From positions 168,861-232,860 of the forward strand of contig QPMI01000521.1 of the NCBI GenBank assembly GCA_004431415.1: a DNA stretch of 64,000 nucleotides, in the 5' to 3' direction. Source of the stretch: Cyanophora paradoxa CCMP329. Its lineage: Eukaryota > Plantae > Glaucophyta. The notes below the pieces were generated by a model, which worked only from the letters and a program-made list of their open reading frames with translations, ran no database searches and was not told where the DNA came from. A program made the position numbers and the translations under genes. This document shows, piece after piece, positions 1 through 64,000 of the stretch. How positions within the stretch are numbered: position 1 is the first letter of the stretch; each line of letters starts with the position of its first letter.

Positions 1-3000
1 CGCTGGCCGAGACTACGAGAGGAGAACGCTGGCGCATCCGAAGGTCAGGGAGACGCATAAGGAGACCAATATTCTTAAAGCAGATGCTCGCGCACCGACA
101 CGGACATAGTTGTCTGGCGCGTCCTCGCGACGCGGCAGCGCCCGTTCACCGTCGAGTTGCAGTAGGAAATGAACCTCTGAACGGGGATTGCAACCGTGCC
201 GGTCACGTTCTGAACAAAGGCGTTCGTCATCGCATAGCGGAAGTCGACGGAAAGGTTGGCGCCGAACTCCGGCCCCATCGGAGCGCGAAGCATGGCGTTG
301 ATCGTGTTCGCCCCCCAATCTTTGAACACGTCCATCCGCTGCCCGACGGAGACCGTGATGGAGAGGTCCTCGGGGTTCAGAGGCTGGAAGCCTGTCTCGC
401 TCGCGACCTTGCAGACCACGTTCGCCCCGAACGCCACGGCCGCCCGCGAGCACGAGACGGTTCCAGCCTGCGCCAAGACAAGCAGCTTCAATTAAACCGC
501 GAGATGAGTCCAGTGGAGATGACTCGCCTTGATTGTGAAGAACTCGAAGATAAAAGCACTGCGCTGGAGGTCGCTAAGGCTGGCCCAATTCGAGTGAACC
601 ATCTGCCGGAAATTTTGTGAGATCGAGGCCGCTCTTACGGCACCGCGCCTCGCGACTTACCGACGTCGAAAACGGCAGGTAGACCTTGGGGTTGCCGTAG
701 ACGGGATTCGGAGTGGCGGCAATTGCCGTGATATTAAACATATAGCATTCAATCTGCGAAAATGATCCGCAAGAGGCTCAAAGATAAGAAAGAAAGACCG
801 CGCTCTCTATCTCAGCACACCGTTTTGTTCGTGAACAGTTCCTTCAAACTCCAGTCTTGAGGGAAGTAAGATGGGGGAACGAAAAAGGAGCCGTTGACCA
901 TCGCTGACACAGCGGCAACAGCTGTTGAACCCCCGAGAGTGACAACCAGTGGGTCGAAGTAAGAAGCTTTGAAATCCGAGAAGGTATTGTATCGCGAGGG
1001 GATGACATAGATGGCGGTAGAAGATCCGACGGGCAGGCGAAGGAAGAACTGGCTCGGGCTCGCGACAACGAGCTGCACCGTCTTGAAGGGGAACTGCGCG
1101 ACCACCACGCCATCCGAGCGCGCGTTCCACTGCGCCTGGGCCAGCGAAGCGCCCTGATTCGAACGGACCCAGTACAAGATGGAATCCTACGGTAGGAAAA
1201 AGTAGATAAGCACTCGATGAATATCGAAAGATAGAGCGAAGAAGCACGAACTCCTCCTGGGTATCCGCACGGGTACCGACACTCAATGTTGATCGGGATG
1301 CAATTCGGGGAACAGCTTGAGCTGCCGCTCCGATCTCAGAAATGACAAGTTAATAATGCTTTCGAAAAACATGTGCACTGACTTCGTCGATGTGTCGAGA
1401 TCGAGCCCGCCGGATATGGGATAGCTCGCGGTTGCCTTGAGAATTGTGCATTCGGCGAAGAACGGGTAGCCCACGCTCACGCCGAGAACAGCTGGCGAGC
1501 AAACAGTGCCGGGCAAGATTTCCACGATTTCGATGTAATTGAAAATAGTATTCCTTGGGTCAATTCCCGTGAAGTTGAAGGAAAGATCTATTTTGGCCTG
1601 AAACTCGCTCGTGGCGTTGTGGTTGTACCTGTGTGTGCGCGCGTCACGAACCCGTCGCTTTCTGCCTGAGAGGGAAAAGCGCACGTGAAGTTGTACGAAG
1701 TGTAGCAGCCAGAGCCGCCCTCGGTCGAGTTGCAGAAAACGAACTGCAGCGCGGCGTGCACTCGTCATGCCAACCCCTGCTCTAGAAGGCAGATCTAGAG
1801 CATACCGATTTGTCCGTCGACGATGAGAAGCCGACGTCAGCGCTGTTCGGACCCCAGTTCGTGATGTACCCGGGGCCGAACGCGATCCTGGGGGGCACGA
1901 TGGCCGACATGGGCAGGACGGGGCTCGAGGGCCCTTCCTGCACCCGGAAATTGCACTCGGTTTTGCCGCCCGCTGCGCGCGAAAAGAGTCAGGGTCGAAC
2001 CCGGAGCCGCGATCCTACTCGCAGACATCGGATTCGATTCTTGGTGCACTGCAAATTGTAGAACACGATTGCTCTGACGCTGGAGTTCCTGCGGCAAAGC
2101 AGTTTAAGTATTCTAGAAAGATGCGCGCGGCTCGCGATCAAAAGCCCTTGCTCTCACCAGACCGTGCGGGACGGCTCGGGAATTCCGCTGAAGTCGGGGA
2201 GACCCGCTTTCACATAGACGCGATCGACGGAGGCTCCGTAGGGCGCCTGCACGAGATGTTCACAGACAGATCTAGACCGCGATGCTGTATGTATGATCAT
2301 AACAGACTGCGGGCGCACCAGACGGAAGAACACGTTCGGTGCGTTGTCCAGAAAGTCCACGCTCACCTTCCCGTCATCCTGCGGGAAGCCCTCATTTAAA
2401 GCAACTGGCGAACGCGGCAAGGGATTTGCGAACAGATCGGAAGACAAAGTCCTTGCGACTCAGTGAGGCTGATCCGTTCCCGGGAACTAATCGAAACGTC
2501 GTCAAGAGCAGATTGAAAGCTATGAAAATAATCGAAAAAGGGGAGCATACGAATGGTGCACTGCTCCAGTGTCTGCAGCGTTACGACAGGTCATGCTACG
2601 TGCGTGCGAGCATAGGAAAGCGATCTAGCGCACCGGGAAGCCGCCGAGAAGTATGGTCGTGTTGGGAATGCAGGACTGGTCCGCAATTATAGCGGCATCA
2701 ATGATGCTGCAAATAGACTGCGCTTCAAGAGACGCAGGAAGACCGGTACGCACACAAATGGAAGAACAAAATGAAACGCACCGGTATTCGACTTTCGTTA
2801 CGGTGCTGATGCCGGTGGGCGACACGGACGAGCTCCAGGGAATCCCGAAGACAAACTTCGACTGGGGCGACAGCGGGAATGGCTGGATCGTAAACTGGAC
2901 ATGCCGACAGTTGAGTGACGTGAGGGGTTCTCGCTAGAGCGGCGGGCGCACCTCGACGCCATTGGAGACATTCCTGGCACTGGTTGGGTCCAGCCCCGCG

Positions 3001-6000
3001 GGCCAGGACGCATCGCGGGTCTGCGTGGTTGCGCTTGAACGAAAACACGAAGCACAATCGGTTTTTGCGCACCCAGTTGAAATCCGTCACGCTTGGAATT
3101 GCCGAGGACTGAATGTTGCATTGTTCACAGCCCTACAGCGTACAATGAACATCAGGATTTCGCAAGGCCACGAAAGCAGGCGATACGTGTAAGCCTCGCA
3201 CTTGTTTTGTGTACGGATGCCCAAAATCTTCCGGTTCAATCAAGCAAGTCCTGTTGTATGGTGCGTTCAGCCACTGGTTCCAGTTCACTCGAGCACCCTC
3301 GGTGTCAAGGCCTTGGTTGAATGTCGGCCTGCAGGAGAATTGCGCGAAAAGCCGCCACGGCTCCCACTTCGCCGCGTTGTCCGGCGAACGCGCTGCAAGC
3401 CCACGAATGGATCAATAAACGCGCATTGGATGCAAGGGGCAGTGGGGTTTCAATACGCACATTTGAGGACACTCACGGTTGTTGAAATGTAGGGCTTGAG
3501 CAACGCCCCGGCAGTCGAGAGGTAGGCTGTCGCCCACCGCACGTACAACGTCGTTTCCGCTACAACGGAGGGGGACCCGAACGTGATGGAGACGTTGGCA
3601 CTCCTGGACGCTGAAGAGAACGCAAACGTGGGCCGCGGGCTGGCACCAGCCCCGACGTCTGTTCTGCACGCCGCGAGATCTCCGGGGCAGTTTCCGTCGT
3701 TGTTTGCGCCCGTCGGCGCGTACTGCGAACGAGTGTTGAGCGTCGCGTGTCCCTTCAGAGCGGAGAGCGCACCTGAAGAGTCGAGAAGAACCCGGTCTGA
3801 AAGTGCGCCGTGCTGAGGGAGGCCCCGCCCACGGACTCGATCCAGCAGTTGATCGTGTCCCGCGCCACCACCCGGTAGCGCTCGCACTTGACGGCGGCCG
3901 TGATCACATTCAGCGCGAAGGGTGAACTTGCGATCGCGTAGCCAGACGGGTGGTACGTCACGTTCACGCGCTGGCTGCCTCCGGACAGGCCGTTCGCCCG
4001 CACCGAGAACTGGATCTGTGGCTAATGTGAGTGACGTCGCGTGAAAAGCGCTCATTCAGCTAGACCCGGCCCGCAGAGCCAGGCGCACATTTGGAGAGCC
4101 GGACATTGCTTCGTAGACCTCGAGCCCGCCATCCGGAAAAGATATTGCAAAGTCGCTCGTTTGGATGGGCGCCCCGTTAGCTCGGGCTGTGACCGTGCAT
4201 GTCGTCGCGTCTCCCGAGAGAAGGGCGGCGTTGGCAGTCGGATATGAACACCAGAGCGTGCCCCCTGTAAAGTCAAAGCGTGAATGTGTGCGGGAACGAG
4301 ATCTATGCCATGACCACTTATAAAATTACCGATTATCTGGCTCGTGGTCCCTGTGTTGAGAAGCGATTTGCTGTCGGTCGACGTGCCAGCGACTTGAGAG
4401 GTGATCTCGGCAGACATCGAGTAGGAAGAAACTGTGATGCTGTCGACTGCCTTGACGTCGATCTTCAGCGTGCCGTCGGCAGCCGAGCGAGGAGAGCCGA
4501 CGGTGAGACCTGTCGTGGCGGGAACGGACACCAAAACATCCGTCGGGACAGGGCTAGGAGAGCCTGTTTGGACGGCGTAGATCGAGCAGGCAACAGGGAC
4601 GTTGATCGGGGTTCGGGATGGGCAGTCGATTTGCAAAACTGTTTCTGCATGTGAGGATTCGAGCTCGAGCAGGAATCATGGGAAGACACGCACGTCCTAG
4701 CACGTCGAAAGGAAGAGGCGACCCGCTAACACCGACACCGCCCAGGCGAATGACGATCGGCCGGTTGAAGAGGGGATCGGGGCCGGTGGTGACCTTGAAC
4801 TGAAGTACGCCATTCGCATCGAGAGAAAAGAAACCCGTGTCGATTGAGAAAGCCCGCGCCTCCCCCAAGCCGGTTGTGTAGTTTTCAAAGACGCTTAGAT
4901 CCGCCAGCAGAAAGCTTGCCGAGCCCGCGACCTTGGTGACTGCACGCAGCCGCAGGAGACCGCAAGAGTTAAGGGGGCATTATAGTTAGGTTGTGTGCGG
5001 CGCACCGTTGCAGAAATAACTCGACGACGTTCGCGTCCGGCATCTCGACTGGCCGGACACGACTTGCTGGCAGTCGCACGCGAGCACGCCTGCAACCTGC
5101 GGCGCTTCGTCATTCGCTAGCTTACGCTGCGAGAAAGGACACTTCAAGAGGGGCTCACGACTGGGATCGACGTGTTCGCAAGCTTGAGTGCTGTCATCGT
5201 CGCGTAGATCTCCACGCCGGCGTCGCCGCCTCCGACGGCGGGCGTCCAAGTGAAGGCGATGGCGCCGCCGTCGATGTCTGTCACCCCAGTTACGGTTCCC
5301 GCTGCTGCTTGGATGGTGACTTCGGTGGTCGAGAGAGCATTGCCCCCGACCGCTCTTTGAAGCGTGCAGGAGAGATGAACGCCAGGGTACGCCCGCTTTG
5401 CGGAGCACACGATGTCGCCGGCGCCAGTCGCGCCCAGAGAGAACGACGGGGACGGGGAGCTCTTGTAGGGAGCGATGACCTGGATCTGTCCAGCTCGCGA
5501 TGGCGTCACCGTGAACCGCATCGACGAGCCAACAGCGGTGAACGCCGAGAATCGGACGCCCGGCACGGCCAGCGCCGTGTCGAGATCGGCGAGGGTGATG
5601 CTCGGCGTCGAGTTTGTCGGCGTCAGAGTGCACGTCGTGCTCGTGGGCGTCGCCGGGCTGTACGCGACTTGCGCCGGCGTGCAGTTGAAGGACGACGCGA
5701 TAATCGTGAAGGTAAGCGCGCCTATCGCATCGCCGCCGGCAGCCGCGGAGAAGGCGACGGACACGTTCTCGGTCTGGTACGTGGACCCGTTCAGCGCGTA
5801 AACAATGAACGAAGCCTGCGAAGTGCAGGGCATTAGTGAGCCGAGTCGACGCGGAAAACATTGCCGCGAAAGCGGAATGCACCGTCTGGCCAGCGGCGTC
5901 GACCGTAATTGGCGAGACCGAAAGGGATGTGTCTGCTCTCACAGGTGCGACGACGAACGCGTCTGGACTGCGTAGCGGCCCCGAGCGCGCCGTCCTGGTG

Positions 6001-9000
6001 AGCGTGCACCCGATGCCGCCTCCCGAGTGGATCCGGGAGTAAGAGCACGAAGCCGTCACCTCTGCGGGGCAATCGCAAAGTCAAGGGAAGTGCGCAGCTC
6101 AAAAGGGCGAGGGTACGAGTACGCGCCGACAAACGATCCCTCGACGGACGCGGCAGGAACCAAAGAGCCGTCGACGAAGCTGACGCGGGAGAGCGAGAAC
6201 GGCACCGTAATTGTAAAAGCGGTCTCGGTCCGATTCGTCACGTTCGCTGAGAATGTGAACGACGTCTGACCGGAGACAGCCGCCAGAGGCGTGAGCGAGA
6301 GCGCCGTCGACGGTGTCACGCGAGGCGCGAGAAGATGCGAGAGAGACACAGCCTCCATGACGTCCACCATAGCGAGCGTGCAGACGGCGGTCGGGAGGAG
6401 GGTCTGCCGAGCGTCATGGAACGAGTTTAGATCTTAGGAAGCGAATCGGACGCGAGAAACTCACAATGTTGATGTTGAGGGAGAACGTCGTGGTCGTGCA
6501 CGTGAGCGAGATGACGGGAATCTGGATGCTCTTCGAGAACGGGGCGGCGGCCGGCAGCTGCAGCGCCTCGCCCCTCGAGGAGCTCCAGAAGAAGTCCACT
6601 CGGCTCCGCGACACGTAGGCGCAGGTGACGTTGCGCGAGTACTTGGCTCCAGACAGTGCGGGCGCAGTCGCCGTGAAGTTGCCGGCGGTCGCGTTCAGCT
6701 TGAAGTCGTCTTCCATCGCTGTCGCTGAGACGCCGAACCTGTCCGTCTGAAGCACAACCGTGCAAGACAACGTCTGCAGCGGCGCGGTATGAGCGCATGC
6801 GGAAGATCGGAGCGTGTTTATGGCAGGCTGCAACGCACGACGAAGGTGCGCCCGACCGAAAGGAAGAGCGCGCAGCCCGAGGCGGTGCTGTTCACGTCGA
6901 CCACGACAATGTTCTGCGAGGCGGCGACTGGGGTTTGGCCACCCCACGAAGCCGCGAAGTTGACTGTGATAGCGAAGCCTGCCGAATCAGCCTACACGGT
7001 CGCGCCGCGTCAGGAAATGCGAGAGCATAATCATTCAGGGGGCGGCGGCGTGGATGCACGCACCATGGTCGTGTCCACGGCCAACGTGAGTAGCGTCGCT
7101 GTCCCCGTCGCCGTGAGGTCCCGGAAGGTCGTCTCTCTCGCTACGCTCAGGGCGAAGTCCGACGGGGAGACCGCCACCGGGCTCGTCGAGTTGCAGTGCG
7201 CTCGGTAGCCCCTCGCCACGCGGGAAGTGCACGAAAGAACCACCGATATCACGTCGACGTCGAAGCCGGGGAGGGCGATCCGGAGCTCTCCCGTCCCCGC
7301 GGTGGTGGAAGCCCACTGCGGCCCGACAGTGAATCTCCCTCCCATGGTTCCGGTGAAGTACGTGCGGAACGACCCCGCGGTTCCAGCTCCGGATACGGCT
7401 GCAAAAAAGCCCCCGGGAGTGCCGGAGGACCTGTGCAAGCGTCAGAGCGGAGGGCACTGAAATGAAACAAATGAAAGCGCTGACGGAGGAAAGTCTGAGG
7501 CCAGCAGTACGGGTACGTTGGACCCTGTCGGCGTGTCGATGCGGCAGCTCGTGATCTGTAAAACGATATTCTCGCGCGAGAACGAAAACGGCTGAAAGAC
7601 AGCGTTCACGCACCGTCCCCGTGTTAATTGGAGTGCGAGCGCCAGTGCAGGAAACGGTGCCATCGATCACAATGAAGCTGCAATTGCCCGCCCAGACTTG
7701 AAGCCGAGGGTCCGACCGTGCGCTCAGGCGAACCTGGAGCAGCGCCTGACTAGAAAAGAGCGTCTGTGGTGCCGTCTCGCGAAAAGCAGCGGAAACGCAT
7801 ACAGGAACAATACTGCGAACCGCCGTGTTGGACACGACGATCGAAAGTTGACCGAAGCTTGGCTGCACGCTGACGACGAGCCCGCTGTCCGGAGAGTCAA
7901 GCGTCACTGCCAATTACGTCGACGTCGCGAGTCAGTGCCAGGGCATTATTAGAGGGGCATATCAGAAGAAACTATCTGAAGCACCAGTTATGTCGTTAGT
8001 ATCAAGCGGCGCGCTGCCCCAGGAGCTGAACAGCTCCAGCCTCGCTGGCCTCCCCCGCGCCACGCGCATCGCGGAGCTCGGGCTCGAGCCCCTGCCGTCC
8101 GGGAGGCACGCAGGGTCGAACGCCTTCAGGACGAACTCGCCGCTGAATATCATCGCGACCTCGAAGTCGACGACAAGCTTGTAGGGGCCGACCTGCATGA
8201 AAAGCGCGTCAGTCGCTCTTAATCAAACTATGAGAGTCGACTAGAGCTGCAGCGCACCCCAAACTGGGGGCTGATCGTCAGGGAGTAGGTCGTGGTCGCC
8301 CCGCCATGGGTCCAGACTCTCTGCCCCGCGATCGAGTTGGCCACGATCGGGACGGCCTTCCACAGGGCGCGGTCCGCCGTGTACGCCTCAGTGGGGCCGA
8401 ACGACGGGGCGAGCCACAGCCAGAAGTACGGCGCGGTCGCGTTGACCGTCAGCCTGCCGGGCCCTCATGATCAGCAGAGGCGGCGGGCCGGGGCGTGCTC
8501 GAGCGCGGGCGAGGCGGCGGGGCGGCGCGGCGCGGCGCGGCGCACTGGTAGGAGACGCGGGTAGCGATGACGGTCGAGGACACGCCGATGTTCACCGCGC
8601 CGACCGCGAGCGCGTACGTGTTGACCGTGTAGAGCGACGTGTTCCGCCCGTTGCCGGAGATGATGTCGATCACGACCTCGTGCCTGTGCGGCGAGACGGC
8701 GTCGGGGGGCGGCCGGTCAGGATCGGACAAGGCACGCGGCCACGCATGCATATGGGAGGCGCACGTCGTGAGGCCCGTCACGTCGTACAGGCCGTCCCTG
8801 TGCCCGCGCGCGGTCAGTGCCGCGGCGCTTCAGTTGTGCGGAGGAATGACGCGTCGCGATTGCGCGCAGGGCCGCGCGGTGCGTGCGCACCCGATGCGGA
8901 AAATCTCCCCGGTGCCGTACGTGTAGTTGCCCGTCGAGCCGCGCACGCGGTGCTTGCCCCGCCACTGCAGCCCGGGGGCCGTGCTCGAGACCCGCAGGAA

Positions 9001-10290
9001 GACCGGAGAGGGAGTCGCCTCGGCGGGGTTCCGGTAGATGTAGAGGCTGTAGGGGCCCGCGTCCTCCGGAAGGAAATCCTTCGTCGCCGTGAGGCGCGTC
9101 GGGCGGAACAGCGGCAGCGCCGTCGACCCGACCGCGGCCAGGGCCGAAAGCCGCGTCTCCGAGCCGCCGGCTGCCGGCGCGGGCCCCGCGATTCAGTACA
9201 CTCCAGCGGGCTCCTACGCGGGCAGGGAAGGGGAGGAGGGGGGAACGGGGGGAACGGGGGACGGGAGGGGGTGTGCGAAGGATGGGGAGGGGGACGCACG
9301 GTGGAAGTACAGGGGGATGCGGAGCTCGGACCCGTCGACGTACACCCTCCGTGGGAGGCCATCGGTGGGGTCCACGGACCTGGCGAAGGCGAAGGGGGTG
9401 CGTGAGAGGGCCGGCGAACGCGACGATCAAAGCCGCGACGGCCGCGGGAGCGCGCGGGAGCGCACAGGAGGCCCAGCGTGCGCGTATTTCCGTAGGTGTA
9501 GTTCATCGCCGGCGTCTGGCCGACGCGGAAAGTGTACCGGTAGAACGAGAGGCCCTGGGCACGAGCGCCGCACGCGGGCCCGAGGTCAGGGGGAGCCCGA
9601 GGGAGGGGGGTCAGCAACGAGGCCCCGGCCCCGCCCGGCCCCGCCCCGCCCCGCCCGGTCAGCGCACGGGGAAAAGCGGGTCGCTCGTGACGAGGGCGGG
9701 GGTCGCGAGGAAGTCGTCGATCTGGCCCGTGGTGAGGCGGGCGTCGCGGCTGTAGCTCCCGTCCCACAGCACGTAGGCCAGCCGCAGGAGGCCGCAGCCG
9801 CCGTTCGTGGGCGCGACGAGGCACAAATAATTCAGCGTGCAAGTAATCTCGTCCCCTGCCGCGGCGTGTCAGCGGCAGCAGCGCGGTAGGGCGTCCTGCA
9901 CCGGAGCTGACCGAGGTATATCGGGTCACTTAGAACCAGCCCGCGGTCTGCGCATGCGCCGCGGCATCACGAGTGCATCGCGCGGAAAATCGAAGAGAGA
10001 GCGGCGGGCGCGGGCTGCCGCACCGCAAGTCACGCCGAGCGTGTCCGGCGTGATGACGGCACCCAGCTCGGGCAGCCCGCTCAGAGTCAGCAAATCTGCG
10101 CGGGACGCGCAGAGCGTGCTTAGCTGAGATCGTCTGCGGCAGGCCCCCGACTCACCGAGGCCAGTGGCGGGCTGCGCTGCGACCGGGGTCACACTGAACA
10201 GGCAGCTGCAGGCCACCAGCACAAGGAGCGGGAAAGCCGCGGCCAGCCCCCCGATCTCGAGCGCTGGGCCGCGCTTCCTCGGGCCTGCAT
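1..10290 (-). CDS. Large multi-exon predicted secreted/surface protein with S/T/A/V-rich Ig/filamin-like beta-sandwich repeats; runs off the left edge
   Basis: Hydrophobic signal-like stretch LAAAFPLLVLVACSCLFSVTPVAAQ after an ATG at ~10290 (needs one extra base in a G run). A chain of minus-strand exon ORFs (e.g. 5144-5833, 4052-4636, 7031-7438, 812-1177) has repeating 'C...C.I/L' beta-strand modules and 'VSGSP/IASSPF' filamin-like motifs, separated by short intron-like gaps. Exon boundaries not fully resolved. Confidence 0.55.
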
Positions 10291-12164
10291 CGGGCGGCGT
10301 TCGTAGCTAAGCCGTGGCCAGCAGGCAAGGCGGGGAGGGGGGGCGCTCTCGCGCGAGAGGCACCTGCGGCATTCTTCATTCTTCGCGCTCGAGGGAGCCT
10401 GGACGTATACACCAGAGAACGGTGCGCTCCCGACGCCGTCGTCCGCAGCCTCCAGCTGGCCGCAGGGCTCATGAGCTCGATCAGCGCCCTCATGTACGTG
10501 CACGCGCTGCTGCCCTGAACAGATCGAGCCGCGCGGTCCGGGGCCCCGCGGTGCCCGCTCGCGGAAGCTGATGCCCCATGCCTCGTCGTCCGACGAGCTC
10601 GAGGCTCGCTCACGCGCGCGGCCAACTTGAAAACAGCGAGCTCCAGGCCGGAGCTCCAGCTGCAGGCGGAGTCGGCGGCGGCCTGAACGCGCAGCTGGCT
10701 GAACGCTTCTAAGCAGCTGCTATGCTCCGCGTGCACGTGAAGCTGGCTGGCTTTCACGGCTCTCTTGCTCCGCGACTTCGACCAAGCAAGCGCCTCCGAC
10801 ACGCTGGCGGAGCTCGAGGGTTAGCTCTGCGAACGAGCGGAAGCTCCCCCGCGCGCGCACTCAGGTGCTATAGCCCGGCAGATGCAAACATACGCTCTTG
10901 AGGGCCTCTTCAAGGCTCAGCGGGCAAGAGGCCAGGAAAGTTCGAACCTGAGGAGCCACCCGATCCTCGTGCGGAACGTCACCCGCTCGCGCTGAGCTTT
11001 CGCAGCAAAGTTCGGAGCTTGAAGAGCTCTCCCACTACAGCTGCAAGTGTTGCGGTCGCTGGCAGGCTCTCGCAGGCTCCGTGGCGGGGGGCTCGTAGCT
11101 AAAGCGTTTCGAAGTTCAATCAGCCGCTTGCTTCCTTCTTCTATACCGGGGCGCTCTCGCCGACTCGGCGAGTCCGACGCGGGCGCTGGGAGCTTCCGAA
11201 GTTCCCAAGATCGCACGTGTGAGCCGCAGCTGCAGCTGCAGTGAGCGCGGGCGACGCGAGGCGTACGGCGAGTCGGCGACTAGGCCGGGTACGCATGTGC
11301 GCGGGTCGGAGCTCGAATTAAGGAACCCGGGGCCGCGGAGGCTGCATTCCGGAGCCAGCTGCATATGCGCCGTGCAGCTCCTGCCAGCTCGCAGGAGGCG
11401 GCAGGACTTCAAATTCGAACAATTTAATTTCAAATTGCATTGAAGGATTGAAGGATGAGCCTCGGAGATACGCGCGGTACCTCTCAGCTGCAGTATCGAA
11501 TCATTCCGATCCGGATCCGAATTTCGAATTAACATTCGATCGCGAATTCGAAGTTCCGCGCCGGCGCCGCGGCCGGCGCCGCATACGTATACGTATACGT
11601 ATATATTCGGTAAAGTACTACGTATACCGGGTATATATATAATTATATAATGTTAGCTATCATAGTATAAAGCTATATAGTTACATTTAAGACGTGTATA
11701 TATATATGGCTATACTATGATATATATCTATACCACAGCAATATTTTACACATTTCGATCATGATTGTCGTGATCGCGAATCAAGAGTGACGAATTTTTC
11801 GAAGACTCCTAGGATTCCGGTCTCACCTCCGCGCCGAGTACGTCCGCGGAACTCGGCGCCGACTCGGCGAATCGAATCGATTAGGATTCGAATTCGAATT
11901 CATGCATATGATTCCCCGGGCCCGCAGCCGGCGGCCAAGAACGCGATCGCAATTGGAGGAACATGTACAGTCGCCGCGCGCCAACAAGTTGGCAAGTTAT
12001 AAATTAAATGGCAACAACTGGCCCAGTGGCAAGTCAGTGGCAAGTTTACTGGCAACAAGAAGTCGCCGGACTCCGCGCCGGGACGCCAACGACGAGAGCA
12101 GACTCATGATCAGCAGAGGGGGTGGGGGGGAGAGGGTGCTGGCATGGGGCCCGATGGGGGTTCC

Positions 12165-14336
12165 CTAGAACCTGCGGCGCCCCAGGGAGGCGCGGCCATT
12201 CGGGGAGCGGAAGACGGCGGAGGGCCGCTGCTGCCGGGGCGGCTGCGCCGAGGCGTCGGGCTCGTACGTCCCGGGCCCGATCCGCGCGTCCGGCCCGTCC
12301 GCCTTGTGAAGCATCCGCGTGCCGCCTGCGCCCCCGGCCCGGTCGGCGGCGGCGGCGGCTGGAGGGCGGAGGGGTTTGGGCGGGCGCGCACCGAGGACCC
12401 GGGGGTCGATCTCGCGCTTCTGGCGGGAGCGGAAGACCGCCGCAAAGCGCCGCGAGGACTCCAGCGCCGACCGCGCCTGCGGCCCGCCCCGCCCCGCCCC
12501 GCCGCTCAGCGCAGCTGAGGGCCGGCGGGCGGCGGGCCGGGGCGGGTGGGGCGTGCGCGCACGACCGAGGCCTTGGGGCCGACGTCGGTGTTGTACACGA
12601 TGTCGATCCCCACCGCCTTCGGCTTCTCCGGGAAGCGCGCTGCGCCCGCGCTCAGAGGGGGCGCGAGGAGGCCGGCGGCCGGGGAGGGAGGGGGGGAAGA
12701 AGCGTAAGCGGGTGGGCGGGCGGGCGGGCGGGCGCGCCCTGGCGGCTGGCGTAGAAGCCGTGGCGGTTCCACTCGCGCCGGTCGTGGTCGAGGACGTACG
12801 CGCCCGTGTCTGCCGCCGGCGCCCCCGCTCGCTCGCCCGCTCGCTCGCCCGCGCGGCGGCGGCGTCGTGCGCGCGGGGGCGCACCGGGCCGTGCCGGGGG
12901 CGCGGTGTTCGCGCGCCCCGCGGATAGGAAGGCGCTCGTCTGCGGCCGGTGCGGGCTGCGGGGCAGCGCGTGAGGCCGGGACGCGGAGAGGGCGCGGGGG
13001 CCGGGGCGGGCCTGCGCTGGCTGGCTGGAGGGCTCCCGATGGCGGGCCGTGCGGGGTCCCGCGGCTCGTAATCCCCGGGCCCGAGGGGCCGCGCGTACGG
13101 CACCCGCGACAGCGGCATCTGCAGGCGAGCCCCCCTCGGACCCCGCCACCCCCCGCCAGGAAGAGGGGGATGACGGGTACCGGATACGCCTGCCCGAGCG
13201 TGACGGGGTCGAGGAGCCTCGCGTTGCCCGACTGGAAGGAACTGTACCTGTACCCCAGAGATTAGAAAGGGCCGGACGCAGGGTCGGCGGGGGTCGGGGT
13301 TTCGCGGGGGCCGCACCGTATGGGCGAGCTCTGCACGGTGCGCGCCAGGCTCCCGTTGTCCGGGCTGTAGTCCAGCGAGGCCGTCAGCGCCGGCCCGCTC
13401 ATCACCGTCGTGCCTGTACCCGTCGGCGAGGTCCGCCCCAGCTGCGCCCGCCCGCGCGCCTCGGACCGGCGGCGGCGTGCCGGCGGCGGCGGCGGCGACG
13501 AGGTTGGGCCGGGGCACCTTCGGGGTATAGAATTTCCTATTCTTCCAGTACTGCTCATCTGCCGGGCGGCGTCAGGCCCAACTTCGCGGGGCTGGCTCTG
13601 CGCTCTGCTCGGGGCGAACTGCGCGCGCGCTCTGGCGGTCAGGCGGGGGCGTCGAGTGGAAAGCGGGGGTGCGCTGGCGCGGGGATCGCACCCTAGCCTA
13701 ATAGACGTGTAACCTGCGTTGAAGAGCCGGGCGTGGGTAAGCGGCGGCAGCGGCGGAAGCGCGCGGGGTGGGCGCGATTCACCGATATCCGAGACGTAGT
13801 CGTTGCGCCGCTCCGTGCGGCCGGCGCTTTTGAAGGCCGCGGAGGGCTTGTCCGCATCCTTCACCGCTACCTCCGGCAGCCGCATCCTGGCCCCCCGTCA
13901 ACGCGGGGCGGCCGCCGCGCGCGAGTCACGCGTACTTGTATGTGCCGGGCCCGAGGTGCGCGACCGCAGCTATTTTCTCATAATTGAAACGCGGCTGCGA
14001 GGTCTATAACCGAAAAACGTCGTCAGGCGGGCTGTAGCTAAGCGCCGGAGCGTCGGGGAGGGTGCGCCGCACTCGGAACACTGACGACTGCCTGCTGAAG
14101 TCCCAGCCATCGTCGTTCTCGTCTATAACACCATGTGCGAGGGGATCGTATGCCTTGCACCTCCTGTGCGTGCCTTCTTCCGGGCCGTGCTCACTGTGCC
14201 CCATGGCGGGATCCGCTAGCTTTCTGGCCTGCCTGAAACAGCTGGCCGAGTTGTATTCGCTGTTCTCCCGCTTATTCTGGATCCATTCTCTTTCTTCCAC
14301 GCTTAGCTTCTTGGCGTCTCCCCTGTACCCCTCCAT
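12165..14336 (-). CDS. SHIPPO/STPG (PGP-repeat, ODF3-like) protein, probably axoneme-associated; multi-exon
   Basis: Hand-spliced product MEGYRG...SSVFR|TSQPRFNYEKIAAVAHLGPGTYK|MRLPEV...PSAAFKS...LGPGDYEP...IGPGTYEP...PSAVFRS. It has three GPGxY motifs with downstream 'S.vF.S..R' motifs. Introns have CTGAC-type branch points. Confidence 0.7.
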
Positions 14337-14395
14337 TGCGCAGCCGTCCCTTTCAGCGCGCGCGAGGGTCGACGTCCTGCGTCGAACCGTTCACG

Positions 14396-17300
14396 ATGCC
14401 CAGCAGCCGCTCTAGCGGCGCTCGCGCGTCGGCCGCGCGGCCCGAGCTGCCAGCGCGCGCAATCGACTCGGCGAGGCAGTTCCTGGCATCGGCAGCGGGG
14501 ACGTTCGGCAGCAGCGGCTCGACTCCCGCCGCTCACGGGGTGCGCGCCGGGCCTGCCAGTGCGTGCGGCCAGCCGTCTGGCCGGCGCCGCGCGGCGCACG
14601 TCGTGCTGGTGGCCGAGCGCACGCGTAAGGCCAGCGGGCGCCTGCCGCGCTCTTTCTCCGCCGCCCGGCACGGCCTCGCTTTCCAGCGGGCCGCGCACGC
14701 TGCCGGCGAAGCAAAGAAGGACGAGGCGAAGCCGGGGGAAGCGAAGGAGGCGGCGAAGGATGAGAAGGAGGAGGAGCAGAAGAACCCTCGCCAGGCTGCG
14801 GCTCTGGCCATCACGGAGACGCCGCCCGCCAAGCTGGCGCCCTCGGCGTGGGAGGTGCGGCCCCGCTGACCCGCCCCGCACAACGTTGCCCAGATCCGAC
14901 GCCCGTCCCGCAGAACGTCATCTTCTCGGCGACGGCGCCCATGATCGCCGTTCTGTTCACGAACGTGCGCCGCCGCCCCCGCCGCCCGCCCGCCCGCGCC
15001 TGCGCCTGCGCTGACCTCTCGGGTCTTCCGTAGCCCTTCGATGTGGCCAAGGCGCGCGAGCGCGAGCCCTCGGAAGGTTTCGCATACCCCTCACGCGCCC
15101 CTCCCGCAGACGCGCATGCAGCTCCAGGGCGAGCTTATGCGCGCCGGGGAGGTTCGATTTCGCCCCGCGCGCCGCCCTGATCGGCTGCGGCTGAGCCGGG
15201 AGGGGGTACAGGGGCGCAAGTTCGCGAACGTGTTCGATTGCCTCATCAAGACCGCCAAGTACGAGGGCTTCGCCGGCCTCCAGAAGGGTACGGGATTCGA
15301 CGGGGAGAGGTGGGGGTACGGCGGGCCGAGGGGGGTACGCCGCGCAGGCCTCGGGAGCATGCTGGTGCGGGAGGCGCTTATTAATAGCCTCCGGCTGGGC
15401 ACCTTCGAGCCCATACTCCACCGCATCCACGACCGCGACCTGGGGTACAGCCCTCCGCCCGCCTTCCCCCCCCCCCCCCCCCCCCCCCCCCCACCTCTCT
15501 TTGACCCCATCCTGCAGCCCGGCGCCCATCTTCAAGAAGCTCATCGCGGGCGGCATCGCTGGGTGCGCTGTACCCCCGAGCCCGCGACCAACTCTCTAGG
15601 GGAATCCGCTGCTCTTTTAAGCCAAGTTAAGAATACGAGTTTGAGCCCTGAAGCTTGACGCTCGGGCCGGGGGCAGGGCGCTGGGCTCCTTCGCGGCGAA
15701 CCCCGTCGAGCTCGTCAAGACGCGCCTCCAGGTGCCCCCTCTCTGAATTAAAAGGGCCCCCCGCGGGACTCGAACCCGGTCCGGCTGGCAGAGCCGGGCG
15801 AGCTCGAACATCGCCGTGGGCAACCAGTTCGAGTACTCCGTGCGCCCCGCCCGCCCCGCCCCGCCCCGCCCCGCCCCGCCCCGCCCGCCCCGCCCCGCCC
15901 ACCCGCCCGCCCCGCCCCGCCCGCCCCGCCCCGCCCCGCCCGCGCCCCGCCCCCTCGACCGCGCCTTAGCGCCGCCCCTCCTGCCTGTGGAGAGCCGCAT
16001 AGACATAAAGAAGCCTGGAGGCAAAGGCACAAAGAACAAGCGCAAGGAGCTCGGAGGCGGGGCGCTGAGGGCGGGGCGGGGCGGGGGCGCAGGGCCTGCT
16101 GGACGCGGCGGGGAGCATCGTGCGCGAGAACGGCGTCACCGGCCTCTGGAAGGTCCGCCTTTCGCCCCGAGTCCCCGCCAAGCCCCGCCAGGCCCCGGCC
16201 CGTCAGGCCCGACGCTGCTGCTGCGAGGGGGGGGCCGCCTCACCAGCCAGCGCCGCCGTCTTTCTCTGCGCGACCCTTGCTCCGCTCACGCGTCCATCTC
16301 GCGCGCAGGGCGCGAGCGCCGGCGTGCTGCGGTCCGTCGTCGGCAACGCCACCATGCTCACCACCTACCAGCAGGCCCGCCTTGGCTTCGCCCCGCTCCG
16401 CTTCCCTTCCCATCGCTTCCCTTCCCTTCCCTTCGCTTGGCTTCGCCGCATATAGGTCTTACCTTCGCTAAGCCCAGCCCGGCTTAGCTTCCCTTCCCTC
16501 CGCTTAGCTTTACGTCCGCTCCCTTAGCTTAGCTTCGCTCTGACGTCCGCTCCCTTAGCTTAGCTTCGCTCCGCTTAGCTCCGCTTCCCTTGCCTTTGCT
16601 TCGCTTGGCTCCGCTTGGCTTAGCTCCGCTCCGCTTAGCTCCGCTTGGCTCCGCTCCGCTTAGCTTCGCTTCGCTTGGCTTAGCTTCGGCGCAGGCGAGG
16701 GAGTGGTGCGTGCACGGGGCGAGGCTGCGGGACTCGCCGGCCGCCAGCGTCGCCTCCTCCCTCGCCGCCGGCCTCGTCTCCTCCCTCGGTAGCCCCCCCG
16801 CGCCCCCGCGCCCCCCACCCCCCCCACCCCCCCACCCCCCCGGGCCCCTGCGCACCCTTCAGAAAACTTCTCTGGTTAAAGAAGAATTTTAAGCCACGGA
16901 ATTAGTTAAAGAAGGGTTTCTAGCCACGGAATTAGTTTACGATCGCGAGTCTGAGATTTGCGGGATGGATCGTGGATTTATGCATTGGCTCCTTGGGCTT
17001 CCTCTTACTTCCTAGCCACGGATTTAGCTAACGAGTCTGAGATCGATGCCTCCGCTCCTCCCTCGTGGATTTATGCCTTCACGCTTTCCTCTCACTTCCT
17101 TCCTTCGAACCGCAGCGCTCAACCCCGTGGACGTCGTGCGCGCCCCGCCCCGCCGGACGCCCCGCGCGGCCCCGCTCAGCTGAGCCGGGCGGCTGTGGGC
17201 GGCAGGTGCGGACGCGGCTGTACAACCAGCGGTACTCGCAGGACGGGCGCGGGGCGACCTACTCCGGCATCCCCGACGCCGTCTGGTCCGCCCGGGGCGA

Positions 17301-19579
17301 AGCTAGAGGCGGGGGGGGCCGGGACGCCCGGGAAGGGAAGGCGGCTACATGCTGCGCTCTCCCAAGAGACGTGCCGAGGGCAGCGGCGAGTGCCGAGACG
17401 TGCAGCGGCTCCGCCCGAGGCGAAGGGTGGCGGGGGGGGGGGCTAGAGGGGACGCCCCCCGGGCCGCCCGGGCCAGACAAAGAGACGGGAGGGCGGCTGG
17501 CGGCCGGCGCCCTCCGAAGACTAGACGGCTGGAGCCTCGGAGGGGAGGCCGCCCTCGTCCTCCTAGGAGGAGAGCGCGGCCGGACTAGACTCGGCAGCGA
17601 CAACGCCCTTGATTTGCTGCCGTCCGATCGCTGACCCGCGGGCGCGTTTTCGTGCGCAGGAAGATCGCCACCACGGAGGGGCCCGTGCGCCCCCTCCTTC
17701 TTCTTTTGCGCCGTACCCCTGTGAGTGAACTGACGCGCGTACCCCGCCAGACCGCCTTCCTCAAGGGCTTCTCCTCCAACTAGCGCGCACTCCCCGCTCG
17801 CGGCGCGCGCCGTACCCCTCTCCCCGCTCACGGCCCGCCGCAGCCTTTTCCGGGGCCCCCAGATCCTCATCTCCTTCAACATGTACCCCCCTACTCCCCC
17901 TCGCCCCTCGCTCTGCCTTCCGACCGCGTACCCCTCCTCGCAGCATTGAAGCGTTCAAGCACACCGCGAAGCAGCGCCTCCGCGTGCGTACCCCTGAGCT
18001 CTTCTTCCCGATACCCCACCCCGCCCGGCCCTGACCGGCGCCGCAGGAGAAGCTGCAGACGCGGAACACGTACGCCCTCTTCGCCTCCCTCGACCGCGAC
18101 GGCGACGGGCGCATCGGTACCCCCCCCCCCACCCGCCCAGCCCATGTTTTGCGTACCCCGGATCGCACCCGAGCGCGCGAGCGCCCCTCAGCGGAGGACG
18201 ACTTGCTCGAGCTCGTGAAGCGCGCCTACGCGCGGGGTACCCCCCTCGCGCTCCGGGTCCCCGGGGAGGCCAGGCGCGCCCCCACGGCCTTGTACCCCCC
18301 GCGCTTCTCCCAAAGACTAACTCTCTCTTTGCGCAGCGACGATTTGTACGGGGCGGCCCTTCGCGCGAAGGCGAGCGGGGACCCCCTCTCCTACCCCCTC
18401 TTGGCTGACCCCGGCTCGAACCCAGGTGGCGGAGATCCTGAAGCTGGCGGGCGCCGAGGCCTCCCGCGACGTGCGTACCCCGCTTTCCGAATCGCCTACC
18501 CCCGCTGACTCGCGTACCCCCCGCAGCTGGACCAGAGGGGCTTCGACCGGGCGCGTCGCTCGCTCTTCGGCCTCGCCCGCCGGCGCGCCCCGCCCGCGCC
18601 CCCGCCCCCGTCGCCCCCGCCACTGACGGCCCCGCGCGCGCGGCCGCAGGGCGGCGGAGGGCGAGGCGTTCATCGCTCTCGACGCCGACAAGTGCGCCCT
18701 TCTTACCAACCAAATAAATTCGAACCTAAGGAACGAACTAGACTCGGCAATTTACTGAGCCTTTCTACCCTGGCCCTCCCCCCGCCCCGCCCCTCCCCAT
18801 CCCCCCTGACGGCGCCGCGCGGCAGGGATGGGCTGCTGTCGGAGGCTGACCTCGAGGCGGCGCTCCGGCCCCTCGCCCAGGCGCCCCCTCCCCCCCTCCG
18901 TTCCCCCTCAGCTGCCCCTTTTAAGAGAGCTAAAGAGCTCAAGATGAAGCGGAGTCTAGCCGACGAGCCACGGGCCTGGCCGACGCCCCGCTCTCCCCTC
19001 TCCCCTCCGGGTCCCCGGTTGTGGGCTGAGGCGCGCGCGCGGGCGCAGGGGGCGGGGGCGGGTGCGGAGGAGGCGGCGCGGGGGGCGGCGGCGCGGCTCG
19101 TGGCCCACGCCGACCGCGACCGCGACGGCAAGGTGCGAGAATCGAAAGGGGCGGCCCGGGGAATCTTCTCTTAAAGCTTTCCGTCCCCCGCCCGCCCCGC
19201 CCCGCCCTGCATTCCCCATCGAGAGCCCGCCCCCTGCGCCCTCCCTTTATCGGGTCCCTGGCCCGCGCCCGCCGTTACCGCCCCAGCCGCTGCGCGGACG
19301 CCCGACGGCCCCTCCATCTGATCCGCTCTTTACTCCCTCCCTCCCCCCCCCCCCCCCCCCCCCCGCGCCCCAGGTCGGCTTCGAGGACTTCACGGCCGTC
19401 TTCGGCGACTACGAGCTCCCCAACGGTACCCCCCCCCCCCCCCCAGCCTTTGTTCCCCCCAGTCGAGCTCGAGGTCCCAGCCAGCCGGCCGACCGGCCCC
19501 GCTCGCGACCGCAGCGGCTGCGGGGCCGAGGACGCTGCTCGGCGCGTGGCTCCGGGACGCCGGCGTACCCCTCCAGTAG
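14396..19579 (+). CDS. Mitochondrial carrier (SLC25; OAC1/SLC25A34-35/UCP-like) with C-terminal EF-hand extension; multi-exon
   Basis: Three carrier signatures: NPFDVAKTRMQLQGE, NPVELVKTRLQ and NPVDVVRTRLYNQ. Also EGFAGLQKG, ENGVTGLWKG and EGP.AFLKG..NYLFRGPQ. Spliced continuation gives LDRDGDGRI, LDAD.DGLLS and ADRDRDGKVGFEDF. Start and stop approximate. Confidence 0.85.
16381..16690. repeat. Intronic pentamer microsatellite (CTTCG/CTTAG/CTCCG/CTTGG)n
   Basis: Visible tandem degenerate 5-mers inside an intron of the carrier gene. Confidence 0.85.
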
Positions 19580-21082
19580 ACCCGGCCCGGCCTGGGCCGG
19601 CGGCTCTCAGATCTAGAGTCCTCGCGGCTCGCGGCTCGCGATCCGGATCCCTAGGCCGCCTCCTTCAGATTTCCTCTGCTCTGCCAGGAACCGAACCGGG
19701 AGTATCATGGTGTGCAATGCATGGTTGCAATTCAATGGTTGATCATGACGGTTCACCTGAGTTGAGAAATTTCAATCTTAAGTTCGGGAGCTTCAAGCCT
19801 TGCGCATGCCATGTTAACTTCGAACTCGGAATGCTTAAAATGGCCGAGCTCGGGGCTCTCATGCCTTGAAGTCAATCGAATTTTAATTTGAGCTCGATTA
19901 TAATTAAGCTCAGTTAAACGTTGCAGGCTGTAGGGATATCGATTCCGGAGCCTGGACCGGAGCCCGGCCCCGCTGCAGTGGGCGCTCAAAGCTTATATTA
20001 AGCTTCGATTCATGATCAACTTGGCAAGGCTTCGACTCGAGCCTTTCAAAGTTTCGAGGCGGAATTGAGACTTCGTGGCCGCAGACTCTGAGACTCAGAT
20101 CATGATCATGAGCCTTATGCTTCCAAGTCTCAGAGCTCGAGCCTCGGAGTCTCTCGGCGATCCTCGAGCTCACTGCTCAGGGCCTCGAGCTCGCTGACTC
20201 GGCGAGTCGGAGTCCGACGGTACCGGTCGCTGCGCATGCGCCGCGGTGGCACATGCACAGATCCGATGATCATCGGATATCGATATAGAGTTCGAATTCG
20301 ACCGGCCCGGCAGCTGTGGCCAGTAGACTCAATAGTAGACCGGGGGTGCACGTGCCACAGTACTAGTGCCCCGGGCCGCGCGGCGCCTAGCTGTACTAAT
20401 ACTCTTGAAAAGGCTCTTGAAGGAAATACTCTTGTCGACCCATGGTCATGATCAATGAGTCCGGGATCCTGGCCATGGAAATCACGGTGCCGGATCTAGA
20501 TACTGAGAACTGAAACGTACATTCTCATACACGAGCAACTATGCTCAGGCATCGATATCAGGACAGGCTAGTCTGCTTGTGCTGCAGATTTAGCTCATTG
20601 AAAACCTACTGAATCTGCCTATTCGATTCTAACGTGACTGATAAAATAATGATACGAATATCTCATCCGACTCACGATCTGGAGGGTTGAAATTTCGCGC
20701 GCGCATCTCAATTTGAAATGGAGCCTCGGAGGGCGATAAGAGCCGCTCCTTTACGAGGACGCTCAAGACATAGGGCAGCAAGATGAGTGCCGTGCGGGAC
20801 TAGCATAGCCAAATTCTAAGCTTCCGAAACTAACTGCTATCTTTCGAAACGAGAAACCACTTGAAAGGTTCATTAACGCAGTTCAATGCCTGCATCGCAT
20901 ACTGAAACGGCAACAGCCGCGTACGGGAAAAAGCGGCCGCTGCAATAGGACAGAAGAGGCGGAGGAGAGCGGAGGGCCTGGCTGGGAAACGAAAGGTACA
21001 AGTGCCAGGCCGCTCGCGGCTCTAGAGGGAAGGGCGGGCCCCGGGGCAGGGGAGGGCGGGGCGCGGCCCCAGCCACCCGCGC

Positions 21083-24000
21083 TCACCGGGACACCAGGCG
21101 CAGGATCTTGAGAGTACCCACCGAGTTTGCAGCCAGGACGGTCTGCGGGGCCGGGCGCGGCGTCAGGCGGGGGCGCGGGGCGGGCGTGCGTGGGGTGCCG
21201 CGCCGCACCTCGCCGTCGCTGCGGAGGCAGACGGAACTGATGAAGCGGCCCGACTCGTCCTCGACCTCCCCGGCCGGCTGCAGCAGCGCCGCCGCCGCCG
21301 CCGCCATGTGGCCGTGGGCGCCCGCCCCGTGCCCATGCCCGCCCCCTGCGCCGCCCGGCACCGGTGGTGCCGAGAAGAGCGCGGCGGCCGGCCCGACGGA
21401 GAAGCCAGAGGAGGTGGAGCCGTAGGCGTGCGAGTGCGAGTGCGAGGGGGCGGCGACTGCGGGGCGGGGCGGGGGGCGGCTGGAGAACGAGTAGGAGAGG
21501 ATGGGCCGCGGGAGGGAGCGGTGCCAGAGGTAGACGGCGTTGTCCTCGGAGCCCGAAGCGATCAGATCCCGCTCAGCTGAGAGCCCCACGAAGTTCTTCT
21601 CGTTCGAGTGGCCCGTGAGGCTCCGCAGGCACTCCCCCCGGTCGATGCCCCACACCTGCCAGGCAGGCAGGCCGCGCCGGGTGAGCGGGGCGAAGCGAAG
21701 CGAGATCTGAACTCGAGCACCTTCAGAGTGCTGTCCGTGCTCGCCGAGACGAGCTCCGAGCGGTTGAGGAACCGGACGTACGAGACGGCCTGCGCCGGCG
21801 TGAGCCAGCGCCGGGGCCGAGCTCGGGAGGGGCGGGGGAGGGACCTTGCGGTGGCCAAGGGTGAGGACCGGCTGCCGAAGGTGCCGCAGGTCGAACGAGT
21901 ACACTTTATGGTCTGCGTGCGAAGAGGAAGGACCGGCGGGCGCCCGTGAGCCGAGGCACGTGGCGGCGGCGCGCGCGGGCGCGCGCACCGGCGGCGCCGA
22001 CGGCGATGCTGTAGGCGGTGACCGGGTTGAAGCGGACCGAGCAGACGTTGGCCCGGTTCGGCACCTGCGAGGCCGGCCGCCGGCGCGTCAGAGGTCCGCT
22101 CGCCTTCCGCGGCGCCTTGGGCGCTGCACGCGGCGGGGGCGGACCTCGATGGTCGTGCAGGACGAGTACTCGTTGCAGGACCAGACCTTAACCTTCCCGT
22201 CGTCCGAGCCGCTCGCTGCGGGACCGCCGGCTCAGACTCGGACGGGGCGGGCGCGGCGTGGCGTGGGGCGGGCGGCGCGCGCGCGGACCCCAGCGGAGCG
22301 GGTCGGGGCGGCAGAAGTCGACGCTCCAGACGCGCTTCTCGTGCTCGTCGAACACGCCCAGCTGCTGTCCCGTCTGTGTGCGCGCGCGTGTCCCACGTCA
22401 GAGGACGACGCTTCCGACGAACGTTCGTTCGTTCGCATCGCGGGCGGGCGGGCGATCGCTCGCTCGCCTGGACGTCCCAGAGGGCGACGACGCCGTCGTA
22501 GTCGCTGGAGAGGAGGTGCCGCTTGACGTACGCGTTCCACGAGAGGCACGAGAGCTTCGTGCGCGTGGCGATCTCCTGCACGGGAAAGACGCGCCCGGCG
22601 GGGCCGCCCTCGTCGGGCCGGCAGGCCGCCGCGAGGTCGTAGACGCGGATCTTCTTGGTGACGCCGGCGGTCGCGAAGAGCTCGTGGTCCCGGTCGAACT
22701 CCACGCTCGAGACGATGTTCGACGAGTGGAAAAGGTCAGCGCTGCAGTGGCGGGGCGGACGGGCGCGTCAGGCGCTTCGTCTATGCCACACTCCAAAGCG
22801 AGCTTCGCTGGCGCGCACCTCTCGATGGTGCGGACGAGCTCGAGGCGGTGGTACTTGGTGAAGGAGGCCAGGTCCGAGGCGAAGGAGCGGAGCGACGGCT
22901 CCGCGCCCTCCCAGCCGGCCGCGCAGGCGGCGCGGCCCTCCGAGTCCGGCGAGAGCCGCCCGTGGGCCGGGGAGGAGGAGGAGGGGGCGCGGGGCGAGTC
23001 CACTGAGGAGGGGCAGGCCGGGCTCGACCGGGCGAAGAGGGCGGGCGAGAGGGCGGCGGGGGGCATCAGGGCCGAGTGCGGGGCGTCCGCCGGGCCGGCG
23101 AAGGGCGAGGAGGCGGGCGATCCGTGCGCCGGCGGGCGGTAGGCGGGCAGGAGAGGCGAGCCGGCGGGAGCGGAGGAGGCGGCGGCGGAGGGGGGGACGA
23201 GGACGAAGGGCGGGAGGGCGGGTAGGGAGGGGCAGCGCATGGAGAAGTAGGCCCCCTCGAGGACGTCCAGGTGCTCCATGACGCGGCGCTTGCGGCTGAC
23301 GGCCGCCTCGCACGCCGCGGCCGGCGGCGGCGAGTCGGACGCTGAGTCCGAGTCCGACCCGGGCGAGCGGGGCACTCCCGAGGACGACGAGGACGCCTGC
23401 GGAGCGCGCGTGAGCCCGGGGCAGTGGGGACGCGGCGCGCGAGAGAAGCGGCTCGCTCGGCTCACGTCGTGGGAGCGCTTGCCGCCGACGGGAAGCAGGG
23501 CGGGGCTGCCTTGGTCTGAGGGGCGCGGAGCTGTCAGACAAGCAGGGCGGGGGCGCGAGCCGCGCGGCCGGCGCACCGGACACAGAAGCGGAGCTGGAAT
23601 CGGAGGACGACTGGGGCGCCAGCGGCGGCGGCGTGGGCAGCGCGGGCGACGCGCTCCATGCTGTCCGCCGGCGCGCACTCCGGACCTGGGCCAACTCGGA
23701 CCCGCGACCGGAGCAGAGCGCGGCGGCTTCCGAACCTTGCTGCGAAGGCTCTGGACGCTCTCGATGTCTGTATCCAACACCGAGATTTCGGCTCGCACCC
23801 GCTCCAGAAGCTGGTTCGTTTGACGGGTGAGGGCGGCGCAGACCGCGGGCTGCCGCGGCGCACGCGGACCTGCTTTCTTCTTTGCTGCGCAGCCTGCAGG
23901 AACTCGTACAGCACGTCCATCTGCACGTCCTGCGGAGATCCAGTCAGCGAGAGCGGGGACGCAGGCAGCTCAAGCAGTACTCGCCTGCTCGTTGGCCTCC

Positions 24001-24652
24001 ATTCGCTTCTTCTTCTCCAGCAATACGTTCACAAGGCTTTCCAGCTCTACGCGACCGCAGCGGTGAGGCGGCGGGCGCGGGCTGGCCGCTGTGAGTGGCG
24101 CACCACTGGCAGTGAGCTTCGCATCGTGTAGTATCGAGCGCTGTATGCGTTCGATCGCTGAGCTAGTCGAGCTAGCAACAATCGCCGTAGGCGTTGACCT
24201 GCCGGCTGTTCTTGAGAGAAACTTGTTGACTGCGCGCGAAGCGATCAAATTTGGCCTCGCGAGCGCAGCGCCTCCGCAGGTGCACGCACGGAGCACGTTC
24301 GGAAAGAGAGAGTTCGCATCGAAAGGGCCGGCCCCGCACTTGGGGCAGTCGGCATGGTTGGAAAGGTAAGCCAGCACGCAAGTCTTGCAGAACGAGCAAC
24401 CTGAGGGGAAGGCCTCGAAAGGAGCCCTTTCATCTCATGCATGAAAGCGCTTTTACCGCATCTGGCGCTCATTGCGTCCTCAATTGCTCGGCTGCAAAGG
24501 ACGCTGGGGGGGAAACGTGAGGCTCGCCTTGGGGATGCGCGCAAAGAGGGCGAAGGCTCACCAAGTGAAATCCTCTTCAATAGGTTCTTCACCGTCCCCG
24601 GGTGCCGCACTGTTGCACCGGCGGCCCGGGGGATGACATGGAGGGGGACCAT
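21083..24652 (-). CDS. COP1: E3 ubiquitin ligase COP1 (RING - coiled coil - WD40); multi-exon
   Basis: RING: EDFTC..LC...CG.SFCKTC...HADCPKC. WD40 motifs typical of COP1: LFHSSNIVSSVEFDRDHELFATAGVTKKIRVYD, KLSCLSWN, SSDYDGVVALWD, EHEKRVWSVDF, SGSDDGKVKVW, ANVCSVRFNP, GHRKAVSYVRF, SASTDSTLKVW, GHSNEKNFVGLS, SGSEDNAVY, FISSVC, LAANSVGTLKIL. Confidence 0.95.
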
Positions 24653-26363
24653 CTTCTATCGGCGGCGAGCGATCGTGCATTGCTGCCAGCGTGCTCTCTT
24701 GCAGCAACGCTGCTATCCCTCGAGCTGGCCCCATGCTTGTGTTGGGCCGATGGGCCGGGGGCGGTGCCCCTCGGGCGTTGCCCTGAAATGCTGCGCTGAA
24801 GTGCTGCGCGCGACGCTGTATATCCTCAGATCATCACACTGAAGCCAACGGAACCGCTGGGGCAAAGCGCGCGAATAGCGATTTAGGTGCGGCTGGCCGG
24901 CCCCGTGCGCGGTAATCTTCTGCCTGTACCCGGGAAGGATGGGTTGCGAACTCGGCCGTTCGCAACCAAGACTTCAGGCCCATGAGCCGAGGCTGCCGAG
25001 CTCCCTGCAGCTGGATGCAGCTCTGCATGCATACGTGCATGCGCATGCGCGTTTATTGCTAGTACTGCGCTATTACTAGTTCTGCGCTATGCATCCCGAT
25101 CCCGCGCGCGAGCCGCGCGCGCGCTAGCGCTCACTTGGACGCCGCTGCACAGTGCGGGCCGAGCTTGTACGTATACACGTGGGTCTGGATTACGCATTAC
25201 TTATCGGCTCGGCGCCGGCCGGGACCGCCCCCGCGGCCGCGCCCGCTCCCGCTCGAGCTCGACCCCATATATATGCATTGGGCCACATAAATTCACTGCG
25301 GCATATGCCACCCCCGCGCGCGGACGCCCTGCTTTAATTTGCTCTCCCCCTCAGGGCCGGGCCTCCCTCGAGCTCCCGGCCCGCCCCTCGAGCTCGCGTG
25401 GCTCTATACCCCTTCCCCTCTGGATCCACCATGCACGTGTATGCACATGTACAGCCACTCTCGAGCTCCCCGGCCCGCGGACCGGAGCCAGAGTGACCCA
25501 GGCGCCTCCAACGTTAACCGATCGCGAGCTCCCGGAGTCCTCGCGCAACATCAAAGGTCATGGTCACGATCAAAGGCGGTCAGGATCCCGCACGTGCACG
25601 CGTACGCGCGCGCGCGCGCTAGAGTGCCAGGCCTAGGGGCGGGAGGGCGGGGGCGGTGGGCAGGCATGCTGCACAGCTGCGGCAGGCCTCGCTGTAGCCC
25701 CAGCGGACGGTGTTGGCCCCGACGCGGCACTCCGTGCAGCTGCAGTCGGGCGCGACCTCTTGCGGCCTTCTCCGGGCCGGGCGGCAGCCGAGGCGCTCCA
25801 GCCCGTTCCCCTCGACGGCGCCCTTGCCGCCCTTGGACACGAGGACGCCCTCCCGCTGGTCGTGGATCCTAGGCCTGGGCGCAGCCGGAGGACGCGGTCG
25901 CGAGCGTCAGCAGATCTAGACGAGAGGGGAGGCGCAGGGGACTCGGTGTCCACCGCGGCCGACGCCGCTGCGGGCCGGCTCTCCCTGAGCGCGCCGGCGC
26001 CGCCTGCCCCGCCTTCACGCCGCGAGCTCGCACCGTATACGTACCCGCGATCGATATCGAGCTCGAGCGGCCCGTGAGCTTCTCCTACCCGTGATCATGA
26101 GGGGGCATGCAGCCCTCGCCCTCCGTCCCCCCCCGGCGCATCCTAGGCCTACCGGCGCCCTCCCTGCCCCCGCCAACCCAGCGAAACCCCCTCGGAGGCC
26201 GCGTGCCCGCCCCGCGCCCGACTGTCGCCCACGGGGATCTCAACCGAACCATCGCACGGCATCGATATCAGCGTACAGCACTCGCGCCGCGTGCGTCGCG
26301 CGCGCAGCACACAGCGGGTGCGACAAGCCGCGGCCGGGCCCGGGGTCGCAGACGGGACCTCGC

Positions 26364-28148
26364 CTACATGAAGAGGGCCGCGTCGTCTTCCTCGGCGAAG
26401 GCCTCGAAGTCGGCGTCGGTGTCGACGTACACGCACGCCTCGACGGCCAGGCCGCTCTCGTCCGCCGCGAACAGCTCCTCGGCGGCCATCTGAGCGGCCG
26501 CGGCGATCAGAGCGGCGATTCGACCGACCCCGAGAGCGGATCCGGATATCCCGGACCTGGTTGTCCTCGTCGAGGTTGTAGTTGATGCAGCTCTTCTCCT
26601 TCGCGTTCCAGACGGACTTCGGCTGGACGCTGACCGCCCAGGTCGGATTCGTGCACCGCGGGCCGGTAGAGGTCTCCGTGGCCGCCCACTGGTGGCCCTT
26701 GCAGTCACGCTCGCTGTTTGGTGGGCGCGGACGCGAATCAGCTTGGCAACCTGCCCGAACGCGCACTGCGGACCTGTGGCACGAAGACGAACCCCCCATT
26801 GCTGCGGTTTACGTAGATCTGGATTACTGCCACAGCGTGAGAAAAGTGCAGCGGCCGGGGCGCCGCGGCCAGGCCCGCCGGGCTAGCGCTGGAGCGATAT
26901 AAATCGTGCTAGCGATAGTACGAATTCAAGGTGCGCCCGCCGCGGGCCGGCGCGCACCGCGATGAAGTCGCTCCCGGTACCCGGTGCGCGCAGCAGAGCG
27001 CCGGATCAAAGATGATTGCTTTATCCGAAACCTTGTAAGGTTGTGTACACTTGCCAAGTTGGGAAGTCAGTGCAAACAGTGTACCCCTACCGCATGTTTG
27101 GCTCGACAGGCTTTGAAGCCCGGCGGCGGCGGCCTTGAATTTCGAAGCTGGCTTGAATCGCGGAGCGTGTCGCCGGCGATGGCGGGGCCCGGCAGCGACT
27201 TCGGTGTTGATGACGGCGGCGTGCGAGGGCTGTGAGCTTGTCGGCCGATCGGCTGCCAGCCTGCGGACGGTGAGCGACGCGCCCGCCCGCGCGCGCTTGG
27301 TTCCCGCGCAGCGCGCGGGCGGCGGCCGTGGCCCGCTCCCGCCTTTCGCCGTGCCTCGGGCACGCGCGGCAGATCCGCGCCTCAGTCACACGCGCCGCCT
27401 TCCGATCTGACGCGCGCGCTCGCAGGGCCGCGTCGGGCGCAGCTGGCGCGGCAGCGGCTGCTGCGGACGCAGCAGGCAGCGGCAGCTGCGCGGCCTCGAG
27501 GAAGACGGCGGCGACTCCGGGGGCGATGGCGAGGCGGGCGAGGAGCGGCGGGCGCAGTGCCCCGACGGCGGAGCGCTAGCGATTGGGCGGAGCGCGGGAG
27601 CCGGAGCCGCGGGCGGGGAGCCGCCCCCGCCCCCCGCTCCTCTTGAAGCTTCCCTTCCCGACGCGGCGGCCCCTTCGTCGCGCCTCCACGGTGCGCTGCT
27701 CGCCCCCCCCCCCCCCCCCCCCCCCCCCTCCCCTGTCTAGCCCCCACGACTCGCTATGCTGCACCCGTCTCCCACGGCAGCCTGTGCCGCTAGCTTTCCC
27801 TTCGCGCTTCTGCTCTAGGTACGCCGTGGAAGAGAGCTGTAGCCCACAGAGCAAGCTGTACTATGTTCCCCGTCGCGCTGAATCCGATGTCGTGTACCCC
27901 CATCCATAACGAACAGAGCCTCCGGCCGGGATCCCGCCGCCAGCCGCCCCTCCAACGTCCCCCGCCCCCCTCCCCCCCCCCCTCCCCCCGCCCCCCCTCA
28001 AGAGACTCCGAATCCTCCGCCAGCCCCTCAAGAGACCCCCCGCCAGCCCCAGCTCCAGCCTTCCCCTACTAAACCCCCCCGCAAGCTCCTGTGCACGTAC
28101 GTGCCCCGGTCCATGGTCAGCGCGGCGGCGAACTGGAGCAACCTGCAT
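26364..28148 (-). CDS. Hypothetical multi-exon protein with acidic C-terminus
   Basis: Spliceable exons ...IQIYVNRSNGGFVFVPQ|GHQWAATETSTGPRC...NYNLDEDNQ|MAAEELFAADES...DAALFM*. 5' exons and start are uncertain. Confidence 0.35.
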
Positions 28149-28577
28149 ACGCTCATCGCTCAAGTTATAGATCCATCCGATGATATTAAGGCTCGCGCGC
28201 GCGCCGCGCTCGCGCCTGGACCGAACCTGTTGCCACATGAAATTAAACCGGCGAACCGCAGCTCGGCGGCCAACCTGTAGTGCTAGCTAGCTAGCTAATA
28301 GGCGGAGTACTAGAAGCGCGATGTGAACGGCAGTTTGCTTGTCCTCGCCTGCCGCAGTCTTACGCTTGTACCCCCATTGCCTGGCCTTAAGCCGAAATGC
28401 ACTGCAGCTGGCAGATCGCACGGAGATCGATGCATATGCGGCTTAAGCTTGGCTTAAGGTAACTGCAAACAACGGCTATCACATTGCAATGCACTATCTA
28501 AATCTACGGGACCTTCTATTTAAACTTGAAAAGACTTGCTCTGAGGCTCTAGATCGCTATATATATGATATATATAG

Positions 28578-29925
28578 CTAGATGCCATCGCCCTCCGCGC
28601 CGGCCGGCGCCGGCGGGCGCAGCTGGACGGCCGGCGGCGGCACCGCCAGGCTGATCACCGGCACCTCCGCCGATGCGGCGCCGGCGCCGATCGCGACGGG
28701 CTGGGACGGCGGCGACAGCTCGTGCGCGGCCACGGCCTCGGCCTCGCCGTACGCGTGGTCGTGGGAGACGCGGCGCGTGCCCGGGAGGGAGATGCAGGTG
28801 CGCTGGCGCCTCGGCGGCCGCCCCTCCTGCCTCGCGATCCAGTCCAGGACCATGTCCACCTGCCCCCCAAGGCCACGCCTCAGCGCACGTCTCAGCGAAA
28901 CGACGAACAGTACATATCCGAGGCGCAGGCTCGCCTTGGCCTCGAGGGAGTGCACGACGCTGCGGACGTCGGAGACCTCCAGCTCCACGCGCGTCGGCCG
29001 CCGCCCCTGCGAGTCCATCCCCAGCTGCGCCCCGAGCCTGCGAACGAAGTGATTTAGAGGGGAGGGGGGGGAAGGGGGGGGTACGGGGCGCGCCTCTTGA
29101 TCTCGAGCCAGCTGTGCATCTCGTGCTTGCGGACGAAGGCGGCGGTGCTGGTCCGCAGGCCCAGCAGGGACCACCGCGGCGGCTGCCGTGGCCGCGAGGT
29201 GGGCGACCGTTCAATGTGAAGGAAGCGATGCGGCGGGGCGCAGCGCACGCGGTCGTCCTTGCCGCCGTCTCCCGCAGCGCTTGCTGCCACGCCCCCGCCC
29301 CCGCCCCCGATCATCAGCTGCCCGATGCAGCGCGTCTCTCTTCTATCTGAAGGGTCCCACCTGGTACTTCACGCGCTCGATCGCCTCCATCATCTGCGGC
29401 GGGCCGGGGCGGCGGGGCGAGGCGCCGCCTCGCGTCAGAGGGGAGGAGAAGGCGGGGCAGAGGGGCGGGACGGGGCGGGGCGGGGCGGCGTGGCGCACGC
29501 GCTGCTCGGCGGCGGAGAGCTGCAGTGTCTGGCTTGAGACCGCCACCAGCAGGGCCGTGAGCCACTGCCCGGGAGGCGTCCGACGTCAGCTCGCGCAGGG
29601 GGGCGGGGGCGCGGGTGAGGGGCCGGCGGACCGTCCCGAGGGCGCTAGCGAACACCACCTGAAGGCGGCCGGTTAGACTCGGCGGGCCCGGCGGCCTGGG
29701 GCGCGGGGCGCGCACCACCGCCCGGCCGGCTGCCGTGCGGGGCGTCACGTCGCCGTACCCCCTGCCGCCCGCCAGCCCGCCCGCCCCGTCAGTACCGTGG
29801 CACGCGCCAGGCTTCTCTCCCCCTCCCCGGCGCACACGGTGTAGACGGTGATGAGGGTGAGGTACAGGCTGGCCCAGAAGGACTCCAGCGAGGCGCCCTC
29901 GAACGCGCCCCCGAAGGCATCCACC
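28578..29925 (-). CDS. Potassium channel, 3' part (pore loop, S6, C-terminal coiled coil); upstream exons displaced by the viral insertion
   Basis: Splicing 29925-29836 to the next exon gives SFWASLYLTLITVYTV|GYGDVTPRTAAGRAV, containing the TVGYGD selectivity filter. C-terminal LEVSDVRSVVHSLEAKVDMVLDWI is coiled-coil-like. Confidence 0.85.
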
Positions 29926-29993
29926 CTGCCCGAGGAGGAGGGTGAGCGCCAGGAGAGGAGAGGAATGATGCAGATGCAGAGGACTAGAAGTCG

Positions 29994-30500
29994 AGTATTA
30001 CCCCATGGCTACATTGGCGAAAAAACCCGGAATACTACAAAAACATCGGGATTCCTTACGATATTCTGTAAGCAACCACTGAAATACATATTTCTAATCG
30101 AGAAATTCCCACTGAAATACACAATTCACTACAAAAACATCAAATCACCTTACGATATTCTGTAAGCAACCACTGAAATACATATTTCTCATCCATATCG
30201 CACACTGAAATACACAATTCACTACAAAAACATCAAATCACCTTACGATATTCTGTAAGCAACCACTGAAATACATATTTCTAATCGAGAAATTCCCACT
30301 GAAATACACAATTCACTCATCAAACCACCATGTAAGCAACCACTCCATATCGCACACTGAAATACACAATTCACTCATCAAACCACCTTACGATATTCCG
30401 ACACATTTCATACACATTTCATCCATATCGCCCACTGAAAACAATTCGCGCCTATCATTCCGACGATATTCAGTAACAAAAACAAATAATTCACGCCATG
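29994..30500. repeat. Terminal tandem-repeat block of element A (probable left TIR)
   Basis: A ~93-bp unit starting CCTTACGATATTCTGTAAGCAACCACTGAAATAC occurs at 30054, 30148 and 30241, with a partial copy at 30386. The sub-motif CACTGAAA recurs about 8 times. No inverted partner seen in the window. Confidence 0.8.
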
Positions 30501-30558
30501 GCTACATCTCCATGCAAAAAATGAAAGTGTTTAAAAACATTATCATATTGATCTACAA

Positions 30559-30882
30559 ATGACTACCGTAATACCAGAAGATGTAGAAGAGATTTTAGAG
30601 GATATGCCCGTAATTCCAGATAAGCAACAATTAAGCGAGTTGATTGAGAGAACCGCTAAGAGTTTTGGTTTAGATGTTAACAAACTACCAGCTAAATATA
30701 AAAAGAATCTCGCGAAAGGCTTCTTATCTAACATGGAAACTACCGATGAATCCAATTACTCAAAAATATTAGAGAGTAAACATGACGTAAACCATGCACG
30801 CAGTAAATTACAGTGGAAGCTATATATGAAAAAGCAGCGGGCAAAAAATGACGTCCTTTCTAGAAGTTTAAACAACCTGTAA
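30559..30882 (+). CDS. Small viral hypothetical protein (paralog of next ORF)
   Basis: 107-aa ORF ending HDVNHARSKLQWKLYMKKQR; AAAAAATGA motif ~35 bp upstream. Confidence 0.7.
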   Translation: MTTVIPEDVEEILEDMPVIPDKQQLSELIERTAKSFGLDVNKLPAKYKKNLAKGFLSNMETTDESNYSKILESKHDVNHARSKLQWKLYMKKQRAKNDVLSRSLNNL

Positions 30883-30884
30883 AC

Positions 30885-31178
30885 ATGACAACTTCCGTAA
30901 TATCCAATGAATTTATGGACGCCCTTAATCGTAATCCCGATATGTCGCAAGAAGAACGTAGCTTTATAATGCGTAAATATTTATCGCAGTCTGAATTTGG
31001 ATGTAATATGGAACAAATACCACGAAAGATAAGAAAACAAATTAAAAAGGTTGATGCTAATTATGTTCATCCTACATTAAAAGAAAGTTTCATACGTGGA
31101 CAAGCAACGCATGATGTTAACCTTATGAAATTTAGATTAAAGGAGAAGCTCGAAAAACGTAAACAAACTAAACCGTAA
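30885..31178 (+). CDS. Small viral hypothetical protein (paralog of previous ORF)
   Basis: 97-aa ORF ending HDVNLMKFRLKEKLEKRK. Confidence 0.7.
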   Translation: MTTSVISNEFMDALNRNPDMSQEERSFIMRKYLSQSEFGCNMEQIPRKIRKQIKKVDANYVHPTLKESFIRGQATHDVNLMKFRLKEKLEKRKQTKP

Positions 31179-31920
31179 TAGTCGTGGGTTCATTACTAAT
31201 TCTTATCGATTCTCTCTTTTTTATCGCTCGTTTCTTAACAAACTTGCGAAACGCTTTCATGTCATCATCTGTCAAAATTGCACGGTCTGTGTATACTTTG
31301 ATGTCATACCCTTGTAACCCAGTTATAACGGTCTGATAATTGTAGCCCCAAAGTCTATGTAGTTCTTTATAAGTCTTCTTATCGAGACCACCATTAAATT
31401 CATCAAAAGCGCAGTTAAATTCACGTTCATTCCCGAGGATGTTAAAGAATACTACGAATTCCACATTACGACGAATGGTAGTAGAAATAGAACATATACG
31501 TTGCACATTGAAAATCACGCTAATATTATAATGTCTTCCGCTCGTTACCAGTTTAGATAACACAGCTGAATTATGCATATCCAAATTAGAACCTATCATA
31601 TCATCCAGTATAATTACCAAACTATTACGCTTCTCATTGTTTTCTATTCGTTTCTTTTGCATACTAATTAGTTTTATCACCACATTATCATCCCATTCCT
31701 CATAGATATTATCAGGATGCGTTATATCTCTGAATTGACCCGTAAACGCAGTGGAACTAAACACTACAGTCTGATCGATCTTATCACGCAGTTCATAAAG
31801 TAGATATTTACAATATGTCGTTTTTCCAGAATTAGACCTACCAGCCAGCAAGAAACGCGACGGTAATTTAACTGTTTTAACCGGGTCGAATTCGGGAATA
31901 TCATTTAAATCTATATCCAT
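31168..31920 (-). CDS. A32-like (FtsK-HerA) DNA packaging ATPase, element A
   Basis: Walker A LLAGRSNSGKT, Walker B IILDD, family motif GRHYNIS and downstream Q...I...IRRN. Confidence 0.9.
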   Translation of the reverse strand: MDIDLNDIPEFDPVKTVKLPSRFLLAGRSNSGKTTYCKYLLYELRDKIDQTVVFSSTAFTGQFRDITHPDNIYEEWDDNVVIKLISMQKKRIENNEKRNSLVIILDDMIGSNLDMHNSAVLSKLVTSGRHYNISVIFNVQRICSISTTIRRNVEFVVFFNILGNEREFNCAFDEFNGGLDKKTYKELHRLWGYNYQTVITGLQGYDIKVYTDRAILTDDDMKAFRKFVKKRAIKKRESIRISNEPTTITV

Positions 31921-32969
31921 TACTCTCGTTACAGTAATAAGATAAAAAAGCCACACAACTACCTACTATTCTAGAAATTTGAGCATTTAAGCGTAGATAA
32001 ATTAAAGGCATTGATAACCAAAATATTATGTCTGAGAACATAAATATCGCAGACAACGGGACTTTCGTCGCTCGCACCAGAAACAGTAAGGTTTAGGTAA
32101 GCAGAAGAACTATTGTAGAAGTCCTGATATGATAGGACACTATTATGAAGTGATTCCTTACCGTTCTTGCTGAGAACCACACCATAAACACATGCATTTT
32201 CAAACCCGAAACCATCATTACCTACGGTGCATCCCTTGTAATGTGAAGGAATATGGTTAGCGGATGAGAAGAAGCCGGAAATGGGTTTATTGGTGATGTC
32301 AAGCGCACGGTTATTATGGAAAATTTGGAACTCATCGATTTTAATAGTAGATCCATAACCGGCGAAATCAGAATGAGTGTATTTATTCAGCTTGTTAACG
32401 TTACGAACAGTCATAAGGATAGAATGCACCAGACCAGAAACGTTAGCAAGCGAAACCTCGACCGGCTCGCCATCATCAGCGGTTTTCAGGGATCGAGTCT
32501 TTTTATGGATGATTTCCGTAATCGGAATACGAATACCTCCCTCATCATTCGCCATCTTTAACAGTCTCTCCGCCTCATCGGAAGGAATATTAACGAATTG
32601 ACAGATTAGCGCGCAATCAGTAATGCTAACAGATCCACCCGCCGGAACTTGCACTACGGTAGAATCCATAAAGTCGACCTCGATAGTGGGCATCTCCGAC
32701 AGGCAACAAAGTGGGAAAAATACCGAATCATCGAAGAATGGAATTTTAACTACATATTCAGTCGAGAGGTTTGTAGATTCACGGTTAGCCTCAGTATCAA
32801 GACCCAGTGACATATACATGTTATTCAGTGTGGCGTGGTCATTATCGATGAGTGTATGGACTTGCAGATAGTCCTGAGGAATCACCCACTTAAATGACCC
32901 ATGACAAAATCGAACCTCTTTAATGTAAGAAGCGCCACCGTTTGGAAGAATGCAAGGAACCCCACCAGC

Positions 32970-35419
32970 TTTTTTTTGTCGCGGTATTAATTCAGCTCAA
33001 GCATCCATCCTACTGCTATCAGAACAAGGATTTAGTCTAGCACATATACGTAACGAGCACTAGCTAGGCTAAGTGAAAGTTAAAGTATATGGGCTACGCT
33101 AAACCTAGTCTAAAAGGAGTGGTATATGCTGTTGCTAAAAGTTCCTCACTGGATGTTACTCCGCACCGCTGACGGGCAAAGTTCTAGGTTCCGAGGGCAC
33201 GAAGGCCGGGTTGTATTCTGCTGAGGCAGAACCCTCCCCTAGAAGTTTTTCTCCATACCTCCGCGCTCGATGGCATTGGTAGAGGGAGAAATCTGTCGCT
33301 CAGACTAACCTAGGGTTAGCTTTGCGAAGGTCCGCCCGTCCGCGGCGTAAGGTACACCAAGCTCGTCGCCCATGCCCTTTTGTTTTGAATACTGAAAGTA
33401 ATCAAATCGGGAACAAGCGAGTACTATGGGTTTCCGCCATATTGCGCCGGAGCGCGCCGACTGCTCTGTTGAGCGCCCTCAAGCTGATTATCTGGATGGG
33501 AACTCGGAAGAAGGCTAGGATATCTGAAAACCGCGTCACTTGCAATTGCAGGAAAAACGTCAAGAGGCCCTGAGGATAGCTTCTTATCTTATGCAGCTAG
33601 TCGTAACATGTACGTATACAGAGCCTGATCGTGAGGTACATCAAGAAAAGAACAAAGAGGCTATCTCGAAAGAGCTCATCGCCTCTTGCTCAGCAGCTAT
33701 CCTCTACATCTCCAGCTAATCCCACTCGTTGTCGTCGGTCACCCGCTGGACCGGGGTCCAGCCGCGCTCGACCTTGCGGCCGTCCATGCTGCTGCTGCTG
33801 GAGGCTCGCATTGACGGGCCTCCCCGCTCCTCCGCCCGCCCGGGGCGGCACGGGTTGCAACTGTGGACGATGTCTGCCAAGGCCGCGTCCGGGTGAGTCC
33901 GCTGGCACGTGAGGCAGACGGGCAGGTTCGTGAGGCTCGCCGGCGCCGCCTCGTGTCTTATCTTTCTTCGTGCTCTTGTCTTAGTTATTTTGCTTTTTTG
34001 TCTTTATGCCCCCTGGGCATGCGCAGCCCCCGCAGTGCTGGTGTCTAGAGACTGTGGCCGGTATTTCACCAAAAAATTTTGTTTTGAATACTGAAAGTAA
34101 TCAAATCGGGAACAAGCGAGTACTATGGGTTTCCGCCATATTGCGCCGGAGCGCGCCGACTGCTCTGTTGAGCGCCCTAGAGCTGAGTATCTGAATTGGA
34201 ATGAGGCTAGGATATCTGAAAACCGCGTCGCTTGCGATTGCAGGGAAAGCGTGGAGAGGATAGCTCTTCATACCGCAGCACGATGCCTGAGCGCGCTTCG
34301 TCGCCCGGCGCGTGTGCACGGGCGAACCTCTGTGTTCCGGTTGATCACGCTCCGGGCGCACTGGGCGTTCCAGTTCGCATCAATCTTGTGTTCACGTAAA
34401 GATCTCTAGATCTGCGCATACCCGCACTGTCAGAGTCCAGCTTGCGTCGCGCGGGGCCACGAGTACGCACTTTACTGTGAGGGCGAGAATAAGCCGTTCC
34501 GGCTCGTACGTGTGCGACAGCCGTGCTTGGTTGAAGTCATGCATGCCCAGGCGGTCGCGGACATACTTCTTCTTCTCCTGGACCGCTTGCGCCGCCTGAG
34601 CGTGGATCGGGGCAAGCGCCTCAAAGGCCTCCCAGCGCGTCAGAACTTGCTCGAAGGGCAGCGTGCACTCCTGATCGAAGCCGATAAGGAAGGCGAAGGT
34701 CGGCGCTACGCTGGCACGCGCGCAGCGGCGAACGGACCGCGCTGGGTGTCTCGATGGCTTTGCCTTCCGCCGCGTTCAGCAGGGACTGTGCTTCTTTGTT
34801 CACGAGCCCTTGAATCTCCTTGCGCAGCTCCCGCTCACGGTTCGCCCTCGTCCTGGTTGAAGACCGAGGGCATAGTCTCGTAGAGTTCGCGGATCTCCGA
34901 GGCTCGACTGCGGCGTTCCTTCGTGTTCGGGCGGGAACCCTGCCGCAAAGCCAATGAGATCCGAAAGCCAATGCATATGGGTCACCCGGAGCAGCAGGGG
35001 TCATGCCGGCGCCATTGGGAAACCATTATGCGGCCGGCGGAGCCGGGCACGCAGCCATATGTTGCCATCAAGACCGTGAGGCCTGCCACATGGTTTCCGA
35101 ATGCCCAGCACACCGGCTGGCGAGGTAACTGCCTCGTGGGTCTCGCACCCTGACGCGACACCTTCGAGCAGAGCGGGCGGCGCGCGTTATGGTTTACTAT
35201 CGTCTTTTTAGCATCTAGCTACGCCTTAAACCGGTCTAGTCCGGCGGCGGCCGGTGGTCCCTAACAAGGGCCGGCAGTACGTCCCGAAAAAAGCCGCCAG
35301 CTTCACTCACCGGTGTCATAAGGCTCCCCGGAGAGTTTTCCGGAGGTCGCTTATGCCCGGAAGCGCCTGGTTGGGCTGATCCAGACATCCTCGTCTTACC
35401 CTCCCGGGTACGGGAATCT
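32970..35419 (-). mobile_element. Non-autonomous poly(A) (non-LTR-type) retroposon inserted in MCP-A
   Basis: Exact 17-bp direct repeat CAAGGAACCCCACCAGC at 32953-32969 and 35420-35436. T8 at 32970-32977 is a minus-strand poly(A) tail. GC is higher than the flanks and no RT ORF is recognisable. Confidence 0.85.
33378..34250. repeat. Internal direct repeat within the retroposon
   Basis: 33378-33479 is identical to 34077-34178 (102 bp), with degenerate similarity for ~70-80 bp more. Confidence 0.9.
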
Positions 35420-35709
35420 CAAGGAACCCCACCAGCGGTAGTAACCTTAAAGTAAAGTGACATACCATTTAGTAGTTGTTTTCTAGGGATATCGAAGAAA
35501 CTCGTAGAACGAAAACCAAAGGTCGAGCCACGGGCTTTCACACTTTCCACATAGTTGCGAACCTTTGGCGATAGCCCAATTTGTAGACCGGGTGAAAGGT
35601 AAAGCGCCGAACTACCTTCCGTAACTAGGAGCTCCTTTAAAGTAGTGCCTGAAAGCGCCATGTTGTTTAAAATACGAAAAGAAATTTTTAATTCACATTA
35701 TTAAACAGA

Positions 35710-36612
35710 ATGACGCGTTACTATCTAAATATTGATTCCCGAGACCGGGACGAAGGAACCCCCACAAACTATTCTTATAAACTTCCCCATGCAATCCAAA
35801 ATGTTAAAGCGTGCCGGGTAACCAATTTTGAGATGTTTAATAACATCTATAATCTCAGTGAAAATGGAACACTTGCAACAGCTACTTATGACACAGGAGG
35901 TGCAATTAAAACAAAGAATAACGTTATTTTGAAAGGCACTTACACAGCGGATAGTTTAGTAAATCTTCTAAATGCTAAACTAAGCTCTCAGGTGTATAAT
36001 GCAGATGGAACGACTTATACACGTCACATTAATGTTACTTATGATCCAGTGACACTGTCTTTAAGGTTCATGTCGGATGTTACATTTAACCTGAAATTCA
36101 GTAGTCAGATTTTAGCGAATTTCCTCGGCTTTCCTACCACCTTTCCCGAGGGATCAAGTAACGGTTATGCTTCCTCTCCTCTCGATGCATCGGTAACAAT
36201 TGGTTCAATTATCTATACTCATTTCATCGACAGCGAAATACCATTAGACCTTCTGTTTAATTCTTACATCCTTCTACATGTGGATCCTTTCCGTGGTAAT
36301 TATGTAAGCAAGAACACCAGCGATGATAAAGCGATAGCTAAAATTGAAATTGATCAGACCGTAGGCAGTCTTCTAAGGTATGATTCTACTAATAATTCGA
36401 TGATCATCCATGAGCAAAACGGATTAGTGGAAGTTGACACGCTTAAAGTGCGTTTGACGTATTGGAATGGTGTAGAAACAGACATTACCACGGATTGGTC
36501 GATGACCTTAGAACTGATCACCGAAGATGAAAAGGATCATACAAAGGCATCAATAAAAAACATCATCCGAGATTTAGAGGGCGTTTATTTACCGTTTGGT
36601 CGGAATTATTAA
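35710..36612 (+). CDS. Minor capsid protein (penton), element A
   Basis: N-terminal YLNIDSRDR...NYSYKLP..IQNVK and C-terminal LKVRLTYWNG...DWSMTLEL, the usual PLV/NCLDV penton pattern. Divergent from MCP with a 48-bp gap. Confidence 0.8.
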   Translation: MTRYYLNIDSRDRDEGTPTNYSYKLPHAIQNVKACRVTNFEMFNNIYNLSENGTLATATYDTGGAIKTKNNVILKGTYTADSLVNLLNAKLSSQVYNADGTTYTRHINVTYDPVTLSLRFMSDVTFNLKFSSQILANFLGFPTTFPEGSSNGYASSPLDASVTIGSIIYTHFIDSEIPLDLLFNSYILLHVDPFRGNYVSKNTSDDKAIAKIEIDQTVGSLLRYDSTNNSMIIHEQNGLVEVDTLKVRLTYWNGVETDITTDWSMTLELITEDEKDHTKASIKNIIRDLEGVYLPFGRNY

Positions 36613-36673
36613 GCCAATTCTCCGATAAATGTGATGGGATATATTGCTAATTATTTTTGTTTTGGTATTACAA

Positions 36674-37438
36674 ATGGCTCGTAAGACACAACCTAAGGCG
36701 GCAAGCTCGCGCAGTTTCTTAACGAAACCCGTCGAAGAGGCAGAACCAGAACGGAAGCATTATAAGAAATCGAAAGGAACCGCAGGATATGGAACCGGTG
36801 ATATTGACAAAAGTATTAATAACATGATTAATTCCAGTGCTGTGGCGCCAGTAGATGACGTTAACGATTCAAACGCCCTTATTGAGCAAGTGCCGCTAAA
36901 CCGTATGCCCGGTGCAAAGCGTGGGATTAAGAAAGGACAGTTTAAGAGTTCCACGATTGAGAAAGTAGCGAAAAAATCGACTCTTCTTAAACTCCTCGAT
37001 GGCGGTGAGCGTTTGTATTCCACATACAGTGAGAAGGATCGCAGGAATCGATACTTTATTAGATCATCGAAGGGTAATCTAAGAACGGTAACATATAAAC
37101 ATGCTAAAAGTCTCATTGATGGAATCGCGGAAGAGGGAGAGAAAGAGAAGAAGATAACGGAGGAACCGATAACCAAAAAGAAGGTAGAGAAGAAAGCAAA
37201 TGTTACGTTTCATGTGCTACCCGATCCTATTAAAGAGAAGAAGACCACAACGAGCGAGCTTATCGCTAAAACGATTGATTACTTAGAATCCAATAAAACG
37301 GATTTACCCATTTTAAATAAGCATATCCTAAGGGTTGCTACATCGCAATCTGACCCGATTAACTCCATTCCCAATGGTGCGTCGATGCTATCAGGATTCG
37401 CTAAATTACGCATCCGTCCAGGTTACAGGAGGGCATAG
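36674..37438 (+). CDS. Lys-rich hypothetical protein (candidate virion core/DNA-binding protein)
   Basis: 254-aa basic low-complexity ORF next to capsid genes; positional analog of 47781-48515. Function is inference. Confidence 0.6.
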   Translation: MARKTQPKAASSRSFLTKPVEEAEPERKHYKKSKGTAGYGTGDIDKSINNMINSSAVAPVDDVNDSNALIEQVPLNRMPGAKRGIKKGQFKSSTIEKVAKKSTLLKLLDGGERLYSTYSEKDRRNRYFIRSSKGNLRTVTYKHAKSLIDGIAEEGEKEKKITEEPITKKKVEKKANVTFHVLPDPIKEKKTTTSELIAKTIDYLESNKTDLPILNKHILRVATSQSDPINSIPNGASMLSGFAKLRIRPGYRRA

Positions 37439-37780
37439 CTCACGCATCATTCTTACGTTAAAATTTTCTTTTCACAGAATAGCGTTTAACAATCCATTCC
37501 GAAAGTTTGCGCTCACGTTTACTTATTTTTATAAGTTGGCGTTGTAGGGAAAGTAGTGATATCCGTATCACTCTTTTTAATCACCTGTTCTACGGGGTTC
37601 ATTCGTAGAATCGAGAAAGGCGATGGCGCTTTCGGCTTATTTTTCCGGCGTTCTTCTAAATAATGATACGCAGCGCTCCGATGCAGCGGGGCAAAAATTG
37701 ACAGCATTTTAAAATGGTTATATATCAAAGAAGAAAAAGGACTTAAAGATTTCTCACTATATAGTAACAGTGATATAGCA

Positions 37781-38035
37781 ATGACGACCAGCGCAGCCCA
37801 GAAGCGTGCGAATGCGAATTACCGGGCGACCGGTAAAGGTAAAATTGCTCTCCAAAAGAATAAGGACAAAATGCGTAAGAAGGTTTTCGAATTGTATCAG
37901 TCCGATGAATGCTATCGGTCGTTAAAGATCGTTCAAGCAAGCCACCGGGCATATTCCAATAATGCGATTTGTTTCGTAAAGTTCTTATTCGGCGTTCCTT
38001 ACTCAAATCGGGGTCGCCCATCGAAGTATTTCTAA
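37781..38035 (+). CDS. Small basic protein with C-terminal GRP (AT-hook-like) motif
   Basis: 84 aa, ends NRGRPSKYF; resembles 48978-49205, which ends VGRPRKY. Confidence 0.55.
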   Translation: MTTSAAQKRANANYRATGKGKIALQKNKDKMRKKVFELYQSDECYRSLKIVQASHRAYSNNAICFVKFLFGVPYSNRGRPSKYF

Positions 38036-38254
38036 TTCTTTTTCTCGGCGCGCTTGCTCTGAGAAAGACAAAAAAAGCGCAAACGCGCAAAAATAAAGCT
38101 CTAGTTTCGTGTTATTTTTTGTCCCCCTTTTGTTATTTTTACATAGCCCTCAAATTCGCAATGCTCGATTTTGCGGTGGCTCAAAAAAATGATGTCAAGG
38201 TAAAAAAATGACTTAAAGATAATTTTTCTTTGGATATATAAACAGCGCAATAAG

Positions 38255-41200
38255 ATGCCTCGCCCTTCTAATCGGTTGATTCGAAAGCTTAATGAGGACA
38301 CTATCGGTTACACAACTATGAGTCTTGTGCATGGATTGATGACGACAGAGCAAGCTAACCTTATTCTTAACGCGATTAGTAGGAGAATTACGTTAAAAAC
38401 GGCAAAAGATTGGAAGGGAATTTATGAAAATAACCTTACAAAGCGTGAGGTGGGGGATGAGCTCCAAAGATTGGGCGCTATTGACGTTCCCCAAGAACTT
38501 ACGGAACAGCGACCAAAGCGAAACACCATGACGCACCTTAGCCAGTTTAATAAGCTAATGAATAATATAAAAGAAAAAATCGAAACTTTTGATGGTGACA
38601 CTGTGACCATGTATTTTCGTTTATATCGACAGATTGAAAAAGAAGTTCCCGAAAATGCTCGAATTGTTGAAGAATGGGGTGCCAGATACTACCAAGTCCT
38701 CAAAGATAGAAAGGATGGTTCATTTAATTCGGTAACTCTGAAAAAAGACTTATTCTTGCAATCCCTCGACTATGTTAAAAGACCATTTACAGGCGTTCCA
38801 AGCATTGAGAAAGTAGGAATTAAACCATTCATTGCATCTAACATAGAATCTATACATAAAAACCCGGGCTTACGCTATCTGAAAAATGTCCATAGGGATA
38901 CCTATAATGATGTTGTAACGATTGAGAAGATCAGATTAGACAATGATAATGACATTATTCCCAAGATTGATAGAATCCTCCGTGACTATCAAGCTCCCAT
39001 GATTCCATCTAAGTATCTCACTTACGAGTTTGGTGAGAACTCCAAAACATTTAATGATCTCTTTGACAAGACAAAAAACAAGGAATTACGAATTAAATCA
39101 TGTGTTCCTGATGCTTTCATTACAGTCTTTGCGCCAGCTTTTGAGAAAGCCAAGAAAGACTATAAACGTTATGTTAATGTTAAGTTTGATCATGCCTATT
39201 TATTTAAATTGGTGCATGGTCGCGATCCTGTTGAAGGGGATGATTTCGGATTATCATTAAGACAAATAACCAATGCATTTTTGAAGCCAAATAAGCTTTG
39301 CATGATAGTGGTAGACGAAAATGACAAAGTGGATTACGAACTATCATATATCCCTGTGGATGCAAACGGAAAGAGAGCAAGAAATAAGTTTCTCAGACCA
39401 TCCACCATCTATATTAAGGCTCAAAACGATCACATGTATTTACTTAACTACAATGTTGAGAGCCTTAAACAATCTTTCAATGGGTCGAAACCTATCGAAA
39501 AAGAAATTCCTTTGGGTTGCAGGTTCAGACTGAGAAGAAATGATAATACCAGTGGCAACTTTTTCGCAGCTAATGAGGATCACATAGTGACTGTTCTCCA
39601 ATCAGAGGAAGCCAAGGAAAAAAAACTTATTCGCATCAATTATGGCGGTGTTGGTGGTCTCACTAAGTTGTATACTTCTTTCCTGACAGTGCATAATTAC
39701 ATAGCTGATGCCAGAATTTCGGTTCTCGGATCCATCCAAAGCATAAGGTTCAAATACAAAGGCAAGGATGTAGTAATTATTCCTGTGTGTCCAGAAGTTG
39801 AAGTAGAGACAGCTTATCACTTGCAGTTTGAGAACTCAGAGCAGAGTAATGCATTCACCAAATATAATAACTTGTTATACGATTCATTAATTAACCGATC
39901 ATTGAAGAGTATCTTTAACGAAAATACGCGAAATGCTTTCATTATCGGTTCCCAGAGTGCGCTTAATGGTCGCTTTGAAGATTCCCCCGAAATCATCCAA
40001 GACTTAGCCACAGGATGTCTTAAAATGTATGAGCATGACGGATGTAAAGCTTATGCGGGTCATGTAAATTCGTTTGAGTATTTCCCAGTATTTAGCGAAT
40101 TTGATGACTTTAAGAATGTTACAATTAAGTCAGTGGCTGATGTGGAACCTTACAGCTTCTACTATGTAACTCTGAAAAAAGGAAAATACCTTATTAAGAA
40201 GGATTCGAAAGGTAAGGAGTGGGTGCAATACACAAACGATTCTAACAAAATACCACACATTCCAAAGATGAATTGTATTCTCATCGATTCTCCATGTAAT
40301 CTGATACCAGGATTTATGCTAACAGAATATTATGACGACCTGATAGACATAATCGATGTCAAATATATCCTAAAACCCTATCTGATTGTTAGAAATGTTG
40401 TTAAATATGTCATACAGCAAGTATTAGAGAGCAACCTTAGCGAAACTGAGAAAAAGCAAATTCTTGTAACCATTATTGGTATGCTCGGAAAACAAAAAAA
40501 TCAGAGATCAAGAACTAAACCATTTTTCTTAAAGTCTGATGCTATCGAATTTGCTAAAAAGCATGGTGGCGATGTGAAATTATTATGGTTGGGTGAGAAT
40601 AAGCCCAATAAAGAAACTTTTGAGGATTTCGAGGATCCTAATCGAATTGTTGCAAGTGGTGAGATTACAGACCCTCACATTTGGTATGTTGAAACGATCG
40701 AAGAAAGGCAACTTATAGACGGATTCCTCAATCCAAAATATGGTGTATTCAAAACAGCGAATGGAACTTTACAAGAAGTGCAGAGAATCAAAGGGCATAA
40801 TTATGGCTCTAAAAGTTGATGCTGTCTATGAGGCAGTGGATGCCAGCTTAGAGGTTGAAAATGTTTCGTTTGATCGCACTAAATATGAGAATATCGGAAG
40901 GTTCAGCACTAAGGCTATATCTTTCAAAGAGTATTGTAGTAAGATTTTACAGAAGAAGGATGAAGCAAAGAAGACGAATGGTATGATTCGATTCTTTAAG
41001 CCAGAAAGACTAAGGGATTTCGTGACTGTGAAAAAGAATGAAAGCACAACATACACAGTTCCTGATGAATACGACACGAAAGCAATATGTGACATGATTC
41101 TTTCGAAAGGAAAATGTATTAGAATAGAGGGTGATGTTCCAGGAACCGGAAAGTCCTATATTAGTAAGGCGATAGGTCGGGAATTTGAAAGTTCTTTATA

Positions 41201-41835
41201 TATCACACCCACTAACAAGCGTGTGAAGGAAATGAAAGTGGAAGATGGGTTAGAAAATGTGATGACCCTCCATGGTGCGTTTAATCTGAATGTCGATACT
41301 TCCCAAATGGATAACGTCGTAGGTGCAAAAACTAGCAAGATTGCGTCATTTGATGCCGTTATTATAGATGAAGGCTATCAGCTCGACATAGCACAGCTTA
41401 CAGCTTTGAAATACATAATGAAGGTTCTCTATCCTGACAAAACCTATATTTTGAATGGTGACCCATATCAGAATCCACCTATTCAGTTTCTTAGCGTGGA
41501 TCAGAAGGAATACTATAATGATATCTTTAACGAACTATTTTCGAGCATGCTACATTTACATGTAAACAAGCGCCACATTTTACAAGAAGATCGTGATAAG
41601 GTTGAAGAAATGAAGCGGGACTTAATAGAAATGGATATGGACATTTCCGAGTTCATCGCAAAGCATAACATACCTGTGATTTCACCCGATCAGCTAAAAC
41701 CTGACGACAGAGGTATAACTTATACTAGACGCAAAACGGCGCAAGTTAATGCTTTCCTACATCGCATGAAGTATGGTAAGGATAAGCCGACTCACTTTAA
41801 GGGTCTCGAAATCACCGCAACACGGCGACTAACAA
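38255..41835 (+). CDS. Divergent family B DNA polymerase fused to SF1 (RecD/Pif1-like) helicase; one frameshift at ~40730; helicase C-terminus truncated by element B
   Basis: Pol motif A-like HDGCKAY, motif B-like KKQILVTIIGMLGK and motif C-like LKVDAVY (second frame). Helicase motifs GDVPGTGKS, ITPTNK, TLHGAF, IIDEGYQ, GDPYQNPPI and LHVNKR follow; motifs V/VI are absent before the hairpin. Confidence 0.7.
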
Positions 41836-41932
41836 AACACATATTGAAAAACGAATTTAAATCCCTCGTTCATCTCGATCGCTTCGCGATCTCGATTCAC
41901 TCTGGATTTAAATTCGTTTTTCAATATGTGTT
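41836..41932 (-). repeat. Terminal fold-back hairpin of element B
   Basis: 41836-41864 and 41904-41932 are perfect 29-bp inverted repeats. The minus-strand inner part AGAGTGAATCGA-GATCGC-GAA-GCGATC-GAGATGAACGAG pairs symmetrically with only G.A mismatches. Confidence 0.95.
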
Positions 41933-42244
41933 AATTTAATACTAAAATACATATTTATCGATTAATTTCTTTAACTTTTTATGCAAACTTTGTATAAATT
42001 AATGCAAACTTTGTATTAAAAATGATAAACGCGTTTAATTTAATGCATATTCACGATTGATGCAATCGATATTATATCGATAGATTATGTTCTTTGTCGA
42101 TTACATATATAACTTCGATTGATTAACATTAAACTACTTAAAGAACGATATAATCGCGATTAATTCGCATAAATTCGCATAAATTCGCATAAACTCGATA
42201 TATCTCATCGGTATTGAAGTAGACCACCGCCCATTTTGTATCGG

Positions 42245-42510
42245 AAAACGCAAAAACTGTCATAGAGTTGCATTATGTCCAATTAAACAATCGATGGGAT
42301 TGCGGATTTACATTTTTGCACCGAAAAAGTGTCACAGAGTTGCATTATGTCCAATTAAACAATTGAGAAGATTGCGCGATTTTCTATTGGAATATATCGG
42401 AACTGCATCATGTCCAATTAAACAATCGATGAGATTGCTGATGAACATTTTTGCATCGAAAAACTGTCACTGAGTTGCATTATGTCCAATTGATCAATCG
42501 ATTAGATTGC
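42245..42510. repeat. Subterminal ~70-bp tandem repeats of element B (4 copies)
   Basis: Core GAGTTGCATTATGTCCAATTAAACAATCGAT in four degenerate copies. Shorter repeats nearby: (AATTCGCATA)x3 at ~42162-42192 and ATGCAAACTTTGTAT x2 at ~41981-42016. Confidence 0.85.
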
Positions 42511-42607
42511 AGATGTTCTATAAAACAGAATAAATGAATTCAAGTGTGACAGATAGTATTCAAATGATATTCAGTAAGATATATTTCTGTTTTTGAGAAG
42601 AGTAGTA

Positions 42608-43086
42608 AGGGGGGCAGAATGTCTGTGACGCCTGTGACGGCTGTGACACCTGTTTTCAGAAGTCTGTCATTTTTGAAAATTTTAAAAAGTTTGAAAGTAG
42701 GCGTCACAGCCGTCACAGGCGTCACACTCAATTAAAATAGGTGTCACAGCGAAATTGCAGACCATTTCCAGTAAGACAACTTCGCATTTTCAAAAAGGTT
42801 GATTAATGGATAGTGTTTTGGAGGTGTCAGAGGTGTCACAAGTCGGATTTCAGTAAGACAAGAATATATTTTGAATATCTCAGTAAGAGAGATAGATTCC
42901 ATTTTTAATTAGGTGTGACGCCTGTGACGGCTGTGACGGCTATTTTCAGAAGTATGTAGATTTTTGAAAATTTTAGAAAGTTTGAAAATAGGCGTCACAG
43001 GCGTCACAGGCGTCACAGTCAATTAAAGAGGCGTCACAGTCAATTAAATAGGTGTCACACCCGATTATCTGACCATTTTCAGTAAG
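42608..43086. repeat. Two tandem iteron arrays (candidate replication origin)
   Basis: Each unit has 3x TGTGAC(G/A)(C/G)C 9-mers, a ~50-bp A/T-rich core and 3x inverted GGCGTCACA plus extra copies. Units at ~42608-42775 and ~42905-43086. Confidence 0.85.
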
Positions 43087-43321
43087 ACCATCTGAAATTC
43101 TGAATTTCTCAGTGTCAACTAACTCGGAAATCGCAATACTCTATGTTTCTCCGATTTCTCCAACCCTGAAAACACACCTGTTATTCTCTCATCTATCTCA
43201 TGAGATACTCTCGTTTCGCCAAAAAATGACAAACGATTTCCCATCATGCTGTAAAGGAAACATGCCGATTAACCAGCAATATCACAATTTCCATGGGACT
43301 TACATCTTGATTGTGAAAAGA

Positions 43322-43528
43322 ATGCAAGATCATTATGAGATCTTTCAAGAGATGGGATTGCGAATTACAAGGAGATCAACTCTTTGTAGATTCTTGAAAA
43401 AGAATGGTGCTAAATGGGATAAGACAATTCGCCGATGGTATACAGAAGATCGAAAGAGTCCCATTCTTAATATTTTCGAGACAGATGGGGAGTTCTTCTA
43501 TCAGGATCGGTTTAATCATTACCAATAG
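43322..43528 (+). CDS. Small protein with DUF5710-like motif
   Basis: LKKNGAKWDKTIRRWY matches the K..GA.WD...K/R.WY pattern I associate with DUF5710. AAAAAATGAC at 43221. Confidence 0.5.
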   Translation: MQDHYEIFQEMGLRITRRSTLCRFLKKNGAKWDKTIRRWYTEDRKSPILNIFETDGEFFYQDRFNHYQ

Positions 43529-44444
43529 CCAAGAACTCCAACTGGAATGAGTTGTCAATTCCATTCATATCTACAAGATCACCATAATAATCGCGAAACT
43601 CAACTGTTAACTCTCTAATGACCAAATTGCGATCTGTTATTTTTATGTATTCACTGTGCTCTCCACTGTGATAAACATACTGTCCAATATCTTTACTTAA
43701 TTGCAATCTGAGAATCGCCCCTTGATTCTGTGGTTGAGATTGTGGGACAATATTGTGGTTTGTAGCAAATGGGGAGAGTTCTTTAATGTGCATGTACAAG
43801 TACTGTTCTGCATTCATATCTGTCATCTTGGCTGCTTCTAATTTGTAGTTTAATCGAGATGCCTCAAATTCATATCCTGTGAATGTAATTCCCCATTGTG
43901 GATGGTTTGGGGTGATTGGTATTCCTGCAAAGTAGAGGAAATTCTCGGGGGCATATAAAGACCTTGCAGACTCTGGGAAATCGTAAATCTGTTCAGTGGA
44001 AGCCACCCACTCCACTGAACTCACACCAAGAAGTTTACCCAATCTCTGTGTAGATGCAACCATATCGAATTGAACATTACTGTAAAACTCCAATTTGTAG
44101 GAGGTAGGGTTGTAGTAGACCTTGAATGCATATGTGAGATTGTTGCTCCCAGTAAAGGTGAAATTCAGACCGTAATTATATGGAGTGGTGACCCCGAAAT
44201 GACCTTGATTTATGTAACCACTTGGGAGAAGGAAGACCTGCTTGGTTTCAGAGATGCCTTGGTAGTAGAATCTGACAAGAAGGTGGTCTGTTCTAATGGA
44301 GTTATAGATGCTGTTGGGGATCTCTGCATACAAAACTCGACATTCTCTTGGTTTGGTCACTGGGGTTGTGAGTGAAACTTTGTAGGAGTTTTCTATTTGT
44401 CCATCTGATCGGTCTCTGCTATCTATATTGACCAGCCGAATCAT
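43512..44444 (-). CDS. Minor capsid protein (penton) 1, element B
   Basis: LVNIDSRDR N-terminus; C-terminal LTVEFRDYYGDLVDMNGIDNSFQLEF. Confidence 0.8.
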   Translation of the reverse strand: MIRLVNIDSRDRSDGQIENSYKVSLTTPVTKPRECRVLYAEIPNSIYNSIRTDHLLVRFYYQGISETKQVFLLPSGYINQGHFGVTTPYNYGLNFTFTGSNNLTYAFKVYYNPTSYKLEFYSNVQFDMVASTQRLGKLLGVSSVEWVASTEQIYDFPESARSLYAPENFLYFAGIPITPNHPQWGITFTGYEFEASRLNYKLEAAKMTDMNAEQYLYMHIKELSPFATNHNIVPQSQPQNQGAILRLQLSKDIGQYVYHSGEHSEYIKITDRNLVIRELTVEFRDYYGDLVDMNGIDNSFQLEFLAIGND

Positions 44445-44472
44445 TTTAATATATGTTTATAGATAAAAGAAG

Positions 44473-45483
44473 ATGCCTGTGGATTACATCGAAGTGAGCT
44501 CTTTCAATACAATTTCGGGAGATGGACCTACTTCGAGTTTTATTGCTCGCCTCCCAAGCACCTATGAATTTGTGAGAGCAGTAAGACTGGTTTCAGCAGA
44601 ATTCTATAACAGCATTCCCATGGTGAGTGGTGAAACCAAACCAGGAGATGTGACAATAGATAATGCATTCTACCTTTATTGGTCTGAATATTACCAAGGT
44701 GCAGGAAGCACTGGTATTCCAACTGATCGACCTGCTGCTGATTATGAATCATGGAAACACATTGTGATAAGTCGCAGCACACCCATTCAAAACCACCAAC
44801 AATTGGTGAATGTAATTAACTCCAAACTTGCATTGAGAGAACCAGCAGTTGCTATTCGTTGTAAATGGGATGATACACTGAAACGAGTAATATTCCATTC
44901 CACCATACCGTTTTACCTGGCTTTCTCAACTGCAATAAACCCAACCCAGGCACAGATTCAGAGGTTTTTGAGTTCAGCTCGACTGCTTGGTCTTGATCCT
45001 GGGAGATATGGTAACACACCAATCCAATCACAGGTGTACAATACTCTTACTGATGGTATCTTCACTGGGTCGATGGTGCATGGTATTATATCTTCATTTG
45101 AACCCGAGAAGACCAGGGATAGTGTCCTATTTGTGAGAGTAAAGGAGTTGGGTGATCTGGTTCAATGTGGTGATGGTCTCCTCACTGGATATTTCCACAA
45201 AATCGTTGTTCCAGATAAAGATTACGGTGAGCATGTAGTTTATAATTCGACAGAAGCCCATCCGATTTATAAATACTATAACAAGAATCTGGGACTCTCC
45301 ACATTTTCGGTTGACATTGTGAATGCGATTAATGAACCAATTGATTTCGAAGGTCAACCTGTGCACCTCACCTTCGAAATTCGATATGGTGATGAACCTG
45401 CTGGTGATCCTGTGTATGAATATTTCAAGAGGAGGATGGCGGAAACACATCCATCTTATCCTGTAATTGCGAGTTTTGCGTAA
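44473..45483 (+). CDS. Minor capsid protein (penton) 2, element B
   Basis: YIEVSS...SSFIARLP..YEFVRAVRLVSAEF; C-terminal FSVDIVNAINEPIDFEGQPVHLTFEI. Same pattern as the other pentons. Confidence 0.75.
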   Translation: MPVDYIEVSSFNTISGDGPTSSFIARLPSTYEFVRAVRLVSAEFYNSIPMVSGETKPGDVTIDNAFYLYWSEYYQGAGSTGIPTDRPAADYESWKHIVISRSTPIQNHQQLVNVINSKLALREPAVAIRCKWDDTLKRVIFHSTIPFYLAFSTAINPTQAQIQRFLSSARLLGLDPGRYGNTPIQSQVYNTLTDGIFTGSMVHGIISSFEPEKTRDSVLFVRVKELGDLVQCGDGLLTGYFHKIVVPDKDYGEHVVYNSTEAHPIYKYYNKNLGLSTFSVDIVNAINEPIDFEGQPVHLTFEIRYGDEPAGDPVYEYFKRRMAETHPSYPVIASFA

Positions 45484-45537
45484 AATCAAGGATCATTGGT
45501 GAATTTTTTATGTTGCATTATAATAAAAGAGATAATC

Positions 45538-46907
45538 ATGGATATTACTTCGACCCTCCAACGTCTTTCTCTGAAAGAAGCTCTAACAACCCCGGAAGAA
45601 GCCAAGGCGTTCTTCCTGGACAACTCTCTCATGCTTGGTCTTGAATCCAAGTCGAAGCCAGTTCTTGTTGTTGTGAACCCAAGCAACACTTTCGAGAATA
45701 ATGCTGGAAATCGCATTTCGTTCAAGCTCCCTCGCTACAATTTCTGTGGAAAACTCGAACTTGCGTTTGACCTTCCAGCTGTCACTTTTGCTGGTGATAC
45801 CGACCTTGTTCGCAATGGATACGTTCGCCCAGTTGGTGCTCTTGTCTCTCGACTTGAAATTACCTATGGATCTTACACCTTCCATGTGCCTTCTGATTTC
45901 CTTGCTCATTTCCCTCTTATCTATTACAGTGAGGATCAACTCGCCAAGAAGAAGCGTTCAATGGGAATGGTTCATGGTATCCCTGCCCATGGAACCAACC
46001 GACTTGGTGGGTCATTTTTCACTGAAATCCCAGTCCCATGGCTAAACCACTACCTACCTCTTGGTGCTCTCTCAGGAGAAATGGTGGTAACTGTCTGGTT
46101 CAAGGATGCTGGAAAGGGTTATGTTGAGACTTCTTATGGTGGTCGTGAACTTACAACTGCTGTTGGAACTATTGATGCAACTGCTGATGATGGACTTGGA
46201 AATTTCACAGATGGAACCCTTGCCCATGTTGGTCAACAAATCACCACTTTTGGAATTGGTGCAACAACAACCCCGAAATTAAAGTCACTTCTCCTCGTCT
46301 TTACATGCATGCTATTAATGTTTCTGATGAACTGTTTGCTACTGTCATTGAGAAGGTGAAGACCACTGGTATGGCTATTCCTGCTCTGGATATTGGTTTT
46401 GTTGACAGTGTCAATTTTGCTGCAAAAGGCAATGCTCAACCAAATCGTATTAACCTGTCACAGATCTCTGGTCTTGTCTATGGTCTTCTTGTTTCAGTTC
46501 GTGATGCCGCAGGTATTGATGGTTTCAATGGTTCCCACAGTGTCCTAAAAACGCATGCTAACTCAAAAGACATTACTTTCACTGTTGAAATTAATGGTCA
46601 ACGTCTCTATGCTACTGAGCCCATCCCTCTCCTCAAAGGTGCCGAATTAATTGCGGATGCCTTCAAGTGCTCGAATATGGACAAGGTTGCAGACAAATAT
46701 GTCCTCAGTGGTCTACCATTCTGTGTTGATGGAGAGAAAGCGATTCGCAACATTGCCCAGTCTGGCTATGTTGATCTCACGAACTCCTCCTCCTCTTTCC
46801 TCACTCTATACATGCCTTCTGACCAGATAATCACAGTTAATGTTCGTGCTCTCATGCACAGTTTCATTATTGTTGACAAAGATGGTCTTCGTCGCATTAA
46901 TCTGTAA
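45538..46907 (+). CDS. Major capsid protein, element B (single-base frameshift at ~46273 in a C run)
   Basis: ORFs 45538-46359 and 46305-46907 join with one extra C (ATTTPEIKVTSPRLYMHAINV). Motifs ISFKLPR and YLPLGALS; similar to MCP-A; lies between penton and ATPase. Confidence 0.8.
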
Positions 46908-46969
46908 AACCATTATCAGTAACGTTTCGTTATTTTTATCTATCTTTAATAAGAAAGATCTACAAAGCC

Positions 46970-47752
46970 ATGAACGATTTAGAAGAGTTCAATGCAGGCG
47001 AAATGATAACCCCACCATTTCGTGCTCTTTTCATAGGAAAGTCTGCAACAGGCAAGTCAGAATGTGTGAAATATTGGTTGAAACAGCTGCATGATGCGAA
47101 AAAGATTGATACTGTTCTTGTTGTGAGTGGGACGTCCTTCAATCATTTCTGGGATGCAGTTGCAACATTGCAACTCGGGAAATGGGATGCTGCTTACATT
47201 TCCAAACTACTGGATGAAAGGCAGGAGAAAATCGAAAAAGGGGAACCTGTCAATCACCTGTGTGTGGTCTTAGATGATTTAATAGACAACGAAATTATTG
47301 ATTTGACCCGAGACAAAATCGTGGGATCCCTGTATTCCAGAGGTCGCCATTCAAAAATCTCGATTATCTGCATCACACAGAAGCTGAGGAAGGTATCATC
47401 AACAATTCGAGTAAATTCGGATTATGCTGTGTTCCTGAGTGCTGCTAATCGCAAAGAACTCGAAGCCATTGAAGAGGAGTACAATATCATGCGAAACAAG
47501 GACGATTTCTATAAGATGTTTGAGGAGTATGTACACTCCTACCAATATATTGTGTGGTCTTCTGCGAATTATTCGGTGAACTATTATGTTGATAAAGCGG
47601 ATCTGGTCAAAGATTTCCCATTTCCTCGGTTCCACAGGAAGCCCAAAAAGAAAGAGGACGAACTACCATCTCCACAGAAAGAGGAAGCACCCAAGGAGGT
47701 AAAGAGTGGTGTTCATTCAAACAAACTGATGCGATATAAGAGAGGATTGTAA
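46970..47752 (+). CDS. A32-like DNA packaging ATPase, element B
   Basis: FIGKSATGKS, VVLDD, RGRHSKIS..ITQ...IRVNSDY. Confidence 0.92.
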   Translation: MNDLEEFNAGEMITPPFRALFIGKSATGKSECVKYWLKQLHDAKKIDTVLVVSGTSFNHFWDAVATLQLGKWDAAYISKLLDERQEKIEKGEPVNHLCVVLDDLIDNEIIDLTRDKIVGSLYSRGRHSKISIICITQKLRKVSSTIRVNSDYAVFLSAANRKELEAIEEEYNIMRNKDDFYKMFEEYVHSYQYIVWSSANYSVNYYVDKADLVKDFPFPRFHRKPKKKEDELPSPQKEEAPKEVKSGVHSNKLMRYKRGL

Positions 47753-47780
47753 AATAATCTCTGCTTCTTATAAATATACA

Positions 47781-48515
47781 ATGCCTTCGAAACGCAAAGT
47801 TGGTGTTCCTGCTGGTGCTATGTCATATTCTGCATCCTCTGGAACCGGTTCTATTAACACAGATCCCATGAAATTCAATGGTGTCAATGAAGTGAAAGCA
47901 TCACAGCAACAGGAAGATCCCCTCAATGCTGCTTACGAAGAATCTCCCGATGATAAAGCGCCTCAAACATCCACCAGTGATCAATTGAATATTTCACCCG
48001 AAGCCACAAAGATGAAAGCAGTTGGTGAAGGTGCTCGTCGAATTATTGGTGCTGCTGATGATAAAGGACTGGGTCTGCAAGATCTCTCACTTGCTCGCAA
48101 AGGTGAAGGTGTCTCCAAGGAATCAGACAAGGTAATTCAATCCATGGCTGGTGAGGTCACCTACAAGGTCGCACCTACACAGAATATCCACCGAATTCCC
48201 AAAGCCCAATGGGACGAAATGACTGCGAAACTGAAAGATCTGGAAGCGAAATCCAGTGCTCTTGAACAGTATGTCTCTGAGAAGAAAGAGAGAGCGAAAT
48301 TGAAGGAGATGCTGCGAAAGGAGGTGTATAGAATGGGAATTACTGGTCTCCCAGATAAGCAATTCATTGGTAAGAAAGAAACTCAAATCGATGAGCAGGC
48401 AGTTGATGAGATGAAGACCAAAACCCAGAAGGGCACCATTGAACCTGGTGCTACCAAAGCAGAGGTTGACAAAGGTGTTGCCCCAACAGTATATAAACGA
48501 CGAGTATGGCTATAA
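47781..48515 (+). CDS. Charged hypothetical protein (candidate virion core protein)
   Basis: 244-aa ORF with coiled-coil-like stretch, directly after the ATPase; AT-rich TATAAATA leader. Confidence 0.65.
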   Translation: MPSKRKVGVPAGAMSYSASSGTGSINTDPMKFNGVNEVKASQQQEDPLNAAYEESPDDKAPQTSTSDQLNISPEATKMKAVGEGARRIIGAADDKGLGLQDLSLARKGEGVSKESDKVIQSMAGEVTYKVAPTQNIHRIPKAQWDEMTAKLKDLEAKSSALEQYVSEKKERAKLKEMLRKEVYRMGITGLPDKQFIGKKETQIDEQAVDEMKTKTQKGTIEPGATKAEVDKGVAPTVYKRRVWL

Positions 48516-48542
48516 TTATCTCGCATTAAAAGAGAAAGCATC

Positions 48543-48776
48543 ATGGATTTTCTGCGCAAAATCATTGAAATGTTTAATCTCCACATTGTGAGCAATTGTC
48601 ACAGTGGTTGCTGTGACACCAAAGTCGAAATCGAGTTCTCAGACACTGAAAGCCATGGATCTGGTGGAAGGAGATTATCCACAGACTCGGTGGATTTCGA
48701 AGAGCATATTAAGACAGAGACAGTGAGGCGCAGGTCTGTATCTTTCACAGATCCGAAATTAAATCTCGGTAATTAA
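48543..48776 (+). CDS. Small protein with CxSxCC motif
   Basis: 77 aa, IVSNCHSGCC; fills the gap between co-oriented genes. Confidence 0.55.
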   Translation: MDFLRKIIEMFNLHIVSNCHSGCCDTKVEIEFSDTESHGSGGRRLSTDSVDFEEHIKTETVRRRSVSFTDPKLNLGN

Positions 48777-48977
48777 TATCGAATGCTCAGTCTCTCTGAG
48801 ATCTATGCTATCCTGGACAGGAAATCCGCTGAATATGCAACAGAAGCCGCAATAAAAAAGCGTAGACAGGAACTGGTCTCGATCTGCAAAAAATGACAAG
48901 GGATTTAAGGGTAAGGTGTGTTTGATTGGTGAACCCGGACAAATTATTTTCTCGTCTAAATATAAGGAACATATCAA

Positions 48978-49205
48978 ATGGAAACTGAATCTGTGGTCGA
49001 ATTCGAACTTGCAATGAGCGAAATGGATCCCAATGAGAGGAAAAGGTTGTATGACCGCTTGTACTTCCAGAAACGCTATCAAGATGAGGAGTTTCGTGAA
49101 TTATATCGGAAAAAGGCACTGGAACGATATTATCGCAGGAAAGCTGCTGAGATGGATCCCAATAATCCAGTAAAACGCCCAGTTGGTCGTCCCAGGAAAT
49201 ACTGA
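48978..49205 (+). CDS. Small basic protein with AT-hook motif
   Basis: R/K/Y-rich helix ending KRPVGRPRKY; AAAAAATGACAAG at 48888. Confidence 0.7.
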   Translation: METESVVEFELAMSEMDPNERKRLYDRLYFQKRYQDEEFRELYRKKALERYYRRKAAEMDPNNPVKRPVGRPRKY

Positions 49206-49398
49206 ACCGCCCCAAAGTCCCAGATATCCGCTGAATCCTTTTTGTTACCATGATCAATCGACTTTTCGATGGATCATTACCATGTATCGAGCGCCAATCG
49301 GAAAACCCAAAGGTATTTAAAGGTTAGCCGCCAAAAAATGACAAGGATCCGGAGAAATTAATTTCTCCATTAAGTGTAAGAAGCCCCCGATTTTCGAA

Positions 49399-51762
49399 AT
49401 GAACGCTGCCGCCAAGAAATCCCTGAAACGCCTTGTTGACTGGCTTCGTGAAGACGATGTCCTGTCTGAGAATCTCGTAATTCCTGTTGATCCTGATACC
49501 AAGAGACCGCTTTTCGCTCATAAAGACGGATCCTGGACTTGGGATAAATTCGATGAAGCCCTGAAATCCGGTAAGTATACTGCTTGGGGCATTCTCGCTC
49601 GTAATATCATGGTAATTGACTTCGACCAAGAGGAGGATTTCGCCAAATTCGAGGAGCAATTCCCTGATGATTTCGGTGGTGTTAATCCACTTGCTAAAAC
49701 CAAAAAAGGATATCATGCTTATTTCGCTCGACCTGCTGAATTCGACACCATTAAGATCTGGGATAAAGCAGGTGCATTCAAAGGAAACCCCAAGATCGAC
49801 TGCAAAACGATTGCATCCACTGGGACTGCTGGGGTAATTAATGTTTGTCCCAGTCCCAACAAAACATGGATCAGAGAGCCATGGGCATCTGAGTGTGAGT
49901 TAAATGAACCCACTGCTGAGTTGCAAAAGTGGATTGTTGAAAACTACGAATTCCCCAAAGGTGCACATTCTTATTATGCAAGGTGCGCTGAGGAGAATTT
50001 GCAGAAACATATTCTTTCTAAACTCGAAGAATTCGGTTTCATCTTGCCCACAATCATCAATGAGACCAAGATGGGATACAATTTCACTGCTGAGAACAAA
50101 GGTCTGGTCTGTCCCTGCTGCAAGGGAAGCCATGACTCGAACAATTGGTATATTGTTCAAGGGAAGGAGAAGGACAAATATATTGTTTCGAGTTACAGTG
50201 CAAACTGCAAGAAGCGACTTATCACAATTCGTGTGAAGGAAGAGACAGATGCGAATATCGAAAATCTGATTGATCGGTCTGCTGGATCTGATGGTGCCCA
50301 TTATGATGTTGCACAGGTTGCCTATCTTGTTCTGCAAGACAAATACAAGTATTCCAACAAGACCTGGTTCAAGTTCAATGATGTATGTGGGATTTGGGAG
50401 ATGGATGAAACTGGGAAGCGAATCTTTCTCTGTTTGAGCTGCAAGGTCTGTCCAGTTTATCTTCAACGTTCTGTTCAACTTGCACAGAGAGCTCTTCGTG
50501 ATGAAGAGAACCGCAATTCCTTGGAGGAAAGGTCAAAGATTCTGCTGGGAATTGCTAAGAGCCTCAAACAGACTACATACAGAACTGCACTTATGTCTGA
50601 TCTTTCAGTTCTGTTCAGTGACAAGACCTTTTTCGAGAGACTTGATACTGTTCCCAACATCATTGGGTTCACAAATGGTGTATTTGACTTGAACTCCATG
50701 ACTTTTCGACAGGGACTCCCATATGATATGGTGAGTAAGACTGTTGGCTACGATTACACCACAGAAATTGACCAAGAGAAGGTTGCAAAGATTAAATCCA
50801 TCTATGCAGATATTATTGAATCGGATACAGACCGCGAATTCATGCTGGGATTAATCGCCTATGCCCTGAGTGGTTTGACAGAAAATCAGAGATACACTTG
50901 CTGGACTGGAATTGGAGCAAATGGGAAATCACTGCTTCAAGAGTTGGTGAAAGACACATTTGGTGAGTATTATGGGTCACTGGACATGACATATTGGACT
51001 AAACCCAAGAAGAGTTCGTCAGAGGCTTCCCCAGAACTCGCTTGCATTCTTGGTAAACGAATTGTTTTCAGTAATGAAGCAGAAGATGGTGATATGCTTC
51101 AACTGAACAAAATCAAACAGGTTACTGGTGGGAATGAGATGAAGGTTCGAGCTCTTTTCAAAGATCTTGTTACATTCATTCCCATGTTCCAGTTGTTCTT
51201 GTCCACAAATGACAACCTGGGAATCAGTAAACCAGATGCAGCAATCCAAAGGCGAATTATCTACTATCGATTCGAAAATGTCTTCAAGGTCGATCCTCAG
51301 CCTGGTGAGAAGAAAGCAGACACCACTCTAATGCGCCTAATGAAGAATGATGACGATTATAAAATGGCGCATATGTCCATTCTCCTGGAAATGTGGAGAA
51401 CCCATTCTCTCAATGAATTCGTCACCAAACCACCCCAGTCCATTGTTGATCAAGGTGTTGAATATTTCAATGAGAATGACAAGATTGGAGAATGGATTCG
51501 TGAGAGTTATGAACTCACCAAGAGTCAAGGGGATTTCGCCACAAGTGAGTCCATTATCAGTCACTTTAAGATGGATCACATGGGCAAATCTGATGAGAAA
51601 ATCACAGAATGCACTATCTTGAAGAGACTTCGCGAAGTCTTTAATGTGAAGGCTGAGAGAAAGCGAGTCAATGGTGTTCTTGCTCGTGGCTACTTTGGGA
51701 TCAAAAAGAAGCATAGTCGCAAGTTGGTGGATGACAGTGATGTTGAAGGTGGGGATGAGTAA
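49399..51762 (+). CDS. Primase-polymerase (AEP/Prim-Pol) - Zn finger - D5-like SF3 helicase
   Basis: IMVIDFD, KTKKGYHAYF and IDCK (AEP motifs); CPCC..SH Zn site; IGFTNGVFDL (D5_N); Walker A GIGANGKS, Walker B VFSNE, motif C LSTN and arginine finger AIQRR. Confidence 0.92.
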   Translation: MNAAAKKSLKRLVDWLREDDVLSENLVIPVDPDTKRPLFAHKDGSWTWDKFDEALKSGKYTAWGILARNIMVIDFDQEEDFAKFEEQFPDDFGGVNPLAKTKKGYHAYFARPAEFDTIKIWDKAGAFKGNPKIDCKTIASTGTAGVINVCPSPNKTWIREPWASECELNEPTAELQKWIVENYEFPKGAHSYYARCAEENLQKHILSKLEEFGFILPTIINETKMGYNFTAENKGLVCPCCKGSHDSNNWYIVQGKEKDKYIVSSYSANCKKRLITIRVKEETDANIENLIDRSAGSDGAHYDVAQVAYLVLQDKYKYSNKTWFKFNDVCGIWEMDETGKRIFLCLSCKVCPVYLQRSVQLAQRALRDEENRNSLEERSKILLGIAKSLKQTTYRTALMSDLSVLFSDKTFFERLDTVPNIIGFTNGVFDLNSMTFRQGLPYDMVSKTVGYDYTTEIDQEKVAKIKSIYADIIESDTDREFMLGLIAYALSGLTENQRYTCWTGIGANGKSLLQELVKDTFGEYYGSLDMTYWTKPKKSSSEASPELACILGKRIVFSNEAEDGDMLQLNKIKQVTGGNEMKVRALFKDLVTFIPMFQLFLSTNDNLGISKPDAAIQRRIIYYRFENVFKVDPQPGEKKADTTLMRLMKNDDDYKMAHMSILLEMWRTHSLNEFVTKPPQSIVDQGVEYFNENDKIGEWIRESYELTKSQGDFATSESIISHFKMDHMGKSDEKITECTILKRLREVFNVKAERKRVNGVLARGYFGIKKKHSRKLVDDSDVEGGDE

Positions 51763-51813
51763 ACAAAACAGAATCGATTCTAATACTGATTGAATTTCTT
51801 ATTTTTTAAAAAC

Positions 51814-51988
51814 CTTACTGTAAATGGTTTGTGTGACAGCTGTGACACCTTTTTAATTGAGTGTGACGCCTGTGACGCCTGTGACGCCTACTTTCAAACT
51901 TTTTAAAATTTCAAAAATCTACAAACCTCTGAAAACAGGTGTCACAGGCGTCACAGGCGTCACACCCAATTAACCACAGACTCCCCCC
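51814..51988. repeat. Third iteron array, inverted relative to the 42.6-43.1 kb copies, directly downstream of the primase-helicase gene
   Basis: Its reverse complement aligns by eye with 42608-42775 over ~170 bp with scattered mismatches. Confidence 0.85.
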
Positions 51989-52059
51989 TGTGGGTCGATC
52001 ACTTTCGCGAATAATAATTGGACAATATAAAAACGTATCGAAAATCGGTGTGTTGTGAC

Positions 52060-52069
52060 AAAAATTGAC
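52060..52069 (+). promoter_or_regulatory. AAAAATTGAC, giant-virus early-promoter-like motif (representative copy)
   Basis: The same or an AAAAAATGA(C) variant lies at 30516, 37693, 38202, 43221, 48888, 49333 and (minus strand) ~57502-57512, each ~30-100 bp upstream of an ATG. Confidence 0.6.
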
Positions 52070-52116
52070 TGGCGATTTTAGGGATCGTTGCGTATTTCAC
52101 TTGACTAAGACAGAAA

Positions 52117-52308
52117 ATGGATTATTTTGATGAAATTCGGCAGCAGCTTGTCGAAAAGAATGATATTGCAGAGGTGGCGGATTATATTGCAAAGATCAGA
52201 GCAGGTTATGGTAGAACCTATCAAAAGAAGCGTGTCTATGCAAGCAGACTCGACACAGTGAATGTATATGTCCCCAAAGGCACGAATGTGCGAATTATCA
52301 GAACCTGA
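52117..52308 (+). CDS. Small hypothetical protein
   Basis: 63-aa ORF downstream of AAAAATTGAC and upstream of pPolB. Confidence 0.55.
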   Translation: MDYFDEIRQQLVEKNDIAEVADYIAKIRAGYGRTYQKKRVYASRLDTVNVYVPKGTNVRIIRT

Positions 52309-52364
52309 AAAATGCGAAATGCGTTTAAAACGCCCAAAAATAATATGTTCCCTTAAAGTAAAAG

Positions 52365-55300
52365 ATGCCCCGCCAATCAAATAGAATCATCAAAGAAAAG
52401 AAAAACGAAATACTCGGTCTTTTAGGAACCCTTTTAGTTACTGGTGATATTACAGAATTCGAATATGATCGCCAGGCAGCAATCCTGGATAGGAGACCAA
52501 GATTATCTCAACTCACAGAAATTACAAATCGCCTCTATGATCGTTTTGAGAAGATGGAGGAATTCAGGGATGAAGGTTTAAGGTTGGGAACAATTGAACC
52601 CGAGATTGAAGATGGGGAAGCAATGAACAAAGCATACTCTTGGTTAACCTATCGAGCAAGAGGGGAGGTTATCCAAGATGGGATTGAATTCTTGGAGAGA
52701 ATTGCACCCACTCTACCTCAGAGACTCAGACAGAAACTCCAAGACCTGAGAGCAATTAAGACTCGGTTGACCTTCATTTGTAAATTCACCAAAGTGAGTG
52801 ATCCAAGGGTGTGGATCACCAAATTCATTTACAGTGATTACTTTGTCATCACAAGATCACGAAATATTGATGTTGAACTGCGAAATGCCCTTCAATCTAT
52901 GCAGGAACAGATGATGCAGGTTGACAGTTACAGACTGGATCGCATTGAGATGCTGAGAGTGGTAATTATGTCTTATGCTCCTGTGGGTGGTTGCTTCTTC
53001 TCAACACCTGAGTGGATTGGATCAAAGAGAGCAACTGTGAATGTCAAGAATATTGATGGTCAAGACTGCTTCAAGTATGCAATCTTGGCTTACCTGCACC
53101 GAAATGATATTAATAAACACAAGAGCAATGAACCCAGCCAGTATAGAAGATGGTTAAACGAACTCAATTTCGAAGGCATCCAGTTTCCAGTTGCCTGTGA
53201 TGCAGAGGTGATTGATCGATTTGAGGAGCAGAACCCTGAACTCTCAATCAACATTTATGGTGCAGATAATCAAGCACAGTGCTTCTATCCTCTTCACCAA
53301 TCCAGCAACCCCAGGAGAAAGACCAAGATTAACCTTTTATTAATCGAAAACGAAGAGGATGATAGAGGGCATTATATCACCATCATGTCTCTGAGTAGAC
53401 TTCTGAAAACCACCTTTGATAAAGCCCATGATGGTCGCATTTATTACTGTGAGACCTGTCTGTCTCGTTTCAGAACTCAGGAGAAGCTGGATGTACATAT
53501 AGAAGCGAATCGCTGCATTGATTGGAGGGAGAGCAAAGGTAAATGCCCGAAATCTGGAAGTCACATTGCATTTGGGCTTCAACACCTTCGCAAAACTGTG
53601 TGGCTTCCCACTATCTGCTATGTGAAAATGGACAGTCACTCGGTTCCAATTGATGAGAACCGCAGTAAAAGAGAGGTCAAATCGGTTTCTTTAACAGTTG
53701 TGATGGGGGATGAGGTGATCTCTCATTATTTCGAGGGATCAGATCCACTTGGTGCTCTGTTTACCACTCTCACAGAGATCAGACCCCAAGTAATTCGCAC
53801 TCTATTCACCAACATACCCATGCACCCACTCACAGAAGAGCAGAAAGCACAATACAAGATCACTAAACACTGTTATATCTGTGCTGAACGATTTACCCAT
53901 GAGAACTTCCCAGTGAGAGACCATTGTCATCAAACAGGCGCTTTTATTGGGAAAGCATGTCGAAACTGCAACCTCCACAGGAGAATCTCAAAGCAAACGA
54001 AAGTAGCAATTGTGGTGGATCACATGGATGAATGTGGACACGAAATATTCCGCAAAATTGCACAGCAAGATGATAAACTTCGTGTTGAGATCCTGAGCAA
54101 GAATTTCGATCAATACCTGTCCCTGCAATGGGGCATGTGGAAATTCATAGATGCTTCGCATTTCATGGACTTCCAGGCAGTGGATTCTGGTGATCTTATG
54201 AGTAAATTCCAGACATTCCGAGAACTGGCGTTTACCCAATATGGATTGGATCCTGCCCATTATGTGAGCGCTCCTGGATTATCCTGGGATGCAATGCTCA
54301 TTTATACCAGAGCAAAGATCGAGCAGATCAGTGATGTAGGGCAATACGAATTCATTGAGAGAGCAATTCGAGGTGGGTTTGCTACAATGCCTACTCGATA
54401 TGCAAAGGTGGAAAACCCAGATGACCATATAGTTCTCTTGGATGCAAATAATCTGTATGGTTTTGCTCTCAGTCAAGAACTGCCCATTGGCGATTTTCGG
54501 TGGGAAGATGTCACAGAGGCACTTAAAGAGACCCCAGGGCGAAGTGCCTTTATTGAAGTAGACCTGGAATACCCACAAACTCTCACAGATCATTACGATT
54601 TTCCACTTGTAGTCAATAAAGAGCAAATCACCACCGAAATGCTGGGTGAGTATCAACGAAAACTACTGGATATCACAGGTGAGAAGTTAAGCAAAGACCC
54701 CAAACTCACAGCAACATTCTCACCCAAAAGCAACTATGTGATCTCCCAACCTCTCTTGATCTATCTTGTGAGCAAAGGTATTATAATTAAGAAGGTTCAC
54801 AGGGTTCTCTCATTTGCAACCTCTGCATTCATGAAGAGTTATATTGATCTAAATACGAAACTGAGGCGCCAATCTATGTCCAGATTCGAGAGTGACTTCT
54901 TTAAATTAATGAACAATGCAATCTATGGTAAATGCCTCGAATCATGCAGGGGTCGCTCTGTGGTAAAGATTGCTAACAGTGAGAAACTCTGCAAGAAATA
55001 TGCTGCAAGTCCATTGATCAAGGCAACCAATGTATTAAACGAAAATGCTGTTGCCTTTGAGATGTACTCAAAGCATGTTCACTTAGATAAACCTGTTGCA
55101 ATTGGGGCTTTTGTGCTGGATTTCGCGAAACTCCATAACAGCAGGTTCTTTTATGATGTGGTGAGGAGAACTTGGGAAACAGCAGAGCTACTATTCCATG
55201 ATACAGATTCTTTCTGTCTAATGCTTCATACCAATGATCTTAATAATGAGATGAAGCGAATTTCTGAGCACCTGGATTGCAGTAATTATGATCCAGCCCA

Positions 55301-55646
55301 CCCTCTCTTTGATAGGAGCAATCGCTTGATTCCAGGTAAATATAAAAACGAGTTTCCCAATGCAAAGATTGTGGAGTATGTAGGTCTGAGATCGAAACTC
55401 TATGCTTTCAGAACTGAGACCTTTGATAAAATAAAGATGTCTGGGACTTCCTCCAAAGAGGTTCACTTTGATGATTTCAAGAGATGCTTGTTTGAAGGCA
55501 TCACCAAAACAGTAGCAGTAGTAAACAAGCGAAGACAAGACCACAACCTATATGATTTGGAGAGCAGAAGGGTGGCTCTAAACCAACTCGATAGCAAAAG
55601 GAAGATATTAGACGATGGAATTCACAGCATTCCATTTGGGCTCTAA
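52365..55646 (+). CDS. Polinton-type protein-primed family B DNA polymerase (pPolB) with degenerate exonuclease domain
   Basis: LDANNLYG, FKLMNNAIYGK, HDTDSF, GKYKNE, GLRSKLY and DSKR. N-terminal DCFKYAI...GHY, a C2H2-like CETCL..F...H, and an endonuclease-VII-like CYIC...VRDHCHQTG...AC..CN insert typical of Polinton pPolB. Confidence 0.95.
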   Translation: MPRQSNRIIKEKKNEILGLLGTLLVTGDITEFEYDRQAAILDRRPRLSQLTEITNRLYDRFEKMEEFRDEGLRLGTIEPEIEDGEAMNKAYSWLTYRARGEVIQDGIEFLERIAPTLPQRLRQKLQDLRAIKTRLTFICKFTKVSDPRVWITKFIYSDYFVITRSRNIDVELRNALQSMQEQMMQVDSYRLDRIEMLRVVIMSYAPVGGCFFSTPEWIGSKRATVNVKNIDGQDCFKYAILAYLHRNDINKHKSNEPSQYRRWLNELNFEGIQFPVACDAEVIDRFEEQNPELSINIYGADNQAQCFYPLHQSSNPRRKTKINLLLIENEEDDRGHYITIMSLSRLLKTTFDKAHDGRIYYCETCLSRFRTQEKLDVHIEANRCIDWRESKGKCPKSGSHIAFGLQHLRKTVWLPTICYVKMDSHSVPIDENRSKREVKSVSLTVVMGDEVISHYFEGSDPLGALFTTLTEIRPQVIRTLFTNIPMHPLTEEQKAQYKITKHCYICAERFTHENFPVRDHCHQTGAFIGKACRNCNLHRRISKQTKVAIVVDHMDECGHEIFRKIAQQDDKLRVEILSKNFDQYLSLQWGMWKFIDASHFMDFQAVDSGDLMSKFQTFRELAFTQYGLDPAHYVSAPGLSWDAMLIYTRAKIEQISDVGQYEFIERAIRGGFATMPTRYAKVENPDDHIVLLDANNLYGFALSQELPIGDFRWEDVTEALKETPGRSAFIEVDLEYPQTLTDHYDFPLVVNKEQITTEMLGEYQRKLLDITGEKLSKDPKLTATFSPKSNYVISQPLLIYLVSKGIIIKKVHRVLSFATSAFMKSYIDLNTKLRRQSMSRFESDFFKLMNNAIYGKCLESCRGRSVVKIANSEKLCKKYAASPLIKATNVLNENAVAFEMYSKHVHLDKPVAIGAFVLDFAKLHNSRFFYDVVRRTWETAELLFHDTDSFCLMLHTNDLNNEMKRISEHLDCSNYDPAHPLFDRSNRLIPGKYKNEFPNAKIVEYVGLRSKLYAFRTETFDKIKMSGTSSKEVHFDDFKRCLFEGITKTVAVVNKRRQDHNLYDLESRRVALNQLDSKRKILDDGIHSIPFGL

Positions 55647-55829
55647 TCTACTTCATTAATCTTTCTTTTTCTTTGGTTTCGCTCTCCAAGAAGTAATAAA
55701 CCGCGAATTAAATGCAGCAGCCAAATACATCTTAATCCAGGGTCATTGGGCTCGATTGCAAAATAGTTTGGAATTGTGTTCTCTTTCCACACAGACTCTT
55801 GCATTTATTATATGAGAGATAAGGTAAAG

Positions 55830-56879
55830 ATGCCTTCTACACAAATAGGATTGAGACAACCACCAAGAATTGTGAGAAAAGAGGCAATTGAAGATCGAGG
55901 GAATATCCTACCTATCACAGTTCCAGTGGAGGAGAAGAGCAGTCGAATATTAAAAAGATCAGAGATGGTCAAGCAATTAATCCCAGAGACCCTCCCAGCT
56001 GAGACAGCACCAAAAGAGTCGAAGATTGCTAAGAAGTTCTATGATCCCAGGACAGGCTACAAGGGATTTACTGCAATGAGACAGGAACTACCAGAAGAGA
56101 ACTACAAGAAGATGAGAGAATGGTATGATAAACAGGAGGTTGTCCAAATTAATGCACCCACTCTATCTCGAAAGAGAGATCCCATGATTCCAATTAGGCA
56201 ACCCCTTGATACATATGTGATTGATCTGCTCTTCTTTCCTGCATACAAAAAGCAGAATGATGGTTATGATACATTTATGAGTGCAATGGAATCAACCCTA
56301 AGAACTGGGTTCATAATTCCAATGAGAGACAAGAGTGCTCTAACTACACTTGCAGCATTCAAGCAACTTGAACAGAGAGTCCCCAGACCGATTGTTCGCA
56401 TTCAGAGTGACAGTGGAAGCGAATTTACCAATGTGTTGTTCACAGATTATTTGGGAACGAAATTCATTGAGCATCAACTAAGTGATGTTGCAGATCACAG
56501 AACCCAAGGTCGGATTGAAGCCTTTAACAGACAGATCAAGAGATTAATCACAAATTACTGCATTGCAAATAATACTGCACGATTTTTTGATGTGTTGGGT
56601 GATATTGAGTATAATTATAATAATACCATTCACTCTGCAACCAAGAGGAAACCAGCAGAGACCACAGAAGCCCACTACAAAGAGATTGTGAATATGGAGG
56701 ATCAGAGATTCAAGAAATCAATTGAGTATCTTGATGCTCTGAAACCTGGTATGTTTGTGAGAGTGAAAGTTGAAAAGAATCCATTTGCAAAGCAGGGTGT
56801 TAATTGGTCTCGAATTGTTTATAGTGTGGAGGCAGAGAGGGCTTCAAGTTCAGAATCAGAAGTCCAAGTGGTGAGATAG
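55830..56879 (+). CDS. Retroviral-like (rve) DDE integrase; C-terminus continues through frameshifts to ~57200
   Basis: YVIDLLFF (D), IQSDSGSEF (D), GRIEAFNRQIK (E), YNNTIHSATKRKP and SH3-like VRV...F.K...NWS. Confidence 0.92.
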   Translation: MPSTQIGLRQPPRIVRKEAIEDRGNILPITVPVEEKSSRILKRSEMVKQLIPETLPAETAPKESKIAKKFYDPRTGYKGFTAMRQELPEENYKKMREWYDKQEVVQINAPTLSRKRDPMIPIRQPLDTYVIDLLFFPAYKKQNDGYDTFMSAMESTLRTGFIIPMRDKSALTTLAAFKQLEQRVPRPIVRIQSDSGSEFTNVLFTDYLGTKFIEHQLSDVADHRTQGRIEAFNRQIKRLITNYCIANNTARFFDVLGDIEYNYNNTIHSATKRKPAETTEAHYKEIVNMEDQRFKKSIEYLDALKPGMFVRVKVEKNPFAKQGVNWSRIVYSVEAERASSSESEVQVVR

Positions 56880-57272
56880 TTGATGGTAGATTCGCTTTCA
56901 TGAACTGCTGCCCATTAAAGGTGTTGAGTATCATGAAACTCCCACAGTGGATGCCCTTGAACAGGCAAAAGAAGAAGCCAGGTTGATTCAGCAATCAGAA
57001 AGGAGGGCATAGAAAAAGCAAGTGAAGTACCAAAAGAGCCCCTCACAGAAGCAAGAGCACAAAAGAAGGGTAGAGTAGAGAAAGAATTAAAGAAGTTGAC
57101 CATAGCAGGAACCCAGAAATTATCAGAAGTCAACAGTCAGAGGTGGTATAATGACTTTTCAACCACCAAGGAAACATATACTGCACCCCAAACTCGATTT
57201 AATTTACGAAGTGGTCAAAGGAAATAGATCAGCAGCGCTTCCTAAATCTCTTAGACCTCTGACGAATTTTCC

Positions 57273-57470
57273 TCATTTGTCTATCTTTTTCAATAATTTC
57301 CAAGAAGAAAGTTTCAAGTTTGAGACCAGTTGGTAATTATAAACAAAGAACAGTCTCACATGCTCTGGCTGTGACATGAAGAAATTGAAGTAGAAAGCAG
57401 TCTTGAAATCATGGATCCAGTCTGACTGGGCAGCATGGATGATTGCAGGGTCTTGGTAGATGGGATCCAT
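57273..57470 (-). CDS. Small hypothetical protein
   Basis: 65 aa MDPIYQDP..., preceded by AAAAAATTGACAAGGAT, nearly identical to the motif upstream of the primase gene. Confidence 0.45.
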   Translation of the reverse strand: MDPIYQDPAIIHAAQSDWIHDFKTAFYFNFFMSQPEHVRLFFVYNYQLVSNLKLSSWKLLKKIDK

Positions 57471-57691
57471 AGCAGAAGTTGAGGGAATCCAGAAAATCCT
57501 TGTCAATTTTTTATTTTGTAAGTGATTGATCTCGACGAAACCTGATTGGCGCTATCGTGACGATTCCGAATCTGTTTTCAGATTTAAAAACGGAGCACTT
57601 GGTAATAAAATACAGTAGCTACTGTAAAAATCGCCATAATGTGGGCGAAGATACAGAAGCCACTGTATCATACATCAGGACTTCTGAAATA

Positions 57692-59220
57692 TTATACACT
57701 TCGAATAAATGCACCTGTCACATCAACTCTCATAGTTGGGGTGTTGATGTATACAAGTGGATAAATTCGAATATACCTTGTCCTCAGAGGGTAGCCAATA
57801 TAGAAAACGTCTTTAATAGAGGTGGGATACCCAGAACTGTATGAGACATCACCACTGTTGTGGGCATTATTGATAGTTTCACACATGAACACTCTATTGA
57901 CACCTTCATACTTGATAAATGACCAAGAAATCCCATCTTGTGATGTTGCAACATTGAAGTCTTAATAAAAGCGTTTGTTACACCAGAACCATATGCTATA
58001 ATAGATGCAACCTCAAATATGTATGGAAGGTTACTTGGAGATACTCAGTGGGACACTCCATATCCCATCAGGAGCAGATGCATTTGCTTCCAACCTGTCA
58101 AGGAAGGTCTTGATTTAAATGCCTCCTTCCAATTTTGATGATGAAGCAGTGAATGCACCATCTGATAGAAGATACCAGTTAGCATCAATTGGAGGTATGC
58201 TATTCAGAGTGGATGATATATAGAACCTTGCAGGGTTCTTGATTTCGTAATTTGCAACCAGTAAATCACAGAGTCTATCAATCATCACAGTGTTTGCTGC
58301 TATGTACATTTCGGTTGCATCTATCATATCTGGGATCTTAGAGGTATCATCCAGAGAGTTTACTATGGTCTTTGGAAGTGGGACAGAGAGTCTATAATAT
58401 CTTGCATATCCTTGATCATCATTGTATGGGAGAAACTCTTGCATCTTTTCCAGAGCAGAGAGTTCACTTGCAGCCATCAACATATTGATTAATGGACTTC
58501 CAGAGGTGGAAGCAATCCATGAGAGAATACCCAGCTGTTCACATCTTCATAAGAGTAACCCACATTTGGAGCATCTGTTTCATTGACTTCACCACAGGAT
58601 ATACTTATCACTATAATATCATCATCATCATCATAGATCTTCTTAGCATGACTGTAACCACAGACACTGGGATTGTTGTTACCTGAGATTGCACCATCAA
58701 TTAGAGACATCCATCATAGTTCACAGGTGAGAAATATGCTGGAGCAGCAGAGGTGGATCTTGCAGCAATCTTGCTGGGGATGGATTTGTAGGAGTTATCA
58801 TTGGTGATAAAAATGGGCTTCATACTCACAGTGTCAAAACTTGTGATCACTACATCTTGAGAGAGTCTTGAATGAGAGACTCACCAGTAACAGTGAGAAT
58901 GGCTGTCTCCAATGGGTCACATCATACTTGGTGTTGAAGAGTGCATTATCAATAATATTTCGGGGATTTGCAAAGATTAAAGGCAGTTGATTGAGATAAG
59001 TGGAATGCAAATCGGTTGCTGTGAGTTTAGGTTCGTTTGGAAATTCGGGATTTTCACATTGAGACCAATCGCAATTATCCCACCAGTGGATGTTCCACTC
59101 ACCAGATCAACAAGGTCAATTACTCTTTTTCCTGTTCGAGTTTCGATTTCTTTAAGCAATCTCGTAATAATTATACCACGAGCTCCCCACCTGAAAGACT
59201 GAGAATTACACGAAGGGCAT
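57692..59220 (-). CDS. Patatin-like phospholipase with C-terminal F5/8 type C (discoidin)-like domain; several frameshifts
   Basis: ILSLSGG(G)ARG, VSGTSTGG (GxSxG), AARSTSAAPAYF, LIDGA...NNP and YYRL...LDD, then ATSQDGISWSFI and RTRYIRIYP...MRVDV. Confidence 0.8.
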
Positions 59221-59269
59221 CTTTACTTAACTCAAATTTAATAAATCTCTATAAGTAGAGTAAACAGGG

Positions 59270-61313
59270 ATGAGTTTCAATTACCCAGCAAACCTACAAA
59301 CCATTCCTCATCAGGAAGAGGGAGGGCAGATAACAAACATGTAAATTTCGATAACTTGACAGCCAGGGGTCAATCTCAATTGATCACAGTGCAGATGAAA
59401 CCTCAAAGACTCAACCAAGAGAGCATGCACTTTCAATAAACGAAATGGATCCCGAAAAGGAGGATGTGAGTGTTGCTTTCAGCATGGGAAATGTGAAATC
59501 GAATCAGGTAGCCCAGAGTAAAGCAACCAGGAGCAGACCAAGAAAACTGAAAACCAGTGGAACCCACCCAGATATTCCAACTCGATTCGATAGTGGTAGG
59601 TTAATATTCAATGTTCAAAATGAGAAGGGTGGGCATCAGAGTGGTTTGAGAATCTTTAATGAAGGATCAAATGCAATTGCACAAATTCCCGAAATATTAC
59701 AGATAGCCCCCCATGGAGAAACCAACAAAATCGAGTTCACTAACAATGTTTATCCACGAGATATTGTGGCGAATTCGGCTTCTAATGCGCAATTCGGTTT
59801 CCAACTACCTGGTGATACAGCAAAGAATAAGGCGTCTATCACTGTCAACAGTAGCCCCACTCAACCAGTAACAATTCATTTACACCCAGACCTTGTTGAA
59901 ATGGATAGGCACCTTTTACCTTTGGTGACAAACACCAAAGATCTTGGTATTAGAACCAGACAATGGCGAAATATCCATGGAAGCAATGTCTATGCAAATG
60001 GAGAGAAACTTGTTAGTGAGAAGACCATCAGAGAGATCTTTGAATATTATGGACCTGTCCAGTTCCCTTCCACTACCATGGGATCCACCAGATTTAACAC
60101 CGAAAAAGCAACCAGGCAGAGAGTACACAGCAGATGAGACAGTTCCTTTTGGGCAACACATTGTGAGTTGGGAGCAGTTCGAAATAAACCGATAATTGAA
60201 CCAAGAAAGCAAATTGATGAGCAATATTTACCTCCGAAATCGATATTTTGAGCTTGACGAATACCAATTCGTTCCAGACGAGAGGAATACCTACCTGATG
60301 GTTTCGACCCACAAGAGTATGAATATGATCAATATGATCCCAATGAGGAAGAGTATTTACCAGATGGTTTAGATCCACAAGAGTATGAATATGAGCAGAA
60401 TTATGAACCCCATGAGGAATACTTAGCAGATGGTCACGAACCACCAGTTGTGGATTATGAGCAACCATATGAACCCCATGAAGAATTATTACCAGATGGA
60501 TTCGCCCAGAGATTTGGAATTCTTCCTGATTGGGAGCAGATCAACAATAAACCAGCCAGATATCCACCAGAGGATCACAACCATGACTGGGATGAGATCT
60601 TAGGTAAACCAGCGAAATTCCCACCAGAGGATCACAGGCATGATTGGGGTGACATTGATGGAATACCAACTGAGTTTCCACCAAGCAAACATGAACACAC
60701 CTGGGATGAGATCAATGACCACCAGAATTCGCAAAAGTAGAGCCTCTTGCTACTCTGGGAGTTTCTCTTTACCAGACTTGCAATGTCCCTGAAAGGATCT
60801 TTTTGAATCACCACTATGTTCATGTGGAAGGGACACTTGCAAATTCAGCTATGATAGGACCATTGCATATTAGAACATTACCAGGCTCTTATAATCCACC
60901 ACCAGAACCAGGAGCAACCATACCAAATATCTTGTGTCAGCTACATGAGGTTGACATACCCACAGATACTTTTAGAGTTCCAACAGACCAGCAACCTACC
61001 AGAATTACAACTCAGCCATACAGGTTCATGTAACAGATGTGAGCAGTTTAGATGGATCAAGACCAATGATAGTATTCAGTCGAGATAAATATTCCTACAT
61101 TCCATAGTGGGAACTGCAAATGATAATTATGGAAGGGCAGAACTTGCATGGATAAAAACAGATTATGGTGGGGTTCTCGAGCCAATCAAAGAATGGCTGC
61201 AAAAAACATTCACAACGAAAATATATCGAGAGTGGTAACAGAAGATTATTTAGAAGATCAAGGATATATTGACGAAGGAGAACTAACGAATATCTTTCTT
61301 TATTCGTGATTAA
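59270..61313 (+). CDS. Fibre-like structural protein 1 (frameshifted)
   Basis: DLGIRTRQWRNIH, acidic YDPNEEEYLPDG repeats and PPEDHNHDWDEILGKP-type HxH repeats as in phage tail fibres. Boundary with the next gene uncertain. Confidence 0.6.
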
Positions 61314-61315
61314 AA

Positions 61316-64000
61316 ATGATACAACCTTACAGTCACAAGTAACATTACACCAGTAACATTTCAGCAAGTAACATTTGGACAAGTAACCTATGGGCAAGTA
61401 ATATATGGACAAGTAATATTTACGGAAGTAATTTAGAGGTTGACTACTTGACTGTGAATATTGAAGCAAACCTACCAAATCATCCTACTTCTAATGTTGT
61501 TTTGGATTGGATTGATAACCACACACACACAAAGATGAGATCACAGATTTTGCACATGATCATTTATGGGAGCATATAACAAATCCCCCTCAACCTTCCC
61601 GCCCAGTTCACACACTCATGACTACTCAGAGATCACAACTCTATCACAGACACATTTGGAGTGAAATAGATGAACAGCCAGTATTCGCACAATTGAATGC
61701 AATCGGAAACGTTTTTAATGGAGTCACACTTTACCAATCGATTAATACACCTGAAAGGCTATTTTTGAATGATCATTATGTTAGTCTCAATGGGACTTTT
61801 ACAGGTCAAACAGGCACTCCAATGAGGGAACTCTTGCAGTAAGATTACCCAGGGATCCAATTGTAAATGGAGTTTATGATGGCGATTTCAATGTAGAGTA
61901 AATGATACTTTCCCAGTATCTATGTAACGAATTATCACCCAGGTGAAACAGGACAAGTAGAGAATTTCTCGGCAGCAATACAAGTAAATGTAACAGATCA
62001 AAGTGCATATGATGGAGCAAGACCTAAAATAGTTTTCACAAGGGAGAAAGTTGTTAACTATCTTCCCGTTGCAGGACAACCACAGATGATCACGGTAAAT
62101 GTGAGATGGCGTGGATAAAAACGACATCAGGTGGCGCTTAGAGTCAATCAAAGAATGGCGGCAAAAAACTTACACAATACCACCCTTTCGGGTGTGGTTA
62201 CAGATGATTACCTTACCAATAAAGGATATCTTACGACCGCGGATTTAAGCAGTTATGCAACCGATGCAGAATTAGCGGCGGCACTTGCGAATTATCTACC
62301 TCTCACAGGTGGAACTGTTAACAGGAACTGTGAATGCTACCACTTTACAAATTGGTGGAACCACAATACCAAAATGTTACGTTTTGACCAATTAGATGTG
62401 GTTTCGACAGATAGAAGCGCAAATAATTGGAATTTAGGGTGGACACCAAGAACAGGTCAAGCAGGATGTTACACAACACCACAAAATGATGAAGATTGCA
62501 GTGCTTGTTGGATGAGGTGGAATGTCCCCACAGGAATGAAAACGTTTTATATTCAAACCATGTGTTGGTCTAATTGTAGATATTTTGACATCTATGGTCA
62601 AACAGCCAATGGTAATCAACATTTCCTTCGGCGTTTAAATTGTTTATCAAGGTATTCAAGCATCAGTACATGATGGAACACAATCCAGTATACTTTTCAT
62701 CTCTATAAATTGTGAGTTTTACACAAAAATATATGTTCAAGGTCGAAAAGGTAGAATCCATCTTACAGGTGTTTTTGGGTGGAGTAGACAGAGGGCAACA
62801 GATAATGAGATTGGGATGATCTCTTGGGATAATATATTTAGTAAACCATCATTGTACTCAGCCGCAGACCTTCCAGCAACAGCAAAATGGACAACTAACA
62901 CATGGTTAAAATCAACAGACAATATAGAAAGATTTTGGTTTGGTAATAATGATTGTACATATATACGAGGGAGAACAAATGGAGATAATGCGTGTGTTGT
63001 ATTCAGAAACTCAGCAGATGCTACAATTTTACAATCATATGAAAACGGCAACCTTGCGATTACTAATACTGTGTCAGCTCCAACCATAAGTGGAACGATT
63101 ATTAATGGGGGTTCAATTAATGCGACTACAAATTATAAATTTGGCGACAAAACAATGCCCCGATGTGTAGAATATGACGCAATTGTTGCAGGAAATTCGC
63201 CACATGGTTATGCAGGAGGTTGGGGTTTTGAAGGTGGAACAGCATGGGAACCCTACTATAATTACGGTGGGTATGCTTCCAATAATGAGAGTGGCGACAC
63301 TGTTGTTAACGGCTCATGGATTGATTACACAATACCCACTGATTTATATACGGGAACAGCCCACTTAACATATCTCCCTTGGGTAAATTGTCGTTACTTT
63401 GAGATTTGGGGAATCAATAGACAAGGTAATGCGGTTTTCATTGCAAGAGTGAATAGTTATCATCAATATGAAGCGCACCAGATGGAAACCACAATGGTTT
63501 ACAAAATGTCCCTATTATGTTGGGAAATCGCTTTACTCGCCTTCGTATTATTCCAAAGGTAGGAAGAGTTCACATTATGGGCATTGGATTTACTCGCACT
63601 TGGACAGGAAGTAGTTATGGTGGTCACACAGGTTATGTTTCTTGGGATAACATTTATAGTAAACCAAATCTACTAACTCCAAGTTTAGTGGGAAACATTA
63701 TAGGTTTTGATACTTGGAGTGGAACAGGTAGTGGTGGTCTATCATTCAGTGGTTCTTGGGAACAGGTTGGACAGCTTCTGTTTCTAATCCTGTGGATGGA
63801 TTTTATAGTATTGTTGAAGGTGATTCAACAAGTGGAGATTGGGCGCAAATTGAAGTCCCCGCAAATATGCAAACATGTCACGTTCAATATTTGTGTTGGA
63901 CGAATTGTAGATATTTTGATATTGGAGGTTATCGATCGGGTAGATGGTTCCACATTATGCGTGTAAATACTTACCAGGCTATCTCAAATTATGCATCCGC
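61316..64000 (+). CDS. Fibre-like structural protein 2 with three tandem distal domains (frameshifted; runs off the right edge)
   Basis: HTH/HxH repeats, a segment paralogous to fibre 1, LANYLPLTGGTV, then three W.NCRYF(D/E)I.G domains (~62566, 63380, 63897) separated by SWDNI.SKP linkers. Confidence 0.6.

Follow-up and report, generated by a model that had tools for sequence, protein, structure and literature searches.

A Polinton-like virus beside a Cyanophora paradoxa channel-like gene is joined, within its helicase gene, to the palindromic end of a second virus

Introduction

Polintons (Mavericks) have terminal inverted repeats with AG...CT ends and a 5–6 bp target duplication, and most members encode an adenovirus-type cysteine protease. 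Virus-in-virus stacks have already been described in other protists, so the locus presented here, a further case, is ordinary on its own. Among the Polinton-like viruses (PLVs), as well as the virophages, of Halocafeteria seosinensis, nesting, terminal palindromes and the combination of pPolB with D5 are all reported (bioRxiv 10.64898/2026.07.28.741278). The polisuviruses of Barth, Ha and Aylward carry two replicase classes and internal repeats that bracket modules, as does one of our two viruses, and stacked elements are discussed there as a route to module swapping (bioRxiv 10.64898/2026.10.13.758929). Retroelements have been found in such viruses as well: Ngaro retrotransposons in EMALEs (PMC8547959), RT elements in cryptophyte PLVs (PMC12220804), and Gypsy and PLV inserts in Cymbomonas, together with a PLV inside a giant-virus element (PMC10675990). 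The capsid families considered below are those of Bellas et al. 2023 (PMC10120064), where one exemplar is P0003 and two further exemplars are of the A type; capsid genes are counted in that study, and the word "nested" is absent from its main text.

Stacks have been proposed as raw material for module exchange among PLVs. They also illustrate the ways in which endogenous viruses meet their end. Whether they arise by chance, from a general safe harbour or by virus-specific targeting is a question that the published surveys raise and have not settled. We found no prior account of nesting between the two Cyanophora families described here; the supplements of the 2026 preprints may include the locus, and those of PMC12220804 hold no gene maps of Cyanophora elements.

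Results

Virus A adjoins the 3' exons of a host channel-like gene

The window, the whole 64,000-nt stretch analysed (contig QPMI01000521.1, positions 168,861 to 232,860), contains three junctions. The 3' exons of a host potassium-channel-like gene (28578–29993, minus strand) were recognised from sequence and translation, with the pore signature TV-GYGD split by an intron and a weak Pfam match to Ion_trans_2 (E 0.04); the 5' part of the gene would lie past the viral DNA. The first-pass annotation had placed the viral DNA in an intron of this gene. The intron placement is doubtful because a hydrophobic channel helix, LLVLCICIIPLLSW, in frame with the pore exon, reaches almost to the edge of the viral DNA. 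At this edge GC drops from 0.69 to 0.37. The left end of the resident virus, virus A (29994–30500), starts with AGT (the first base is uncertain by a few nt), contains 93-bp tandem repeats (30034–30317) and is likely a terminal inverted repeat. Single-copy short-read contigs cross the host/A junction at 29993/29994 with 0 differences (runs X1 and X8). Virus A is a Polinton-like virus and spans 29994–41835 in the window.

The capsid gene of virus A is split by a probably retroposed sequence

Two small paralogous ORFs (30559–31178, plus strand; mutual BLASTP E 1e-5), neither with a Pfam match, precede an A32-type packaging ATPase (31168–31920, minus strand; PF04665, Pox_A32, E 6.2e-16). The major capsid protein (MCP) gene lies in two parts on the minus strand, the 3' part at 31971–32969 (homologues at E 1e-13 to 3e-12) and the 5' part at 35420–35661. 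These are in frame across a duplication and join into one 407-codon frame without an internal stop. The 3' part is 24% identical to its paralogue P0003, whose structure model is a double jelly roll and matches PBCV-1 Vp54 (E 4.7e-20); a single-sequence fold of the MCP of A itself gave no usable model (pLDDT 28.5). Head-to-head with the MCP gene is a likely penton (minor capsid protein) gene (35710–36612, plus strand), the product of which is 23% identical to that of a gene of the second virus, virus B (43512–44444; E 2.7e-13). The penton-like proteins of A and B had no match in Pfam, PHROGs or the PDB.

A 2,450-bp insert (32970–35419, minus strand; GC 0.57) separates the two MCP parts. It is flanked by 17-bp direct repeats (32953–32969 and 35420–35436), and a poly(T) run on the plus strand at 32970 is its poly(A) tail. 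The insert carries an internal 190-bp duplication and its longest frame is 157 aa. Ten of its 35 frames of at least 50 aa were scanned, with no Pfam match and no reverse transcriptase or endonuclease, and Rfam had no match in the insert or anywhere else in 29000–64000. An autonomous non-LTR retrotransposon was rejected as its identity, the scanned frames having no match to either enzyme. A poly(A) tail with a 7–20 bp target duplication is the signature of target-primed retroposition, and from these sequence features the insert is likely a non-autonomous sequence retroposed in this way. The split of the MCP gene by a "retroposon", as first annotated, thus stands as to the split, the 17-bp duplication and the poly(T), for an element without a recognisable enzyme gene. 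Short reads contain the empty-site joint 32936–35429, from a related copy (runs X8 and X11), and read depth puts the insert core at low copy, about 1–1.4 times single copy. Like the retro-inserts of PMC8547959, PMC12220804 and PMC10675990, it is GC-rich and interrupts an AT-rich viral gene; unlike those described there, it has no RT, is low in copy and combines poly(A) with a long duplication.

The palindromic end of virus B is joined into the replicase of virus A

The replicase of A (38255–41835, plus strand) carries an SF1B (Tlr1-like) helicase, fused to what is likely an inactivated pDNAP domain. Its helicase matches AAA_19, AAA_30 and Viral_helicase1 in Pfam, and ESM Atlas leads for the replicase fall in PIF1/AAA_30 and DNA_pol_B_2 clusters. 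Upstream of the helicase, strings resembling pDNAP motifs A, B and an altered C occur at the expected spacing. The pDNAP assignment is likely, judged from this motif likeness and the Atlas lead, which scores 0.93 and has Pfam annotation for 20% of the cluster members; the domain went undetected by a profile built from B-type pPolBs, and a homologue search with the helicase among longer proteins found nothing. The Tlr1-like pDNAP-SF1 PLVs of Krupovic et al. 2016 (PMC5499653) have the MCP, penton-like gene and A32 ATPase in common with A, and A's large replicase, in which pDNAP-like motifs A, B and altered C precede an SF1B helicase, can be set beside theirs. An integrase (tyrosine recombinase or rve) and the second terminal repeat expected of such a virus would lie in the right part of A, beyond the window. 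The replicase also has a frameshift near 40750, confirmed by short reads and absent from the first-pass annotation.

The helicase keeps motifs I–IV and is cut after motif IV at 41835; its frame crosses 41836 at codon 366 (ATRRLT/KHILKN). No pattern for motif V or VI turned up in any of the six frames when the DNA between 29900 and the window end was scanned. The earlier observation that the helicase loses its sequence at B's hairpin is borne out by the break at codon 366 and the absence of these patterns. In all three DNA runs (X1, X8 and X11) a junction contig (39724–41865) agreed with the assembly, showing neither differences nor gaps, at single-copy depths of 51, 93 and 26. Its B side is 30 nt, one short of our 31-nt criterion for bridging; at this point a 31-mer graph must branch if the end of B is repeated. 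At 41836 read depth jumps from ~57 to ~11,700 (run X1). None of the runs listed for 35500–45400 was an RNA run, which carries no information on expression. B is a high-copy repeat, just 72–75% of sampled words of 35500–45400 were found in the best runs, and the frameshifts of B could be long-read errors, all of which would fit a misassembly joining two repeats. Across 29993/29994 and through 41835/41836, however, single-copy contigs from independent runs show no difference from the assembly, and we consider a misassembly hardly credible. The junction in independent short-read contigs supports the view that an end of B is joined into the replication gene of A. The hairpin can be taken as a true terminus of B, for at another place in the genome this end is again found fused to an A-type capsid gene (see below).

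A could also have been truncated at the end of B, by adjacent deletion, tandem integration or recombination, instead of forming a clean nest. No right-hand part of A lies within the window, and Barth et al. describe tandem integration and repeat-bracketed replicase modules, together with a three-element locus, EVE_QPMI01_83, that shares our assembly prefix (bioRxiv 10.64898/2026.10.13.758929). On the other hand, the break falls in the middle of a codon run, in a gene that is otherwise undecayed, and exactly at the terminus of B; the cases described by Barth et al. are tandem, whereas here the end of B cuts a gene of A.

Virus B has its own capsid genes, two replicases and an integrase

B begins with a 97-nt terminal palindrome (41836–41932) that has a perfect 29-bp outer stem and a fold z of -12.15 (0 of 200 shuffles as stable), and it runs over 22 kb to the window end. 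At 42624–43059, 9-bp repeats (TGTGACGCC type) form two palindromic clusters (fold z -9.9) that hold 16 of the 24 window matches to the repeat pattern, with 0.33 expected by chance; they are likely origin-like iterons. A third iteron palindrome (51832–51973) is inverted relative to 42624–42775 (89% over 153 nt). Five IMG/VR contigs that matched the iteron pattern were dismissed as chance: they are unrelated phage coding repeats without similarity to window proteins.

Two divergent penton-like genes (43512–44444, minus strand, and 44473–45483, plus strand), identified by alignment with the gene of A, are followed on the plus strand by a double jelly-roll MCP gene (45538–46907; 57% and 63% for the two halves and 62% overall to P0003) and an A32-type packaging ATPase (46970–47752; PF04665, E 2.5e-11). 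The MCP lies in two reading frames in the assembly, with the break near 46.28 kb, and a homologue search with its N-terminal half found nothing. Two diverged capsid modules within 20 kb, as first annotated, are indeed present: the A32 ATPases of A and B lie 16.6 kb apart and the MCPs are 21% identical. Calling both modules complete overstates the case: the MCP of B is spread over two frames, and the penton assignments come only from the likeness of these proteins to each other and from gene context. Judged by the P0003 model, the two MCPs belong to one double jelly-roll family.

Further along the plus strand are an AEP primase-polymerase fused to a D5/SF3 helicase (49399–51762; Prim-Pol, D5_N and DUF5906, TIGR01613 above cut-off), a pPolB (52365–55646; 304 relatives, the best 43% over the full length with PF03175) with motifs DANNLYG, KLMNNAIYGK and DTDS, and a retroviral-type (rve) DDE integrase (55812–56879). 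PDB sequence searches with the helicase of A, the pPolB of B and the penton alignment gave nothing useful. The integrase matches PF00665 at E 0.0012, below cut-off, the IS481 and IS3 transposase profiles at E 7.5e-14 and 1e-5, and PHROG transposases at E 1.3e-11; it keeps its three acidic motifs. The rest of B (57000–64000) consists of fragmented ORFs and short tandem repeats (ORF coverage 0.44) with no Pfam match, and some genes here are possibly fibre-like.

B might instead be made up of two units, one with the capsid genes and AEP-SF3, lying between inverted iteron palindromes, and a transpoviron-like one with pPolB and rve. What the inverted 153-nt repeats (42.6 and 51.9 kb) enclose is exactly the set of capsid genes together with D5; in Barth et al. 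the internal repeats described bracket the replicase alone. Against this, all parts of B share CpG depletion and one composition (r 0.77–0.95 among them, -0.30 to 0.07 against the capsid region of A), the trinucleotide signature of 57000–64000 being that of the other parts. The iteron palindromes are also set inward from the hairpin end by about 800 nt, which is where internal origins could sit, and pPolB and D5 are reported within one element in Halocafeteria (bioRxiv 10.64898/2026.07.28.741278). We assign the pPolB-rve half to the mobile unit of B because of the shared composition and the absence of a second terminus (depth covers B only to 48499); the window contains no inverted copy of B's left end. 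A locus other than a clean nest, whether through truncation of A or a composite B, is quite improbable.

With Polintons (Polintoviricetes), B has in common a Polinton/adintovirus-type pPolB, the rve integrase, the A32 ATPase, a double jelly-roll MCP and penton-like genes; it differs in the additional AEP-SF3 replicase and the hairpin end, and its MCP shows no sequence relationship to the Polinton-group capsids known from solved structures. No adenovirus-type protease was found in the window by motif or Pfam, the right part of B lying beyond the window. A virophage (Virophaviricetes) was rejected, as Sputnik and the other virophage capsids come far below PBCV-1/NCLDV-type capsids among the matches of the P0003 model and no protease motif was seen. 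Compared with the Halocafeteria elements as reported, host lineage and capsid family differ, no protease gene was found in the window, the copy number of B is several times higher, and the terminal palindrome is 97 nt instead of 52 nt, here on an element with both pPolB and D5. Related loci were found neither among the viral contigs scanned with A's helicase, B's MCP and the pPolB alignment, nor among the metagenome contigs scanned with the MCP alignment or B's terminal stem.

A second B end and the number of nests expected by chance

Summed depth over ten bins (41840–48499) had medians of 134, 158 and 100 times single copy in the three runs, giving a rough 100–160 copies of B. Its 97-nt hairpin is a precise tag for 100 or more insertions in a genome that is about 7% viral. 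The minus strand of 41835–41924 encodes 30 of the 30 residues that open gene_58741 (Bellas 2023 Table S2); from around codon 27 onwards this gene reads as an A-type MCP. Since the gene starts with the outward-read product of the B hairpin, a second B end lies inside another A-type virus. This case was a chance discovery and is a predicted protein only; the rows for it in Tables S1, S2 and S4 carry no remark on the fusion (PMC10120064).

Table S4 gives 366 MCPs in the Cyanophora genome in two clusters (272 and 94) and about 7.3% viral DNA (PMC10120064); one cluster would be the A type and the other the B type. With 366 capsid genes several nests are expected by chance: under no preference, 7–20 B-in-virus and 1.4–5 B-in-A nests. 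If B inserts uniformly, some of the hundreds of viral elements will fall into others, and at plausible copy numbers two or more B-in-A nests have a probability of 0.41–0.97; Mavirus-type rve integration is described as lacking sequence specificity (PMC8547959). Such pure chance is harder to reconcile with a B end in one of the two A-type MCP exemplars listed by Bellas et al., which has a probability of 0.2–0.8% under uniform insertion, rising to at most 2.6% when tolerance is confined to the repeat fraction, and with the two insertions that A took within 12 kb. We regard it as unlikely. The second B-in-A case, at about 0.2–3% under uniform insertion (post hoc), hints at an insertion bias, seen at two loci. 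In Halocafeteria, where viral DNA makes up 6.2%, 14 elements are nested in other viral elements, compared with 77 that are complete (bioRxiv 10.64898/2026.07.28.741278), about a threefold excess by our calculation from the preprint's figures.

Could B be a specific hyperparasite, with an integrase steered to A-type genomes by sequence, by a bound protein or through co-replication outside the chromosome, knocking out capsid or replicase genes and perhaps travelling along? Both B ends with known flank lie in A-type core genes (the window and gene_58741), and there is precedent in Cafeteria, where 91% of type 1 Ngaro retrotransposons are reported to sit in virophages (PMC8547959). Both cases were found via A-type genes, so the sample is biased; they are two among roughly 100–270 B-type copies, in different genes with no evident shared sequence, and B, with its own capsid, two replicases and integrase, requires nothing obvious from A. 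The suggestion in the first-pass annotation that B parasitises A-type viruses goes beyond these numbers, two cases being in hand where chance alone predicts 1.4–5, and such a hyperparasite is improbable. That the B family integrates preferentially into A-type PLVs, knocking out capsid or replicase genes, is doubtful as well. If true, it would mean that one virus hunts another endogenous virus of its own size class, and that the capsid and replicase module swapping seen across these viruses has a direct route.

A proposed origin of the stack

We lean towards a reading in which the palindromic end of B, a Polinton-type element of high copy number, joined into the helicase of the lower-copy A, with nests piling up because insertions are tolerated, or mildly favoured, in viral DNA already resident. 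The idea of a safe harbour or preferred target, also raised at first annotation, is plausible and is in print for Halocafeteria. The first step would have been the entry of A into the host channel gene. The MCP gene of A then likely received a copy of a polyadenylated RNA, made in trans by the enzyme of a host retroelement, a retroposition deduced from the poly(A) and 17-bp duplication, and B would have inserted into the replicase, most likely via its own rve integrase. The resident viral DNA would be a mild attractant or a tolerant site for such insertions by being silent and AT-rich, with no need of A on the part of B; we propose no order for the three hits on A (insert, B and frameshift). 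The rest of A is predicted to lie beyond the right end of B. With its MCP and replicase both interrupted, A is dead for capsid formation and replication, and the B copy in the window may itself be decaying.

Junctions of the nested elements

The first-pass annotation read this region as a host intron holding virus A, which in turn holds a retroposon and virus B, and this observation was largely right. Host DNA makes up the first 30 kb of the window (GC 0.69, short introns); from 29994 to the window end the sequence is AT-rich (GC 0.37–0.41), with the exception of a single GC-rich block. Virus A, a Polinton-like virus (PLV) at 29994–41835, encodes a pair of small paralogues, an A32 ATPase (Pfam, E 6e-16), a capsid protein whose gene is split in two, a penton-like protein and a large replicase (38255–41835). 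In the replicase, polymerase-like motifs are followed by an SF1B helicase, matching the order described for PLVs by Krupovic et al. 2016 (PMC5499653). The helicase assignment is solid; the polymerase-like domain is no more than putative (Atlas score 0.93; a profile search did not detect it).

Helicase motifs I–IV are present and the frame enters the hairpin of virus B, a Polinton-type element opening at 41836, at codon 366. No match to motif V/VI patterns was found in six frames over 29900–64000, in keeping with the earlier claim that the helicase breaks at B's hairpin without them. One 2,142-nt contig spans 39724–41865 with 0 differences and 0 gaps in all three short-read DNA runs, at single-copy depth (51, 93 and 26 in X1, X8 and X11). 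It ends 30 bases into B, one base below our rule for a bridging record; this is where a 31-mer graph has to branch if a repeat starts at 41836, and X1 depth there rises from ~57 to ~11,700. The host/A junction is bridged outright in X1 and X8, with 39 bases on A's side. Since single-copy short-read contigs run across the host/A joint and, unchanged, through 41836, we take both junctions to be real and consider misassembly extremely unlikely. A frameshift near 40750 in the replicase was confirmed by three runs.

A's left edge abuts a host potassium-channel-like gene (28578–29993, minus strand). The 68 bases from this edge to the nearest CAG are in frame with the pore exon and encode a helix of strong hydrophobicity (hydropathy 3.0 over 13 residues) at the position expected for the channel's outer helix; none of 87 acceptor-like control sites gave a comparable hydrophobic frame. 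Pfam did not recognise the 53-residue channel stretch at the edge. Judged from sequence, A's site may be either an exon or an intron, ~10 bases before a TAG acceptor. In both cases the >34 kb insert likely disables the gene, because candidate host introns in the window measure only 56–165 nt. Elsewhere in the host DNA, we take by eye a gene at 21100–24450 (minus strand) with RING-like, coiled-coil and WD40 parts to resemble COP1, and one at 14700–19500 (plus strand) to be mitochondrial carrier-like, then to carry EF-hand motifs. Window positions 1–8000 have intermediate GC (0.59) with strand skew, possibly a decayed repeat, and their 11 ORFs of at least 100 aa gave no Pfam match.

Probable insertion of B into A-type viruses

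Both A-type and B-type Cyanophora capsids are listed in Table S2 of Bellas et al. 2023 (PMC10120064). Row 23, the 413-aa capsid model gene_58741, begins with 30 residues identical to the minus-strand translation of 41835–41924, that is, B's hairpin read outward, and from about codon 27 reads as an A-type MCP whose sequence plainly differs from that of the window's A. This locus is known from the predicted protein alone. The match marks the hairpin as a genuine and conserved end of B and, together with the window junction, implies that B-type ends interrupt A-type viruses at two or more loci.

Could such nests arise by pure chance? Table S4 of Bellas et al. counts 366 MCPs for Cyanophora, in clusters of 272 and 94, and puts viral DNA at ~7.3%. 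With B at 100–272 copies and A as the cluster of 94 (a cluster-to-virus match that is inferred), uniform insertion predicts 7–20 B copies within viral DNA and 1.4–5 within A-type elements, so the window nest by itself needs no special cause. Against chance stands the B end in one of the two listed A-type exemplars, which has a probability of 0.2–0.8% under uniform insertion (post hoc, one case) and of up to 2.6% if insertions are tolerated only in the repeat fraction (29.4%, PMC6704402); we therefore regard pure chance as unlikely. The second nest favours some enrichment of B in viral DNA. Halocafeteria is similar: 14 nested versus 77 complete elements at 6.2% viral DNA (bioRxiv 10.64898/2026.07.28.741278) amount to an excess that we compute from the preprint figures as about threefold. 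The low chance of the second nest does not show A-specific parasitism. Targeting of A by B would account for B ends at two or more A-type loci, but it was A-type genes that led to both known flanks, and 1.4–5 nests are expected anyway; we give it the same low probability as pure chance. With moderate confidence, we prefer an ordinary insertion, in which B's integrase would have placed an abundant Polinton-type element into the resident PLV, likely with a general bias towards viral DNA.

According to the same preprint, viral elements of Halocafeteria sit inside one another, palindromes mark termini next to target duplications, a single element can hold both pPolB and D5, and insertions concentrate in viral DNA. 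Barth et al. (bioRxiv 10.64898/2026.10.13.758929) describe elements stacked in tandem and replicase modules flanked by repeats, with one case bearing the Cyanophora assembly prefix, and retroelements lie within endogenous virophages or PLVs of Cafeteria (PMC8547959), cryptophytes (PMC12220804) and Cymbomonas (PMC10675990). Nesting of this kind is already known elsewhere, and no published account of the A/B pairing in Cyanophora was found in the literature searched, preprint supplements lying outside the search.

Virus B

From 41836 to beyond 64000, B comprises a 97-nt palindrome (fold z −12), short repeats, two palindromic 9-bp iteron clusters, two penton-like genes, MCP, A32 ATPase, AEP-SF3 primase-helicase, a third iteron palindrome, pPolB (motifs intact, 304 relatives), an rve-type integrase and fragmented ORFs. 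The model of P0003, a published Cyanophora paralogue of B's MCP and a Bellas exemplar, is a double jelly roll (pLDDT 69) matching PBCV-1 Vp54 (E 4.7e-20). This paralogue, from the C. paradoxa EukProt proteome, is 62% identical to B's capsid protein and, with the Bellas capsids of both types, makes that glaucophyte the most likely host; A and B capsids are 21% identical. B's MCP lies in two frames here, and high-depth copies show an indel at the same spot, reflecting either decay or long-read error.

Summed contig depth over ten bins suggests ~100–160 copies of B at ≥85% identity, which is not a true copy number. As depth covers B only up to 48499, its unity rests on composition: one trinucleotide signature is common to all B parts (r 0.77–0.95; A's capsid region, −0.30 to 0.07). 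A one-sided or composite structure seems to us quite unlikely, slightly more so than chance or targeting. CpG relative to expectation is 0.25–0.71 in B parts and 1.06–1.75 in A's capsid region; given this depletion and CpG methylation in Cyanophora repeats (PMC12344493), B is likely the longer-resident family.

The three iteron clusters (42624–43059 and 51832–51973) have AT-rich centres and 24 motif copies versus 0.33 expected, and look like candidate origins for the primase-helicase. The outer two are mutually inverted, bracketing the capsid genes and the AEP-SF3 gene, an arrangement through which the 9-kb block could be inverted or excised. Short coding tandem repeats (60282–60683 and 61335–61432; periods 66, 57 and 15–30 bp) in the fragmented right-hand part of B translate into acidic, proline-rich stretches.

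Virus A and its capsid insert

Between the two pieces of A's capsid gene lies a 2,450-bp insert, bordered left and right by the same 17 bases and with poly(T) at its left edge. Joined across the duplication, the pieces form a single 407-codon frame with 0 internal stops, so A was barely decayed when the insert struck. An insert-free joint from a related A copy was recovered in two of four runs. The insert has no reverse transcriptase, and Pfam gave no match in the 10 of its 35 frames of at least 50 aa that were scanned, longest included. While the split, duplication and poly(T) agree with the retroposon proposed earlier, the insert is best classed as a non-autonomous retroposed sequence rather than a retrotransposon proper. 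By contig depth its core is about single copy, and at ~34.0 kb (about 34017) it holds a short, very abundant repeat (bin depth ~28,000 in X1). Similar short joints connect the insert to host DNA near 29.3 kb. An internal 190-bp duplication pairs 33378–33567 with 34077–34259 (89%).

The replicase of A has near-single-copy depth (54–142 in X1), with capsid-side bins 5–40 times higher, and its composition lies between A's capsid region and B; A itself may be mosaic, put together from capsid and replicase modules. The first 78 residues of the replicase (38255) and of B's pPolB (52365) are alike (29%, E 0.002), the remainder being unalignable, and may form a shared segment for a terminal protein or for localisation. 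In X20, a further run that we guess to be RNA, diverged A-relative contigs cover the ATPase and penton bins (31168–31834 and 35170–36503; depth ~4,900, 1,500 and 800), with B coding bins and host bins at ~0–3, which hints weakly at transcription or amplification in that sample of another A-type element but not of B.

What the first reader, a model, noticed from the sequence alone, without database searches (positions are those of the whole stretch)
41836..41932. Polinton-like virus ending in a hairpin that looks built for single-stranded DNA (G.A pairs plus GCGAAGC cap): candidate self-priming terminus
Seen: on the minus strand the end of element B folds into a perfect 29-bp stem, a 12x12 symmetric segment whose 7 non-Watson-Crick pairs are all G.A (two tandem GA/AG steps in TGAA and CGAG context), a 6-bp stem and a C(GAA)G triloop. 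On the plus strand the same positions are destabilising T.C mismatches, so the structure is strand-specific. Established: Py-GA-Pu tandem sheared G.A pairs and d(GCGAAGC) are unusually stable in DNA, and parvovirus ends self-prime from 3' hairpins. Polintons are thought to use protein priming from simple TIRs. Inference: this is the 3' end of the minus strand, so folding leaves a paired 3'-OH ready for extension. B may have an ssDNA stage or hairpin/overhang ends and replicate by hairpin priming while also integrating through rve. I do not know this combination from described Polinton-like viruses.
Basis: partly seen in the sequence, partly recalled or inferred. Interest (0 to 1): 0.9.

Follow-up and report, generated by a model that had tools for sequence, protein, structure and literature searches.

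The report
Strand-specific G·A hairpin caps integrated virus
About 55 copies of one end of an integrated Polinton-type DNA virus carry the same 95-base fold-back, predicted to be stabilised by G·A pairs only on the strand that ends there; it likely caps a single-stranded 3' end, as in Streptomyces telomeres, and points to a way of copying ends that our searches did not find described for these viruses.

Summary
The hairpin is real and terminal. Short-read contigs of four public runs carry the junction, and one invariant contig covers the hairpin centre at about 55 times flank depth in both runs examined closely. Depth arithmetic moves the end to 41837 (28-bp stem) and limits an inverted 'flop' form to about 6% or less. 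Two sister centres have other sequences but keep the design on the same strand: tandem GCGNAGC units with N = A, G or T (read by eye). Element B keeps a terminal-protein fold on an exonuclease-less pPolB and encodes a primase-helicase next to iteron palindromes resembling SaPI origins. Best reading (0.42): a nuclease-resistant 3' telomere cap with protein-primed end filling, as in Streptomyces. Pure self-priming is second (0.27); it is helped by a shortened priming loop. Terminal palindromes in such viruses, with a hairpin-priming model, are already in a 2026 preprint, and this scan noted perfect ones in other genomes. The G·A strand bias, its conservation and the fixed orientation were not found in print. 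The right end, the target duplication and any single-stranded form are untested.

The parts
41837..41931 (-). Terminal imperfect palindrome of element B: 28-bp arms and a 39-nt centre with 7 G.A pairs and a C(GAA)G loop on the minus strand, whose 3' end is the element end
   Evidence: terminus from depth arithmetic; centre on one invariant contig at 54x and 56x flank depth in X8 and X1
41881..41887 (-). GCGAAGC mini-hairpin cap
   Evidence: one of only two GCGNAGC matches in the 22 kb of B, both on the minus strand; properties from PMC13037366
41831..41836 (+). Predicted left copy of the target-site duplication (AACAAA if 6 bp; length recalled for Mavericks, untested)
   Evidence: sequence and terminus position; right end lies outside the window
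40740..41836 (+). Superfamily 1 helicase of element A, cut by the insertion of B; single-copy depth
   Evidence: Pfam AAA_19, AAA_30; depth 36-53 up to the junction
41837..43197 (.). High-copy terminal region, tentatively a ~1.36-kb terminal inverted repeat
   Evidence: depth in the thousands throughout; a 136-letter loose end behind 43197 in X1 and X7; inference
42624..42726 (.). Iteron palindrome 1: three 9-bp TGTGAC repeats, AT-rich core, three inverted repeats (candidate origin)
42914..43017 (.). Iteron palindrome 2 (candidate origin)
51862..51964 (.). Iteron palindrome 3, 100 bp after the primase-helicase stop codon, the position of SaPI origins
   Evidence: PMC9371898 passages
43512..44444 (-). 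Probable minor capsid protein (label by eye from a recalled motif; no Pfam match)
44473..45483 (+). Probable second minor capsid protein (label by eye; no Pfam match)
45538..46907 (+). [quoted passage not shown]
   Evidence: Atlas features 0.97 to Capsid_N clusters, with low recognition 1771; second piece matches A's capsid-like ORF, E 1e-8
46970..47752 (+). A32-type packaging ATPase
   Evidence: Pfam Pox_A32, E 2.5e-11
49399..51762 (+). Prim-Pol + D5-like primase-helicase, open frame of 787 aa with motifs present
   Evidence: Pfam D5_N, DUF5906, Prim-Pol just under cut-off; motifs
52365..55646 (+). pPolB, 1093 aa: terminal-protein fold, vOTU with Cys/His, exonuclease motifs lost, polymerase motifs A-C intact
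55812..56879 (+). rve integrase; C-terminal part out of frame compared with its 72%-identical relative P0003
   Evidence: Pfam rve E 0.0013, below cut-off

Best explanation
The palindrome is the conserved end of a high-copy Polinton-type virus, and it likely works as a telomere cap: when the 3' end is left single-stranded it would fold into a nuclease-resistant G.A hairpin, and the end would then be filled in by protein-primed synthesis rather than by extending the hairpin. Proposed cycle: the Prim-Pol/D5 primase-helicase loads at the iteron palindromes and replicates from inside, which leaves a 3' overhang at each end (inferred; strand displacement from the far end would also expose this strand). 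The overhang folds into a 28-bp stem with a flush 3' end, three tandem GA steps and a GCGAAGC cap (folding shown computationally; sheared pairs predicted from literature). The terminal-protein domain of the exonuclease-less pPolB primes at the 3' tip and copies the hairpin, restoring the duplex in the same orientation (inferred). The rve integrase then inserts the full duplex ends (insertion at the palindrome edge is shown; the enzyme's role is inferred). This is how Streptomyces telomeres work; it would be convergence, not homology.
For: Terminal position and conservation: junction contig identical in 3 of 4 runs and with one gap in the fourth; centre on a single contig at 54-56x; 0 listed variable places in the 95 nt against 13 in the next 199 nt. 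Design kept under sequence change: two sister centres hold tandem GCGNAGC units (N = A; and N = G, T, T) between GGA triplets on the same strand (table 7, read by eye); GNA is the only class among 64 triloops that forms the exonuclease-resistant mini-hairpin (PMC13037366). Fixed orientation: flop share at most about 6% in X8 and 2% in X1, and an X8 contig runs unbroken from 41903 through the inner arm; protein-primed copying keeps orientation, hairpin transfer inverts it (inference from established mechanisms). pPolB keeps the beta-sheet plus two-helix terminal-protein topology (against the description), with Ser-Tyr at the linking position also in P0004 at 43% identity, and the vOTU Cys and His. 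A primase-helicase with inverted iterons around a 73-78% AT core directly downstream matches the SaPI origin layout. Streptomyces 3' overhangs carry GNA loops and sheared G:A pairs, resemble parvovirus ends, yet are filled by terminal-protein priming (PMC4513846, PMC7205883).
Against: The predicted priming loop of B and P0004 is 3-4 residues shorter than in most relatives and has no Gly or Pro; 97 of 150 homologues have [GA]-S-x-[WFY] there, and the source paper says all its D1 loops contain Gly or Pro, so the terminal protein may not prime. A flush paired 3'-OH invites direct extension by any polymerase. No single-stranded or protein-linked end was observed; all read evidence is assembled contigs, which drop rare variants. 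The origin role of the iterons is by layout only. The right end was not seen. The flip/flop bound is indirect: it rests on summed contig depths and on assumptions about records not displayed (54 rows hidden). The conservation contrast mixes in repeats and diverged relatives, and 18 rows were not shown.
Confidence: 0.42

Rival explanations
1. Self-priming: a single-stranded form of the element is converted to duplex by extending the paired 3'-OH of the hairpin, and the closed end is later opened by a nick.
For: Flush paired 3' end; strand-biased design kept in sisters; shortened Gly-less priming loop and loss of proofreading in pPolB; same model drawn for palindromic ends in bioRxiv 10.64898/2026.07.28.741278. 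The G.A asymmetry could direct a one-sided resolution that yields only flip, as at the left end of minute virus of mice (recalled).
Against: Flop at most about 6%; no Rep/HUH family among 17 ORFs of B scanned in the window (the rest of B is unseen); terminal-protein fold, Ser and vOTU Cys/His retained in two sequences 43% identical; in the preprint the palindromes go mostly with non-pPolB elements.
Confidence: 0.27
2. The hairpin is a strand-specific recognition signal for excision, integration or packaging: on a single strand exposed at a host replication fork, or in an extruded cruciform, only the G.A arm folds well and marks the end for the integrase or the packaging ATPase.
For: The insertion junction lies exactly at the palindrome edge; single-strand excision by the integrase is the standing Polinton model as cited; a third sister with other stem letters keeps the last 8 bases of the arm (table 7), which suggests a protein site at the tip.
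Against: Does not explain the co-occurring primase-helicase, iterons and exonuclease-less pPolB; retroviral-type integrases act on duplex ends (established); not exclusive with the best reading.
Confidence: 0.16
3. The hairpin belongs to a separate small rolling-circle (Helitron/Helentron-like) element that lies between A and B.
For: An earlier unchecked note (e1-7811539) reports a GCGAAGC plus tandem-GA hairpin at the end of a Helentron-like repeat in another genome.
Against: Depth stays in the thousands from 41837 to 43200, with contig pieces spread along the stretch into B's first ORF; base composition matches B; the hairpin is flush with the end and no CTRR follows (Helitron rule recalled).
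Confidence: 0.07
4. An inert inverted duplication or assembly fold-back that has decayed.
For: This copy of B is decayed elsewhere: capsid and integrase frames are broken; the preprint raises accidental annealing as an option.
Against: Independent short-read contigs reproduce it; decay gives mixed mismatches, as in B's other palindromes, not 7 of 7 G.A; three different centres share the design.
Confidence: 0.04

Closest known systems
Terminal palindromes of endogenous virophages (subtypes 1, 2, 5, 6) and PLV subtype 4 of Halocafeteria seosinensis (bioRxiv 10.64898/2026.07.28.741278)
   Same: [quoted passage not shown]
   Different: 52 nt there (subtype 5), 95 nt here; the main text has no occurrence of 'mismatch' or 'imperfect' (figures and supplements unseen); there mostly with non-pPolB replication genes, here with a terminal-protein-bearing pPolB; no strand bias or orientation test reported in the text seen.
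Streptomyces telomeres (3' overhang, Tpg/Tap end patching)
   Same: 3'-terminal strand folds into hairpins with GNA loops and sheared G:A pairs, fold-back of the very end, terminal protein present, replication started inside.
   Different: Several short palindromes there, one long one here (the sisters, with three mini-hairpin units, are closer); Tpg/Tap there, a PRD1-type terminal-protein domain fused to pPolB here; eukaryotic, integrating and capsid-encoding here. End patching is shown there, only inferred here.
Maverick/Polinton (pPolB + rve + MCP + ATPase, terminal inverted repeats)
   Same: Core gene set present; TP-vOTU-(Exo)-palm pPolB layout.
   Different: End reads 5'-AC, not AG (AG...CT recalled); palindromic G.A end; exonuclease lost, as described for mavirus; extra primase-helicase; no protease found in the visible part.
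Parvovirus and poxvirus hairpin termini
   Same: Imperfect terminal palindrome with a paired 3' end.
   Different: No flip/flop at detectable level; no Rep/NS1 nickase seen; bidnaviruses, the ssDNA viruses with pPolB, have repeats that do not form such hairpins (PMC4061559).
SaPI/PICI replication origins
   Same: Opposed iterons around an AT-rich core directly downstream of a primase-helicase gene.
   Different: 9-bp iterons, three modules, eukaryotic virus; function untested.

Membership tests
Maverick/Polinton | protein-primed family B polymerase | tested here: met
Maverick/Polinton | rve integrase | tested here: met
   Pfam rve E 0.0013, below cut-off; acidic triad seen by eye; C-terminus out of frame in this copy
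Maverick/Polinton | double jelly-roll MCP and packaging ATPase | tested here: met
   single-sequence fold of the first MCP piece was too poor to search (pLDDT 49)
Maverick/Polinton | maturation protease | tested here: inconclusive
   none among the 17 ORFs of B scanned; B runs beyond 64000
Maverick/Polinton | terminal inverted repeats at both ends with target-site duplication | not testable with these tools
   no genome held; right end outside the window; only a hint of a ~1.36-kb repeat
Maverick/Polinton | simple AG...CT ends (recalled) | tested here: not met
   end is 5'-ACACAT at 41837, in a palindrome
Palindrome-ended PLVs/virophages (Halocafeteria type) | palindrome at the element extremity, adjacent to the junction | tested here: met
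Palindrome-ended PLVs/virophages (Halocafeteria type) | palindrome at both ends | not testable with these tools
   right end not available
Palindrome-ended PLVs/virophages (Halocafeteria type) | preference for non-pPolB replication genes | tested here: inconclusive
   B has both a primase-helicase and a pPolB
Parvovirus-type self-priming terminus | 3' hairpin with paired 3'-OH | tested here: met
   (prediction from sequence)
Parvovirus-type self-priming terminus | flip/flop isomers from hairpin transfer | tested here: not met
   bound of about 6% or less, indirect; flip-only resolution exists at some parvovirus ends (recalled)
Parvovirus-type self-priming terminus | Rep/HUH nicking protein | tested here: inconclusive
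   none in 17 ORFs of B; remainder unseen
Parvovirus-type self-priming terminus | single-stranded genome | not testable with these tools
   only assembled contigs were available
Streptomyces-type telomere (works-like, not membership) | GNA loops and sheared G.A pairs on the 3'-terminal strand | tested here: met
   sequence level; sheared geometry not measured
Streptomyces-type telomere (works-like, not membership) | terminal protein that primes | tested here: inconclusive
   fold and Ser kept, loop short and Gly-less
Streptomyces-type telomere (works-like, not membership) | internal origin leaving 3' overhangs | tested here: inconclusive
   primase-helicase and iteron modules by layout
Streptomyces-type telomere (works-like, not membership) | Tpg/Tap homologues | not tested
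   not expected; B's terminal-protein domain is of the polinton type

The most novel reading that the evidence does not exclude
A lineage of integrating eukaryotic Polinton-type viruses has converged on Streptomyces-style telomeres: a primase-helicase replicates the genome from SaPI-like iteron origins, the 3' ends are left single-stranded and capped by selected sheared-G.A/GNA hairpins, and the protein-primed polymerase, stripped of proofreading, is reduced to patching the ends. This would be a replication mode distinct from both adenovirus-like protein priming and parvovirus-like self-priming.
Probability: 0.3. Interest if true: 0.85.

Novelty: new variant of a known kind. Interest (0 to 1): 0.62.

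Why it matters
How most Polinton-like viruses replicate is unknown (stated in the abstract of the 2026 preprint). A terminus whose design makes sense mainly as single-stranded DNA, kept across three centre sequences on the 3'-terminal strand, is sequence-level evidence that these elements expose single-stranded ends. The fixed orientation separates protein-primed patching from hairpin transfer. The question becomes testable with a few oligos and one polymerase, and by a screen of assembled protist genomes. It may also explain why some elements carry both pPolB and a primase-helicase, which the preprint reads as a transient replacement state.

Tried and rejected
No whole genome is held, so B's right end could not be fetched. 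Pattern scans of viral contigs: the two stem 12-mers found 0; the 18-nt cap found 6 loci, none with a longer stem by eye; the 8-bp arm ends found 120 loci from 19 of 64 parts of the collection, of which 1 had a stem over 15 bp, an internal repeat palindrome beside a helicase-like gene in an unrelated element (L073). Protein-led scans of viral contigs with the integrase, the first MCP piece, the primase-helicase and the B+P0004 pPolB alignment found no relatives. Eight pPolB loci at 30-36% identity and one integrase locus at 34% show no G.A-biased palindrome in the DNA held, but their true ends may be missing. So no element from another host was found to test covariation; the closest proteins (P0003, P0004) come without DNA. 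ViennaRNA does not separate the strands much. The sister centres were read by eye from loose-end letters and not folded by program; that the two contigs of the GCGAAGC-repeat sister come from one molecule, and that the sisters are termini, is inferred. My regular expressions misfired twice for B: ExoI matched at another site, and the vOTU pattern missed because of spacing; alignment A1 was used for those two. The single-sequence MCP model was too poor for a fold search; the helicase of A had no solved-structure match. The open frame that runs from A's helicase through the palindrome to 41939 is rejected as coding, because depth jumps about 55-fold at the junction. Only DNA-type runs kept as contigs were offered, so strand, ends and free forms could not be read.

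Full report
Observation. The plus strand folds almost as well in the nearest-neighbour model (-33.9 against -35.3 kcal/mol), so the strand bias depends on sheared G.A chemistry that this model lacks. Passages of PMC13037366 give GCGAAGC a melting point of 76.5 C and state that of all 64 triloops only GNA forms the exonuclease-resistant mini-hairpin. Passages of PMC11014236 state that two G-A pairs do not perturb duplex stability, and describe G or A stacks bracketed by sheared G-A pairs. Seven of seven G.A has a chance of 7e-6 under uniform mismatches, or 1.5e-3 counted as four events. B's three other long palindromes have mixed mismatches.

Setting. The window holds GC-rich host DNA (52-77% GC per kb up to 30 kb; host not identified), then element A from about 29986, starting AG with no terminal hairpin, then element B. 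A has an A32 ATPase, a capsid-like ORF and a pPolB-like ORF followed by a superfamily 1 helicase that is cut at the junction. B carries two probable minor capsid proteins (label by eye), a split major capsid protein, an A32 ATPase, a Prim-Pol/D5 primase-helicase, a pPolB and an rve integrase, and runs beyond 64000. No genome is held, so the right end is unseen.

It is a real, multi-copy end. Twenty of 21 listed runs hold the region, all as assembled contigs. In the four laid, depth is 36-53 across A's helicase and rises to thousands at the hairpin; a single contig runs from the helicase into the arm with no difference in X1, X7 and X8 and one gap in X17. In the close-up on X8 and X1, depth over the centre (41873-41900 in X8, 41873-41893 in X1) equals that of one contig without differences, 2852 and 2683, that is 54 and 56 times the flank. 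In X8 two further long contigs of low depth (71 and 84) end in the arm and go on in unlike DNA, and X1 shows a GC-rich loose flank, so other insertion sites exist. No variable place is listed in the 95 nt, against 13 in the next 199 nt and 44 in the next 1269 nt; this contrast is rough, as 18 rows were hidden and contigs drop rare variants.

Exact end and orientation. The summed depth of the short contigs on the outer arm covers on average 1.00 (X8) and 0.98 (X1) of the positions 41831-41837. A start at 41837 predicts about 1, a start at 41836 at least 1.6. The palindrome is therefore 41837-41931 with 28-bp arms, the end reads 5'-ACACAT, and the predicted duplication ends ...AACAAA. The same sum bounds an inverted centre: a flop isomer would add contigs starting at 41836, and the excess allows at most about 6% in X8 and 2% in X1, against an expected large excess at 50%. 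No strand-switch joint was listed. An X8 contig crosses centre, inner arm and interior unbroken; in X1 the contig breaks at 41904, which is ambiguous. This test is indirect, because 54 records were not displayed.

The design is conserved under sequence change. Loose ends (table 7) show two minor sister centres attached to the same or nearly the same arms. Read by eye on the minus strand, one (X8 and X1, two contigs) has at least three tandem GCGAAGC units between GGA triplets. The other (letters shown for X8; a 158-nt record at depth 84 in X8 and 124 in X1) has GCGGAGC, GCGTAGC and GCGTAGC between GGA triplets. Only the middle base varies, the position that is free in the GNA mini-hairpin. These centres could fold as a row of mini-hairpins or as one stem with G.A-bracketed GNA/GNA steps; either way they are G.A structures on the same strand as in B (inference; not folded by program). 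A third sister has other arm letters but the same last 8 bases. Three different centres with one strand-biased design argue for selection on single-stranded structure and against decay.

The replication genes. pPolB keeps polymerase motifs A-C and the vOTU Cys and His, but has lost the ExoI and ExoII acidic motifs and about 100 residues that include ExoIII. Its best relative P0004 (43% identity, full length) shares these losses, so they are a lineage trait, not decay. The model (mean pLDDT 73; 58-84 per ten residues over 81-200) shows five strands and two helices before the vOTU domain, the topology described for the polinton terminal-protein domain in section 6 of bioRxiv 10.1101/2024.03.18.585575. 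At the linking position B and P0004 have Asp-Ser-Tyr in a loop 3-4 residues shorter than the motif of 97 of 150 homologues, with no Gly or Pro. Protein priming is thus neither excluded nor assured. B also has an open primase-helicase gene and three modules of three 9-bp repeats, a 73-78% AT core and three inverted repeats, one of them 100 bp after the helicase stop. Passages of PMC9371898 describe this layout for SaPI origins.

Mechanism. Hairpin extension followed by a nick on the template side inverts the centre; keeping the orientation needs a new 5' end, which a terminal protein supplies (inference from established parvovirus and protein-priming mechanisms, recalled). Passages of PMC4513846 and PMC7205883 describe Streptomyces ends that are left as 3' overhangs by replication from inside, fold into GNA-looped, G:A-sheared, parvovirus-like structures, and are filled by terminal-protein priming. 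B has a counterpart for each part, so I rank capping plus protein-primed filling first (0.42), self-priming second (0.27), a recognition signal for integrase or packaging third (0.16), a separate rolling-circle element (0.07) and inert duplication (0.04) last. Shown: structure at sequence level, terminal position, copy number, conservation, gene content. Inferred: every biochemical step.

Prior knowledge. Section 7 and passages of bioRxiv 10.64898/2026.07.28.741278 report palindromes next to target duplications in four virophage subtypes and one PLV subtype, and propose hairpin priming. Its main text has no 'mismatch' or 'imperfect', but its screen allowed 4 mismatches, and its figures and supplements were not seen and may bear on this. 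Earlier notes of this scan record perfect 44-bp and other terminal palindromes in other genomes and a similar G.A hairpin in a Helentron-like repeat; these are unchecked. Searches listed no paper on G.A-biased termini or end patching in these viruses ('end patching' 0 times in all 7 papers); PMC10120064 and PMC12220804 have no 'palindrom' or 'hairpin'; passages of PMC11296320 link primase-helicases to inverted repeats as origins; passages of PMC4061559 say bidnavirus repeats form no hairpins. The library lacks most subscription papers. AG...CT ends, duplication length, the Helitron end rule and parvovirus resolution details are recalled.

Verdict. Observation confirmed with a one-base correction; interpretation partly supported. 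It is a new variant of the palindrome-ended Polinton-type viruses. Interest 0.62: the strand-biased, conserved design and fixed orientation make an open question testable, but the evidence comes from one host organism, contigs only, and one visible end.

Noticed in passing
window 42624-42726, 42914-43017, 51862-51964: Three modules of opposed 9-bp TGTGAC repeats around an AT-rich core. Modules 1 and 3 are 92% alike over 114 nt and flank the capsid, ATPase and primase-helicase block, which could also be an invertible or exchangeable segment.
   Followed up: partly
window 52365-55646: pPolB lineage (B and P0004) without a proofreading exonuclease and with a shortened terminal-protein loop; P0004 stands far above all other hits (982 bits against 442).
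   Followed up: partly
window 43001-64000: CpG is depleted inside B (observed/expected 0.07-0.91 per kb, lowest at 58001-59000) but not in its first 1.2 kb (1.2-1.3) or in A (0.77-1.5), which may reflect methylation history.
   Followed up: no
window 38255-41836: Element A encodes a pPolB-like ORF overlapping a superfamily 1 helicase ORF in another frame, resembling the Tlr1-like polymerase-helicase type described; B is nested in it.
   Followed up: partly
window 33000-35400: A GC-richer insert with a 125-nt direct repeat (33378-33502, 34077-34201) interrupts A's capsid-like gene.
   Followed up: no
window 30034-30387: Three ~94-nt tandem repeats and shorter derivatives just inside A's left end, which starts AG at about 29986.
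   Followed up: no
window 42242-42510: Four shorter repeats around TTGCA(T)TATGTCCAAT in B's terminal region, the deepest part of the read pile.
   Followed up: no
window 16361-16699: Host 5-base-period repeat with many minus-strand GCGNAGC matches; probably unrelated to the sister centres, which join the stem on its inner side.
   Followed up: no
L008 4657-4840: A 184-nt internal palindrome with a directly repeated core, upstream of the pPolB in a distant relative.
   Followed up: no
window 60282-60479: Three 66-nt coding-like repeats in an acidic ORF, followed by fibre-like ORFs to the window end.
   Followed up: no
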